In this document: one piece after another, positions 1 to 63,486 of the stretch
Layout of the letters: each line of letters opens with the position of its first letter
Numbering within the stretch: the stretch's first letter is position 1
Source of the DNA: Girardia tigrina
Lineage: Eukaryota
DNA: 63,486 nucleotides
Reading direction: 5' to 3'
Assembly (NCBI GenBank): GCA_001938485.1
Contig: MQRK01246086.1
Coordinates: 1 to 63,486 of the forward strand
The notes under the pieces: model-generated
The model's database searches: none
What the model was told of the DNA's origin: nothing
Seen by the model: the letters and a program-made list of their open reading frames with translations, nothing else
Position numbers and translations under genes: made by a program

Positions 1-1419
1 ATATTATATTAGAGTTTGATAATTATTCAAACCAGTAATTTATTCAAATTAGTAATTTAGTTATTATTTACGATGAAATGATTACTAAATTATTATTGTA
101 GTACTTAAAATATTTAGGGTAATTTAAAATTATTATTAATTATGTTAGTTCGAATTAGTTAATTATAGAAAATGTGTTTTGTTTATGTTATGTTTAGTTT
201 TAAAAAAAAGTATTAGTACTAAATATTTCTGTTTTTTGAACACATTAATTCAAAAGAAATGTGTATACCAAAAACAGATATTCAATTTAACATCTTTGAA
301 ACTCCACAATCTACAAAGCAAATCGTGGAGTTGTAGATGAAAGTTAATAAACAGTTTGCAAATATTTGTCGCAATTTTTGGACATGGGTTACATAAGAAC
401 ATAACCCACTTCCTTTGTTGCACTTCATTTCCTCCTGTTCTGGCGGTTTATTTATACAAAAGTATAATAACCGTGTTATCAGGAGACTCAAACCACCTTC
501 AAATAATGGCTCTTTAATGTTTAAATGTTCATTTAAACAATTTTTTATTATTTTAATGAATTTAATTTGAATAATTAATTGAATAATTTTAAGTATTTTT
601 ATTATACTAAATAAGTTTTTTTACTAAGTAAATTATAAATAGTAATTCAAAGAAATTGCTATACAATTCTTTATGTAGACAGAACTCTACTTGACCAACA
701 GAATTTTTTGTTATCTTTTGTAGAACGGAAAACTATGATTACATGTTTTAATAAATTTATTATGTTATTAGTAATTATTTCAATATTTTGCTGAATGAAA
801 ATTTCATACAAAAACATTTTTCAATTCTATTTTACAAATAAATAGTTACTTTTAACATAAGTAATTTATTATAAAGCATGAAAGGAAAAAACCAAAACAA
901 ATTATAATTTANNNNNTAATGTTTATTATAAAATTTACTAAATGCATTTTTACCAAATAACATTTTGAGAAATTAAAGGTTATCATTATTTATATTTCAT
1001 TCATTAATCAAAGATTTGAATAAATATAAAAAATATATCAATCAAAGAAAGATGCTTACCGCAGATTGTGCTACCGAAAATTGTTGTAACGATGAGCCTG
1101 TTTGTGTTGTTAATAAATGTTTTTACTGAAAAAAAATCTGGCGACCACAGCTCATGTGACAACTAACATTATAGGCTATGAAAAATTCAATGTATCAGAA
1201 TCGGATTTGGAATTATTGGTATAGCAGAAGAGAAAAATATTGATGGTGACTATGTTTATGCCACCTTCAGCAATAAAAAATATGCATAGATGGATGGTAA
1301 AAATTACAAACAAAATTTAAGGCCGTATTTACCAAAGAAAAATCCTTCAATTGAAAACCACATTCATTGAATGTAACCTATATGTAAAAACGATATGATT
1401 ATTTTAACTATACCATAAT

Positions 1420-1840
1420 ATTTGTATCAAATGTTCGAACTTAATTGTTTTAAGGAATACCCTGTAAAAACTTTATGAAGAAAAATTGTCATACATGAAA
1501 TTATCGAAATGAATGGGCTTCGTTAAAAATAAAGCATAGTTGCAATGCTTTTCTAGGAAGTTAGAGATCGTTTAAACGTTTTCTAAACATTTAATTTTCT
1601 AAACGAAGACCGTTTAAACATTTAGAAAATTTTTAAACGTGCCAACGTCTACTTTTGCATCAAATGTTTGAAGTAAATTGTTTTTAGGAGTTGATTGGAA
1701 ACATTTCATGCAACAAAATTGTCATTCATCGAATATTCGAAATGAATTGGCTTCGGAAAAATAAAGCATAGTTACAATGTATCTCTATGAAATTAGAGAT
1801 CGTTTAAACGTTTAGAAAAATTTTAAACGTGCCCACGTCT
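1420..1840. repeat. Imperfect two-copy tandem duplication (~230 bp period)
   Basis: Block aaaattgtcat..cgaaatgaat.ggcttcg..aaaataaagcatagtt.caatg..ttagagatcgtttaaacgttt..ttttaaacgtgcc.acgtcta occurs at ~1480-1650 and ~1715-1840. Confidence 0.75.
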
Positions 1841-3451
1841 AATGCTGAGTATTCTAAGAAACTGTTTGAAACAGCTTGGTATTTCATACTTAATTGAGAA
1901 TGATCCCGACACATGATTTACACTCGAATTTTAAGATTGTAAAGCTATTTAAAATTTAAATTTTTACCACCTGAAAAATAATCACATTCAGATTTTTCGG
2001 AATGTTACTTTATCGAAAGACCATACTACAATGAATGACTGTTTTACCTTATTTAATAGAAACATGGAAAGTGTTTAAACAATTTTTTTTCGTTTTGCGG
2101 AATTAATATCCGTTGGTTTTAATCCTAGGAGGTTTGTACAGACGGTTTATAACATATTACCTGGTTTCGACTATTTTAAACATAACTTTCGATGCAATAG
2201 GCAGACACAACCATAACCATGCCATCGCATTCATTGGGTTTTCAACATAACTACCTGAAGCATCAATAGATCTTGTGTAACCCTTGCTCAAAGCAGTTAG
2301 AACCTAATATTCTCCATCACCGAATTTGTTCTGAATTTGTTCTCTCTCCAGCTATGAATTTGTTCTCTCAAAAGCCCGTAGTATTCCTGTGAATCTCAGT
2401 TTCAATCACATGGTTGATTGTGCTTTCGAATGTTTGTTTGTTTATTTATTTATTTTGCAAAAACGAACGGGATTCTATTTCTGAAAATGTACTTTTTATT
2501 GATATTCTTCCTGTTCAAGAATTATTAGAAAGGAAAGAAAATTGTCTCTGACGAAAGTATCGAATAAAGAGTTCATTGTCGAAAAGCAAGGAAAAATCTT
2601 ACGTTTCTCTTTGCTGATTTCAAATAGGAATATGCTGCTCGAATGCTGCTGAAAGAGTAAAAGTGTTTCAAAGAGTTATCTTGATGAAAAAGAAGATTGT
2701 AAATATTTATAAATTGTTTGCTGAAATTCCGCTTTCAAAATGAGATAGACGAAGATGTTTCTATTTTATTAATCTGTTCGTCAAGCATGATTTGAAATTT
2801 TATTTATTATAATATAAATAATATAATATAAAAAAATATACTTAAATAAAAAAATCAATACGCAATGGATTAGTGGATTTTCAGAGATAATTCAGAGATA
2901 AGCTGCATCAGAAAACAATTGTTTCCCTATTAGCATCCAATGTCAATTGCCAACTCAATCCTTTTCACTGGAAATTATTTTTTATGGTCTGTGTTTATTT
3001 CTTTTGTATTTGTTTGTTAATTAATTAATATAGTTTCATTTGTTATCTACATTATTTTATTTTGTTTCGCTTGTAAAGCCTTTATTTGAAATTAACGACG
3101 AATAAAGGTTTTACACCTGTGAATCTCAGTTTCATAAATGTCTTTTTTTATTTTCTTTTTGTAAATATAGTAAATATGTCTCTCATAAACCTTACTGAGT
3201 GTGTTTAGATAGCATAATTTTTCATTGATCACATAATTACTGCCTATCTATATTGAAATATTTGAAATTCATATTTTCCTTCTGACCCGATGATTTACCA
3301 CAGATATAAGTTATTTTTGAAAATATTTATTATTGATGCTGCTTTATTTTTTCAATTATGAATATTGATGTCACTTTTTACTTTTCATATTTTGGATATT
3401 AATTAAGACAATAAAGTACCTGAAAAACAGAGATTCATAAAACAAATGATG

Positions 3452-3452
<1 letters not shown>

Positions 3453-3500
<48 letters not shown>

Positions 3501-3550
3501 NNNNNNNNNNNNNNNNNNNNNNNNNNNNNNNNNNNNNNNNNNNNNNNNNN

Positions 3551-3599
<49 letters not shown>
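3453..3599. repeat. (TA)n microsatellite spanning an assembly gap
   Basis: Direct sequence; similar tracts at ~9110-9143, 29067-29217, 56227-56271, 59695-59745. Confidence 0.95.
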
Positions 3600-3601
<2 letters not shown>

Positions 3602-4291
3602 GAAGAATAGGAAACTGATCTTTTGAAATTGAGGAGGTTCTATACTTGCAACATTTGTAATTTCATACTACCATACTCCATCTATTTTACTGTGAATGCT
3701 TACTAAGCGAAAATCAGACACTATTATCACTGATTATTAATCAGTCATTAATTAATATCCAAAAGTGGGGAAATAAAGCAGCATCAATAATAAATATTTT
3801 CAATTGACCTAAATAAAAATATAACTAAAATTGTCATCTTTTAAAAGAAAATCATAAAATTGTTTCTTTGTATTTATACACTTTTCATTAATTTATTTTC
3901 TGATAAATAATTAATTGTAGATGATGTATATCAAGTATACGTATAAACTATGATAATAACGATTTGCTAGAGATAAATATGACAAGATTTATTTTGCCAA
4001 ATTTTCAGCAATAATGTGAATAAACAGTCAATTTTGATAGGAGATTATTTTAATAAAACTTAACGAAATTAAAACACAATTTAGTCATTCCGTCTTCACA
4101 ATAAATAATGTACAGAACATTTAAAAAATAAAACACATAATAAACGGACAATTTATTAAAGCTAGACTTATACGAATTCAATATTGATCACAAAATATAA
4201 AATAATGAAAAAAATCAGATATATTTTCGGAAACATTTTTATTAATACAAGAAGTAAAAGCAAGTCATTGTACTTGGCAATTTGTCTTGAC

Positions 4292-5074
4292 TCAAGTACT
4301 AGATCCATACAAGATCTTCTTTCGGTCAAGAGTTCTTATTGCCGCTTGATACCTCCAAGTAACCGTCGTTCCAGCTTTCACGCTAACTTTATTGGCATAT
4401 ACTATTCGCAAGCCATACTATTCATAAATTTATGATAAAAATAATATAAAAAACATATAATACTCGTTTGAATATTTCTGTTGCTTCTTTAACAGCTTCT
4501 TTATCTCTTGAAGTTACAACAATATATTCAGTTTTGCTGAATCTAAAATAGATTCAAATGGATATGGTAAGATTGAAAATTAAATCATATTTTTTATAAA
4601 ATTCGAAAGAAAATATTTTTTATATTAATCACATATACAAAAATAAAGATATCTATGAAACAACAACAAATATTTTTATTAATAATAAGATATACTTAAA
4701 TAATATAATTATAATAAATATATAACAAAATATCAAGTTTTTAAACATAAAATAATTTTTTATAATATTTTCTATAAACTAAACTAACCCGTCCACTTGA
4801 TTTGATAAAATAACAAATGCTATTACAAATGTGAATAATAATATTTGATTCATGGTTTGAAAAAAATATATATTGATAAATAATATATAAAATATATTTT
4901 AATAATACAATATTTAATAAATATTTAACAAAATATCAAGATTTTTGGACACGAAATAAAGTTTTCGTAATAATTTTTTTTATTTTCAATATAAATGAAC
5001 TAAACTAACCCGTCCACTTGATTTGATACAATAACAAAGGTTATCACAAATATAAATAATAGCAGTTTAATCAT
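4292..5074 (-). CDS. Small spliced secreted protein (~89 aa) with two alternative signal-peptide first exons; exons 5074-5010 or 4853-4789, 4542-4464, 4417-4292
   Basis: Exon 1b MIKLLLFIFVITFVIVSNQVD-G and exon 1a MNQILLFTFVIAFVILSNQVD-G are each 65 nt ending GG|GTTAGT. Exon 2 (ttttag| ... |gtatta) encodes FSKTEYIVVTSRDKEAVKEATEIFKR. After a 46-nt intron, exon 3 encodes YGLRIVYANKVSVKAGTTVTWRYQAAIRTLDRKKILYGSST*. Splice phases 2 and 0 are consistent. Confidence 0.7.
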
Positions 5075-5108
5075 GGTTTAAAATAATAAAAATGTGACAT
5101 TTAAGTGC

Positions 5109-5117
5109 CTTATATAG
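5109..5117 (-). promoter_or_regulatory. Putative TATA box of the secreted-peptide gene
   Basis: CTATATAAG on the minus strand ~35-40 nt upstream of the ATG at 5074; specificity is low in AT-rich DNA. Confidence 0.4.
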
Positions 5118-7079
5118 TAAGTGTAGCACAACTTATAAATTATCTCTCCACGAACCAACAGATGGAATTTGAAAGATAAGTTAAAATTCTTATTTATTTT
5201 GATACAAGTCAATAATCATCATTATGAATCTGGTAGATGTACTGTCATTTTTATTGCTATCTATCAATAAATAAATAATGTTAAAGATATTATAATTTTC
5301 AATCCCATTTTAATTTGAAGCGGATGTTTGTTCGGATCCTACCAGTCGAATTTATTGTAGATAATAAAGTCCTTATTTCTGATAAATTGAGATAGCTAAT
5401 TATTCGGTAAAAATTTTATTTTAAAATATTTAATATGTTATTTGGTTAATCTAAAAAAGATTATAATATGATATTATTTTATTTCAATAAAAGAAAATAT
5501 TTAAAATTTAATATATATTCGTAGAAGACAAATTTACAACTAATAAAATTTATAATTATTAAGTAATTTCTTAATTCTAATTATTAAAAACATCCAAAGA
5601 CTTGATGGAGCGGTAAGGGTAGCAACGTGTCGTTCATTGCCATAATGAATTTGTAAAGCATCATGTGTTTTTTATCAGATATTTAATGTTTAGCATAATT
5701 CAAAAATAAAAGTTCACATTTCAGAAATAAAACATCAAATTCGATAAGGCAAAATCAAAAATTTTTTTATTTTTTTTTCGATATTTAACTATTTTAAACA
5801 GATTTTTTTTCATTTTGAATTGAAATGGTGAATTTTACCTTAATAGTTGTTTTATATTTTAAAGGAAAACTAAATTTAGTAAGACCCAATTTTAAGAATC
5901 TGGAAACTCTTCGATATTTTAATTTAAAATATGTTAGTTGCGTTGATATCATTTTCGATATTTGAATTAAGTTTCATAATTATTATTAAAATTTAAAATT
6001 ATAATATTAAAAATTTTTATTAGCACAAAATAATATTTTTTATTTTAAACAAATTTTCCACTTTCTTTCAATAATCAATTCGCTGACATATATCTTAAAC
6101 AATCAAATTTTAATTAAACTTATGAAAAGTGAAACTTAAAAATAATATCTAAATAGATTAAAATTTATACAAAAATAATAAAAATTTTAAAATTAAAAAC
6201 AATTCTACAAAATATTTGAAATCTTTTCTAATTTAAGATTAATTCAATTTATTTTAAAATAATATTCATTTTAAAACAGACTTGCACCAGACTTGCATAT
6301 ATAATTTATTGAAATGTTCAATAACGAGAGGGAAATTTGCAATCATTATTTATTTATTGAAATTCAGAAATCATTGTCTTTAACATCAGAAGACATTGAA
6401 TACAAAGAAATAAAAGTTTCTGAATTAACAGATGTTCTCATTTACGCTTATATTTTCAAATTGCCAAAATTTATGATAAAAATGAATCGAAATTGCATTT
6501 TAAATCTTTTTTTCTCGAACTGCAACAATGAGAATGTGTTATGCAAGAATCTAAAGTCATTATCCCAGGTCGCGATACATTCGGGAAGGTCGTCAATGAT
6601 CGTTATCAGGTTAACAATAGAATCAAGAAGAAATTTTTAATTAACAATAGAAGTAATCTATTTATTATTGATGATCTGATTCAAAACTGCTTCACCGAAT
6701 CGAATGAACAAAACTACCCAAACATTTAAATTGATTAGCGAGGAAAACAATATTTGGTCATGTTAGATGAAAAATTGTATCATTATAGAAACTGAGTATT
6801 AGCCTTTGGTTTATGCCGAGTTCTGTGATTTGAAAAAAAACTTTATATAATAGCCATAATATTACGTTTTTTTCTACACAGTCATGTTTCTCTGCTAATA
6901 CGGCTCATGCGATGGTGTTCATTGCGTTGCATCATAATCTATCTGCATAGCTGTTTAGTGTGTGTGTGCAATTTATCTATTTGTATCAGTTTACGTGGGT
7001 GGAAATTATTTCTTTTGTTTTTTTCAGTTTGTTAAGCATTGGATGCTGAAAAGATATTTTGTCTACAACAATGTCACAG

Positions 7080-7560
7080 ATGTTGGTTATAAAGGAAGAT
7101 GGCCATACTCACAAAGTTATACCACAGCGATTATGTGTTGCTGAATCTACGGTACAATAGAGTATACATGTTCCTACGCCGCAAGAAAACGAGCTGGCAC
7201 AAAAGTTCCACATCACAAACAACTGATCGAATGATACGGTGACTGGCAACAACTGATCCCACGGCTTCATCTCATTAATTGCATCCCAATTATCGTTGTC
7301 TGTTAGTGCCAGAACAGTACGGCGGAGATTAAAAGTGGAATTTTCATTGCGTGCCTACCGTCCAGCATGCATTTCACGATTATTCTTCAAAAACATTAAG
7401 TATAGACTGGCGTTTGCTATGCGAAACATCGACTGAGCACCCCATCAATGACATTCAATCTTTTTCACAGACGAAACACTGGTCAAGTAGTTCTACAGTT
7501 TCTCCAGTCATATGCGTCGGCCTGTGTACGAGAGATCTAATTAAAGATAGATCGATTTCA
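7080..7560 (+). mobile_element. Tc1-like transposase remnant
   Basis: Translates to VSARTVRRRL...YRLAFA (Tc1/Tc3 HTH region) with frameshifts. Confidence 0.6.
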
Positions 7561-8199
7561 TAAATTATCGAAGATTGATATGCAATAGTTGACTGCATGA
7601 AATCAAGATGATGAAATTTCTTTATTGATTTTAAAGTTTGAAATCTTTTCTAATTTAAGATTGATTCAATTTATTTTAAAATAATCTTCATTTTAAAACA
7701 GACTTGCACCAGAAATTAAATATATCATTTATTAAAATGTTCAATAACGAGAGGAAAATTTGTTTTTTATTTATATTATTAAATACCTCATTCGAAAAGT
7801 TTTGTTACAATGCACAAAAAATTATCCTGATAAAGATCAGATGATTCTAAATGATAGTTGGAAATGGGAAGATTTGATGCAACTTGTCCAGAATAACAGC
7901 AATAAATGCACCTGAGAGACAGAATCTGTGCAAAGAAATTATTCCCGGTGATTTTTACCTTATCAAGTGACGTTTGTAAAGTATACAATTCCAATAGTGA
8001 CTCGAATTTGAGTGATAATTTACATTTAATTGCGTTTAACAATCTGTCTGAGAACAACTCTTACTCAAAAATATGCGTCAATATCGATATACGATATCAG
8101 GAAGGCACCCTTTTGTTTTCGATAATAAAAACTTCATTGTTAAACCTATATCACTCGTAAAAAAACTTCGAAGTCAGAGAAATGTGTTAGTAGATGTGA

Positions 8200-8760
8200 T
8201 TACAACACGCCAATTAGAAATTTGAACAAATAAATAAAAGAAAAAGGCGATGAAATCTTTGAAGGCAGTTTCAGCTTACCCTTGATTTTTGAAGTATTTC
8301 TCCTGGAGGAAAATGTCAAGATGTTTGAAAAAGTGATAATCAGTAGGCGAAAGGTCATATGAGTATGGTAGATGACTCAAAGTTTCGTAGCCAAGTTCGT
8401 TCAACAGTTGCATTGTGAGACGTGCGATGAGTGGTCGAGCGTTGTCGTGGAAAAGAATAGGCCCTTTCCTATTGCCTATGCTGGTTGTTGTTGTTGTTTG
8501 AGTTTCTGGTTCATTTCGAATATTTTCTAACAGTATCTCTCTGTCATAATTGTTTCTCCTGGATTTAGGAAGCTATGATGAATAACACCGACTGCAGACC
8601 ACCAAACAGTCACCATCAGCTTTTTTGTACAATTTCGGCCTCGGAAAGGGTGTCGGAGCTTGATCGTGGTCCAACCATTGAGAAGAACGTCTCCGATTGT
8701 CGTACAGAATCCACTTTTCATCACACGTTACAATTAGGTCCAGAAACAGATCATATGTTT
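8200..8760 (-). mobile_element. Mariner (DD34D) transposase fragment
   Basis: KKLMVTVWWSAVGVIHHSFLNPGETI, FHDNARP and PYSYDLSPTDYHFF motifs; frameshifted. Confidence 0.9.
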
Positions 8761-9106
8761 TAGCGTATAGGAAGCGTTAACTTTATTGGATAAGATTCAT
8801 TTGGAAGTTTTTTCAGGTCATTGATAAGTATAGTGTTATATGACAATAAATAAATTCATTTTTTTTGAAAATATAAATAATAATTAATAAGATTAAATAA
8901 ATAAATAAAACACATAAATCGAAACATTTTTTTGTAATATACCGGAGTTTTCATTACAAAAGCCCTCCCAAAGATACATAAATATCATGATTATTTGGAG
9001 AAAAAACCAAGAGACTCCAAAAAAGGTGCCAACGTTAATACTAATTATGAACCCATTACGACTCAATCTTTTTGAATGTATCAGAAATTTCCGCTTAATA
9101 GCTCCC

Positions 9107-9147
<41 letters not shown>

Positions 9148-9215
9148 CAAAAAATCCATAACAAGCAAATAAAAATATAAAAATAGATATGCTATATTCG
9201 ATATTCAAATCACCA

Positions 9216-11240
9216 TTAAAAGTATTTCTCAAAACAATATACAATTGTTGGGGTATTTAAATTATTATTAAATGTCCTATAATAGTCGATAATCAACTCC
9301 TTGGGAGATCCACGCTCGAAGAACAAATTTGACACAATCGACTTGACATCCTCAGCCTTGATTAGTTTCAATACAGCAAATCGAGACGGTTCACAATCAA
9401 TGATACTTGAGAATTTCTGTTGATCATATTTTATGAAATCCGCTGCAAGTTTTGTCCAGTTTTTATTGACGGCTAGTTTGCTAGTTTCAAATTTTATTGG
9501 AGCCGGATGATAGATTGACAACTTTGACACTTTGAGATCAAATTCTTTATATATGCATTTGACACTTTTATTTTCAAATTATCGCACAGGTATTGCATTC
9601 TGTTTGCACATAAATGACATCTGTCATGAAGTTTCTGTAATTTGAGTTGGTCACCTGTTACAGAAAAAGGTAACTGTTTTGTTTTAATTGTTTGGGTATT
9701 CTTGTCAGTTCATCAGCTTTGTTGTCTTCACTATTTACAAACTCAATTTTCAAAATTATTTCCTATTCCTGACACAACTCCTTAATCACTGAAAATCATC
9801 GCTTTATCTAAAGCTTGGAAGAGGCTTTCGTGTGTAATTTATTTCGCTCTGATAGTGCCTCAGGTATCCAAGAAACTACTGATTTGTTATCTGATTTTAC
9901 TACAACATTCGTTATTTATCATTTAATACACAAATTTAGACCCTTTATAACTGCTTCTAGTTCTGCTAAAGTTTATGTACCTAGAATTGTCAGTTTTCCT
10001 TAACCACGATGCGTCTTATATTTCCTTTAACACTACAACGCTGTCCCAATCGCTTTCGAACTAGCGTCACACCATATGATGCCTTCCTTACAATCATCAA
10101 TACTCCATATTCCTCTACAATAATCTTCCTCCTTAACTTTTTTTCAAAACAAATTTGGTTTTCTCGAATAATTTGACATCTATTCTCTCATACCATTTTA
10201 ATTTACTGAGCCTTTTCATGTAGGAGCATGATTGACATAACCAACCAGCAACAGGCTGAATTCCTAGTAATTGACCACACAGTGATTATAACTCACGTCA
10301 CGATATCTCGACACATCTCGTCTCTAAATTATTTTCTCTCATCTATCTTATAGAACTCTTATCTTTAAAGACTTTAACTCCCAACACTCACACCTCTTTA
10401 TCCATTGAGAGATTTTCTGTCTTTTGCATTTAAGACTAAATTTCTCGAACAACATTCTAACTTCGTCAACTGTGATTGTAGTTTCGTCAACGTAAATTTC
10501 ATCGATGTAAGAATCTGTGTTTTCACGTACTCTGAGATCAGATTTTAAAATTCACTTGACAATTTCAGTCATAATGGTCGGAGCGATATTTAAACCAAAG
10601 CCCATCCTGGTTAGAGCGTACTTTTTATCATTAATGATACATGATTGATAACGCCACATTTCCTTGTGAACGCGAATCTGCATATACGCCTCTGATAAAT
10701 CAAGCATGGAAAGTCTTGATCCTTTTCGCGCCAGGTATGAAGTTTTTCCAAACATATATCTGCTGAGCCACTGTACACGTCTACCTAATTGTTTAATTTC
10801 CTAAAATCAAAGATCAGTCTTATCTTGGATTTGTCAACTTGCAATATTCCAAATAAGGGTACAGATTCTATCGATTTACCCATTTCCTTAAATGGGTCAT
10901 ATTCGTCCTTAATCGTCATATTCGATTAAATAGCCATTTTTCCTCCACTCATCAAAGACTTTCATTATGGTTATGTCTTTCAATTTATGATCCTTAAAAG
11001 TCGAATGTCAAATTGGTAGATAATTCAGAGCTTCATCTTTCCAATTCCATGTAACCGTCAAATTATCCTTAAATTCAATCTCATAATTGTGTTTATTAAT
11101 TACTACAACATTCGTTAGTTACCATTTAATACACAAATTTAGACCCTTTATAACTGCTTCTAGTTCTGCTCAAGTTTATGTGCCTAGAATTGTCAGTTTT
11201 CCTTAACCCCGATGCGTCAGGTACGAAGTTTTTCCAAACA
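9216..11240 (-). mobile_element. Degenerate LTR-type retrotransposon pol (RT, RNase H, integrase)
   Basis: LDLSEAYMQI..YALTRMGFGLNIAP..SYIDEIYVDE (RT); DASWLRK..HINLAELEAVIKGLN (RNase H); WTKLAADFI..IIDCEPSRFA..FFERGSPKELIID (rve integrase). Confidence 0.8.
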
Positions 11241-12314
11241 TATATGAGATTACCAAACCTAACCATATAAATATTAACTGACCAATGAAATTCAACCATT
11301 TTTTTCAATTTGATATCACATATTCATTTTAAAAGGGCATTAATATATGAAAAATAATTATGCATGCAAAAACATACATACACAAACACACCAAAACATT
11401 CAAAGACACTAATATATATACACAATATTTTTGCATTTTCATAGGGCCCTTTTCGTTTTAATAGGGCAATTGAAAATTAAAATTAACAAAAAAATTTATT
11501 TTTTTTAAGAATTATTTTCCAAATTGAAATATCAATATGGCAATTTTAAACTCGGAAACCGAAATAAAGATAAAACACAAGAAAAAAGGAAATTTTGTGT
11601 TTAAAAAATCGTCATTTAACATTTGTAATGCAGAATAAACAAAATCAAACAATAACAGAGAAGTTTCTATGTACATAAAAAACATCAAAACGTGATTTTT
11701 TCTTTTACGAAGTTTATTGATATTTATCTAAATGCGATTCACCGTTATTGGGCACCCACAACACAAAATAGTAAAGTTTCTCAAGCGAGTCGAGTGAAGA
11801 AATTCCAAAATGATTCTGTAGTGATTAATGAGATGCGGTTTCGATGCAGCTAAATCCGATTGGATACTGCCGGACTTGTTTATGTAGTCCGTCTTTTGAT
11901 GTATTCGTCATCGTAAACATCTGAAATCTCGGTCCAGTTTGCATTTACGCTTTCTATAGAACGAGCAATGGAGAACGCTGTTGCTTTTTTTATTCACATG
12001 TTCTCCATTTATATAAGCACAGATTTAATTCCATATTGATAATTAATAATAGAAATAATTGTTGATAATTTATTACAACAATAAATTAAAATTTAAATAT
12101 GCTTTAATACATATTTCTATATATAGGGTCCTAAAGAAATGACAAAATGCCCTATTAAAATGAAAACAGGTGTAGTAAATAAATTTTATATAATAAAACT
12201 CAACAACATATAAAATTATATTCTAACCTTCAATCAATAAAAAATTATATTTTAACCATCAATCAATAAACAATTAAATTCATTAAAAATCGTCTTAATC
12301 AAGATCATCAAAAT

Positions 12315-13943
12315 ATGGATTATACACCGTGCAAACGAAAAGCTTGGGGAAGAGCATTAGACAAATATTCACCCTCAAAATGCACATTAAACTCTCCCAT
12401 TAACCCAATTTATGCTCACATTAAACAAAAGAATCTTTTAGACGATCCGTTTTTCGAAGGACTTTTATTAGGGACAATGTTGAGCGAAGAAAACTACTAT
12501 TTGAACTCGATCTCAATTGTCCACGAAATGCACAACGATCCCGACCCTTTGATTAAAATGTTTCGAAATTCCTGGTCGAAATCGAATCTCTTCGATCGAT
12601 TAACCAATGTTTACTATTTAGCGGAGGGAACATATGGAAAAGTTTTCGAGGCCACTGATAAATATAGTGATAGGAGATTCGCGATTAAAAGTATCATTCC
12701 AGATGACAAGTCCCAATACGACCATTTGTATTCGTTGTGGAAGATCTTTATGGAAAGAAATATCTTATTATCGTCAAACGATTCACCTTTTATGACTCGA
12801 TTGTTTGCGACATTTCAAGACGTTGATAAAAAATCTTTTTGGATATTTATGGAATATTGCTATTGTACACTTGATGATCTTTTTGGAGTTTTTATAAAAA
12901 GCGATATTAAAGAACGCTGCAGCTCGTTTTTGCAAGGTCTCCCGGTGATTAAGGAGAATTCAGCCGTTGCCTCTCAATATATCGGAATGAGTTATGAAAT
13001 ACTATCGTTCATATACTTCTTCCAACTACTATGTGCTCTTCATTATCTCGCCGATCGACATATTGTTCACGCTGATATTAAATCTGATAATGTTCTCATT
13101 GCGACTAATGGACAAGCGAAATTGAGTGATTTAGGAGCTGCCCAAAGATTCAGGTGGATCGATAAACGATCTGCCTTGCACATAATAAAGGATATTGATA
13201 ATATGAAGAAAGAAGTCGAAGAATATGATTTTCAATTCAAGAGATCGGGAAACACGACTTACTTAGATCCGGAAACTACGATTCGGTTTTATAAACAATT
13301 CGATGAAGAATCATTTTATGAAATTGACAGAACGTTTCCATTAGAAGAACTTTATTCCGATGAAAAGTTAACTAGACAAACATTCTTGACGGATTATTAT
13401 GCAGTTTGTGTTGTGATCTTAGAGATGCTGTTAGGGGGAGTTGTGTTGAGTAGTATATATTACTATGAACCTTTGGAACTTAAAAAATTTCAGTTATCCA
13501 AAAACCATATGAAATATATAAATATCTCGTTGGCATATAATGAAAGGATTTTTAATAAAGTTATCTACGAAAATCTCAAAAAATCCTTTCTTAATCATTC
13601 TCATTTTCAAGTCGCTCAGTTATTGGCTTATGGGTTGCTTGAGCGCAAAATCAGAGGCAGTGGTTATAAACGAGATATCAAGATTTATAGGAATAATCAA
13701 GTAGAAGTAGAACCGGCGATTGATATTAATAAGGTAGAAACATTGCATTTTTTCAAAGAACATCACGTACAAGTAGAAGGTGCCTCATTTCTCATATTTC
13801 CAGAGAGATTTCTAGCGATTTTAAGAAAGATTAACGAAAAAAAAGTATTAAAAAAACCCGTCAATTTAAATGAGCTGACCATTGAAATTCCCGGAATTTC
13901 AATGCCCACAGCCCCCTATACCTATACGACTGAAGATTTTTGA
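12315..13943 (+). CDS. Intronless atypical Ser/Thr protein kinase (non-RD; AGC-like N-lobe), paralog 1
   Basis: 542-aa ORF with AEGTYGKV G-loop, FAIK, ERNIL (alphaC Glu), HADIKSDN catalytic loop, DLG, GNTTYLDPE and DYYAVCVVILEML. Confidence 0.92.
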   Translation: MDYTPCKRKAWGRALDKYSPSKCTLNSPINPIYAHIKQKNLLDDPFFEGLLLGTMLSEENYYLNSISIVHEMHNDPDPLIKMFRNSWSKSNLFDRLTNVYYLAEGTYGKVFEATDKYSDRRFAIKSIIPDDKSQYDHLYSLWKIFMERNILLSSNDSPFMTRLFATFQDVDKKSFWIFMEYCYCTLDDLFGVFIKSDIKERCSSFLQGLPVIKENSAVASQYIGMSYEILSFIYFFQLLCALHYLADRHIVHADIKSDNVLIATNGQAKLSDLGAAQRFRWIDKRSALHIIKDIDNMKKEVEEYDFQFKRSGNTTYLDPETTIRFYKQFDEESFYEIDRTFPLEELYSDEKLTRQTFLTDYYAVCVVILEMLLGGVVLSSIYYYEPLELKKFQLSKNHMKYINISLAYNERIFNKVIYENLKKSFLNHSHFQVAQLLAYGLLERKIRGSGYKRDIKIYRNNQVEVEPAIDINKVETLHFFKEHHVQVEGASFLIFPERFLAILRKINEKKVLKKPVNLNELTIEIPGISMPTAPYTYTTEDF

Positions 13944-14888
13944 ATATTATATATGGGAATTTCGTTTCTTATTTTATTTTCGTAAATTCCTATTTTATTA
14001 ATTCTTGTTTCCTTTAAAGATTTGATTTTATCTTTGAAAATTTATATTCCAAAATCTAAATATATGTTATTAAAACAACCTTTATATTTCTCGAATAAAA
14101 ATTATTACGTAAATATATTTGAACCCCATGTTATTGAAAACCTTTACTTTTATAAAAAATTCTCTGTGTTCGGGTAAAATAGGTTGTGACCGGATAATTC
14201 GTTGCAGCGCATTTTGGTCACAGGACAATTCGTCGCATATATTTGAATTAAAATTATTAACGACTAATGTAGATATTTTTTACAATCGACGATCCTGATC
14301 ACGATATTTCTTTTTTCTCAAAGGAGGATCTTCACCTGCAATCATATGTTATGAACCACATCGTCGAAAAATTTTTATTTTTATTTTTATTGTTTTTATT
14401 TTATTGTTTTTCTCAGAACCATTCGAAATTTGAATTCACCGTTATTGCTTCCCGTTGCCATAGTTTTTCTCTGTTGCTTATTTTACAATTCTACGGATTT
14501 AATTTACATGTTATTTTATGTGTTGCGTAATTTACTAATAGGTATATTAAATTCGAGTGAACACTTTAAAAAAACCATTGGACGATAATTTATAATTATT
14601 CGAATATAAAATTATTAGAAATTTATTTGTTAAGATTGTTAACAAAATTTTATAAAATATAAAATTAAATTATATAAGTTTTTTTAATTTTTAGAACAAT
14701 CCTAAAATAATAATTAATATTTGGAATATGCATTCTCTGGTTTATTTTCTATTAAATCAATTAAAATAAAAACTTTATATTATTACTATTCATTAATTGT
14801 AAAATTAAGTAAGTATATCTACTTCAAATTTTGATTATAATGTTAGGAAAAAATATAGAAATATTAAACTTTTTACAGAATATTTGGA

Positions 14889-15748
14889 ATGGAACCGAAA
14901 TCCAAAAAAGCGAAAAGTCTCCCATGTTCATGGGAGGAAACATATGGGTGTGTTAAAATAGGTGCAAGTGCTGTGTGCACATTATGTACTGAATCTATAA
15001 CTGCAAGAACATATAATATTGAACGTCATTTCCAAACCAAACACAAAAATTCATTGAGTACAATGCAGGAAGACGAAAAATTAGAACATATAAAAAATGT
15101 GTGATGCAATATGGTCAACAAAAGAATTCATTACAGCAGTTCGTAATTAAACATCAGCAATCAACGAAGTCGAGATTTATTGCTTCGCTTAACATAGCTA
15201 AGTACGGAAAACCTTTTTTGGATGGTGAGTTTTTAAAAAATACATTTTTAGAATGTGCGGATTCACTTTTTGATGACTACAAAATCAAAAATGATATACT
15301 TAAACGTATAAAAGAAATGCCTTTATTAGCTAGAACTGTTCAACGTCGTATTGAAGAGATGTCAAAAGATGTTGATATGCAAGTCAAAGATCATCTATTA
15401 AATTGTGATGTTGTTAGCTTCGCTATTGATGAAAGCACAGATATTAATAATATTGCTAGGTTGGCCATAGTTGCCCGATATGGATTCATCAATTCTCCAG
15501 ATATACATGAAGAACTTTGTGAACTTGCACCTATGACAGGTACCATGAAAGGGGTTGATATTTTTGAAAAATTAATGTCGTTTATTAATTTTAAAAACGG
15601 AAAATCCTTAGATTAAAAAAAAACTTTTCTCAGTTACTACTGATGGCGCACCAGCAATGTTGGTTTTGTAAAATTATTGGAAAACTGGCTTGAACGTCCA
15701 CTTTTATCATTTTATTGCGTCATTCATGAAGAGAGTTTATGCGCAAAA
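14889..15748 (+). mobile_element. hAT (Buster/Charlie/SPIN, GTF2IRD2-like) transposase, frameshifted and 3'-truncated
   Basis: BED-like CTLC..RHFQTKH, KPFLDGEFLK, FAIDESTDI, VTTDGAPAM and CVIHEESLCAK motifs. Confidence 0.88.
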
Positions 15749-16189
15749 GCAAAAAAAAGAAATTGAGATGAAGCTTTATTCCAGTAGGATGGAATCGTTT
15801 TTGATATTTGAAAATTATGTCCGATCGTTTTCGTGGGATAGACTCCATCCGTTTAAAGGTCGAATGGTCGCAAGAGCGAGCGAAAGTATCGATCAAATTA
15901 GAGACTACATTGGCATCGTGACGAATCGGATTAGTCATTTAAGAGGTGTCAAAATTAAAGGCTTAAAATACTCGAATAGTTACTCTAGCGAACAATTGAA
16001 CCACTTGATTCAACAATTATCGCTCATCGAAACGACGGAAATAAATTCGGTAAATGCGGTTTTAACGTGGATAATGTGCGACGGACGCGAATTTGTGATG
16101 CAGAATCAAAGACTCAATCATATTGTGAAAACAGATAAATGTATGTTACATATATATATATATATTCTAACATATATATTAGTAAATGT

Positions 16190-16365
16190 ATAAATGATAA
16201 TAATAATGAAAATAATAATAAAAATAATAGTAAAAATATTAATAAAAATAATAAAATTAAAAATATTAACAGTGAAAATAAGGATGATAAAAATAAAAAT
16301 ATTGACAAAAATAAAAATAGAAGTTCTACCAAAAATATAGATGATAATAATAATAAATTAGATAA
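16190..16365 (+). repeat. Degenerate (AAT/GAT)n low-complexity tract
   Basis: aataataatgaaaataataataaaaataatagt...; explains the spurious Asn-rich and Leu-rich ORFs. Confidence 0.8.
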
Positions 16366-16599
16366 CGACGCAATCGAACCCACTCCCATCCCCTTGATGA
16401 CCCGCGGGAGGTCAAGATATGATATAAGCTTCCACTGCGCTGCTACCGCAACAATGACTCTAAATGTGATTGTAATAAACATTCAAACGAGACTTGTTTA
16501 AATGTTCTTAATACATAAAGAATAGATGTGAAAAATTTTTTTGATTTAGTAGTTCAAAAGATGTACTAGTGAATTTATACCAGTCATAATACAATATTT

Positions 16600-17200
16600 C
16601 GTTCTGCTAGTAATATAATCGTTAAAAACACTTTGGTATTCCTTAAATTATTGAAGCATTCCATGTGTGCGAAATGGGTAAATCCCAAAATCTTGAGAGT
16701 CAAAACCCATCTGTGATTATGATAGATCTAGAACTTGTGGCAGTATGTGCAGTTTGAGTTGAATTTCCAAAAGCTCAAAATAAAATACGTTTTTTTCGTT
16801 TCTGTCAATACTTTTGGAAAAAAAATTCAAAGTATCTGCTTAGCGTCTAAATATGGAGTTCATGAAAGTTTCAGTGTCAGTGTCAAACAATTTTACACCT
16901 TAGCATTTAACCTACCTCCAGAAATACCTGAAGCATTCGAAGTGTTAAAACATCATATTCACCCTGATGCTAAAGAGTTGGTAAGACGATTTGAGGAAAA
17001 TTATGCACTTGAACGAGTTAAAATACTTCCTCGGGATGGTGTTGAAATTAGATCAACTCCTTTATTTTCTTTATTTATGTGGTGTGTATTTGATTTAATT
17101 CATCAAGGTATTCCAAAAACACAGAATATCGTCGAGGCTTGGCACTGAAGACAGGAATTTGTTATTGGGCGATCTCATATCGGAATTTTTGTGTCATAAG
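16600..17200 (+). mobile_element. MULE/Mutator transposase C-terminal remnant, copy 1
   Basis: IMIDLELVA..EFPKAQ..FFRFCQ; LAFNLPPEIPEAFE..FEENY..WCVFD..PKTQNIVEAWH. Confidence 0.75.
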
Positions 17201-17678
17201 AGTTTTTTTTCCTTTTCTTCATCTCCGTTTGCAAACAAATGATCTGTCTTGTTATTTTGATGCAAGACAGGAAGATATATTTAAAACGCCTACTTATAAA
17301 TTATAAGTAGTTTATATTATTTTTTATTGTTTTTTTTGAAATTATGTTTTCTTTAATTGGCAAAATAAAGTTCTGTCTGCATAAAATAAATTTTCCTTGT
17401 GCTCATATCCCTTTTCAAACAAATGATATTTCTTTTTTGTTATCTTGGTGTAAAACAAAAAGATGCACGAATGTTTAAAAATGGAAGGAAAGTGCACAAA
17501 ATTCAATTCAAAAGTGAAATTAATCAAAATTCAGTGAAATAATAAAACAATATTTTCATATAAAAAATTTAGAAACCATGCCTTTCTTTTCCATTGTTTT
17601 CAACACTTACAAATGTTAGTGTAAATAGATTTATTAGCATCAAGATAACAAAATGTATTTTTTTTATTTATTAATTTT

Positions 17679-17975
17679 GGTACTTGTCTTTTTTTCAAGT
17701 ATAGGTGAAAAAGAAGACTGATTTTTAACTAAAAATTCGGTTTAAAAAATATAGGGGAAAAGAACTGTTGGAGGTAGGGTTAGGGAGGTTTAAGGTTTTT
17801 TGAATTGTTGACACCACGACTTCACCGGCAAATTATTATGTTGAACTTCTTGAAAATCGCAGTAATGAATGGAGAGCATATCAGCAAATTAAACAAGTCT
17901 GTTTTTTGTTAATCAAAAAAAAGTGAAGTAGGTGGGAAAGACTATTTTATAGTATGGGGAAAAAAGACAAGGTCC
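17679..17975. mobile_element. Merlin-like MITE
   Basis: Imperfect TIRs ggtacttgtcttttttt / gaaaaaagacaaggtcc; flanked by near-duplicated 8-mers ttaatttt / taaatttt. Confidence 0.5.
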
Positions 17976-18154
17976 TAAATTTTTAATATTTATTTATATA
18001 AATTTGAAGTAGAGGTATCACATATTTGTGAAACACTTGTATACATGCTACGTCATTACAACTGCATCATGATATTAATTTTCTTTCACATGACACACGA
18101 TTCGTACCATATAAATTTGAATAGAAATATTAGTAAGCCGTCTAACGGAGTTTA

Positions 18155-18292
18155 AGGGTGTTTGGGGAAGTCGGTGTCGTAGTCTAAATCAGAGTCACGG
18201 AACTCGACTCCGATAAAATTAATTAGAAATATTAAAAATTGACCTAAAAAGGAGTCGAAATCGGACAATTTTAGTCCGACTCCGCAGCCCTG
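18155..18292. mobile_element. hAT-type MITE terminus with GGAGTCG subterminal repeats
   Basis: Ends ccgactccgcagccctg (reverse complement CAGGGCTGCGGAGTCGG); related copy at ~35335-35480. Confidence 0.6.
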
Positions 18293-20413
18293 GTTTTGAT
18301 GGAAGCCGATCGATCTTGATGTAATTGTGATTCTTTAGTTCATTTTTCATCATTGGAGCGGAGAATTGCCAATTTGACCGAACATTTTTGCCAGTTTCAG
18401 AAATTAAAATAATTAATTAAAATTAAAAAATTAAATGAATAAATAATTAAATAAAAAAATAATTAACTTAAATAATCGATGAAAATTCCAAAAAAATATT
18501 TGTTGTCGATTCCTTGATGCAATTTTAACCGACAATTTAGCGAAACGTTTATTTAATTTTAATAAATAAACTCATTTGCCGAAACAAAGACAAACATTAT
18601 TTTGATTATATAATTTGAACTGTCGAAATCGAAAATGTAAATTATCAAATTGTGAGCCTCTTTTTTTGGCATTGTAATTAAACTTTCTTTGCCAATGTAA
18701 GTATGTCTTTTTTGTTTGTATGAATCTGATTGAATGATTGCATGTATGTGTTAATATGTGATTATGTAATTCGAATGATGTGTATAATGAAATAAAAATG
18801 ATTGGTTTAAATGTGTATTTTTTATGTGTGTTAATTTTGCGGATTGTTATCACAAGTTTTAAATCAATTTTTTTAAAAAGGAGTCACAATTTTTCAATTC
18901 AATTTAAAAGAGAATTTTGTAAAATAAAAAAAGTTTCAAATAAAAGTTCTTGATTCGAATTTGAATAAAATAATTTTATGGTGATTTAAATATATGGAAA
19001 TAAATTGACAAAATAATGAAAATGTGGGAAAAACTCGGACGTGAAGTTAAAGTTCAACATAAAGATGAACAACTGAAAGTCATTTGTCCAGCCAATTTAA
19101 AATTGGTGCCTGAATTCATCATAACATCGATAACGAGTGCGCTATCACTCGAAGTTTTCCCGGCAGATAAAGATGCGTGTCATCATTTTCTCGGTTGGAA
19201 TATCGCCACATTTGAATTGCGTAAACGAAATGGGATTCCGCTGAATATTTTGTTCAATAAAATGAAAAGCACTTTTCAACCGACATGCACAATGAAAAAC
19301 AATTCTTCTCTTTCTAAAATATCGCGGAGACACGGCTTCCTGTCCAATCATCATTTACATTTCCTTTCGTTAACGAAAATTAAATTAATTTTCCTCCGTC
19401 TTTATTTAATTAATATCAAATTTCAGAAAACATTTTGTTGATTTACTTTTATGAAATCAGAATTAACATTTTTAAAATAATTTTAATTAAAATTAATTTT
19501 ATTAATTCGTGTTTTCAACGCTGACATGTTACTATAAATAGATTTATTTGCAGCCAGATAACAATATCCTTTGATTGCACACGCATATGAAGGCAATGAA
19601 AATAACAAATGTTGTCTATATACACCAAAATCATTTGTAAACACCATGGAAAATGGAGGCGAGGTTTTTTTAAAAAATTTTATACTTGTTTTAATTTATG
19701 TTAATTTCTTTTATTATATTTGGTTACGCGATTTTTTGACGATGTTTTGGCCTGCTGTTTGGTTATTGACAGATTTGTCCATTGAAAGATGAATTGCGAG
19801 TAAAACAATTTAGTATCAACAATCAATGTTAGAAATTCAAAAACGAGCGGAAATTAATCGATAAAGTAAAGAAAATGTCAACTTTGGAAATTCCATATAA
19901 TTCGAAGAACAAGTAGAGAAGAGAAATGCTAATGAAACATCCAAAACAGAATTATATAATAATAAAAATAAAGTCGCAGCTGGGACAGTCCATCAGTAAC
20001 ACGTCGACACCGCCTTCTCGACACAATCTATAATTCACCTTCGCAGAACAATTTCTGTTCAAATGTTCATCGAGACCGTTAGCGATGTTGTCTCTAACAT
20101 TTGTTAAAGTCAAACAATCATTCTAATCAAATACACATCAAATCGATCGTTCAGACAAACAACCCTCACCTCCGTATTAACGATTATGCCACAGTTGCAT
20201 TTGATCAGATTGTGTTCCAAAAACAAAAAATTCCTGAAATTCAAAATCATATTGAACACACAAAAAACAAATTAATCAATATCATACACATAATTTTAGA
20301 GACAGAAATATATATTAAAAATAATCTATTATATTCAAAAAATTAAAAAATGGTGACAACTTATTTTTAAAATCAAAAGTACGCCATTTGTTAAATAGAC
20401 ATTTATTTTTCAT

Positions 20414-20453
20414 GACAATTAATTTCGACGGTATAACCGTCATCGTCAGGTCT
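20414..20453 (-). ncRNA. Minimal type I hammerhead ribozyme motif (Penelope pseudo-LTR)
   Basis: Minus strand reads GAC-CUGACGA-U-GACGG uuaua CCGUC-GAAA-UUAAUU-GUC. Confidence 0.75.
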
Positions 20454-20619
20454 CAAGAAAAAAAAGAATTTTAAGTCTGCTTATTATAGTGATTATGTCA
20501 TCTAAACACGCTCTATTCCATTCGCTCTAATCAATTCTATTCATGTCTCTATCTATTCAACGTGTTTCCTTCTAATCCACAGAATTACTTTGATATCAAA
20601 ACAAGAATTAAAGAATAAA

Positions 20620-21075
20620 GAGCATAAGGGTAAAGATAAATTAAGCCTGATACATTATCTTATCGTTCCTTATTGAGAAATTCCTTATTAGGTTACAAAA
20701 ATTTTAAATCGTCTATTTTAACATCAATCGATAATAAAAATGTGAATTTAAAAATCATTTCTAAATCATACAAAATTCAAAGAATGTTCAGCAATAAATC
20801 TCGTACTCCTTTGAGTTTATGTTCCAATCTGGTTTATGAATTTTCGTGTAATGGGTGCATCACTACATACATTGAAGAGACATCTCGTCATCTCTGTAAA
20901 CGGATTCAGGAGCAAGGACGATTGGGTAATGGGAGTAATATTGCTGGACACATGAGAACAACTAATTTTAAAAATTATTGGGAAAGAGTTACTGTGAGGC
21001 ATTATTGATTAAATCACTTAATCCGTCCATTAATGTCCAAACAGGTCTCTTCCACTTTGTTGGAAATATTTAATT
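20620..21075 (+). mobile_element. Penelope-like retroelement 3' fragment (GIY-YIG endonuclease)
   Basis: SNLVYEFSCNGCITTYIEETSRHLCKRIQE..SNIAGH..EALLIKSLNPSINVQ; same family as 26235-27187. Confidence 0.85.
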
Positions 21076-21130
21076 AGTTATTATGCAAGATGGTTACATA
21101 ATCATAAGGCGGCATAAGCGCTGCTTGCAA

Positions 21131-21810
21131 TATATATTATAAAAGCCCAAGTCACTCACTGCTTCACTAACGCTGACGTAATAATCAACTGTGCATTACG
21201 TTGACATTAAGAATGCAATTTGTTAACCTGATAAATGAAATATGTTGACATGATGGATGCATGACGATATCACCTTGGATACGGTCATGTTTTGAGTGGT
21301 TGATACGATATTGGTTGATAACATAGCACAATATCATAATATAATACATATCTATAATATAATATATGCATACATAATGTGTATAATATGATGATTTTGA
21401 TGGTTTTTGCCTAGGCTGAAGTAAATTTGACAGAATAGATTTTATTGANNNNNNNNNNNNNNNNNNNNNNNNNNNNNNNNNNNNNNNNNNNNNNNNNNNN
21501 NNNNNNNNNNNNNNNNNNNNNNNNNNNNNNNNNNNNNNNNNNNNNNNNNNNNNNNNNNNNNNNNNNNNNNNNNNNNNNNNNNNNNNNNNNNNNNNNNNNN
21601 NNNNNNNNNNNNNNNNNNNNNNNNNNNNNNNNNNNNNNNNNNNNNNNNNNNNNNNNNNNNNNNNNNNNNNNNNNNNNNNNNNNNNNNNNNNNNNNACCTT
21701 ACAGCATTAGTGAGGCAGTGAGGCAGGCAGTGAGTGACTTGGGCTTTTATAAGATAAAAAAAATTGAACCCCCGGCAAGAGAGGGCCGCGAAGCGGGCCG
21801 AGCGCGCTAG
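21131..21810 (+). mobile_element. Non-autonomous Helitron(s): inverted 5'-end copies and a 3' hairpin-CTAG terminus
   Basis: ttataaaagcccaagtcactcactgc at ~21137, with its reverse complement at ~21702-21753 across the gap; GC hairpin ggccgcgaagcgggcc followed by CTAG|T at 21807-21811. Confidence 0.6.
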
Positions 21811-21837
21811 TATATATTATAAAATAATAAATAATTA

Positions 21838-23546
21838 CCGTATCTATCGGACTATAAACCGCGGCTTATATGAAAAAAAGTAGGAAAATTAATCAATTGG
21901 TTACACTCATGCGCGTGTGCGACTTATATAAAAACAAAACCGAATAATTTTATGTTAGGATTGTTCGATCTCCTCGATTCCACCACAATCTTCATCATCT
22001 ATTATTGCAAATGTTTCGAAAATGTGCAAAAATTCCGTTTGGATTTCTTGTGAATCGTTATCCCCACTCCAGTCTCAATGTCTCAATCATCATCAGTTTG
22101 AATCCCGCTTTCTTAAATCCATTTTAATACACTGTGGAGTGAGATCTTCACAGCCTTCGACAATCCAATCGCGTATTTCTGAATATGTCGCTCTTTTGAG
22201 TCTCCCCGTTTTGTTGTCAATGTGACAACCATTGGTAATCGATAGGGTGTGGCACGAAGCACTATGGCACACAATGAATAAACACAACATGGGAAAACAT
22301 ATCACGAGTATTATTACGAGTCTTTACGAAGACGCAAAGACAAAAGTGTTGACAAGTGAGCAATTTAGCGAGGAGTAAGACAAGGTTGCATTCTTTCACC
22401 AACACTGTTCAACCTTTTCCTTAACAGAATTGTTATGGAAGCAATAGACGCTCTAGACGATGTTGGAATAAGCCGCGGAGGAACGAGAATAACCAATCTA
22501 CGATTTACTGACGACAGAGACCTAATCGGCAAAGATGAGGCGGAGAATGGAATTTTTTTCGGAATGGAAATCAACAGACAAAAAAGCAAAGTAATGGTTT
22601 CAGGAAACTATAACTACGAGGTTAAACTGGAGATTTTCACTGAAGGGGAAAAGCTGGAACAAGTAAGGAATTTCAAATACTTAGGCTCTACTATCACAGA
22701 GAATGGGGGAAGCGAAGAAGAAATCAGAAGCCGGATTGGTATATCAACAAGCGCAATGATTATGCTTAGCACAGTGTTTAACCTCAAAGAAATCCATCTC
22801 AAGAGCAGATTGAAGATCACTAAGGCTATTGTCTGGGCAACACTCCTCTATGGATGCGAGAGTCGGACAATAAATCAGAAGAGCATGGATAGGCTTAAAG
22901 CGTTTGTAATGAAGTACTACAGGAGAATGCTGAAGATCACGTGGAAAGAAAAGAAGACAAACGACTTTGTCTGGAGGAGAGTGACAGAAATACTAGGTAA
23001 AATACCGGAGTCAATAGAAAAGGCCATCAAGAGAAGGACATCAAATAAGAAAACAAGTACTAGCAAAGGTTATGATTGAGGGAAGAGTGGAAGGAGAAAG
23101 ACCAAAGAGGTAATCGATGGACGATTTAAAAGAATGGACTGGACTGAGTATGGAATGTCTGAGAAAAGAATCTGCAAATAGAGAGATGTGGCGAAGGCTT
23201 GTTTATAATTGGATGCACCCACGGCCCAACGGCTGAGGCCAAAAGAAGAAGAGAAGTTCTGTTGTCAATGTGACAACCATTGGTAATCAATTTTCCCAAT
23301 GTCTCTTTGGCTGAGATTTGGACGATTTGATAACTGATAGATCGAGTGGTTGAAGGCTGCCAGTTCAGAATATTTCTGACTTCATCTTCAACGTCCTCGG
23401 TAAGATGACATCCAGCAGAATCGTGTGTCAAAAGTGATTTTGGCTTAAGAAAGGAATCAATAATTTTCATCCATATTTTTAAAATGAGTTTGTGATTCAA
23501 GTGTCACAGAAATACGCGAGTGCGACTGATAGTGCGATAGATACGG
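21838..23546 (-). mobile_element. pogo/Tigger-like DNA transposon (internally deleted), interrupted by a LINE
   Basis: TA|CCGTATCTATCGGACTAT ... ATAGTGCGATAGATACGG|TA TIRs; DDE_1-like LLTHDSAGCHLTEDV and GRLKRATYSEIRDWIVEG on the minus strand. Confidence 0.85.
22241..23255 (+). mobile_element. 5'-truncated RTE-clade LINE (RT and 3' end)
   Basis: GVRQGCILSPTLFNL, NLRFTDD, FKYLGS, LLYGCES; (GAA)-like tail aaaagaagaagagaa; ~33-bp target-site duplication 22208-22240 / 23256-23288. Confidence 0.88.
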
Positions 23547-23852
23547 TAGTGATGGAATCATCATTGAGTCCTGATTAAATATGACAGTCAAATATTGTCA
23601 CTCCCCCAATCGCCAATAGAATCAAGTAATTATAATCGATTTACTTGTTGCAAAAAGGACACAGAACGCCGTTTATCGGCTCACTGTCGCCGATGAAGCT
23701 CGAACTGTATCGGTCCTCCAACTCTAGAACACTCAAATAATCTCTGCCCCCACAAATCCGGCAGTATTTGGTTATCGGCCCCGCCAGTCTGCCAGTGGAG
23801 ATCGAATAATTTATACATCCCGATAGAAGAATATCGATTTTGATTTTCGGAA

Positions 23853-24660
23853 CAATATTTGGTAACACTTCCATACGAGCCGCCACAAATTTTTTTTTAA
23901 AAATGAAAATTTACCTAATTTGGGTACGACTGTTATACTGCCCCCCATATATTATGTAATCGGTGAAGATTTATATATTCTTTAAGATTAATTATTTATT
24001 TAATTACTTCATTTAATAAATTAATAATAATTAATTTAATTTATTTAAATTAATTAATTAATTTAATTCCTCGAATAAATAAATTTTAATTAATTATTTA
24101 TATTTTTTGTAATTTAATTTAATAATTATTTTATTCTTTAAGATTAATTATTAATTTAATTACTTTATTTATTAAATTAATAATAATTAATTTAATTTAT
24201 TTTAATTAATTAATTTAATTCATTGAATAAATAAATTAGTGAATCAATAAATCAATTATTACATAAATGAATAAAAAGTAAATAAAGTAAAGAATAAATT
24301 AATTATTGAATGAATAAATTATTTAATTTATTATATTAAATTTGATTGAATTTTAATTAATAATTAATTATTTCATTTTTGATTAATTAATTAACAATTT
24401 TATTCATCCATTAAACCACCTATTCTTCTAATTCGAAACGAAATTATAGAACCTGTACAGATTACATAATATATGGGGGGCAGTATAACATTCGTTCCCT
24501 AAATTTTTACACGCTAATATCTCAGGAAGGAAGCAAAATGGCAAGAAGCTCCCAGAAGGAAAAATGTTCCAAATTAGGTAAATTTTCATTTCTAAAAAAA
24601 TATTTGTGGTGGCTTAATCGGAACTTAACTTAATCGGTACGGAAGTGTTACCAAATATTT
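23853..24660. repeat. Fold-back inverted repeat around an almost pure A/T core
   Basis: aatatttggtaacacttcc..aaatgaaaatttacctaatttgg..tgttatactgccccccatatattatgtaatc (23853-23961) is mirrored at 24460-24660. Confidence 0.8.
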
Positions 24661-26101
24661 TAAGAATTATCAAATAATAACCGAAAAAAAATAATTAAAA
24701 ATTTCAAACGCATTTTTCAGAAATATATCACGAAAATATCCATCGAATTTTTCACAAATTATCAAATATTAACCGAAAAAAAATATTTAAATAATAAAAT
24801 TAAATGTTTTAAAATTCAGAAAAAATATTTCTAGAAGTAGTCGAAAATTATCGGATATAAACTGAAAAAAAAATATTTCTAAAATTAAATCAAAATATTT
24901 AACGAATTATCGGAATTAAATGAAAAAAAACGAATGTTTAAAGTTAATTGTTCCGATTAATCGATACTCTCAAACTGGTGGATCGATAACCAAAACATAC
25001 AAAAATATTTGTCAAGTTTAACCTTGGTGCATTTCCATGAATATTTCATCCTCAATTTGCTTCCACTCGTCGACACTAAAATTAATTTCCTAATTCGATA
25101 AAGTCATTTAATGCGCGGTTAAATTCGTAAAATGTGATACATTCTGCAACGAAAATTCGTTCATTGTTTCTCGAAAATTGTCGCGATTTACATTAGTCAA
25201 ACTCGCTCGTTTCAGCAATTTCTCGTTGATAATTGTTTCTCGACATTTCTTTTCATATATGAAAAATTAAATTCAATTAAAAAAATAGATATTTTCGGTT
25301 GTTTTTTTCGTCAATTCACTTTCATAAATTGTTCTCGTTTATAATTTTGCGAACGATTGTAGAGATGTTGGTGATTCATATTTGAATTGATCGCAAATTC
25401 TTTTTGGGTTATTTAAACAAAGATTTTTTGAGGCGGATATTTTTTTAAGAATTATAATGTTTAATTTTGATTTTCAAATTTTGTGTTGAAATTTTAAATA
25501 AAAATGTGGTATAAAATTAAAAAGATTTTTTATTTAATAACAGTAAATTTAGAAATTATCTAACTTTAAGGGTTGCTATAAAAGCTAGAAATTCGCATAT
25601 AAATTAGTAAATATAAAAAGAAGTTTTTAAACATGCTTTATATGTGAATCGAATTTCAAACCGGTTTGGGTTACAAAATGACTGTTTGACTAGGAGTTTT
25701 TAATTTGTGTTTCGCGACGTCGAAACTGTGACATCACGATAGTATATTAAACTATTCAGTGTGACTCTAAAATGTTGACCAAAAAATCGGTGTAGATTGC
25801 TGACTTAGATTACCTGGTTTTCGATGCATAGAAAATATAGAAATATAGAGAAGAATAGAATACCTGGAATCAAGAAAATCAATATTTTTTTAATTCTTTA
25901 TGACAAAGATATAACCAAATAAACTAGATGAATAAGGAATTTATTTATGTATTTATTACGAAAAAATACATATTTTTCGCTTCATACTTTTATTTTTAAA
26001 ATGGGGACAATTCGTTTGTTATTTTGACAAAAATGACTAATTAATCTTTCAGATATTAATTCTATAAAAACAAATAAACGCCATTTAAAAATATATTTTA
26101 G

Positions 26102-26141
26102 GATAATATATTTCGACGGTTTAACCGTCATCATCAGATCA
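26102..26141 (-). ncRNA. Minimal type I hammerhead ribozyme motif (inverted pLTR)
   Basis: Exact reverse complement of the motif at 27257-27295. Confidence 0.78.
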
Positions 26142-27256
26142 CTGATTATGTTCTTTTTTATTGCTTTTATATAAGAAAATGAATGATTATGTAATCACTT
26201 ACGTAAGTCAAATCGAAAACTCTTAACAAATTAGTTGAAAAAAACACTACTTTATAAGAGATATGTGGATGATATCTTTCTAGTCTTTGAATCTCGAGAA
26301 CATGTTTTTCCTTTTCTAGATTACATGAATTCGATTCATCCAAATATAATCTTTACAGTAGAACAGCAAATAAACGGAAAATTACCATTCCTTGATTTGT
26401 TAATTGAAAGAAAAAATGATCATTATGAAACTGAAATATATCGAAAGAAAACTGATACTGGTTTGTACACCTCCATAAACAGTTTTTGTGAATTTAAATA
26501 TAAAAGGAATATGATTAAAGGTTTGTTATACCGCTCTTGGTCTCTTTCTTCCACGTTTTCAAAATCTATTAAAAGTATTGATACATTGAGCAAGTTATTG
26601 AATAATAACGGTTACTCTAAGTCCATCATAGACAGACTCACTCGTGAGACTGTATATAAAATAATTGAAAAAGAAAAAATGAAAAATGAAAAAATTAATA
26701 GTTTAAACATTGAAAACTGCTTTACACCCGGGTATACTCTAAGCTTACCTTACTCCGAGGGTTTTAAACACCTCAAGAATTCGATCTTGAAATCAACAAA
26801 TAACATTTGAAATTTAAAAATTATTTCTCAATCATTTAAAGTTGAGAATATGTTTTACAATAAATCAGATACTCCTTTAGGATTGTGTTCGGACATTGTT
26901 TATCAATACACATGTAATGGGTGCAATGCCACATACATCGGAGAGACTGCCGTCATTTCTGCAAACGAGTCCAAGAACACAGTCAAAAAGGGGGAAAGAG
27001 TAATATTGCTGAGCATAAAAAAACGTGTAAATGTAATATGAGCATAAATGATTTTAAGATTTTGTGCAAGCATTTTAAAAATTATTGGGAGAGAGTGTCA
27101 TGTGAAGCATTGTTGATAAGATCATGTGATCCTAAAATCAATGTTCAAACAGCACTCTCAACTAATTTGTTAAGAGTTTTCGATTAGACTTATATAAGTG
27201 ATTACATAATCATTCATTTTCTTATATAAAAAGCAATAAAAAAGAACATAATCAGT

Positions 27257-27295
27257 GATCTGATGATGACGGTTAAACCGTCGAAATATATTATC
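27257..27295 (+). ncRNA. Minimal type I hammerhead ribozyme motif (3' pLTR)
   Basis: GAU-CUGAUGA-U-GACGG uuaaa CCGUC-GAAA-UAUAUU-AUC. Confidence 0.8.
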
Positions 27296-27889
27296 CTAAA
27301 ATATATTTTTAAATGGCGTTTATTTGCTTTTAATAAAAAATCGCCATCTTTTTTCAAGTTTATTTGTAATTCTATAAAAGATTCATATATTATCATCATA
27401 AATTCACATTGGAACAACATTTCAGCTCAAAAGAAAACGAAAAATGATTGTTAAATTGCTTAAGAAATTTTTGACACACATTCACATAAATAAACAGGAC
27501 TTGAGCTATGAAAAACATGGTCAACATTTTTAAAAACAATAATGAAAATTAATTCGATTAAAAATGTTTGAAATTATAAAAGTGTAGTTCGGAATTTCGA
27601 TTAAAATTTTCTTTGATTGTTTGTTTTTAGCAAAAATTTTGAACAAAAACTATAAACGGTATTGAAAAAATAAAAAAAATATTTAAAACTGTAGTTCTCG
27701 GAAAAACTAACATTAAATAAATTGAAAAAAACTTTAAATTTTGATTTTTGTTTAGTTAAACTAAAAGGGTAAAAAGTCGATGGCACAATTTTAATTTTTT
27801 GTAAGTGGATTTGTGAATAAAGAAATAAATGTTCATTTTTATTCTCATCTTGTTATTTTTTATCATAAAAAATAACGCAAAAAATAACC

Positions 27890-28960
27890 TCATGCGAGAG
27901 CTATGAGATGGTGCAGCTCAGGGCCAACTCGAATCGGTTGGACCGAACCCGGTTCCAACACTCCACCTTCGACGGTCTTCAACGGACCGACATGACGGCA
28001 CCAGTTGGACCGACGGTACAATTCCGCCTAACGTCGTTGAAACGACAAGCCTGTCTTTCCGGGCATTGAGTCCCGACACAATTAAGAGGTGCTAGTTGCC
28101 GCCACTCGGTTCGGCAGTCGGTACCACATTGGTGACAGAAATGGGATCAACCGATCCAACACAGGTCAGAGATTTTGAATGTTTTTTTAACGCGGTTGCT
28201 GCAACACATACACACTACAATCACAACGCATGCACCGCAACAAACACTCACACGCCTCATATTAAGCAAATTTACTCTCACACAGCACTCAACGATCAAA
28301 TAAGTACACATCACATAGAAATCACACTGAAAAATTAACTTTAGCACACACCACAATAACAATAAACTCTGAAGGACACTCCAATTGTCCACCGACTGTT
28401 TAATCGAACACCTCATAAATCACCTCACCCGCCAGTCGGGACATCCAGTCACACTTTATAATGGGCTGAAACCGCTGCCGTCTCATCTCTTTTTCAGACA
28501 GTACAGGATCGTGGCAGTACTTGCCACGTGGTACTTTTAGGCGATGGTGATCACGATGAGGGACCCGAACTTTTCTCTGAAGCCGGCATACCACAGCTGC
28601 ATGAGTCAATCGCAGTGCACTTGTTGGCCCTACCAACGTCCCCGTTTTTTCTAGATGAAGACGGATCAAATCGAACCTGATTTTGAATAATGGAGTTCCG
28701 GCTGAAAACCGTGAGGAGTCAACATGTGCGATTTCAACATCTCACAGCCGCATTACCGGTCGATCAACTGAGGGCAATAAACAAATAACTACCGGTGATC
28801 ATAGCACATGACCGACAATACGATCAGTTGTGCCACTACTTAATGAATGCACTCACGCAGACCTTCGATGCGCATTTCGAGCAATATTTCAGGACTCAGC
28901 TAATGAGAGAAATGAAACCAACTTAGTTCCTGAACAAGATGACAACCAATCTGCATCTTT
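27890..28960 (+). mobile_element. Ty3/Gypsy 5' remnant: LTR-like region, tRNA-Leu-like PBS, decayed gag
   Basis: TGGTGACAGAAATGGGAT at ~28130; gag-like VPVFLDED..RFQHLTAALP..YDQL..MKPT*FLNKM. Confidence 0.6.
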
Positions 28961-29064
28961 GTACATTTTATTTCATATGGATGATTCTTTTTGGTATACT
29001 TTTTAAATAAGTTTTGAAGATTAAAGTCACGACCTATACCATAAAAGATCCATGTTTTCTTATC

Positions 29065-29104
<40 letters not shown>

Positions 29105-29154
29105 NNNNNNNNNNNNNNNNNNNNNNNNNNNNNNNNNNNNNNNNNNNNNNNNNN

Positions 29155-29221
<67 letters not shown>

Positions 29222-29299
29222 TAGGTTGTTTAAAAAATAATGTCGTTATTTAACTTTAATCTTTAAAGACAAATATCTCAGCGTAGAATCAAGTTTATT

Positions 29300-29797
29300 A
29301 ATCAAAATAAAAACCCGTTAGCTTCAATGCACTTTTGCTAACGTTAAAAAAGTTTATGTATTCCGGTTGCATAAAATTCTGTTTCTCTGGAGGCGATGAA
29401 ATCTTTGAAGGCAGTTTCAGCTTACCCTTGATTTTTGAAGTAGTTCTCCTGGATGAAAATGTCAAGATGTTTGAAAAAGTGATAATCAGTAGGCGAGAGG
29501 TCATATGAGTATGGTGGATGACTCAAAGTTTCGTAGTCAAGTTCGTTAAACATTTGCATTGTCAGACGTGCGATATGTGACCTGGCGTTGTCGTGGAAAA
29601 GAATAGACCCCTTCCTATTCACTAATGCTAGTTTGTTCTTGTTTGAGTTTCTGGTTCATTTTGACAATTTCCTGACCGTATTTCTCTGCCGTAATTGTTT
29701 CTCCTGGATTTAGGAAGCTAGGATGAATAACACCGACTGCAACGTACCAAACACTCACCATCATCTTTTTTGGTACAATTTCGGCCTCGGAATCCAA
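29300..29797 (-). mobile_element. Mariner transposase fragment (same family as 8200-8760)
   Basis: ILFHDNARSHIAR..HPPYSYDLSPTDYHFFKHLD; DNA alignable with 8255-8650. Confidence 0.9.
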
Positions 29798-29942
29798 TCA
29801 ATCACAAGTTAAATACCAAAAAAGAAAGCGGATTTATTTAAATACTCGGTACATTCTTTTTTTTTAATCTGTACGTTTTTTATCGTTTTAATTATATGTA
29901 TCGTTTATTATTTTATATTTTTGTAAAAATCCGTTTGTTTCA

Positions 29943-30380
29943 TTATGTTGTGGATGGGCGGATCGGCTTGGGCATCTCGCGGTATTTCAACTGCCGAATT
30001 AGTGAATAGGAGAATATCGAGACGGGATTGATCAACCGACCGATATCGGACAGCGCGACTAATAAATCGATATTAGATTCCAGATACGATATCAGATTTC
30101 CGATCGTGGTGAAAACAAGCATCGGTTTACGACCGAATCGATCTGACAAAGTGCCGATTTTCGGAGAGAACAAGGACTGACAAATCGAGTAACTCGATCT
30201 CGGAGCATTTTTATAATTCCAGAAATCCTCATGATTGTTGCTGTCTCCCGTGGGACCAGGAATCGCGGAATTTATCAATAATTGACTATCGGATGAGGCA
30301 GGTTGCTTGGAACTATCTCGAATGTCAATTTCATTCGATGTTAAATACGAAATTGTATCTAAATTTGACATTTTTGCCAC
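29943..30380 (-). pseudogene. Fragment of an MFS transporter gene (MFSD10/TetA-like)
   Basis: SYSICQSLFSPKIGTLSDRFGRKPML contains MFS motif A (GxxSDRxGRK); the other TM helices are missing. Confidence 0.55.
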
Positions 30381-30719
30381 ATTCGTTTGAGAAGATTCAT
30401 AAACGATCTTTTCCGGTGTAATTTAAGAGAAAAATTAATGTTTTCCAGTAAAATAAATTGAAATAATGCAATTTAAAAAATGTATTTATCTATGTACAAT
30501 ATTTAAACAAGCGTTTTTTAAATTAATTTTTTAGAATTAATTTAATTTGTTGGTCCACTTTATTTTTGAATCCCATTATAAAGGAGCAACAGTAAAAACT
30601 GGGATAAAAAGTTTTTTTTGTTAAAATTAATTATTGGTAAAAATTTTAATAATTTATTATACACATAAATTATTTTCGTATATGGAAATTCACGGAAAAA
30701 AAATTCACTACACATTATA

Positions 30720-32350
30720 TGTCACCAAGTTCACCAAATCGTCTCTGGCATTTGGTTAGCTTGGTTGTATCGTAATATTCGGGTTTTAACAAAATTGGTG
30801 TCAGAAAAAAAACACGCCTCACAATCACACAGACATTTACATACAATCACAATCACTACAAACACAACCATCTTACTCAAAAATTATGCCTTCATACAAA
30901 CCCAAATTTAATCTCACAATTACAAAGCCCGTGAAAGTACAAACAAACAAAATATCAAATCATATTAATCATTCAAACATCAACTTCACCAAACCTCACA
31001 CAACAATTCCACAAACGCGCACATGACATTATACCTGAAAACAGAATTCTGCTTAATGAGAAAATATACAAAGAAACAGCAAACAAATTAAATTTTCATT
31101 TTTTTAATTCGCTTCTCAAGGAAATAGAAAATATTGAAATGGAAAGCAAAATATTGAAAACGGAAATATTCGAATTAAAGAAACAACAAAAAGAGATGCA
31201 AAAGAAGTTCGTCAATTATGATGCAAAATATTTTGGAAAACAGTAACAAAAACAAACAAAAACCTTGTTCCTTCAGACAAAACAGTAATAACACAACCAA
31301 ACCAAGAATTCGAACTTTTCATAATTCAAATACTAAAAATGATTGTGAAACAAATTCTATCAACAATATAAGTACACGTCTAACCAAAGGGCAGAAAGTA
31401 CTTCAAAAATCCAAGAATAAAACAATAAAAACTAAACTTCTGAAACCTAAAGAGCAATTATCAACCAAAACAAATCATAAATCTTCTGAAAGCTGCAACA
31501 GCAAATTGGTTATAACAATAGAAAAAGAATCGCAAACACAAAAGTTTTGCAGTGACAAAAACACTTCCGAGAAACAAATTCAAACTTTGGAATCCGTAAA
31601 TAAAGAATCAACGGATAAATATGGCCAAAAACAACAAACACGATCATCACCGAAGCAAAATCCATATCCAGAGAAGTAGAAACTAATACGCCAACAATCA
31701 AAGATGATTCGTTACAAACCGACACTATAAACATTAGCAAAATTTCTCAGAATCAATCAACACAGATTACTCCATACGATGACTTACCATCATTGAAAGA
31801 CAGAGACAAAAACACATAATCCGAACTAAGCAAAGAAAATAATTGTTTTAACAAGACAAACATTTACAGCTCAAATGAAGAAACTGATTTCGACATCAAT
31901 TTCAGTAATGGTACAAGTCTTGATTATGATCCAGAACAATACCTATCCAAAAGAAAATTAAATCAAGTAAACAACATCACACACGAAAAACAATTCAAGA
32001 ACACCGACAAATAATCAACAAAAATCAACAACAGTTTCACAGAAATTTGCTTAGAGATTACGGCACTCGTCAGAGATAACATTACCGATTTTCTCGACGG
32101 ACTTTACAGTATCGTAAGCTATAAAAGAAATTCTTTCATCTTGCTAATAAACGACGTAGAAACTACCGTCAACCAAAAACGAATTAGATTCTGTACCAAA
32201 AAAACGCCTCGATCATATCGATTTCAGAAAATCGCCTTATTGCCGCTCATGAAACTGCTGAAATCCAGTTCCGCAACAAAATCATCATTACGACTTACAA
32301 AGAATTTTATAGAAGCGTAAATTCCACTGATGAATTTCACATCAGTATAC
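30720..32350 (+). mobile_element. Possible degenerate/non-autonomous LTR element with A/C-rich low-complexity ORF
   Basis: TGT.. start, then TGGTGTCAGAA (tRNA-Leu PBS-like) at ~30796 and a strongly A/C-skewed interior; no matching 3' LTR found. Confidence 0.35.
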
Positions 32351-32864
32351 TTGACTAGTTATGGAATGTAACGAATTCCGAAGAAAATGCTCACTGCTTT
32401 CAGAAAACAGATCTAATTTCCAATTCCAGCCTATTCATGGTTGAGCTTGTCAGATGAATGAAAGAACATTAGAACAATTTGGGCCATCCTTCAATGTCAT
32501 TCTACAGTCATCTGTGAAAGATTTTGCTTTTACAGCGACTTGGTAACAAATTCAAGGAAACGAGGATAAAAAGAAGTCTCACAGTCTCAAGTGTTGTGAG
32601 CAAATGCAATCCCTTATGCAATGATTAGTTATTTCTTCATGATCAATAAAATGCCTCTCCCATGTATGAGCACTTTGAGTAAGAAGAATGTTTAGTGAAA
32701 CAAATTTGTATTCTATCAATATTTATAATGATAAAAATATCAGCCTCATTATACATGAATACAAAATTCAAACTTAATTATTTTATTAATAAATGCAGGT
32801 TTATACATTTTAAATGATAGTCTTTAATCTTTCAAATACTTCTGAAAATGGATTGTTTTTTTTA

Positions 32865-33697
32865 TTATTATTATTACCACGTTTTTATTAGTTTGCTTTC
32901 TTGTCTGTTTGTCTGTTTGTCTGGAACAAATCTTGCGATTGATTTTTTGACCACTTTCAGTCATCCAATTGAGCTGAATTTTTTTATACAGGCTTGCTTC
33001 CGATGACAATACAATTTGATAAAAAAAATTTTGAAAAAAAAATTTTTTTCTAATTTTTTTTGCAAAAAACCACTTACGATTATTTACAAATTTATACACT
33101 GTATTAAATAGCAATCTTTTCGTTTATTTTCATGAATGTAGTTTTATACAGGCTTGCTTCCGATGACAATACAATTTGATAAAAAAAAATTTGAAAAAAA
33201 ATTCCTAAATGATAACTAAAAATAGTTAAATAATATTATTAATAAAAAAAAAATTTTTATAAAAACAACCACGTTTTTCAAGCATTACCAACACACTAAA
33301 AAGAGGAAAATAATTTTTTTCTAGACATGTGAGAAATTTTATACCTAACCAAAAACGTGGGGCATAGAAATGATCGATTGTTACTAAAAAGCAGTAAAGA
33401 GGAAATAGCAGNNNNNNNNNNNNNNNNNNNNNNNNNNNNNNNNNNNNNNNNNNNNNNNNNNNNNNNNNNNAACCAAAAACGTGGGGCATAGAAATGATCG
33501 ATTGTTACTAAAAAGCAGTAAAGAGGAAATAGCAGTTACTAATAGCAGTAATTCAGAAATCCACCCCACGTTTTTGGTTAGGTATAAAAATTCTCACATG
33601 TCTAGAAAAAAATTATTTTCCTCTTTTTAGTGCATTGGTAATGCTTGAAAAACGTGGTTGTTTTTATAAAAAAATTTTTTTATTAATAATATTATTA
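32865..33697. mobile_element. HINE/Helentron-like element(s) with (TGTC/TGTT)n microsatellite and a large palindrome
   Basis: ttattaccacgtttt..tgtctgtttgtctgtttgtctg; arms ~33226-33362 and ~33564-33697 are reverse complements; internal direct repeat ~32985/33143. Confidence 0.5.
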
Positions 33698-34559
33698 TCT
33701 TATTGTGCTCCTGCCCATTCTCAGTTAGGTCTTGTGAATCTGGATTCTGATGCAAACTGGCGTAATATTAGTCTCTATTTTCCTATTTCGGTTCATCTTA
33801 TTAGTGAAACGTTTCCTAAAAATGTCAAGTTCGTCCCAAACATTTGTATAACTAAGTGAACTAACCCTTTGATCATATCATCTTTTTATTTCTCCACAGA
33901 TTTACATTTTATCAAGTTCTTTGTCTTTGACCTATCTTGTATTATTTAATTTCATATTTAATTTAATGTCATAAAAAGCATATTTATTAATCAAAATAAA
34001 TATCCACGGAGTCACTACATTTTCCATTCTTTTTATTAGCTTGCTTTCTATATATATCATATTTAATTGTTTATAAATATGTATATTTGATCAAAAGATG
34101 ATATGATCCATGGAATTTAGAAACATATTTTTGAAGGCTTTTTAACCAATCGATTTTCTCTCATCTTTGCACACTTACTCCTTTTCGATGACAATAAATG
34201 ATAATGCACGAACTGGATCAAACTAGAAAATCAAAAAATTGTTTTTGCAGAAACGTTTCACGATTATCCACAAATGTTTAAACTGAACTAAATAGAAATG
34301 TTTTAGTTTTTTCCTTCCATGCTTTATAATAAATTTATTATGTTATTAGTAACTATTTAACTGCAAAATGGAGTTGTAAACTTTTTTTATGAAATCTTTC
34401 ATTCTACAAAACATTTTAATAATTACAAATAACATAATAAATTAAATAAAAATATAATAGTAATTTTCCATTCTACAATAGATAAAAAAATTCTGTTGGC
34501 CAAGCAGAGTTCTGTCCATATAAATAATGGATATGAAAAATATTTTTGATTTACTAGTT

Positions 34560-35200
34560 CAAAAGATGAGCAAGTGAATTTATGCCGGTCATAATACAAT
34601 CTTTCATTCTGCTGGTAATATAATCGTAAAAGCCACTTTGGTATTCCTTAAATTTTTGAAGTATTCCATGTGTGCGAAATGGATAAACCCTAAAACATCG
34701 ACAGTCTAAACCAATCTGTGATTATGATAGATCTAGAACTTGTGGCAGTATGTGCAGTTCGAGTTGAATTTCCAAAAGCTCAAAATAAAATACGTTTTTT
34801 TCATTTCTGTCAATACTTTTGGAAAAAATTCAAAGTATATGCTTAACTTCTAAATACGGAGCTCGTGAAAGTTTCAGTGTCAGTGTCAAACAATTTTACG
34901 CCTACCTCCAGAAATACCTGAAGCATTTGAAGTGTAAAAACATCATATTCTTCCTGACGCTAAAGAGTTGGTAAGATGATTTGAGAAAAATTATGCACAT
35001 GAACGAGTTAAAAGACATCTACGGGATCGTACTGAAATTAGATCAGCTCCTTTATTTGCTCCATTTCTGTGGTGTGTATTTGATTTAATTCATCAAGGTA
35101 TTCCAAAAACACAGAATACCGTCGAGGCTTGGCACCGAAGACGAGAATTTGTTATTGGGCGATCTCATATCGGAATTTTTAGTATCATAAGAGTTTTTCC
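34560..35200 (+). mobile_element. MULE transposase remnant, copy 2
   Basis: Closely alignable to 16550-17200. Confidence 0.75.
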
Positions 35201-36436
35201 TTGTCTTCATCTCCGTTTGCAAACAAATGATCTTTCTTGTTATCTTGATGCAAAACACGAAGATTAATTGAAAAAAAGTCTACTTATTTATTATAAGTAG
35301 TTTATATTATTTTTTTTGAAATTATGTTTTTAAGGGTGTTTGAGGAAGTCGGAGTCGTAGTCTAAGTCAGATTCGGGGAACTCGACTCTGAAAAAATTAA
35401 TAACAAATATTATAAATTGACATAAAAAGGAGTCGAAGTGGGACACTTTAAAAATATAGGAGTTGAAGTTGGACAATTATTGGTTTTGATGGAAGCCGAT
35501 CGATCTTGATGTAATTGTGTTTCTGTTGTTCATTTTTCATCATCATTTAAATTTCATTTCGTTAACAAAAATTAAATTATTTTTCCTCCATCTTTATTTA
35601 ATTAATATCAGAATTCAGAAAACATTTTGTTGATTTACTTTTATGAAATCAAAATTAACATTTTTTAAAATAATTTTAATTAAAATTAATTTTATTAATT
35701 CGTGTTTTCAATATTGACATATGTTACTATAAATAGATTTATTTGCAGCAAGATAACAAAATCATTTGATTGCACACGCATATGAAGGCAATGAAAATAA
35801 CAAATGTTGTCTATATACACCAAAATATATATGTCTATATACATTTGCAAACACCATGGAAAATGAAGGCGAGATTTAAAAAAAAATGGAAAAAAATACA
35901 AAACTTATTTTTGAAGGCCTTTCACTCAAGGCCTTTTCGCCTTTCACCAAAGAAATGGTCGAATTAATTAATACAATGCCGGTTAACCACTTTAATAATA
36001 AAAATATCGAATTATTAAATGTGGTGGCCGAAGAGTTTCTGGATACAACTATAAAATCCATAAAGTTTGACAAATCAAACAACGGAGAACGAGTCGGAAT
36101 AAACCCATGCTAAATGGAGGACTTTTCAGGAAGTCCAAACGCGTGCGGTCATACTGGTTCCGCGATTTGTGGACATGACCAAGGGAAACCAGAGAAATCG
36201 ACCGATATTCGACCGACTAACCGACTGACCGACCGACTGGATAATGGAACAAAGGAAATATACGGTGTTTGATTGTAAAAAATGAGGCTCGGTTGAGAGA
36301 GCAAATCAATAACGAATGTAGTGAAACGATATTTGAAATGGAGAGGGATAATGCTCAGAACATGAATCTCCGCGCTCGAATGCAAGTATAAATGCTGCGA
36401 CGATCTAAAGCGAACTCTAAATTCAATTTCGGTTGC

Positions 36437-36853
36437 ATGTTTACACAGATCGACATTAAATCCAATATCAACCAACCAAAAGAAAGCACAGTTGATCCTC
36501 ATCTCAAAGAAGTGCTCACAGAACTCCAACTCCAACGAACTCAATGCAACAAACAAACGAAATTCCTCAAAGCGCAGTTGGAGACGACTAAAACGAAAAT
36601 CCGACTCACAGAAATCGTCATATCGCAACTGAAATCGTTTCCGGCCGACGTGAGGACCTTTACGGCTGTGGGGAAGATGTTGCTACTAGCGCCAAATGAT
36701 GTGCTGATCGATCAGTTACAGAACGAGATGAATCCGATCACCAAGAATCAGGATGACATTCGAGCAGTGAACGATGAACCACAGAACAGTGTGTCTGTGA
36801 CCGAGGTGAAGGTGCGAGATATCATCGAGAAGAAAAAGAAAGAGATTTCGTGA
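36437..36853 (+). CDS. PFDN1: Prefoldin subunit 1-like protein, intronless (upstream in-frame ATG at 36392 possible)
   Basis: VDPHLKEVLTELQ..LTEIVISQL..RTFTAVGKMLLL..SVSVTEVKVRDII parallels PFDN1 VDLELKKAFTELQ..MYEGVGRMFIL..SVKEAEDNIREML (recalled from memory). Confidence 0.72.
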   Translation: MFTQIDIKSNINQPKESTVDPHLKEVLTELQLQRTQCNKQTKFLKAQLETTKTKIRLTEIVISQLKSFPADVRTFTAVGKMLLLAPNDVLIDQLQNEMNPITKNQDDIRAVNDEPQNSVSVTEVKVRDIIEKKKKEIS

Positions 36854-36899
36854 AATAAATGTGATAAATTCGAATTCTCCTGCTACTTCAAATGGTCCG

Positions 36900-37470
36900 A
36901 GATTCTTCATACGGGAAGAATTCAAATCTTGTTGAACACACTACAATGATCTTTAAAAGCCTTCTTCGAACTAAAGAGATAAATGAAGAAACATTTCTTC
37001 AAATTTATAAACAAATTAACGGCTTGCCGGATGCAAATGGGAGAAAGAATCTGTGGAACCCTTTGTCATTTATTATAATCTTTATTGGACTTACAAAGCA
37101 TGGAAGCCTATTTAATTTTGCATTTGAATCAAAATTGCAAAAGTCACGATAATCAAGATCAACATCTAGCATCTTTCGCTTTTAAAAATTTTAACATATC
37201 CAAAAGAAGTGAACATAAGAAAGAATTTTATTAGAGGACGATATTGTCCCAATAATGAAAGGAATTCGTGAAAAACAAATACAAGTAAAAGTATCAAATG
37301 AAATGATTTCAATAAATGTATCCTTCAACATTCTTGTTGAAGAAGTCATAAAAATGATCTGTTAAAAAAATGAATGTGAATACCAAGATAGAACATGTTG
37401 AATATTCATTTGCTTATGTCGGCACAAATACAAAAACAACAATCTAACTTATTCTATCAACTATTTAGAT
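36900..37470 (+). mobile_element. Highly decayed Penelope-like RT remnant
   Basis: LLRTKEINEETF..GLTKH..; MISINVSFNILVEEVIKMIC resembles the PLE MxSFDVxSLFTNIPV motif. Confidence 0.4.
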
Positions 37471-38158
37471 GCAAACAGAACATCGGCCGATCGCTGATAT
37501 TCAATTTCGACCAATCTAAAAATAAATGGCCATTGATTGGTCAGTCTAAAAATAGATTGGCTTTGGGATTGGTCGGTCTTCAAGATGTGGTTGCCATGGG
37601 TATCAGAATCAATAAATTCAATGACGACTTGTTCCACGTCTGGTTACTCCAGCTCACTAATTGTGCCATCAAAGTTCAAATGATCGAATGGAACTCGATT
37701 GATTTCGAATCATAAATTTATTATAATTGATTGTTTTACTGTTTTTAGAATTTTCGATGTTTGTGGTTGACTTAATTTTTTAGCAGTATTTGACATTGTA
37801 CACCTTCACTGAAAACGGACTATTGATAAATATTATTTTGATTTCTCAGTGACTATTTCAATAAAAAACGTTTAATCGTGTTGATTATATTTGCCGAAGG
37901 ACAGTATATATTTCAATGAATCGTTTGTTATGGATTTAATCGATATTTGTTCTGTCATCATTGTATAATCGATTCGTGTTCTTGTTCAAATAATGCAATT
38001 TCTTGGATTTTGAAATGTGAAAGAAAAACACCAAATCAGTTTTGTGGAATAATTATATAAATATTAATGTATTTTTATGTGTGTTGTTTAAATAATCATT
38101 ATTGTAAATTGTTAATTCAAATATATTTTTCTTAGTTGGATATTCTCTTTCACAACAG

Positions 38159-38176
38159 TGGCGTCATGAGCAGGAT
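38159..38176 (+). promoter_or_regulatory. Primer-binding site, tRNA-Ser-like
   Basis: TGGCGTCATGAGCAGGAT 1 nt after the LTR; resembles the complement of a metazoan tRNA-Ser 3' end (..ATCCTGTTCGTGACG-CCA, from memory). Confidence 0.7.
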
Positions 38177-39659
38177 CAAAGCCGATAGTGGAGATCACCA
38201 GTCAAAATTACTGGAAGTAATTTCGAATAGAATCCTGAAAAAGGACTCCGCCAAAACTCCGAAAACATTCGAAGAAGGGGACGATGCTGTCCAATTTTTA
38301 AAATGCATGGATGCATTTATGCGGCAACTTGAAATATCGGAGGAAACACAAGCTGACTTCTTCATGGAATACTTGGAGGAAGATGTTCAGTGTTTTCTGA
38401 AGTCGCAGTGGGGTTACACCCAAAACCAAAAGAGTTTCGAATGGCTCAAGGAAACTTTTTTGAAGCTGTTTGGACGAAAGAAGTCAGATATTTCATCGTG
38501 GATGAAACTATTTGGCATTCGACAGAAGGATGGCCAATCAACGAAGGACTTTATGAAAGAAATAAGAATTCGTTGTTTTAAAGAATTACCGGAGTTGACC
38601 TCCGAAGAAAGAGAGCCAAAAACTCTCCAAATTTTTATAAATGGTTTAATGAATGACAGAGCTCAAAAAGCACTAAAAGTGTTGCAGCCTAAAACTTTGG
38701 ATGAAGCATTCGAGATGATAAAAAAAGAATGTGTAACTCAGGAGATGTCGGCAACAGTAAATGTGCTGACCGAGAATGATGAAATTCGAATGCTCAGGGA
38801 TGAAATTTCAGAACTGAACAAACGTATTACCTCATTGCAGGAAACGGTAAAAGGGCTGCAGCATGAAAGACAATCGAGTCAATGGAAAGACGATAATAGA
38901 ATGAGAAATCCTGTCAAAGAAACAAGTGAATGCTGGAATTGTGGGAGCAGCAGTGACATTTTGAGAGACTGTAAAAAGTCTCGATTCTGCAAAAAATGCA
39001 ACAAAAAGGGACATATAGATAAGTTTTGTCTAAACGGAAAATGTAAATCAGTCCATGTGGTCGAGTCTGCCAGTATATCCAGTAATGAAAGTGAAACAGA
39101 TACGGGAACAGGTACGGAAGAACCGAGCATTTGTCATATTTTAAATGCAAAGAAGTCGTATGTCAGAGCGATGAAAGAAACAGTTCCGAAACAAAAGGGA
39201 CAGAATAATTTTCGAGTAAAGAAGAGCAGTTATAAAGTAAAAGATCAGAACAAACCAATGTGTTACGGTCGGATCAATGGGAATAGTAAAAAGATCTTAT
39301 TAGATACCGGAGCCGAAGTGAATGCTATCAGCAAAGACATGCTAATGGAGTTGCAAGATTCAGATAAAACATTGAAAACCAGACGTTCATCCAGAAAAAT
39401 CAAATATGTAGATGGATTTACAGTGCCTGTACGAGCGGAAGTATCCCTGATAGTTGAATTGGGTGCTAAAGGGAAAAGTTGCAATTTCTTTGTTGTGGAT
39501 GGATTGAGCCCGAATATAATTCTTGGGATACGGAGTATGAAGAGTCTTTGGATTAAGATTGATCTCGATAATAATGGTGTTAATAGTGGAACAATTTTCG
39601 TTCCATTCGTTTCGAAGGTGAATGCAGATACGACAGTCCCGACAAATCAGTTAAACTGA
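38165..39659 (+). CDS. Gag-protease polyprotein of the Gypsy element
   Basis: Open frame with two zinc knuckles (CWNCGSSSDILRDC degenerate; CKKCNKKGHIDKFC) and aspartic protease LLDTGAEV. Confidence 0.88.
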
Positions 39660-39707
39660 AAGGGCACTGTTTGAGGAGTCGGAAGCAGTATGTGCTCCAT
39701 GAGACTC
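39650..39707 (+). promoter_or_regulatory. Putative -1 programmed ribosomal frameshift signal (slippery heptamer plus pseudoknot)
   Basis: G_TTA_AAC immediately before the gag-PR stop; 5-nt spacer; stem GGGCACTGTTT/AAGCAG-TAT-GTGCTC; loop GAGTC pairs with downstream GACTC. Confidence 0.65.
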
Positions 39708-40935
39708 AGACTGTAGCAGCTGCCGTTACACGAGAAGCGCCTGAAAGTTTCGTGTCTCTTATCCCAATATAGATGTGTGAATAATTGCAATAGAGACAAT
39801 ATTATTAGTTTAGTGAAAGAATTCAGAGACGTATTTAGTTGGTCTAAATATGATATAGGCTTGGCGCGGAACGCTGAGCATAAAATAGAGCTTAAAGATA
39901 ATGGCCCGATACAGGAGCAAACCAGGAGAATTCCGGTGGCGCTCCAAGAAAATGTGGATGAGTTTGTTGAACAGTTGCTACAGAAAAATATTATTCAACA
40001 AAGACTATCAGAGTGGAACGCTCCTATAGTGATTGTGCCAAAAAAGGACGGAGATATTCGACTTACAGTAGATTACCGGAGACTAAATCAAAAGACTAAA
40101 GTTCCATCATTTCCAATTTTTGACGCACAACAACTTTTCGATACCTTGGGAGGAGCAAAACACTTTAGTACAATTGATTTGACTGCAGGATATTATAACA
40201 TAAGTCTTGCAGAGTGTGATAGAGAGAAAACAGCGTTTAGTACTAGAAAAGGACATTGAGAGTTTTTGAGGTTGCCAATGGGCTTAGCGGCAGCGCCAGC
40301 AACGTTCCAAAGAGTTATGAAAGCGATATTAAAGGAAAAACACTTGAGGGAATGCTTGATATATTTGGATGATATTCTAGTTTTTGGGAAGACACAAGAG
40401 GAGCATTTAGTCAGACTGCGAAAAGTATTATCCAAAATCAAAGAAGCCGGTCTAAAGATTGTACCAGCAAAGTGCCAATTTTTTGCAAGGGACGTAAAGT
40501 ACCTGGGCCATAGAGTATCAGCCAATGGAATTTCAATGGACGAGGATAAAATCAAGTGCATCCAGGAGTGACCACAGCCAGAGTCTCAAGAGGAAATGAG
40601 ACAATTTCTTGGACTTTGCGGATACTATCGCAATTATATTAAAGAGTACGCTAAAATTGTTGCACCAATAGAAGACACATGTAAAGACTGTTTGAACAAA
40701 GCTAGGACTAGAAAATTAAACCTGTTGCAATGGTCAGCCTGTTTGGGTGACGCATTTCTTCATTTGAAACAATGTTTAATGACCGCGCCAATTTTAGCAG
40801 TTCCGAATATCTACGACCAATTCATATTGGATACGGATGTATGTGATAACACGATTGGATGCGTCCTTTCTCAAGTGCAAAGTGGTGATGAAAAAGTAAT
40901 AGCCTACGCTTCGCATAAGTTGTCTACAGCAGAAC

Positions 40936-41456
40936 GGTTCTAGGTGCTTTGACCACAGGTGCTTTGACCATAGGGGGTTTGACCATAGGTGGTTTGTCCA
41001 CAGCGGGGGTTTGATCACAGGGGGTTTGACCATAGTTGATATATGGTTTCAATATATAAAATTTTTTTTTAAATTTCAATACTTAAAATTTTAATTAAAA
41101 TATTTTTGCCATTATTACCAAATAATATTTTAATAAAATAAAATATATTAAAAAATATTCTATTTAAACTTAATATACATTTTAAAATCATATTATTAGT
41201 AACAACTAAAATATTAGATTCTAACCCACATAAGCCAAAATCATGGAGAACTATACAAATATTAAAATGCTAAATTTCCAATTATTGCTGATGATGATGT
41301 ATGTAATCATCAAAACATAAATAAATATATAAAAGAAGCTTTAATCAAATTATATTTTAAAAATATTAAAAACTGTGGACAAACCACCTATGGTCAAACC
41401 CCCTATGGTCAAACCCCCGCTGTGGACAAACCCCCTATGGTCAAACCCCCTATGGT
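40936..41456. mobile_element. Foldback/MULE-like MITE with tandem ~15-bp terminal repeats inserted in Gypsy RNase H
   Basis: (ggggtttgaccatag)-type array at 40940-41035 is mirrored by a (ctatggtcaaacccc) array at 41373-41457; it splits YASHKLSTAE|QHYCVTRKE; CAGAAC on both sides. Confidence 0.85.
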
Positions 41457-43019
41457 CAGAACAACATTATTGTGTGACACGAAAAGAGTTACTGAGTGTC
41501 TATAAATTCACAACAATGTTTAGACACTATTTATTTGGAAGAAGATTTAGTATAAGAACTGACCACAAAGCTCTATGCTGGATGATGAATAGGAAAACAC
41601 CGAGTACAAGTCAATTTAGTTTAAGGCTCAATGAATTGAGTGTCTTTGATATGGATATCCAATACCGGAAAGGAGAAGAACATAAGAATGCGGACGCTCT
41701 ATCTCGAGCGCCAGAGCAATGCTAGCAATGTGCAATGAGCCACGAAAATCCGAGGGCATAACGAAATGTTAAATATTACAATGAAAATCAAAATGATAAA
41801 AAAAGACATGCTTTACGCAACAGCGAAGTCATCTGGATGTGAATGGAGAGGCGAGCCCATTTGTTGAATTTGGATTAAGAAATAAAATTTGTAGAAGCAC
41901 TGGATTCTCTTCCTTCGAGGTGATTTTTGGTCGGAAAATGAGGTCTTTCTACTCGGAAAAGAAAGTGAGTCCAGCAAATGATGGAAACTATTGCAAATAT
42001 ATCACATAGCTTCAACAAGTGTTACAAGTGGTGAGCCAACATATCAAGATCAAACAAGAAATTAAAAAACCAGCTACATCAGATTCAGGGAGTTGTTTGG
42101 CAATTGGTGATCTAGTGCTGCCTAGAATACTACCACGAATCAAAGGAATCGATATGCTGAGATACGAAGGGCCATATGCGGTGATCGGTAACATGGGGAA
42201 GCATGCGTACAGATTAAAAAGGATTAGTAATGGAGAAATGTGGTGCATATCAAAAGATTGAGAACACCACAAAATGACACTAGAAAATCAGAAAAGGCTA
42301 TAACAATTATGTCAAAAAGTATCAAAAATGATCATCATGATGTACATGAAGAAGACCAAATGCCAGAGGAAGATCGACGGAATATTAATGAAACAAGAGT
42401 GAGACGCAATCCAGTTCGAGACCGACATAAGCCTAAAAGATACAAAAAATAAGTTGTCGAACAGCGCGAGTGTGGAATAATTATGTAAATATTAATGTAT
42501 TTTAATGTATGTGTTGTTTTAATAATCATTATTGTAAATTGTTAATTCAAATATATTTTTCTTAGTTGGATATTCTCTTTCACAACAAGTTTGGAGACTG
42601 AATCAGTGATCGAGATCAATTTAACGAAATTCCTTTCATCGACAACAAAATTCGGCTATCTATAAATAAACGACCCATTATTGGCCAATCTAAAAATAGA
42701 TTGGCCAATCTGGGAATAACTCGAACATCTTTTCATAATGATTTTGATTTTCGAGAGAATATGTTGTGATATTCGATTTTGTGAATATTAGATTGTTTAA
42801 ATCGTTTAATTTAGAAAATAAAAATATTGCGCGAAAAAGTTTTGTTGATTTAATTGAAAAGTGGCCATTTTTTTAAAAAAGTCGGTGTTTTAAATTGAAA
42901 GAAACAAATATTCGCCAACGAATATCGATTGAAAATCGAATCGGAATTAAATTCGATTTGTAACGACGTTTTAAAATTACTGATCGATTATCTCATTCCA
43001 TTGGCCATGAAAAGTGAAC

Positions 43020-43690
43020 AAGCGGAAAGTGAAGTGTTCCTTTTGTAAATGCAAGGTGATTATTATCAGCAGATATTTTCACAGGAAGATCGGTGATGAA
43101 GACCGCCAGGATGCAGAGTCTTATAAAGGAAAAAAATGAACAAGATGAGTCTGGAAGTAAAAATCACACACTGATCACGAGCACCAGCACCAGACAGAGT
43201 CGAGAGAGAGAGCAACAAGGAGTTATTGCTCTGCGAACTGTAAGCACGTGGGTGACGAATGGTGACAAGTGGCTGAGAGGAAATTTTCTATTAGATGACG
43301 CCAGCACAGAAACTTTCGTGAGCCAAGCTTTCGCGAATGAATTGTAGTTGTATGGAGATCAAACCAAGATCAGCTTCCAAGTTCTGGGAGGAGCAAGGAG
43401 GTCAATACCGGTGCAGAGAGTAAAATTCAAATATGTGATGAAAGAAGACGAGTTAAAGAGAGTGTCTCAGCACTTGTGGTGAAAAATGTGACCGGGCCGA
43501 TGGAAATAGTTGATTGGAATCAGGCAAAATTCAAGTGGAGTCATTTAAAAGGAATACGTTTTCCGAGCATCGGTAAGAAGGGTGTGATTGATGGACTGAT
43601 CGGTGCAAATTATTTGAAACTACAAACAGCATTAAAAGAAGTTTGAGGACATCCGGAAGACCCAGTTGCGCGTCTTACTCCGCTGGGAAT
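43020..43690 (+). mobile_element. BEL/Pao retrotransposon protease fragment
   Basis: VIALRTV..NFLLDDASTETFVS..WSHLKGIRF..IDGLIGANY..PVARLTPLG. Confidence 0.8.
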
Positions 43691-45189
43691 TTATCCTTCT
43701 GTTTATGATAATATTTCAAATATTAAGGAAATAATTTTAATTTTTTTGTCGTTTTGACAATAATAAATAGCCATTTCCAGCAAGGATAAATTTTTATTTA
43801 TATGTAGTGCCCTACTTATTTTGTTGTTTTTTTGGTTATGTGTGTATGTGATTTTCTTTCTTTTGTTTTTGTACAAAGTCTTGGTGTGATTGGTTTTTCT
43901 TTGTACATAAGGTTTCCGGTGCGTGAGGATTGTGGTGCATGTTTTATTAACGATTGTTTTTTTATTGTTTTTTTTATTTCTGATTAACGTGTGCAAGCCT
44001 CGACCCGGAAGGTCTTAATGCTCGTCTAAAGATGGCGATTCCTCCTGTCATAAGTAGAATGCAAGAAAAGGCTAAAGAATGGTATCAGATTCATTCCAAA
44101 TTTAAAATGGTTTGGGAAGATCGAGCCAATAAACATTACTGGCAATCTTTAGATTATCAAGGGGACTGGATAAAGCGAGATGTTGTATTTTTAAAATGTT
44201 CAACATTTTTTTCTCAAATTGGAAGCTTATAAAAAAAGTTTTACTAGTATTCGGCCATAATTTTTTAATAGTGACTTTATTAAAGTGCTATCTAAAACAA
44301 AAAATCATTTTTGTTATGATCCAATGGTTCATGTACAACCATTTCCCTGAGGAATTTATGGTAATACATCCGAATTAAGTTTAAGTAATGGTGTAGAATT
44401 TGGACCACATTTAAGTCTTTATTTTCCTACTGATTCCGAGACTAATTCTCACAATATTAATCGTATATATGACTGTGAATTGACTGAAAATAAAATAATC
44501 AATAAATAATTTGACTATACAAATTAGTAATTATTTACCGTTTGTAAAAAAAGGAAAAAGGAACAAAGGAAATTTTTCACAAAATCACATCCCACAAAAT
44601 TTCAACAACCAAAATCCGAATATTATACTCAACAGACGATCACATTGTAGAGTTTCCAACAACATCTCTATCTATTATTCGATAACTTTACATTATACGA
44701 ACAAGAAGAGCTTCCAACAACCCCTCTACCTAATATTCGATAGACTCTTTTTTTAGTCCTCCTCACTAGTAAGAAATATTATTTTACTAGTTAATCAACT
44801 GTTTAAATCGTTTTTATATCTTCATACATAATCACATTTCCTTTTTATAAACGAAACCTTGATCGTTTCGTTTAACTTCGTTATACCTCCTTCCGTTGAT
44901 TGTTTTAAAATAAAATTTATAAAAGCATATCATTTTTATTTATTCCATTGTAAAGGCAAATTCAAGTTATCAAACTTTAATTTGCCTCTACAGGCAACAT
45001 AGCAATATAGCAATTTGGCAATAAAAAAATAAGAAAGTAAAATATAAGAATATTTATTTAAGAAATAAATTAACAAATTAATCCTCAAGAATATTGTTTT
45101 TCAGGAAGTAATCCGGGAAACATTTTTTGACATGGCGGTAATATGGTTTCAAATCGTTATATGCGCTACTTTATCGTTATACTTTTTAC

Positions 45190-46075
45190 TACCTGTATAA
45201 TAATCTCCTGCAGTAACGCAATTCTTTGTGGTTACTGCAGCCGAAGCATATTTGATTGCCTTGATAAATGCAACTTAACTTCTCTTTTAGGTTTGCTTAA
45301 GACTGCCTCAATCGGGTTAAGGAACGGTAAATAAGGAAGCAGGTTCACCATCTGATGGACAGAATCTGTTGATAGATGTATTGTAGCATTAGCGTGAATC
45401 AGATAATGCACTCTTTCTGGAAGTTTGGTTACCAGGTCACATAAATCCCTGACAAACTTGGTGATTCACACTTCCAGTGACTAACTGAAAATGAAAGGGA
45501 CCATTCTTGGAGATAGCCATCATCTACTGTTCGGAATTATGCAATAAATTGGCTGCCCAATTTTCGATTTTCCTTGAGTTCTCCTCAGCAAAATATTGAA
45601 CCCGATATCATCGATGAAGATGCAATCGGAATCTCGCCATCCATTCTTTCATGACTCACATCATATATTCCAATCTACTGGTCTTCACTCGATCCGAGTT
45701 TTTTTGTTCGATTGTGCTTCTAATATTCTTAATCGTGTATAGCTTCCCAGCTAAATACAGATGCATAGTCGCTTTAAAGCAGGTTATGTTGCGATTTTCC
45801 TGGAAAAATTTATTCATTTCTGCCAGTGTACTATCCAGGGATTCTTCCAAAAATTCGAAAAGCTTTTCTCCAATTAGTGAATTAATTTTCGAGGGCGTAT
45901 ATCCACCCCGGTGACCTTTACTGATGATCCCATTTTTTTGTAATTATAAATTACCGTCCTGGAACTTTTCTCTTTGATATGCCTTTGAGATGCCAGAATT
46001 AGGTAATCTTAGCCATTATTTTAGGCATTTATGAGCCTTACCTCGTCTTTGCGGGATATTCTGGGTTTGTCATTA
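45190..46075 (-). mobile_element. IS630/Tc1-like transposase pseudogene
   Basis: KGHRGG..DSTLAEM..; CIFIDDIGFNILLRRTQGKSKIG; LLPYLPFLNPIEAV motifs with stops and frameshifts. Confidence 0.7.
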
Positions 46076-46545
46076 ATTATTGTATTTAAATAAAAGTTAT
46101 TACAAGTTTCGATACAGCTTCCCTGTGAATGCAATGGTCTTATTGGAGCTTCCAGAGTCACTATAAATATATTTTGAAAAGAAATTTTAATTGAAAACCT
46201 TACTTTTCTTCAATATTTGGTGCTACATTTTCATCTGCACTGGAGATATCAGAGAAATTTTGTGTATAACTCATCATTTTTTAAATTAATTAATCTTAAT
46301 TATTCTTTTAAATGAAATTGATTTTAAACATTACAAAACGAAGTACTACATGATTCGTTAATTTGTTAGTGTGTAAGGTTATGTACTCATGCATTATGTA
46401 TGCTTCTATATTAAATTCTTTTAATTATCGGACATTTTTTTATTAAATGAAATTATTTTGATTATTTCTCTGTGATTGGTTATACTTTTGTTAGATGGAT
46501 ACAATTAATATACATTCTTTTAATTATTGAGACTATTATCTAAAT

Positions 46546-46886
46546 CAGTGTTTCTCAACCGGTGTGTCGCGATGAATTGGTGTGTCGCGATGATTTGCTT
46601 GATAATATACAATACTCTTAAATTGTATATAATAATTTTCAAGATTCAACTTTGTAGTGTAGAGTCTACACTGTAGACTGTATACTGTTATCAAATAAAA
46701 TCAATACGATTGCGGTTAACCATAAAACAGGTCAAAACATCAACATGGACTCTAGTGACTAGAGTCTAAAATTAATACTTTGAAAACCTCAAAGTTACAC
46801 AATAACTTCGCTTGATAACAGGTGTGTCACAAAATTTCATGTATTGTGTCGTGTGTGTCATTCGGAAAAAAGGTTGAGAACCTCTG
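46546..46886. mobile_element. hAT-Charlie (MER5-like) MITE
   Basis: TIRs CAGTGTTTCTCAACC / GGTTGAGAACCTCTG; subterminal ggtgtgtcgcga repeats. Confidence 0.8.
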
Positions 46887-46993
46887 CTCAAAATCAACGG
46901 GAAAAACATTATAATATTATATTATATAGGTATATTTAAAAATCAATAAAACATTTATTATCAATAAATTCAATTAAAATAAATTATTTTATT

Positions 46994-48604
46994 ATGGAAA
47001 AAATAAGAAGCGCCTGGCAAAGAGCCCTTGACAAATTTTCGCCTTCGAAATGCACATTACTCTCTCCCGTTAACCCAATTTATGCTCATACTAAACAAAG
47101 TCATCATTTAAATGATCATTTTGTCGAAGGACTTTTGTTAGCGACAATGTTGAGTGAAGAAAACTACTATTTGAACTCAATCTCAATTGTCCACGAAATG
47201 CACAACGATCCCGACACATTGATAAAGATATTTCGAAATTCCTGGTCTCAAGATAACTTGTTTGACCGTTTGGAAAACGTTTATTTCCTTGGACAAGGTT
47301 CATTTGGAAGTGTTTTCGAGGCCACCGATAAATATAGCGGTAGAAAGCTAGCGATTAAGACAATCATTCCCGAAGACAATTCTCAATACGACCATTTATA
47401 TTCTTTGTGGCAAATCTTTATGGAAAGAAATATCTTATTGTCGGCAAACGATTCTCCTTATATGACTCGATTGTTTGCGACATTTCAAGACGTCGATAAG
47501 AAAACTTTTTGGATAATCATGGAGTATTGCTACATTACGCTCCAATCATTAATTAAACGGGTCACAGAAAAAGATTATAAATCCTATTCTAGAGCTTTAA
47601 TCAGTGGAGACGATGTGATTTTCAATATTTCTAAATATGTCAGCAAAAAAATCGGAATGAATTATATAACGCTATCGTTTGTATACTTCTTTCAACTGCT
47701 CAGTGCTCTTCATTATCTCGCTGATCGGCATATTGTTCACGCTGATATTAAATCCGATAATGTTCTCATTGCGACTAATGGACAAGCGAAATTGAGTGAT
47801 TTAGGAGCTGCCCAAAGATTCAGGTGGATCGATAAACGATCTGCCTTGCACATCATAAGAGATATTGATAATATGAAGCAAAAAGTCGAAGAATACGATT
47901 TCGAATTCAAAAGATCGGGTAATGTTGGATATTTAGATCCGGAAACAACGATTCGGTATTATAAAACGACAAGTCGATCTAAATATTTGAAAATTAAAAG
48001 TATTTATCCATTTGATGATCTTCATTTAAATGAAAAGTCGACTAGACAAACATTCTTGACAGATTATTATGCAGTTTGTGTTGTGATCTTAGAGATGCTG
48101 TTAGGGGGAGTTGTGTTGAGTACTCACCGTTCCTTTCACATCCCAGATCTTTTGAATCTCAAGATGACGGAAAACGAAATATATTTTATAAATATCTCTT
48201 TGGCGTTTAACGACAGAATATTTCGTAAAGTTTTCTATGATAATTTAAAAAGTTCGTTTAACGGTCAGCACTTACAAGTAATAAAAGTTTTGTCATATGG
48301 ACTGCTCGATAGAGAGAGAAGAGCTGTTGGGTTAAAGAGAAATATTCTCCTTTATAGGAATAATCAAATTGAAATAGAACCGGCAATTGATATAAGAAAA
48401 ATCGAATTATTAAAATTTTATAAACGTAACAATATCAAATTTGAAAACGCATCTGCTGTCATTGCTCCTGACGAATTCTTTTACTTTGTAAAACCTCATC
48501 ATCAGGAACAGAAGGAGGGAATTGATCTAAAATGTCTGACAATTGATATTCCAGCAAGAATAGTTCCCACGACTTCTTATACATACACATCAGTAGATCT
48601 CTAA
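46994..48604 (+). CDS. Intronless atypical Ser/Thr protein kinase (non-RD), paralog 2
   Basis: 536-aa ORF with GQGSFGSV, LAIK, ERNIL, HADIKSDN, DLG and GNVGYLDPE; colinear with 12315-13943. Confidence 0.92.
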   Translation: MEKIRSAWQRALDKFSPSKCTLLSPVNPIYAHTKQSHHLNDHFVEGLLLATMLSEENYYLNSISIVHEMHNDPDTLIKIFRNSWSQDNLFDRLENVYFLGQGSFGSVFEATDKYSGRKLAIKTIIPEDNSQYDHLYSLWQIFMERNILLSANDSPYMTRLFATFQDVDKKTFWIIMEYCYITLQSLIKRVTEKDYKSYSRALISGDDVIFNISKYVSKKIGMNYITLSFVYFFQLLSALHYLADRHIVHADIKSDNVLIATNGQAKLSDLGAAQRFRWIDKRSALHIIRDIDNMKQKVEEYDFEFKRSGNVGYLDPETTIRYYKTTSRSKYLKIKSIYPFDDLHLNEKSTRQTFLTDYYAVCVVILEMLLGGVVLSTHRSFHIPDLLNLKMTENEIYFINISLAFNDRIFRKVFYDNLKSSFNGQHLQVIKVLSYGLLDRERRAVGLKRNILLYRNNQIEIEPAIDIRKIELLKFYKRNNIKFENASAVIAPDEFFYFVKPHHQEQKEGIDLKCLTIDIPARIVPTTSYTYTSVDL

Positions 48605-49039
48605 TGTTTTACTAGAATTTCGATTCTTTGTTTTCTCAAATTCAGTTTTTACACTTGTTTCTATATGAATTTATTTGCTCTTTAAAAAATTCTTTAATCT
48701 ATTCAAATAAATATTTGATGAAGTTTTTTAATTTTTTCTCTCGCTCTCGTATAATTTTAGAGTGAACCATATCATTCCAATTTTGGTCTCTATCTATTTG
48801 TTTTTCTACTAAATAACAATATATTATATGCATTTGTCACAAATTATTTTAAAGGTCTTGAATTAGTCTATCACAATATAATATATTACAATTTGAGACC
48901 GAATGTTTATTGAAATTTTTTATTCTTTAGAAACATCCTAAAAAAATAAGAAATTCGTTTCCTTTTATGCCGTTATTGAAAAAATGCTTAAATGGAGCGG
49001 TAACAACTGTTGAAAAATTATTTATATTTTGTTTGTTTT

Positions 49040-49430
49040 AATGAATGAAGGCCATGTTTGGCGGTTAGTGTAATTTTGATAAAATAAATCTTCAGTTTGC
49101 AACATGCAACATCAACAAAGAAGATATGCAAAATTGAAGATCAAAATGTAGTCTCAGATTGTACTGCACAAAATAAGTTTAAAAATTTTAACGCTAATGG
49201 CAAGGACTTCAATGATAAGTCACGCTCATATCGACATTCAATAGTGAATTCTGAAGTAATATATGGAGAAATGAAAATAAATTCCTCAATAAGCACTTAA
49301 AAATAGTCCTCCAAATTCCAAATTCATCTAAAATCTTCACTATCTTTGAGTAGTCAATGGGTGATGTTAAGAGGTACTTCATGAATCAACTGAAATTAAA
49401 GCTTATAGATGTATGGAGATGTACCAAAAA
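49040..49430 (+). mobile_element. Decayed mariner N-terminal remnant
   Basis: ATSTKKICK..VVSDCTAQNKFKNF..DFNDKSRSYRH resembles the mariner HTH and GRP region. Confidence 0.55.
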
Positions 49431-49714
49431 TTGCCACATTTACTGAGGAACACTACTGTTTTCATAAATGCATATTCAACAATTCATAGACATATCACTT
49501 TAAATAATCAGTAGAGGCAATGTATGCTTTATTTGACAGCACGTGAACTTGTTCTACTTTGGCTATGAGGAAGTCATATACCAAACAGCAATGGTAGACA
49601 TTAATAGATTAATCTTAGATGTGGTGGACTTGGCCCGAAATGAAATGTCAGTCTTGGATTCCACTATGGATTCAATTGAAATAAGGCAATTTGGAAGGAT
49701 GAGAATGACTTTAA

Positions 49715-52112
49715 CCCTTAAACGACCAAGAAAAAAAATCACGTTGAGTACCAAATGGAGTCTGCTGGACCCCAGTACAGAATCTATATTTTTACGGTTA
49801 CTATTATCAAAAAAAAATAACTTTATTAGTCTCTAACATCACACTAGTAAGTTAAGAGTATTAAAATATACAAATTTATTAATTTATAAAACAATGACAA
49901 GAATATGAAAAGTTCTATTGACATTTATTACAACGACGAATTGAGTGCTCAAAGCAAACTGCTTGATAACAAATGTCACATTGTTGGCTAGACTTTCGAT
50001 CATTTTGTCGGGGCACAAATGGTATCGCCGCTTTTGATTGCGACGCATTGGTCCACCTGGGTTAGGCAACATTGGTGGATTATCAACTTTCACCAATTCG
50101 GTCGCTAGTTGTAATGGAAACATGCGTCGACGATGGCTAACCCGATTTGCGAAATTTGGATGTACAGCTGTATAGAGCACGAAAGCATTGTACGCGCCAA
50201 TATCCAATAAATTACAAAATAATGCAAATGGCCATCTATTCGTTTTTCGTTTTGATGAGTAGCACCGCACATTTTGATCGAGAGTATCAACCCCTCCTTT
50301 CTGTGAGTTGTATTCCAGAATCTTATGGGTTTTCTACGGAACATCTTCCTCACACAAGTCATCATGGTACAATGATGACATAAACACTACAGCTTTTCCT
50401 GGCTTTGGTACGTATGAAACAATTGTGCAGTCCCGTTGAAATCCAAAGGTACTTGACAAAACCTGTCGTTGTCGCGTGGGTAACATTTGCATAGGCAGCT
50501 CACCTTTATTTTTACGAATAGTCCCTAGGTAAGTCAAGCGACGTGCCAATAGAGCGCGAACAAGCACAATATTTGTAAAGAAGTTATCGCCAACGTAGTG
50601 TCTACCTGTGTTTGTCAGATGATCAGTTAATTCAAGTACAAATCTGGTACCTTGTCCCACCTCACGTTCACTACCACATCGGCCAGTGTAAACTTGAAGA
50701 TTGACACAATAGGAATTCCTTGCATCCGCTGCAACCCTCAATTTTATACCATATTTACCCGGCTTACTTGGAATAAACATTTTGAATGGGCAACGTCCAC
50801 GAAAGGTCACCAATTGCTCATCAACTGTGACAACTGCTCTGGGTTTATAACTTGATCGGCACTTTGTTGCAAAAATGTCAATGACATTTCGAATTGGTGC
50901 CAATTTGTCATCTCGTCGACGTTTTTCACGTGTGCCCCTGTTATCAAAGCGTAAATGCCGTCTCAATTCACAAAAACGATTGCGGGACATCGTTTTATTG
51001 AATATTGGTCTACCATGTTGTTCATTCCAAAGCTGAGTGATTGCTTCGCTTTTCGCTCTATAAACTCCGGCAAGCAGGAGGAGACCGAAAAATCGATACA
51101 ACTCATCAGAATTTGTTAAAACCCAATTAGCGTTGTGTAGTCGGCCTTCTGTGTTGGTGTTTTGAACGATAATGGCCACTATATGTAAACTTCAAAATAC
51201 TTTGAACGCTCTTGATGGGCTGTCACCACAACTATTTTTTAGTGCTTGTCGTGTGGGCCCTGCCTCATCACGTAAGATATCGTGTTGTCTATATTGTCTT
51301 TCAGCAGTAAAAATATAACGACGTTCCCATATTTCAATGCCATATCGAGATACCATAACGCCTTGCTCAACCTTATTTACCACTTCTAATTCATCGTCAC
51401 TACTTTCTTGCTCTCTTGGATTGGAAATAACTTCATCATCTTCTGAAAAATGTTATAAAAGATAACTCAAAACAAAACCTTTGAAAATATCATCACCAAT
51501 TGCTATGCATCTATTCGCCTCAATTGCAGCTATTCTAGTTGGACGTTGCATATTCAAAAAAATTTAAAATTTATAAAACGATTTGAAAACAATGAAAATG
51601 GTAATTTATGCAATTGTAGAGACGTACATACAATTCGAATATAACTGACTGGCCGTGCGTAGACATATATAAATGCACCAGCAAACAAGACAATAAACGT
51701 GTGCGCTTATATAACCTAATATATTCACATATAACTGGCTAAAAGTATGTGCATGACATTTATGAGCCTTTATATACCAATTGAGTAACTCATGTATAAA
51801 ATGAGCCTATATACATATGAATCTTGCTATTATTACTTGCTATTATTATCAAAATGTATTGCAATACTTTTAATATTTCATTTTGCTAATTATTCATTTG
51901 GGGTCTCACAGACCCCACACGGTATAATTTGTGACAATTTTTTAAAAACCCTGTTCCTAAAAAACTAAAAACATTAGGCGGGCCATCTTTTGGTAAACTT
52001 TACATCCATATTAAATGTCTCATAGTTTAGATTCAATTGGATTTGAATTGTTAAAGTTATTTATATTTTAAAACCTTTTGGGGTCCAGTAGACCCCAGTG
52101 GTCGTTTAAGGG
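49715..52112 (-). mobile_element. piggyBac transposon with both TIRs; transposase frameshifted
   Basis: TTAA|CCCTTAAACGACCA ... TGGTCGTTTAAGGG|TTAA; VDEQLVTFRGRCPFKMFIPSKPGKYG, GDNFFT, RWPFALF; likely ATG at 51551. Confidence 0.95.
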
Positions 52113-52952
52113 TTAAAACACATTTAACATCTCTGTCTAGCGAAGAAAGAGATCTAGATTAATATATTATGACAGCCGGATCAAGTAGTTAGGAACTAGT
52201 TAATGACGAAAGGGATCTGATGATGTGTTGGTACATCTTAGTTAGGATACAGAAGAATTCCATTTTCAATATTAAGGTTGAAGATATAAGCAAAAGGTTC
52301 TGCTTCTCTTGATAAAAGTTAAAAAGAAGGGGATGACTTCCTCAATCAGAAATCAAGAGAATCGAACTGTCCTAAAAACAACTAGAGAATCCAAAATATT
52401 TAGATTGATTACTTTAGCTGTGATCATATTAGTAACTGAAAATTCGGATATCTTCAAAAAAAATATAGCTACCTGTTGTGTGCCACCACATTTCGTTGTT
52501 TTTATTGTTTGTTGTACAGGAGAGTTTGGAAACCTTGTAATTGTGTTTGTATTTGTTTTGGTTATATTTGTGTTCAATTTTTTGTATATTTCGTTGTATA
52601 TGAATGGCGTTTCCTATTCTGTTTTTGTGGATCGAAGTAATCTTGAATTTAATATCAAAGAAAGGACAGAGAACAAATATTTTACAGATTTTAATAATTA
52701 ACTTTATTTACTATTTATAATGCAAAAGAACGAAATTTATTTCAATTGACACTATTTTATTTCAATTTAAACGAAAAACAAATTTAATTGTATCGTTTCG
52801 TTTACAGAATCAAATTTATATTTCTTTAAAAGGTTTTATCGTTGATTTAGTAAAATTGTTGATTTTGGTGTATAAATTATTATTATAAAAAAACGAATTT
52901 ACTTTAACGAGTAATTAGCTCGATATGAATATTAGTTGAAATAAAAATTTAA

Positions 52953-53700
52953 AATGGACTGAATCTTTTTCTTTACGTCGTTTTATTTTAACTGATTCTC
53001 AAAATGTGCGTTTTAAAACTCGCTATCAGTATCGTCAATTCTTTATTGATGATGATTGGAATTGTGCTTGCGGTTATCGGCGCTCTATTGCTCTGGCGAA
53101 TGAAATTTTTATGAAGAACATTTACGATATTGAAGCGCAATTTAAAAATTTCATAACTAAAATTAGAATCTCATCAGCAAGTTCAGGTGGAATATTTTCA
53201 TTGATGCAGCAGAACGCAAATTCAATTGGAGCCATCGCATTTGGGGTTGGAATCGCGTTGATTGCTCTGGCTATACTGGGCATCGTAGCGGTGCGTTGCT
53301 GTTCATTGAAGAAGATACTGATTGTCTTAACTGAGAGACCATTTTCTCGGTTCTATCTTGGCTTTGGAGTCGCGTGCCGGTTTCGCCGATTTTGTGGACC
53401 GCGAGTTCTACGTCTTGAGGAGAACTCAACACTGCCTATTAGTATAAATTTTAGTATAATCCAATCTAGCAATCAAGCGGAGAAACCTATAAATGTGGCA
53501 GGATAATGAATAAATCAACAAACCATGACCCGGGTCTGAGAAGAATGTTTGCACAGATACCGAAAAGAATTGTGCCAGTAAAACTGGACAATTTTGTTGC
53601 AGAACATACTCGACAACAATATATATTGTGAATCTAATGAATTCAAAATCTGTTGCCCCTCCAATCATCCCAGTGGTGGATGATTTGTAGGCTAAGCCGA
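52953..53700 (+). pseudogene. Tetraspanin-like pseudogene (intronless, frameshifted)
   Basis: CVLKLAISIVNSLLMMIGIVLAVIGALLLW (TM1), then shifted IGAIAFGVGIALIALAILGIVAVRCCSLKKILIV (TM2-3); downstream Cys-rich pieces with stops. Confidence 0.55.
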
Positions 53701-53899
53701 TAACTCAATTTGAGTTGGTTGGAATAGAAAGTGAGAAAGTGATATAAGTCATGTCTAAGACAAATAACTTTTTTATAAGAACTGTTTTATGTTTTCCAAA
53801 TACTATAAACAACCATTAAGTAAATTTGTATTAAAATATATCAACAGATTAATAAAATATTAACAAATTTTCAAGTTTTTTTTGCCAGAAACCCGTTAT

Positions 53900-56209
53900 T
53901 TTAAAGTTATTTATTGGCATCTGAAACTTGTTTCGGTGTTCAGAGACCACTTGTAGCAGTGCCTGCTTTTGTTCTTAATCTTTAGTAAGGATTTGATTGT
54001 ATTCTTGGATGAGGGCAACTCCTCGTTTTGCTCTGTCATTCACAACACTCAATCCAGAAATAATTTGCCGAGTTGCCTCAAAGACAGTATCATAGATCCA
54101 CAAATTAGGATCATTTTTCAACCAGTCTGATGCGATACCGAGGATTTCAAAGAACTTCATGGAATTTTGGGTAACAAAGTTCACGGGGTTTAGTGATGCA
54201 ATATTGTTTTCCTTGATCGTTTAGGACGATTTTTAATAACAACATTTATTTTCATTACCTAAACGATTTCAGCCTTGATAGCTGCACATCTTTGGTCAGC
54301 AAAAAAAGTGAAGGCCATTACTTCTTTGCTCAAGTACCATGTATGACGACACAATGCCTTTATTGCTACATTTTCAACTGTTGAGTTGATTGATTTATAC
54401 AATTCTAGCCTTTCAAAACACTTAAGATGATTAAGTGGAGCTTGAATTGTGTGATATGCTGTAAACCATGATTGGATATACAGGGTGTGTCATAAGTCTC
54501 TACGAGTTCAATGTGACTAAAATATGGGAATCTATGTTATTAGATAATTTGAATAATTAATTATGTACTTGTAAATTAATAGATTAATAATAAATCGTTA
54601 TTTAGTAATTTAGTGTAAACCATAAACGTTTGTTTAAATGCATTATTATGATTTCATCATATCATTAATTCAAATTTTCTTTTGCAAAATGACTGATAGC
54701 AGTCCTTACTCTTTGGAATATCGTTTAATGGCTGCACTCTGGTACCACAAATATGGCAGTACTGTGACTGGAGTGAAGAATATGAAGAGAAATTTAAGGG
54801 AAAAATTTGAAGGCGAGCCTCCAGATACCAGAGTTATTCAGAGATGGGAAGAAAAGTTATTTCAGACAGGTTCCATTCTGGATTTACCTCGAGGTGCGGA
54901 TGTTGAAAACAGGTGAATATGTTAAAGAAACTAACTATATTTGTGTCACGAGCAGTCATTCAAAATTGGGACCGGAAGAGGAAAAGTTTTAATGATATAT
55001 CGCTTTGATAATCCATTTGGCCCGATTGATTGCTCCAGGTTCCACCAGATGGATGCCTCGAGGTGGGATATGCCTCATATAGATTAGTGATAATTCAAGG
55101 AGTTCTCTATAGTCATCATGAGAGTGACTATCCTTCTGCAAACATGACACAACAAAATCCACAGCCTCTGTCATCATTACTTTGTTGTTGTTGAAAATTG
55201 TCATTGTTTATTCATCTGATATACCACCCGCAATTCTGACAGAAACTATCGACGCCCATCTCTTTGAAATCTTTTAAACGACAAAATAACATGTCCAGTA
55301 GATGATTCAGCCAAGGAATTGAATACTTCTTCAAGGACGATCTCAAATATGTGATATCAACATGCTAGATATAGAAATACCTTTTCATTCTTTTGTTAAA
55401 TTAGAACAGCTGCACAGAATCGAATTCCAGAGTTACTTGTAGCGCTTTCAAAATTTCAACTAAGTGCCAGTCGTTGATTGCTTCGACCACCGCATTTGCC
55501 AATGATTCTCCTGTGCCGTTAGGGAGTTTAAGCCCATTTAAAAGACGTTCAACACATCGACAGTGTTAGGGGTTCTTTTGGAAGAATTGTAAATTTTTGA
55601 TATTTTTAAATTAAAAATCATATTTATATTTGAGATAAATTAAAAATAATATTCTACTAATTAAAATGAAATAACTTTTTATAAAAAAATTTAAGTTCAT
55701 AGATAATTTTTTAACTAATTACAATGAAATAAGGTTTCATAAAAAAATTATAGTGTAATAATAATATTTTACAAATTAAATTGGAGCAACTTTTTATAAA
55801 AATTAAGTTTTAAAAAATCACAATTAAAATAACAGCTTCGGCGTTAAAGAATATTGTAAAGAAGATTTTGATATATCTTGTAACACTATTTAAAATAAAA
55901 ACATAATGCTTATTGAATTTAATTGTGAACGGAAAAGTTTTATTAAAAAAATAATTTATTGAATATTTTAAAATCAAGTTCTAAAATAAAATCATAATGT
56001 TTTATTGAAGTTAATCATAATGTTTTATTGAAAAAAATAATTTATAATTGAATGATTTAAAATTAAAGAAAAAATATTTTGGAATTGAATTTTTACAGGA
56101 CATGGCCATTAAAATATTTTTAAAGATCTAAATTTATATTTCAATTAATAAACGCTGCAAAAATTAATAAAAAAAACAAAATATGATTTATGCAAAACTG
56201 AATAAAATA

Positions 56210-56275
<66 letters not shown>

Positions 56276-57050
56276 ATTTATATTTAGAATTTTAAAATCC
56301 TGTCTATGTAACTGAAATATTGTTCCTCATGAATTTATTTGAATAATGAAAGTTGTATTAGAAATAAAGTTTGCGAATAATGACTTTGGGTTTTAATCAC
56401 GAACTCAATAGACAGGAAACAAGGATTGGTAAACGGTTCACTTTTTCATGGTTCCGAAAAATATCTGGCAGCAATTTCACATTCCATTGTACTACAAGGA
56501 GAACATCTCGAATCTCGTTACAAAAACTGTCCTTCAATTTGTCATTGCGTCATGCTTGTGTTTTATTCTGCTACATCGAATTAATCAACAATTTTACGCT
56601 AGATCAGTTAGTGTTTTACCAACAGCAGCATAGATTGAAGCCAAAATATAGACTGCATTGCGATCGCTAATTTTTGTTCTGTCAAGAGCTGCTGCAACTT
56701 GTGGATTGAATGATATTCTGTGGGCGAGGTCGTTCAGATTTTAGTGTCATGGTGTCATCACTAGACTCGACATTATCGTTGTCAGTACTTCCTGCAGATT
56801 CTGAATCAAGTACTTCAAGTACTACTTCAGTATTTGCCGTACTTTTAATCTTCCTCACTTTTTCTCGTTCAGCTCTGGATTTTATTACATCTTCTCTCAG
56901 TTTTTTCCTCTGCAACTTGATTGCGAACTTATTGTCAATTTGCTCCATCGAACTTCTACCACGGCCATCTCCTAGCTAAGCATAAAGAAATTCTTTTTCT
57001 TCTGGGTTTTGTATTAAAACCTCGGACTCACACTGTGAAATATCAAATGT
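53900..57050 (-). mobile_element. hATm-like transposase pseudogene broken by insertions
   Basis: VVNDRAKRGVALIQEYN..LTKD..QALLQVV, HDDYRELLEL..PGAINRAKWIIKAIY, LAC*YHIFEIVL pieces. Confidence 0.7.
54481..54900 (+). mobile_element. Tc1/mariner-superfamily (Tc3/maT-like) 5' end with N-terminal HTH ORF, nested in hATm
   Basis: TA|CAGGGTGTGTCATAAG terminus; MTDSSPYSLEYR..PPDTRVIQRWEEKLFQTGSILDLPRG. Confidence 0.75.
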
Positions 57051-57975
57051 TTTTTCGTTAGGCGCCACAATCTGACTCTTGACCAAACGTTATGTGTGGG
57101 AATACATGAAGAGTGAAATTAGAAAATGGATCCGAAATTGTTAAAATTGCCAGGCAAATAAAATCACAAGACACACCAAACCCCCCACGGCATAATTACG
57201 AATAGAGGAAAACTCAGAGTGGTTTACATCGACCTAGTTGAACCTCTCAAAGAAATCAGAAGAAAGAAGTTCCTCTTCACCATGATCGACCGCGACATTG
57301 GTTGGGTGAAAGCCTGCCAGTTGCGGGATATCGGAGCTAAAAAAATTATTGATATCATAGAAAAATCCCGTTTCGGCCCACCAGAGCAAATTATCAGTGA
57401 CAACATGAGACAATTCATATCAACACATTTCCGAAACCTGTGCAACCGATATGGCATTGAACATCATCCCACCACAACATATCACTCACAAAGCAACGGT
57501 AAAATAGAACGACTACACCGGACACTCAAAGAAGCTATTCAATCCGGCTAATCTAATATCCAGCTATTCTAATCAGTCCATCGTAGATGTTCCAGATTTC
57601 TCCCACGAATTTCGGAACCACGGTGACAAAAAGAGTTTCTTACCCAAAGACCTTTTTAACTGCAAACAGGTGTGGATAAAGAAAGAACTGAGAAGTCACT
57701 TACAGCCAATATACGAGGGCCCTTTTCAAGTTCTTCGCCACTCGAAAGACGGTAAAGTTATTACTATCTACAGACAAGGTAAAGAGGAAAGCGTATCAAT
57801 CGACAAAACCAAACCGGCTTTTGTCGAACTTGGAGGCGAGGCATGTAGGTATAATCCTAATGCCTAAATCTTAATATCACACAAATATACTTTAATTTTA
57901 AAAATGCATTAAAATGCAATAATTAAAATTAAATATATTTGTTTAAATAAACAGAAGTTCATAACAATAAACATT
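57050..57975 (+). mobile_element. Gypsy integrase fragment, PPT and probable 3' LTR start
   Basis: VYIDLVEP..FTMIDR..FGPPEQIISDN..YHSQSNGKIERLHRTLK..YEGPF; ggaggcgaggca followed by TGT. Confidence 0.85.
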
Positions 57976-58899
57976 TGGTAATGTGAAGGACTCATGTGAA
58001 AAGCTCATTCTTTAAATTTTTGAATAAATAATTTTTATAAATAATATTTGAAATAAGTAAATATTTAAAATCCTAAGTTGTCTAAACATTTATAATGTAA
58101 AAATATATCGTAATTAATTTTAAAAAGTTACTTTCGAGAATAATCGAATTTTATTTGTAGAGAAAAAAAACTTAAAATGAAATTAATTGGGAAATAATAA
58201 ATTTTCAAATAATTGATTAAAAAATATATATATAAATACAAAGATAAAATAAGTTGTAATAATTTTAAAAATTATTCTAAATAGTTTTGTAAAAAAAATT
58301 AATTAAGATTTTTATCATTAACGTATCGTAATAATAATAAAATTTGTAAATTACTGTAAAATACTATAAATTATTTTTTTGGTATTTAAATTGTATGGTA
58401 TTTAAAATAATTGTAGGTAAAAATGCTTTTAAATATTAATAATAAAATTTTTAAATATTGAAAAAAAAATAAAACGTTAAAATCTTTATTAATTAGAAAT
58501 GTTTCACAAAAAATAACATTAAACTAACTTTAAAATAATAAAAAATCATTAAGGTTAATTTAGTAAAAATATGACTACAAAATTTTGTTGGTTTTAATTT
58601 AAAAATAAGGAATGTAAATTTTCAAAATAAATAGAATTAAAAATTTTCAATTTTAAAATAACTTATCAGTTATTTATATTTATAATTTCATATTTTTATA
58701 TAAGAATCTGGTCATAAAGAAAACGATAGAAAAGTTCCTCTACAAAAAATTTTTATTACAACAAAAATTGTTTGAATAATTGTTAATTGTGTCATTAATA
58801 AATTTTTGGTGTTAATGAATTCTAATATTGATCAAGAACCCAACAGGTAAAAAGCATTATTTAGATTATTTTTAATTATGGATCAAATTGACTACAGTT

Positions 58900-59191
58900 A
58901 CTAATGTATATCTGTGAAGAATGCAATGAGTACTGTTACAATTTTTTGCAACATTTGTAATCCGTGCTACAGCACCACCAACTTTTTCCGTCATTGCTCT
59001 TGCTCCATCGCGGCCAACATTAATACATTTTCCCAGTTAATTTTATGCGTTGTCATAAAATTATCAATGCAGTTAAATATATTCTCCCCCGTGGTATTAA
59101 TTTTTTTAATTTAATAAAATTTGTCACGCGGAACCCTTAAATTTTTTCACGGAACCCCTGGGTTCTGCGGAACACACTTTGGGAATCACTG
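58900..59191 (-). mobile_element. hAT Buster/ZBED5-like fragment with TIR
   Basis: TGENIFNCIDNF..DGARAM..STHCILHRY on the minus strand; terminus CAGTGATTCCCAAAGTGTGTTCCGC at 59191. Confidence 0.75.
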
Positions 59192-59691
59192 CCATAGATA
59201 AAACAAAATGCAGTCTCAACAATATTGTCTGACTGTTTCATAAGAAGTTACTCTGACTGTCAAAAATGTGTCTAATGAATACTAAAAAAGTGAATGAGAT
59301 TGACTCAAGTCCTTTGAGACGAAGACATTATCTAGTCATTCTCAGACTGTATCCAAATGATTGCACGCAGTGATAAAGTGACATCGGATGTGGTTTTATT
59401 TTCATAATAGCATGGAGTCAGCTGAAAGATGTACCGAAAATACAATTTTGTACCTACTGATGCAACCATTAACTGGCTCACTAAATGATGCCGCAGTAAA
59501 ACCAACCCAATAAAAACCATGAGGAAGATTACTAGACTGTGGATGCATTTAGGTACAGACTGTGTACTTTTTATGATTGATAAAAAAAATTAAGCAGTTG
59601 TCACTTACGAAATTTTGAATGAACTCATTGTTACAAATTGATAAAGAAAATATATTTAATTATTTTTTTTTAAAAAATTAAAGGGAGAAAA

Positions 59692-59743
<52 letters not shown>

Positions 59744-61089
59744 TTATAAAATTATTTGTAATTGGTTTTTTTACAGAAGGAAAAAAATTAATTATTAAAA
59801 TGTAAAAATTGTTCGATTCTGGAAAAATACAGTTTAAAAAAATGTTAATTGTAATGTTTTTTGTCTGATATTTTTGATAAATGTAAGAGTGAAATGACCT
59901 TGAGTTTTGTTTGTTTATATTAAATTGATTGACTTGTAAAGACAATAGTTTTGTTTATTGATAAAAATAAAGTTGGTACGTGATTTAATATCGTTCTGAA
60001 TTGATTGAAAATGAATTCTTTTCTGGATGCTGAATTACGCTAATCACGATGTTAAGAAAGACCGCAAATATTAAAATTATAAAAACATTAAAGGATGCGA
60101 CTTTCGTTGCGCCGATTCTTTTCGTCGATATCATCAAACTCGAATAGATTTTGGATCAAAATTTAAATAGAAATAATCAAATAAACGACACAGTGTTTCT
60201 GTATGATCAGCGAATGTCGGCGTTGAATGAAATTTACAATGATTTAAATAGAAAGCAAAATGCTTTTAGAGAAAATTATTCCATTAAGATTAATTTTTAC
60301 CAAGCGAAATGTGAATCAATCAATTCAAAAATCGATATTGAAATGGTTAAAATATTCTGCCAAAGATTCGAAAGATTTAACAACAAATCGAATTCGATAA
60401 ACGTTATCTTTCATTCATTTCTCAATAAATGGGCCCAGCAACTCATCCACAGAATTTCCCTGCGCAACTCTGCTACCTCCGTCTGATTCTCGGGGCGACC
60501 TGAGGATCGCACGGAACACTCATCAGTAAACCTTTCAGAAAAGATCGAATTATCTTCTACCAGTAAATATTGAACAACGATAAATATTGAGCAACCCTAA
60601 CCATTTCTGCTCAATTATTCTCAGTATGAGAAGATAACCTATTTTAGTTTCAAGAAATATACTGTTGCTGTATGGGTCAAAACAGAGAAGATTAAATATG
60701 TCTTCTTTCAATGCAATACGGGAATAGTTACAAACTTTTAGGGTTTCTAAATTCAACTTTTTACTATTTTATCTATTTCAATATTTTTCTTATTTTACAA
60801 ATTTATTTGCAATAATTAGTTTTTTTTCTGGAACATGTGAGTTCGATAATGTTGATTTAGTTTCACGAATTTCCAATATCCCATTTGTACAAATAGAGGA
60901 ACAGATTGAAAATTGAGATTAGAACTTGTTTTTTCTTGTTATTTTTTGTATTACTACGAATATTTTCATATTTTATCAACATTGACTTAATGAATAAGAG
61001 TGCATTGTGGATTTTGACATATAAATTCCAAACGAAATGAACTCCAAGCTACATATTAGAAGCAACATTAGGGAAACGTTTCTTACAAT

Positions 61090-61272
61090 ATGAAATTTGT
61101 AATTTTAGTATTGATTGTTGCATTGTTTTTGAATGAGATTTCAAACATCGAGTCTCTGCCCCCTGGAAACAGATTACAAGAGGGCGGGGACATGCTGTTC
61201 AAGATGTTCAAACGAGACTTTAATTTAAAGGGAGTATCACTTAAAGATATAAAAATGGATAGAATGAAATAA
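61090..61272 (+). CDS. Small secreted peptide precursor candidate (60 aa)
   Basis: MKFVILVLIVALFLNEISNIES signal-peptide-like N-terminus, internal KR site, TATAAA at ~61020; possible short intron ~61275-61329 just after the stop. Confidence 0.5.
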   Translation: MKFVILVLIVALFLNEISNIESLPPGNRLQEGGDMLFKMFKRDFNLKGVSLKDIKMDRMK

Positions 61273-62915
61273 CAGTAATTTGTCATTTGAAAATATTTAT
61301 TAATTTATTTTTTTATATTATTTTTGTAGACGACAGAAATTTTTTTTCAAAAAAATGGTGTGAGATTGTGAAAAAAACATTAACTTTGCGAGCGTTCGCG
61401 TACAACAATTCTATCATTAATTTTGTCTAGAAATATATTTTATCGTAGATTTTTATAATAAAACTGTTTTTATAATTAGTTTATAGTACGAATTTGTTAT
61501 TCAGAATTTAATTTAATAAATTCTAAATATGTTTATTTTAAATGAAAAGATTAAATAGATTAATACTTTCTGAGGAAAAACAAAAAAAGAAGGGAGAAAC
61601 AAAATTATCTATTTTTATTTTCATCTTCATAAATTATTAATTAAAGATTAAAAGATAAAAAATATTAAAAAAAATAAATAAATATTCTCTAATAAAATGA
61701 ATAAGAGGAGAAAAATAACATTATTTGTTTTTATTTTAAAATGTTATTAATAATAATTCATTATTAAATATCTAATTCAATATTTAAATTTAAATTCATA
61801 ATAAATTATATATTTATATTTTTAGTTTCGAAATTTTCAAAACTTTTGTTGCACAGCGACGCATATAATAATCAAATAAAAATTTCCAATATTTTATTAT
61901 TTGTGAAACTAATAATAAACTATTATACATAATATTAAGTTAAAAAATTATAACCATTAATTTGAAAAATGGTTTTCAGGTATAAATATCTAATGAATAT
62001 TAAAATATAAAAAATTAATAATTATTTTTAAATAAAAAAGACAATGTAACCTAAAACATTATAACTAAATTGAGCTGGCAGTCCAGTTCCATCTCACCAG
62101 AAATAGAATTAAACAAAATCTCAGTTTGATTCTTTAACATAATCCATTAAGAAGTATTTCACCAATAATATCATAAAAACGGACAATGGGAAACGATCAT
62201 ATTAATTAAACTAAGTGAGATTTAAAAATCGAGGACGTAACTTTCTCTTCATAGACTTTGTTATTCTAAATTTATATAATGAGTTACCGCAATTTACATC
62301 TTTTAAAAAAACTAAATAAACCCTACATTTTTTACAAAATATGTATATTCTTTTTTTCAAATTTAAAATATTAAAAACTTTAACTTGAAACTAGAGCATT
62401 TGGAAAATCTCCTTTTTATGTACGCGTTGTTAGTAACCGGGGTAACGTACATTGTCTTTGGTCATTTCAGAAAAATCATTAATTTCGGTAATTTCTGAAA
62501 CTTTACTAATGTTTGCATATTGGTTTTAATTCTTAACATTCATTGTTGTATTTTTAGAAGGGTTATTGAATTTTAATTTATAAATTAAATGACCTTAAAC
62601 ATTAAATGTTAAAAAAGCATTGTTGCGTTTGTGTTTTTTGCGTGTAATTTCATTGTTAGGAATTAAAACACGGCTGGTAAAATATTTGAATGAAAGTAAA
62701 GATCATAAGAAATTTAAAAAAATCTTAAAATAAATAAGCAAAAATTTTTCTAACAGGTAGTTTTTTTCAATAAGGTTAATAAATTATAATTTGTATTAGT
62801 CTTGATAAATAATTTCTTTTTAGTTTTATTGATATCAAACCGGAACCGAAAATTTATTGACTTTATTTATTTTAATTTAATTTTTCTTTCAATGTTTGAT
62901 TATTTTATTTACTTA

Positions 62916-63076
62916 CTGTAATTTCCGCACTATAAGTATTATAAGCCGCACATTGCCTGCTTTTCCCAAAAAAAACATTATAAAAACGTATAAGTCGCAA
63001 CGGACTTTAAGCCACAACTCTTAAGTTATGACTCATTTCAGGTTTTTAAGTGCGGCTTGTAGTCCGGAATATACGG
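62916..63076. mobile_element. pogo-type MITE
   Basis: TA|CTGTAATTTCCGCACTATAAG..gccgcac / gtgcggcttgtAGTCCGGAATATACGG|TA. Confidence 0.75.
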
Positions 63077-63486
63077 TAATTTCTATTTTTTATTCTCAAA
63101 TATATTTTTTTTATTGATGGAATAGTTTCCGCAATCGAGTGGTTTGCCCACGGAAACTAACATTCATTTTGTTCCTACTGTTTCTATACAATACTACCAT
63201 TCAAGAATGTAATGAACTCTGTAACAGTGTAAACACACTCAATTTTGATTCATAAGTTTTACTTGTATTCACTATTTTATAATATACATCATCTATTTAA
63301 AATTTACAATTGCCCTATAAAAATGAACACCGATGTATCTAAAATGGTTTTCCAGTTTAAAATCAACTATACAGGGTGCGGCAGCTATTTGAGAACACGT
63401 AATATAGACACCATATCTTTTTGTCTGTTATAATTACATAATTTTATTTTTGCTGGTAGACATGGCAGAAGCTACTCTTACGAATG

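Follow-up and report, generated by a model that had tools for sequence, protein, structure and literature searches.

The window, i.e., the whole stretch of 63,486 nucleotides analyzed here, hosts two protein kinase genes, K1 and K2, which are located approximately 33 kb apart on the same strand in transposon-rich, AT-rich DNA (Table 1). Both reading frames are open from the ATG through the stop codon and contain no N. The two genes share 65% identity on amino acid level and 73% on nucleotide level, and a tblastn search of the 63-kb window detected exactly these two copies of the family, without additional fragments. Outside the coding sequences, neither blastn nor tblastx revealed similarity between the flanks of K1 and K2; a segmental duplication with common flanks was rejected, as these flanks are unalignable. 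None of the three N runs comes within 7 kb of K1 or within 13 kb of K2, and one of these gaps is bordered by an unmerged 65-nt overlap. The scaffold joins across the three gaps bear solely on how K1 and K2 are spaced, linked, and oriented relative to each other. Directly upstream of both start codons, a pair of ATCAATAAA copies was found (naive chance of a pair at both genes ~1.5e-8), possibly representing a candidate promoter element common to K1 and K2. An Rfam scan and a tRNA scan of the whole window were both empty, and a PDB search with its prefoldin-like and DUF5738-like ORFs gave no match. Two ENA metagenome assemblies contain copies of the window's retroelement gag at 95% identity.

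Table 1. Positions of the kinase genes, their high-identity tracts and divergent blocks, and further features of the window.
Feature	Position	K2 counterpart	Strand	Description
K1, protein kinase gene	12315..13943		+	intact intronless ORF; 542 aa; Pfam Pkinase E=2.4e-22
K2, K1 paralog	46994..48604		+	intact intronless ORF; 536 aa; Pfam Pkinase match
Tract 1	12454..12545	47124-47215	+	4/92 mismatches; aa 47-77; N-terminal family-specific region
Tract 2	12714..12845	47384-47515	+	11/132 mismatches; aa 134-177; alphaC to beta5
Tract 3	13033..13225	47703-47895	+	8/193 mismatches, core 3/148; alphaE end, catalytic loop (H-A-D), D-L-G, activation segment start
Tract 4	13371..13452	48041-48122	+	1/82 mismatches; alphaF helix; dS 0.055
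Block 1	12873..12980	47543-47650	+	aa 187-222; alphaD and ~27-aa family-specific insertion before alphaE (insertion inferred from spacing relative to MST2)
Block 2	13296..13370	47966-48040	+	aa 328-352; ~28-aa family-specific insertion, APE motif to alphaF
Block 3	13453..13514	48123-48184	+	aa 380-400; alphaF-alphaG loop and alphaG region
N runs	21449-21695, 29105-29154, 33412-33470			all three between K1 and K2
Two copies of ATCAATAAA	12233..12270		+	82 and 53 nt upstream of K1 ATG
Two copies of ATCAATAAA	46942..46968		+	52 and 34 nt upstream of K2 ATG

Evaluation against the Pfam Pkinase profile resulted in scores of 80 and 94 bits for K1 and K2 and of 86-92 bits for their relatives (gathering cut-off 31.7), the match spanning only the first ~148 of 263 profile positions. 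The residues G105, G108, K125, E147, D254, K256, N259, D272, G274, E320, and D360 (K1 numbering) are invariant in all six family members, thereby covering the Gly-rich loop, the beta3 Lys, the alphaC Glu, the catalytic Asp and Asn, the D-x-G Asp, the APE Glu, and the alphaF Asp. Judged by these scores and conserved residues, the family can be assigned to the eukaryotic protein kinase superfamily and is predicted to be catalytically competent. Its catalytic loop is of the non-RD type, reading H-A-D in K1 and K2 and H-T-D or H-Q-D in the relatives. In the common architecture, conserved N-terminal and C-terminal regions enclose a kinase domain that carries three C-lobe insertions specific to the family and a long activation segment. 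A profile search of the PDB placed STE20/MST and ASK1-type kinases on top (E=4e-14 to 1e-11), while the N-terminal and C-terminal regions returned no PDB match. AlphaFold modeling of K1 and K2 from a six-sequence alignment reached a mean pLDDT of 58, corresponding to a low to moderate quality; sharing one alignment, the two models are not independent and were used for secondary structure alone. A fold search with these models led to generic kinases (TM 0.3-0.5).

An exhaustive search of 1.84 billion representative proteins yielded five relatives, P0001 to P0005. Using K1 and the family profile, a word-indexed protein search retrieved P0001 and one generic kinase, with no others. No relative was found in a scan of viral contigs, and a metagenome scan provided 69 loci, every one of them a generic kinase matching the catalytic loop only, and no family member. 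No signal peptide was recognized in either protein, whose N-termini were judged by reading to be polar and charged, with no hydrophobic stretch. The contig encoding P0003 (L001) also bears an RPS3 fragment. Its scores are similar for the ribosomal S3 proteins of animals, plants, and Euglena, and low for the yeast, apicomplexan, ciliate, and trichomonad counterparts.

Comparison of the two coding sequences revealed three tiers of divergence, namely high-identity tracts, a saturated majority, and three very divergent blocks. The four tracts together comprise 499 nt (31% of the coding sequence) at 92-99% identity, with a dS of 0.19 (0.05-0.10 in the cores) and a dN/dS of 0.13. For the remainder, representing 54% of the codons at 40-80% amino acid identity, dS is saturated at 1.66 and dN/dS amounts to 0.17; the blocks show a dS of 0.73 and a dN of 0.99. 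Examined for uniformity, dS along the gene is strongly uneven, and at codons for identical amino acids silent changes account for 15/148 in the tracts versus 77/172 in the remainder. In total, 335 codons specify the same degenerate amino acid in K1 and K2, 96 of them differing. Unchanged runs among them reach a maximum length of 31 codons (permutation p=0.0015). Their squared lengths add up to 2785, whereas 1400 ± 162 would be expected (p=2e-5, 100,000 permutations). The mosaic reported in a preliminary description of this locus is therefore real beyond chance, but its division into near-identical and hypervariable segments was too simple in view of the three tiers. The near-identity which that description had counted, 3 of 148 nt differing between 13033-13180 and 47703-47850 and 1 of 82 nt between 13371-13452 and 48041-48122, was exactly reproduced on recount. 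All four mismatches (13052, 13058, and 13085 in the tract 3 core; 13391 in tract 4) fall at third codon positions. Throughout the tracts, residual differences are scattered and nearly all silent, and the tract borders are sharp. Tract 3 contains a perfect 98-nt match (13086-13183), a further perfect match between K1 and K2 being 61 nt long. A plain comparison gave a slightly higher GC3 for the tracts (0.39) than for the other parts (0.31-0.33), which would agree with GC-biased conversion. Recent duplication followed by local hypermutation was rejected, with silent sites being saturated at 54% of codons.

The nucleotide comparison comprises the two sequences from the K1/K2 genome and one partial outgroup, the L001 gene, and the outgroup test was restricted to codons of identical meaning in all three. 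Within the tracts, K1 and K2 differ at 4/65 of these codons, K1 and L001 at 39/65 (Fisher p=3e-11). The individual values for K1-K2 versus K1-L001 are 1/17 versus 13/17 in tract 1, 1/14 versus 10/14 in tract 2, and 2/34 versus 16/34 in tract 3. Outside the tracts (aa 78-133), both pairs differ equally, at 9/16. On the basis of protein identity only, K1 and K2 are 91-100% identical in the tracts versus 57-75% to P0001; at aa 461-542 they share 42% versus 38% and 40% to P0001, a near trichotomy.

All three divergent blocks are located in the kinase C-lobe according to structure-profile spacing, the family alignment, and the predicted models, as had been proposed earlier. The segments adjoining the tracts, beginning at aa 187, 328, and 380 of K1 and aa 184, 325, and 377 of K2, are indeed length-conserved and in frame, with no indel, and barely alignable (8/36, 1/14, and 1/16 identities). 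Net charge shifts from -1 in K1 to +4 in K2 in block 1 and from -7 to +2 in block 2. The models predict block 1 as three helices in K1 and in K2, and helices at matching positions in both paralogs. Pooled over the blocks, dN/dS amounts to 1.36 and does not exceed 1 significantly (Z=1.04), with individual values of 1.37, 2.05, and 0.91 for blocks 1, 2, and 3, each calculated from only 11-22 synonymous sites. Their pN of 0.55 is not above the neutral yardstick, i.e., the pS of 0.67 in the remainder, and their silent sites, with a pS of 0.47, are likewise old but no more diverged than those of the remainder. Amino acid identity in blocks 1/2/3 is 22/20/10% between K1 and K2, 28/36/24% between K1 and P0001, and 12/15/29% between P0004 and P0005. 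Across every pair of family members the blocks are 8-36% identical, their variability extending beyond the pair K1-K2. To account for the block sequences, weak constraint acting since a very old divergence suffices. Some adaptive differentiation is possible, given the dN/dS point estimates above 1 and the charge reversal in block 2.

Considering these data together, we regard it as probable that interlocus gene conversion patched two anciently diverged paralogs of a rare, uncharacterized kinase family, the blocks being weakly constrained. K1 and K2 would represent two functional paralogs of this eukaryotic protein kinase family. Their duplication appears to be ancient, because most of the coding sequence shows saturated silent sites and the similarity of the flanks has been lost, and purifying selection would have kept acting on both genes (dN/dS ~0.17). 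Later, ectopic gene conversion probably transferred short segments of 80-190 nt, at least four in number, from one gene to the other, either in several events or in a single one whose tract was discontinuous. The tracts sit in the most strongly conserved protein segments, presumably the sole places similar enough for homologous pairing, and end sharply at the edges of the weakly constrained insertions. At these edges, sequence divergence may prevent the heteroduplex from extending, or selection may act against converted variants. The blocks themselves would be helical, length-constrained insertions whose sequence is weakly constrained family-wide and has drifted to near saturation. Ectopic conversion is known to be favored in linked paralogs kept highly similar by purifying selection (PMC3924832). 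The earlier proposal that conversion homogenizes parts of the catalytic framework is supported by the mosaic of silent divergence and by outgroup codons being free to vary. Its attribute "recurrent" found no support, since the divergences of the four tracts do not differ significantly from each other (chi-square p=0.11), nor did the "cassette shuffling" suggested alongside, as block silent divergence is not above that of the rest.

A freezing of silent sites in the tracts by constraint on nucleotide level, i.e., strong codon preference or an RNA or regulatory element hidden in the coding sequence, acting without conversion, could be derived from the coincidence of the tracts with the most conserved protein segments. 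This explanation fails because the distant relative L001 differs freely at the same conserved codons (39/65 for K1-L001 versus 4/65 for K1-K2), and no Rfam match exists anywhere in the window; we consider it largely refuted and extremely improbable. Hardly more plausible is an assembly artefact, in which collapsed or consensus-polished repeat sequence was placed in two more divergent genes. The scaffold is gapped, the unmerged 65-nt overlap at one gap shows imperfect assembly, and typical short reads exceed the perfect matches (98 and 61 nt) in length, so that collapse could in principle have contributed to these matches. Against such an artefact, the tracts retain scattered, nearly all silent differences (4/92, 11/132, 8/193, and 1/82), divergence is graded over four separate tracts, and neither ORF is disrupted, the catalytic residues being conserved in both.

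The alternative deserving most attention, which we nevertheless judge unlikely, is that conversion maintains the scaffold and that diversifying selection drives the three C-lobe blocks apart, or that these are swapped as cassettes from other family members, in the style of immune, allorecognition, or effector genes. All blocks fall on elements of the C-lobe (alphaD, the region after APE, and alphaG) that are used for docking by other kinases. The block dN/dS values (1.36 pooled, 2.05 in block 2), the sharp borders between blocks and tracts, and the reversal of charge in block 2 (-7 versus +2) point in the same direction. Divergence peaks inside converted genes are, moreover, a recognized sign of selection for differences between paralogs (PMC3924837). 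However, the background of K1 and K2 is not homogenized, with saturated dS at 54% of the codons and unalignable flanks; the tracts are therefore valleys in an old divergence, rather than the blocks being peaks in a converted gene. The excess of dN/dS over 1 is not significant, and the silent divergence of the blocks does not exceed that of the remainder, making import from a more distant donor unnecessary. The assignment to an immune, allorecognition, or effector family, put forward in the preliminary description, was not borne out: the window holds no more than two copies, the search of 1.84 billion representative proteins brought up five relatives, making the family very small in public data, and the N-termini lack a hydrophobic signal. 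It is further weakened by the same blocks being equally variable and unconserved between all other family members. In an unlikely, speculative extension, the three helical insertions of the C-lobe would make up a docking surface that diversifies rapidly and is reversed in charge between the paralogs, on a common catalytic engine kept by conversion, in a lineage-restricted family with more copies elsewhere in the genome. If true, this would represent a design of "constant scaffold, variable recognition" in an intracellular kinase.

Under interlocus gene conversion, the pattern of K1 and K2 is an ordinary mechanism for duplicated genes acting on an orphan kinase family, with no indication of a new mechanism. 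The pair can be considered a clean, small example of the interplay of conversion and constraint at a late stage in the evolution of duplicated genes, in which exchange would persist only in islands kept alike by purifying selection and halt at weakly constrained insertions. The orphan family itself, very rare in public data, may deserve mention for its terminal regions without a PDB sequence match and its non-RD loop.

Compared with known systems, K1 and K2 share the canonical N-lobe, catalytic loop, and D-x-G region with STE20/MST and ASK1-type kinases, but differ from these in the non-RD loop, the ~27- and ~28-aa insertions, the long activation segment, and the terminal regions without PDB match. 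Plant NLR RPP8 paralogs (bioRxiv 10.1101/694240) likewise combine intergenic exchange with variable surface segments; in contrast to these, K1 and K2 come without family expansion, significant dN/dS above 1, or a secretion signal, and their variable blocks are not pair-specific. Sharply alternating similar and different segments are also found in the red/green opsins, RHCE/RHD, and protocadherin clusters covered by the model of Teshima and Innan (reviewed in PMC3924837). In these systems, the background including introns and flanks is homogenized and peaks mark the selected sites, whereas the background of K1 and K2 is old and saturated, their flanks are unalignable, and segments of low divergence are the exception. 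A further parallel is ectopic conversion between linked paralogs under purifying selection, e.g., the amylase, Hsp70, and cuticle-protein duplicates of Drosophila (reviewed in PMC3924832). With such pairs, K1 and K2 have in common short tracts of near-identity, silent sites included, between same-strand paralogs tens of kb apart, and the concentration of these tracts in places kept alike by purifying selection. Unlike those, K1 and K2 are homogenized over 31% of the coding sequence only, the remainder being saturated, and thus represent a late, patchy stage instead of whole-gene concerted evolution.

The window is AT-rich (GC 22-40% across 2-kb windows) and poor in long ORFs, only 13 of them reaching at least 150 aa, and several of these are transposon remains (gag-protease, reverse-transcriptase and RNase H pieces, a piggyBac-type transposase and an integrase). 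Its two longest intact ORFs are the kinase genes K1 and K2; no third kinase copy or fragment was found in the window by tblastn. Three of the five N runs in the window are intergenic between K1 and K2 and distant from both ORFs, so that both reading frames are continuous, and only the spacing (~33 kb), linkage and relative orientation of the two genes rest on scaffold joins. The gap at 33412-33470 is bordered by a perfect direct repeat, as if overlapping contig ends had been joined by Ns without being merged.

Features of the kinase pair and its surroundings (tracts: K1 coordinates, delimited by segment search; blocks: amino acid positions, placed by the family alignment and by spacing relative to MST2, with identities in the order K1-K2, K1-P0001, K2-P0001, P0004-P0005)
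Feature	Position	Strand	Details
K1	12315-13943	+	542 aa, intact ORF, Pfam Pkinase match
K2	46994-48604	+	536 aa, intact ORF, Pfam Pkinase match
Tract 1	12454-12545		4/92 mismatches
Tract 2	12714-12845		11/132 mismatches
Tract 3	13033-13225		8/193 mismatches
Tract 4	13371-13452		1/82 mismatches
Block 1	aa 187-222		alphaD and ~27-aa insertion ahead of alphaE; 22%, 28%, 31%, 12%
Block 2	aa 328-352		~28-aa insertion, APE motif to alphaF; 20%, 36%, 16%, 15%
Block 3	aa 380-400		alphaF-alphaG region; 10%, 24%, 19%, 29%
ATCAATAAA, K1 upstream	12233-12241, 12262-12270	+
ATCAATAAA, K2 upstream	46942-46950, 46960-46968	+
ORF with Pfam DUF5738 match	15690-16193	+	E=8e-13; weak overlap to separase peptidase C50 family
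LTR-type retroelement	38043-42587		terminal direct repeats ~115 nt, 95.7%
Gag-protease ORF of retroelement	38136-39659		intact
Pol of retroelement, in pieces	39777-40259; 40596-40943, 41375-41725		RT; RNase H
piggyBac-type DDE transposase fragment	50334-51179	-	Pfam E=6e-56; truncated ORF
Retroviral-type integrase core fragment	57219-57551	+	truncated ORF
Inverted repeat, 175 nt	26065-26238 / 27158-27332		97% identical, arms ~920 nt apart
Dispersed repeat pair	16515-19667 (downstream of K1) / 34299-35877 (around 35 kb)		80-90% identity
Dispersed repeat pair	8245-8646 (8.2 kb) / 29391-29792 (29.4 kb)		80-90% identity
N runs	21449-21695, 29105-29154, 33412-33470
Direct repeat, 65 nt, perfect	33347-33411 / 33471-33535		borders gap 33412-33470
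Inverted repeat, 134 nt	33229-33362 / 33564-33696		95.5%, near gap 33412-33470

Among the surrounding elements, the retroelement recurs as full-length copies (gag 95% identical) in two ENA metagenome assemblies (L072, L073); the element or its host therefore occurs in environmental or host-associated samples. The 175-nt inverted repeat could delimit a small DNA transposon, or be a foldback element, and the dispersed repeats are presumably transposon remains. The DUF5738-matching ORF may, with the adjoining ORF 15101-15616, form a host-gene exon. The motif ATCAATAAA (16 copies in the window, 5.4 expected) occurs twice within ~85 nt upstream of each kinase ATG in flanks that are otherwise unalignable, and these pairs may be a shared promoter element.

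Overall identity between K1 and K2 is 65% at the protein and 73% at the DNA level, with 63% outside the four tracts; the longest perfect matches are 98 and 61 nt. The mismatch counts of the preliminary description (3/148 and 1/82 nt) are exact, every mismatch falling at a third position, and its three peptide pairs were found in K1 and K2 without gaps. Of the 335 codons at which both paralogs specify one and the same degenerate amino acid, 96 differ silently; the clumping of these changes is strong (sum of squared run lengths, p=2e-5), the longest unchanged run spanning 31 codons (p=0.0015). According to Nei-Gojobori estimates, dS amounts to 0.19 in the tracts (cores 0.05-0.10), 0.73 in the divergent blocks and a saturated 1.66 in the remaining 287 codons, with dN/dS of 0.13, 1.36 and 0.17, respectively; the pair thus comprises three tiers of divergence, not two.

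Constraint on the nucleotide sequence itself as the cause of the low tract divergence is made very unlikely by outgroup DNA, the gene of the distant family member P0003 on ENA metagenome contig L001. Considering codons for one same residue in all three genes, K1 and K2 differ at 4/65 tract codons and K1 and the outgroup at 39/65 (Fisher p=3e-11), showing that these silent sites are free to change. Within the unconverted aa 78-133, both comparisons gave 9/16 differing codons. Consequently, K1 and K2 share their tract silent sites via recent common descent in those segments only. Furthermore, K1-K2 similarity stops at the CDS ends, the flanks giving no blastn or tblastx match save one marginal 34-nt match. 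Clumped silent sites, outgroup counts and confinement to the CDS together support the gene conversion proposed initially, and the simplest history is an ancient duplication followed by interlocus conversion in short tracts. The slightly higher GC3 of the tracts (0.39 vs 0.31-0.33 elsewhere) would agree with GC-biased conversion. Calling it recurrent, as the preliminary description did, was not borne out: divergence is not significantly different among the four tracts (chi-square p=0.11), which may stem from several events or from one event with a discontinuous tract.

All three blocks lie in the C-lobe, as had been supposed, and are unconserved in every within-family comparison, not in K1-K2 alone. 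The same description had C-lobe surfaces diversifying and the framework homogenised by gene conversion or cassette shuffling. The block dN/dS is not significantly above 1 (Z=1.04, pN against pS), and the block pN of 0.55 stays within the neutral expectation set by the pS of 0.67 at silent sites of the remainder. Third-position identity (0.43) is near that of the remainder (0.51) and far from that of the tracts (0.90), so the blocks are old divergence that escaped recent homogenisation, not fresh change within a converted tract. Neither diversifying selection nor cassette shuffling is demonstrated, and weak constraint accounts for the blocks more simply. AlphaFold models of low confidence, not independent as both derive from one common six-sequence alignment, place helices at matching positions in all three blocks of both paralogs (local pLDDT ~70-89). 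As indels are also absent, the blocks are suggested to be structured insertions constrained in length and only weakly in sequence. A charge switch between the paralogs, chiefly in block 2 (-7 vs +2), leaves room for functional differentiation.

An exhaustive search of 1.84 billion representative proteins returned five relatives, namely P0001 (49-52% identity), P0002 (31%), P0004 (27%), P0005 (24%) and the truncated fragment P0003; lower-ranked matches reflect generic kinase similarity. The full-length members all share an N-terminal region, marked by a conserved K-Y-S-P-S type motif, as well as a catalytic loop of the non-RD type and a C-terminal region with a predicted beta-hairpin. The two terminal regions gave no PDB match, and Pfam covers the N-lobe through D-x-G only. 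As all catalytic residues are invariant in the family alignment, the members are probably active kinases. No signal peptide was recognized on reading the N-termini, and the family bears no mark supporting the immune, allorecognition or effector label given to it earlier. Missing from P0003 are ~54 aa running from the beta5-hinge region past block 1 up to the start of alphaE (aligned with K1 from the end of beta5 to its block 1 region), and everything past the activation segment; P0003 therefore has the appearance of a copy that decayed or was rearranged. On L001 (134-640 and 582-1550), a ribosomal protein S3 N-terminal fragment ends <100 nt ahead of the P0003 ORF, which is followed by a hAT-like (DUF659) ORF. 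Transposon content, the gapped scaffold and the animal- or plant-like character of this S3 fragment beside a relative suggest a multicellular or large-genome eukaryote as the source; the sequence does not resemble human DNA.

Regarding the stopping points of the tracts, we infer that conversion would require well-matched sequence, offered only by segments kept alike through purifying selection, and that heteroduplex extension into 45%-identical DNA would be rejected. Alternatively, selection against converted blocks would leave an identical picture. Both effects, mismatch-limited conversion and selection against converted variants, are covered in established reviews (PMC3924832, PMC3924837). 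The significance is modest, a known mechanism being at work on an uncharacterised kinase family. In classic "peak of divergence" cases the background is homogenised, non-coding DNA included, whereas in K1 and K2 it is not.

What the first reader, a model, noticed from the sequence alone, without database searches (positions are those of the whole stretch)
26071..27326. Penelope cassette bracketed by inverted arms, with a hammerhead ribozyme on each strand
Seen: ~168-bp near-perfect inverted repeats (26071-26238 / 27158-27326) enclose a truncated RT and GIY-YIG. Each arm holds CUGAUGA-U-GACGG(loop)CCGUC-GAAA with a short palindromic helix III (AUAUAU) and a 3-bp helix I. Known: Penelope-like elements carry minimal type I hammerheads thought to act as dimers, and often have inverted pseudo-LTRs. 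Inference: a transcript of either strand carries one ribozyme and folds into a long panhandle dsRNA, so this young locus could yield self-cleaved RNAs or siRNAs. The predicted cleavage triplet is AUU, which is less common than GUC/AUC.
Basis: partly seen in the sequence, partly recalled or inferred. Interest (0 to 1): 0.72.

Follow-up and report, generated by a model that had tools for sequence, protein, structure and literature searches.

The report
Twin-primed Penelope stub with two hammerheads
This is a broken copy of a very abundant Penelope-type jumping gene whose end, including a small self-cutting RNA motif, was pasted in twice back to back; the layout is already described, the two motifs are predicted to block each other rather than cut, and the family's copies suggest both ends were likely copied from one RNA.

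Summary
Observation confirmed and extended. The hammerhead is a real minimal type I motif: at least 17,500 pattern hits genome-wide, compensatory changes in all three helices, and AUU is the commonest triplet here (46 of 59). The layout, including hammerheads on opposite strands, is published (PMC4209133, PMC8557442, PMC3846280). The functional inference is weak: in a read-through RNA the antisense arm is predicted to sequester the ribozyme completely, the copy is not young, and no laid run covers its junctions. The useful part is family-level: 28 of 28 inverted copies have exactly one tailed end, both ends carry target microhomology, arms share rare variants (27 of 110; 2.6 expected), and 6 of 28 cannot be fold-backs. 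This favours priming from both nicks on one RNA at two start sites. The scan already noted this reading in other genomes and similar loci in this one.

The parts
26057..26069 (.). Left copy of 13-bp target-site duplication
   Evidence: identical to 27367-27379
26070..26238 (-). Inverted pLTR arm: copy of the element's 3' end stopping at the inner (tail-less) end site; 5-nt overlap with the target
26102..26140 (-). Minimal type I hammerhead, left copy; predicted cut after 26105
   Evidence: structure supported by family covariation; activity untested
26237..26238 (.). Internal inversion junction with 2-nt overlap
   Evidence: L001
26239..26810 (+). 5'-truncated RT (YVDD and thumb) and linker, ending in a premature stop at 26808-26810
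26811..27187 (+). GIY-YIG endonuclease region, broken by a 1-nt frameshift near 26950; ORF stop at 27185-27187 lies inside the right arm
   Evidence: sibling P0001 matches PF01541
27158..27326 (+). Sense pLTR part that is duplicated in the left arm
   Evidence: full-length siblings L069 and L074 carry a direct upstream copy
27223..27256 (+). TATA-like box (27223) and initiator-like TCAGT (27252) 31 nt apart, pointing out of the insertion; putative promoter, untested
   Evidence: motif names recalled
27257..27295 (+). Minimal type I hammerhead, right copy; predicted cut after 27292; holds the family's likely start codon (27263/27266)
   Evidence: sibling L140 open for 249 codons from this ATG
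27312..27346 (+). Stem-loop downstream of the hammerhead; the inner end site lies in its loop
   Evidence: stem kept with different sequence in 6 families; weak z-scores
27327..27366 (+). 40-nt PLE tail, present at this end only; outer end site with 4-nt overlap with the target
27367..27379 (.). Right copy of 13-bp target-site duplication

Best explanation
This is a dead, 5'-truncated insertion of an abundant endonuclease-bearing Penelope-like retrotransposon whose 3' end is present twice in inverted orientation, likely because both nicked target strands primed reverse transcription on one element RNA at two start sites about 40 nt apart, and whose two hammerheads are predicted to be passengers that block each other in any read-through RNA. 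Shown: boundaries, TSD, one-sided tail, broken ORF, family-wide covariation of the hammerhead, and the copy statistics. Inferred steps: (1) the GIY-YIG nicks both strands about 13 nt apart, leaving 3' overhangs; (2) each overhang anneals by a few bases to a U-rich start site, one at the tail end and one 40 nt inside; (3) because the RT has no RNase H the RNA survives, so the outer cDNA can displace and recopy the inner one; (4) the two cDNA ends are joined by end joining. The hammerhead's role, if any, lies in tandem source copies, where it sits at the transcript's 5' end around the start codon and can dimerise with the downstream copy.
For: Identity: RVT_1 plus C-terminal GIY-YIG in sibling P0001, DKG motif in longer siblings, direct upstream pLTR in full-length siblings. 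Two end sites: 130 copy ends fall at about +35-50 and +64-85 nt from the predicted cut. One tail per insertion: 28 of 28 inverted copies; with about 45% of ends tailed (866/1,942) the chance is about 8e-5 given at least one tail. TSD of 10-15 bp in 21 of 28; target overlap at 42 ends averages 2.8 nt against 1.30 +/- 0.21 (maximum 2.17 in 4,000 simulations). One template: arms share 27 of 110 minor alleles against 2.6 expected, over 23 of 28 pairs. Not fold-back: in 6 of 28 the shorter arm holds the tail that the longer lacks, and L075 and L141 have tail-only inverted stubs. In vitro, a Poseidon protein cuts and extends both strands and starts at two sites that bound the tail (PMC11167929). Sequestration.
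Against: The window's own arms share 0 of 1 minor allele and are not unusually close (rank 0.23); 4 of 23 pairs are no closer than the median. Shared alleles could also come from two RNAs of one source locus, later gene conversion or assembly cross-talk. 7 of 28 pairs gave no exact TSD of 9 bp or no anchor; 13 of 21 internal junctions carry inserted bases rather than overlap. Two of the six non-nested pairs are weak (L096 continues in tandem, L032 is 85% identical). Loci were chosen by similarity to tailed queries, so tail-less/tail-less pairs are under-sampled. PMC11167929 saw no difference in start site between strands, which does not by itself predict strict one-of-each pairing. Folding energies ignore proteins, and that paper found the ribozyme protein-assisted.
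Confidence: 0.68

Rival explanations
1. One reading: the locus is transcribed across both arms and yields self-cleaved RNAs and hairpin-derived siRNAs.
For: A 170-bp panhandle is the predicted fold on both strands; family sequences occur in RNA or RNA-like runs; Penelope copies give small RNAs in a rotifer (PMC3846280).
Against: The hammerhead is fully paired in that fold; one sense motif per transcript; no inward-facing promoter-like motif was seen; no coverage of 25928-26055 or 27400-27700 in 4 of 4 runs (contigs cannot show absence).
Confidence: 0.08
2. Each arm's pLTR promoter fires outward, making short RNAs that begin just before one hammerhead, lack the antisense arm, and cleave as intermolecular dimers with other family RNAs.
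For: TATA-like and initiator-like motifs are spaced 30-31 nt in both arms, and a TATA-like box lies 32-38 nt before the core in six of seven families shown; helix II forms in such RNAs (probability 0.96-1.0); the 3' pLTR of Drosophila Penelope can drive downstream transcription (PMC2377424).
Against: No flank coverage; the active dimer (-10.4 kcal/mol) is less stable than an inactive dimer (-25.2); minimal hammerheads cleave poorly even as dimers (PMC4209133).
Confidence: 0.12
3. The inverted arm arises by self-priming or fold-back of one cDNA or of an antisense template, as proposed for rotifer Penelope elements.
For: Explains shared alleles and the 22 of 28 pairs whose shorter arm is nested in the longer; proposed in PMC3846280.
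Against: 6 of 28 pairs are not nested and two copies have tail-only stubs; target microhomology at both outer ends; the two arms usually begin hundreds of bases apart, not at a palindromic centre.
Confidence: 0.15
4. Both nicks prime, but on two separate RNAs held together, for example by the hammerhead's palindromic helix III.
For: Gives the same TSD and microhomology; RNAs from one source locus would share alleles; the palindrome is conserved by covariation.
Against: Two equal RNAs give no reason for exactly one tailed end in 28 of 28; hammerhead-less PLE clades show the same layout (PMC8557442).
Confidence: 0.12
5. The cassette moves as a unit, like a DNA transposon with terminal inverted repeats.
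For: Inverted ends and a TSD.
Against: No other of 40 scored copies shares its internal junction; arm lengths and junctions differ in every insertion.
Confidence: 0.01

Closest known systems
EN+ Penelope-like element insertions with inverted 5'-truncated pLTR and one-sided 30-40-nt tail (Pen2a_Av in PMC3846280; general scheme in PMC8557442)
   Same: [quoted passage not shown]
   Different: TSD 10-15 bp here against 8-10 bp in the rotifer passages read; here one tail per inverted insertion was counted (28 of 28) rather than described as optional or frequent.
[quoted passage not shown]
   Same: Extra nucleotide between 9 and 10.1, G10.1-C11.1, short helix I, small palindromic helix III, thousands of copies in families, and pairs on opposite strands close together (reported at about 100-700 bp).
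   Different: The two motifs are 1.1 kb apart; sequence families are specific to this genome; activity not tested here.
Poseidon of Anolis (PAc; Frangieh et al. 2024, PMC11167929)
   Same: Start codon at the start of stem II with the cut 26 nt downstream; two internal RT start sites bounding the tail, at a stem-loop; AT-rich targets; copy ends not at the ribozyme cut.
   Different: Start sites are U-rich here rather than AC-rich; the parts of that paper read do not model inverted copies.
LINE-1 twin priming
   Same: Second target strand primes internally on the same RNA and gives an inverted 5' part.
   Different: In LINE-1 the second site is opportunistic and the segment is inverted, not duplicated; here the second site is fixed and the 3' end is usually duplicated.

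Membership tests
EN+ Penelope-like element (Penelope/Poseidon type) | Single ORF with RT and C-terminal GIY-YIG | tested here: met
   Sibling P0001: RVT_1 3e-11, GIY-YIG 7e-5, both above cut-off; window frame 94% identical; window copy itself broken
EN+ Penelope-like element (Penelope/Poseidon type) | DKG motif upstream of the RT core; CCHH motif in the endonuclease | tested here: met
   FDKGNG in L140, L141, L143, L069; CxxC..H..H around YIGET in P0001
EN+ Penelope-like element (Penelope/Poseidon type) | pLTR in direct and inverted arrangements, 5' truncation, 30-40-nt tail, TSD | tested here: met
EN+ Penelope-like element (Penelope/Poseidon type) | [quoted passage not shown] | tested here: met
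   No paired cysteines between thumb and GIY in P0001; criterion from PMC8557442
EN+ Penelope-like element (Penelope/Poseidon type) | Placement in the clade by RT phylogeny with named references | not tested
   Homologues found (976) carry no clade names
Minimal type I hammerhead ribozyme | Core CUGANGA and GAAA, H17 not G | tested here: met
   H17 U 46, A 9, C 4, G 0 of 59; core was part of the search pattern
Minimal type I hammerhead ribozyme | Helices I and II and palindromic helix III supported by compensatory change | tested here: met
   7 family representatives: 96% of cells paired, 5 of 11 pairs change on both sides, slid controls 26-60%; the outer helix I pair fails in 3 of 7
Minimal type I hammerhead ribozyme | Self-cleavage as a dimer | not testable with these tools
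   Only folding energies
Non-LTR retrozyme | Non-coding tandem repeat units each with a hammerhead | tested here: not met
   Coding remnant, inverted not tandem; definition from bioRxiv 2026.07.22.740005
TIR DNA transposon / MITE | Multiple copies with the same two ends and interior | tested here: not met
   Every inverted copy has its own junction and arm length

The most novel reading that the evidence does not exclude
Penelope-like elements integrate by obligate asymmetric twin priming: a dimeric RT-endonuclease engages one RNA at two fixed start sites flanking a conserved stem-loop, so every inverted insertion has one tailed and one tail-less end, and the inverted pLTR, the tail-only stub and the TSD are outcomes of one reaction.
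Probability: 0.5. Interest if true: 0.55.

Novelty: new member of a known kind. Interest (0 to 1): 0.27.

Why it matters
The locus itself is an ordinary relic and is unlikely to be a source of self-cleaved RNA. Its family matters modestly: how Penelope elements make inverted pLTRs and one-sided tails is unresolved, and the copy statistics (one tail per insertion, shared rare alleles, non-nested arms, microhomology at both ends) give sharp predictions for the existing in vitro Poseidon system.

Tried and rejected
Rfam scan of the window: no family at gathering score. Pfam on the window's own three fragments: no RT or GIY-YIG hit, so a sibling was used. PDB sequence search: only weak retron and group II RT matches. 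Ribozyme cut as copy boundary: 2 of 123 3' ends lie within 5 nt of it and 5' starts do not cluster there (queries favoured longer ends), and 56 of 59 motifs picked by core alone keep helix I past the cut; rejected as the usual boundary. Unit mobilisation as a TIR element: rejected. Expression: contigs from 4 of 18 listed runs (3 only guessed to be RNA) cover family sequence but not the flanks next to the junctions; contigs cannot show absence, strand or ends. The downstream stem-loop is not significant by folding energy alone (z 0.4 to -2.4). Lunse et al. on dimer cleavage and Pyatkov et al. 2004 were not held, so their content is known only through a review passage and Frangieh's summary; an earlier twin-priming model there or in subscription papers cannot be excluded. 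No supplementary files were read; alignments in the PMC4209133 supplement may bear on how common AUU is.

Full report
Observation. Between them lie the C-terminal part of a reverse transcriptase, a stop at 26808-26810, and a GIY-YIG region broken by a 1-nt frameshift near 26950. These fragments do not hit Pfam RT or GIY-YIG models themselves, but the first is 94% identical to the uninterrupted 521-residue frame of sibling L066 (P0001), which passes both cut-offs.

Family. The window lies in a 1.43-Gb assembly in which the body has 5,295 first-look candidates; the 39 other scored copies are 94-97% identical. Full-length siblings are about 2.8 kb with a direct upstream pLTR and carry the DKG motif; the linker lacks the Neptune-type cysteine motif (criterion from PMC8557442, passages). 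Of 68 distinct copies whose 5' end was in view, 22 begin with an inverted 3' end, so the layout is common. It is also published: inverted 5'-truncated copy and one-sided tail (PMC8557442, passages; PMC3846280, passages and Discussion) and dual minimal hammerheads on opposite strands (PMC4209133, parts 1-2 of 4).

The ribozyme. Rfam does not call it, but the core pattern has 12,348 exact hits and a pattern with a different helix II another 5,202, both with zero control hits. Across seven sequence families, one representative each, 96% of cells pair and five of eleven pairs change on both sides, in helix I, helix II and the palindrome; slid controls give 26-60% (related sequences inflate the shuffle test). 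Among 59 motifs picked by core pattern, H17 is U in 46, A in 9, C in 4 and never G, so AUU is the norm here. The likely start codon lies in the core, 26 nt before the cut, as in Anolis Poseidon (PMC11167929, parts 1-2 of 4); sibling L140 is open for 249 codons from it (this lead came from an earlier scan note). TATA-like and initiator-like motifs (names recalled) sit just upstream and a TATA-like box recurs in six of seven families shown, up to three examples each. In tandem source copies the hammerhead would thus lie at the 5' end of the mRNA and again at its 3' end.

Function at this locus. In a transcript spanning both arms, on either strand, the antisense arm comes first and pairs with the whole sense hammerhead: helix II probability 0, and 64 kcal/mol to force the active fold, against 12 for a solo arm. 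A panhandle and self-cleavage are therefore alternatives, not companions. Outward transcripts from each arm would keep helix II but need a partner RNA, and the active dimer is less stable than an inactive one. Contigs from 4 of 18 listed runs cover family sequence but not the flanks adjoining the junctions; three of the four are only guessed to be RNA and contigs cannot show absence. With a stop, a frameshift and 3% arm divergence the copy is not young.

How the inversion forms. Copy ends are bimodal, about +35-50 and +64-85 nt from the predicted cut (130 ends); only 2 of 123 lie at the cut (biased towards longer ends). These match the two internal RT start sites that bound the tail in PMC11167929. 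From loci L001-L168, after removing duplicates by flank, 28 diverging pairs remained; all 28 have one tailed and one tail-less end. About 45% of family ends are tailed (866 of 1,942), so independence gives about 8e-5 even given one tail; tail-less pairs are under-sampled by my queries. Twenty-one of 28 have an exact 10-15-bp TSD (six had none of 9 bp, one no anchor), and their 42 ends overlap the element's continuation by 2.8 nt on average against 1.30 +/- 0.21 in simulations using the same targets; this window has 5 and 4 nt. In 23 pairs long enough to test, arms share 27 of 110 minor alleles against 2.6 expected, many seen only in those two arms, though this window shares 0 of 1. In 6 of 28 the shorter arm holds the tail that the longer lacks (L096 and L032 are weak cases), and L075 and L141 have only a short inverted tail stub; a fold-back of one cDNA cannot give these. 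Internal junctions show 1-3-nt overlap in 8 of 21 and inserted bases in 13, as expected of end joining.

Reading. The simplest account is priming from both target 3' overhangs on one RNA, one at each start site, with displacement synthesis where the arms overlap (no RNase H domain in P0001). This is inference. Rivals are self-priming (PMC3846280), two RNAs from one source, and later gene conversion or assembly cross-talk for the shared alleles. Three searches of the held library did not show a twin-priming model for Penelope inversions; two older papers were not held, and subscription literature is not searched. I had noted this reading before the look-up; the scan's notes state it for several other genomes and describe similar loci in this genome as ordinary. 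They are not independent support.

Verdict. A real but known kind of structure: new member of a known kind, interest 0.27. Other papers seen: bioRxiv 2026.07.22.740005 (part 1 of 5), PMC6765202 and PMC2377424 (passages), PMC9977147 (passages, not used). No supplements were read.

Noticed in passing
window 20409-20459 (-): A third minimal hammerhead of a different family (other helix I and palindrome) in the window.
   Followed up: partly
window 12270-13943 (+) and 46940-48604 (+): Two similar uninterrupted protein-kinase frames of 557 and 554 residues (Pkinase), apparently intronless paralogues.
   Followed up: no
window 38136-40259 (+): Frames with aspartyl protease and RT matches, probably an LTR retrotransposon remnant (label inferred).
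   Followed up: no
window 50334-51191 (-) and 22369-23079 (+): A DDE_Tnp_1_7 transposase fragment and a separate RT fragment.
   Followed up: no
window 23878-24614: Nested inverted repeats of 46 and 53 nt around an AT-rich repeated interior, MITE-like (label inferred).
   Followed up: no
L063:2180, L065:2177, L067:2166: Three independent inverted insertions begin their short arm within 2 nt of the same family position (about window 26970-26972), a possible RT stop site.
   Followed up: no
window 27312-27346; L033, L183, L181, L041, L037: A 6-8-bp stem with a large AU-rich loop follows the hammerhead in six families with different, mutually pairing sequences.
   Followed up: partly
L187:363-2591: A different hammerhead family also has an inverted pair with the tail at one end only.
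   Followed up: partly
L021:2739-2791, L069:4019-4247, L074:4284-4415: Direct (tandem) upstream pLTR copies that would give two sense hammerheads in one transcript, the arrangement in which dimer cleavage is expected.
   Followed up: partly
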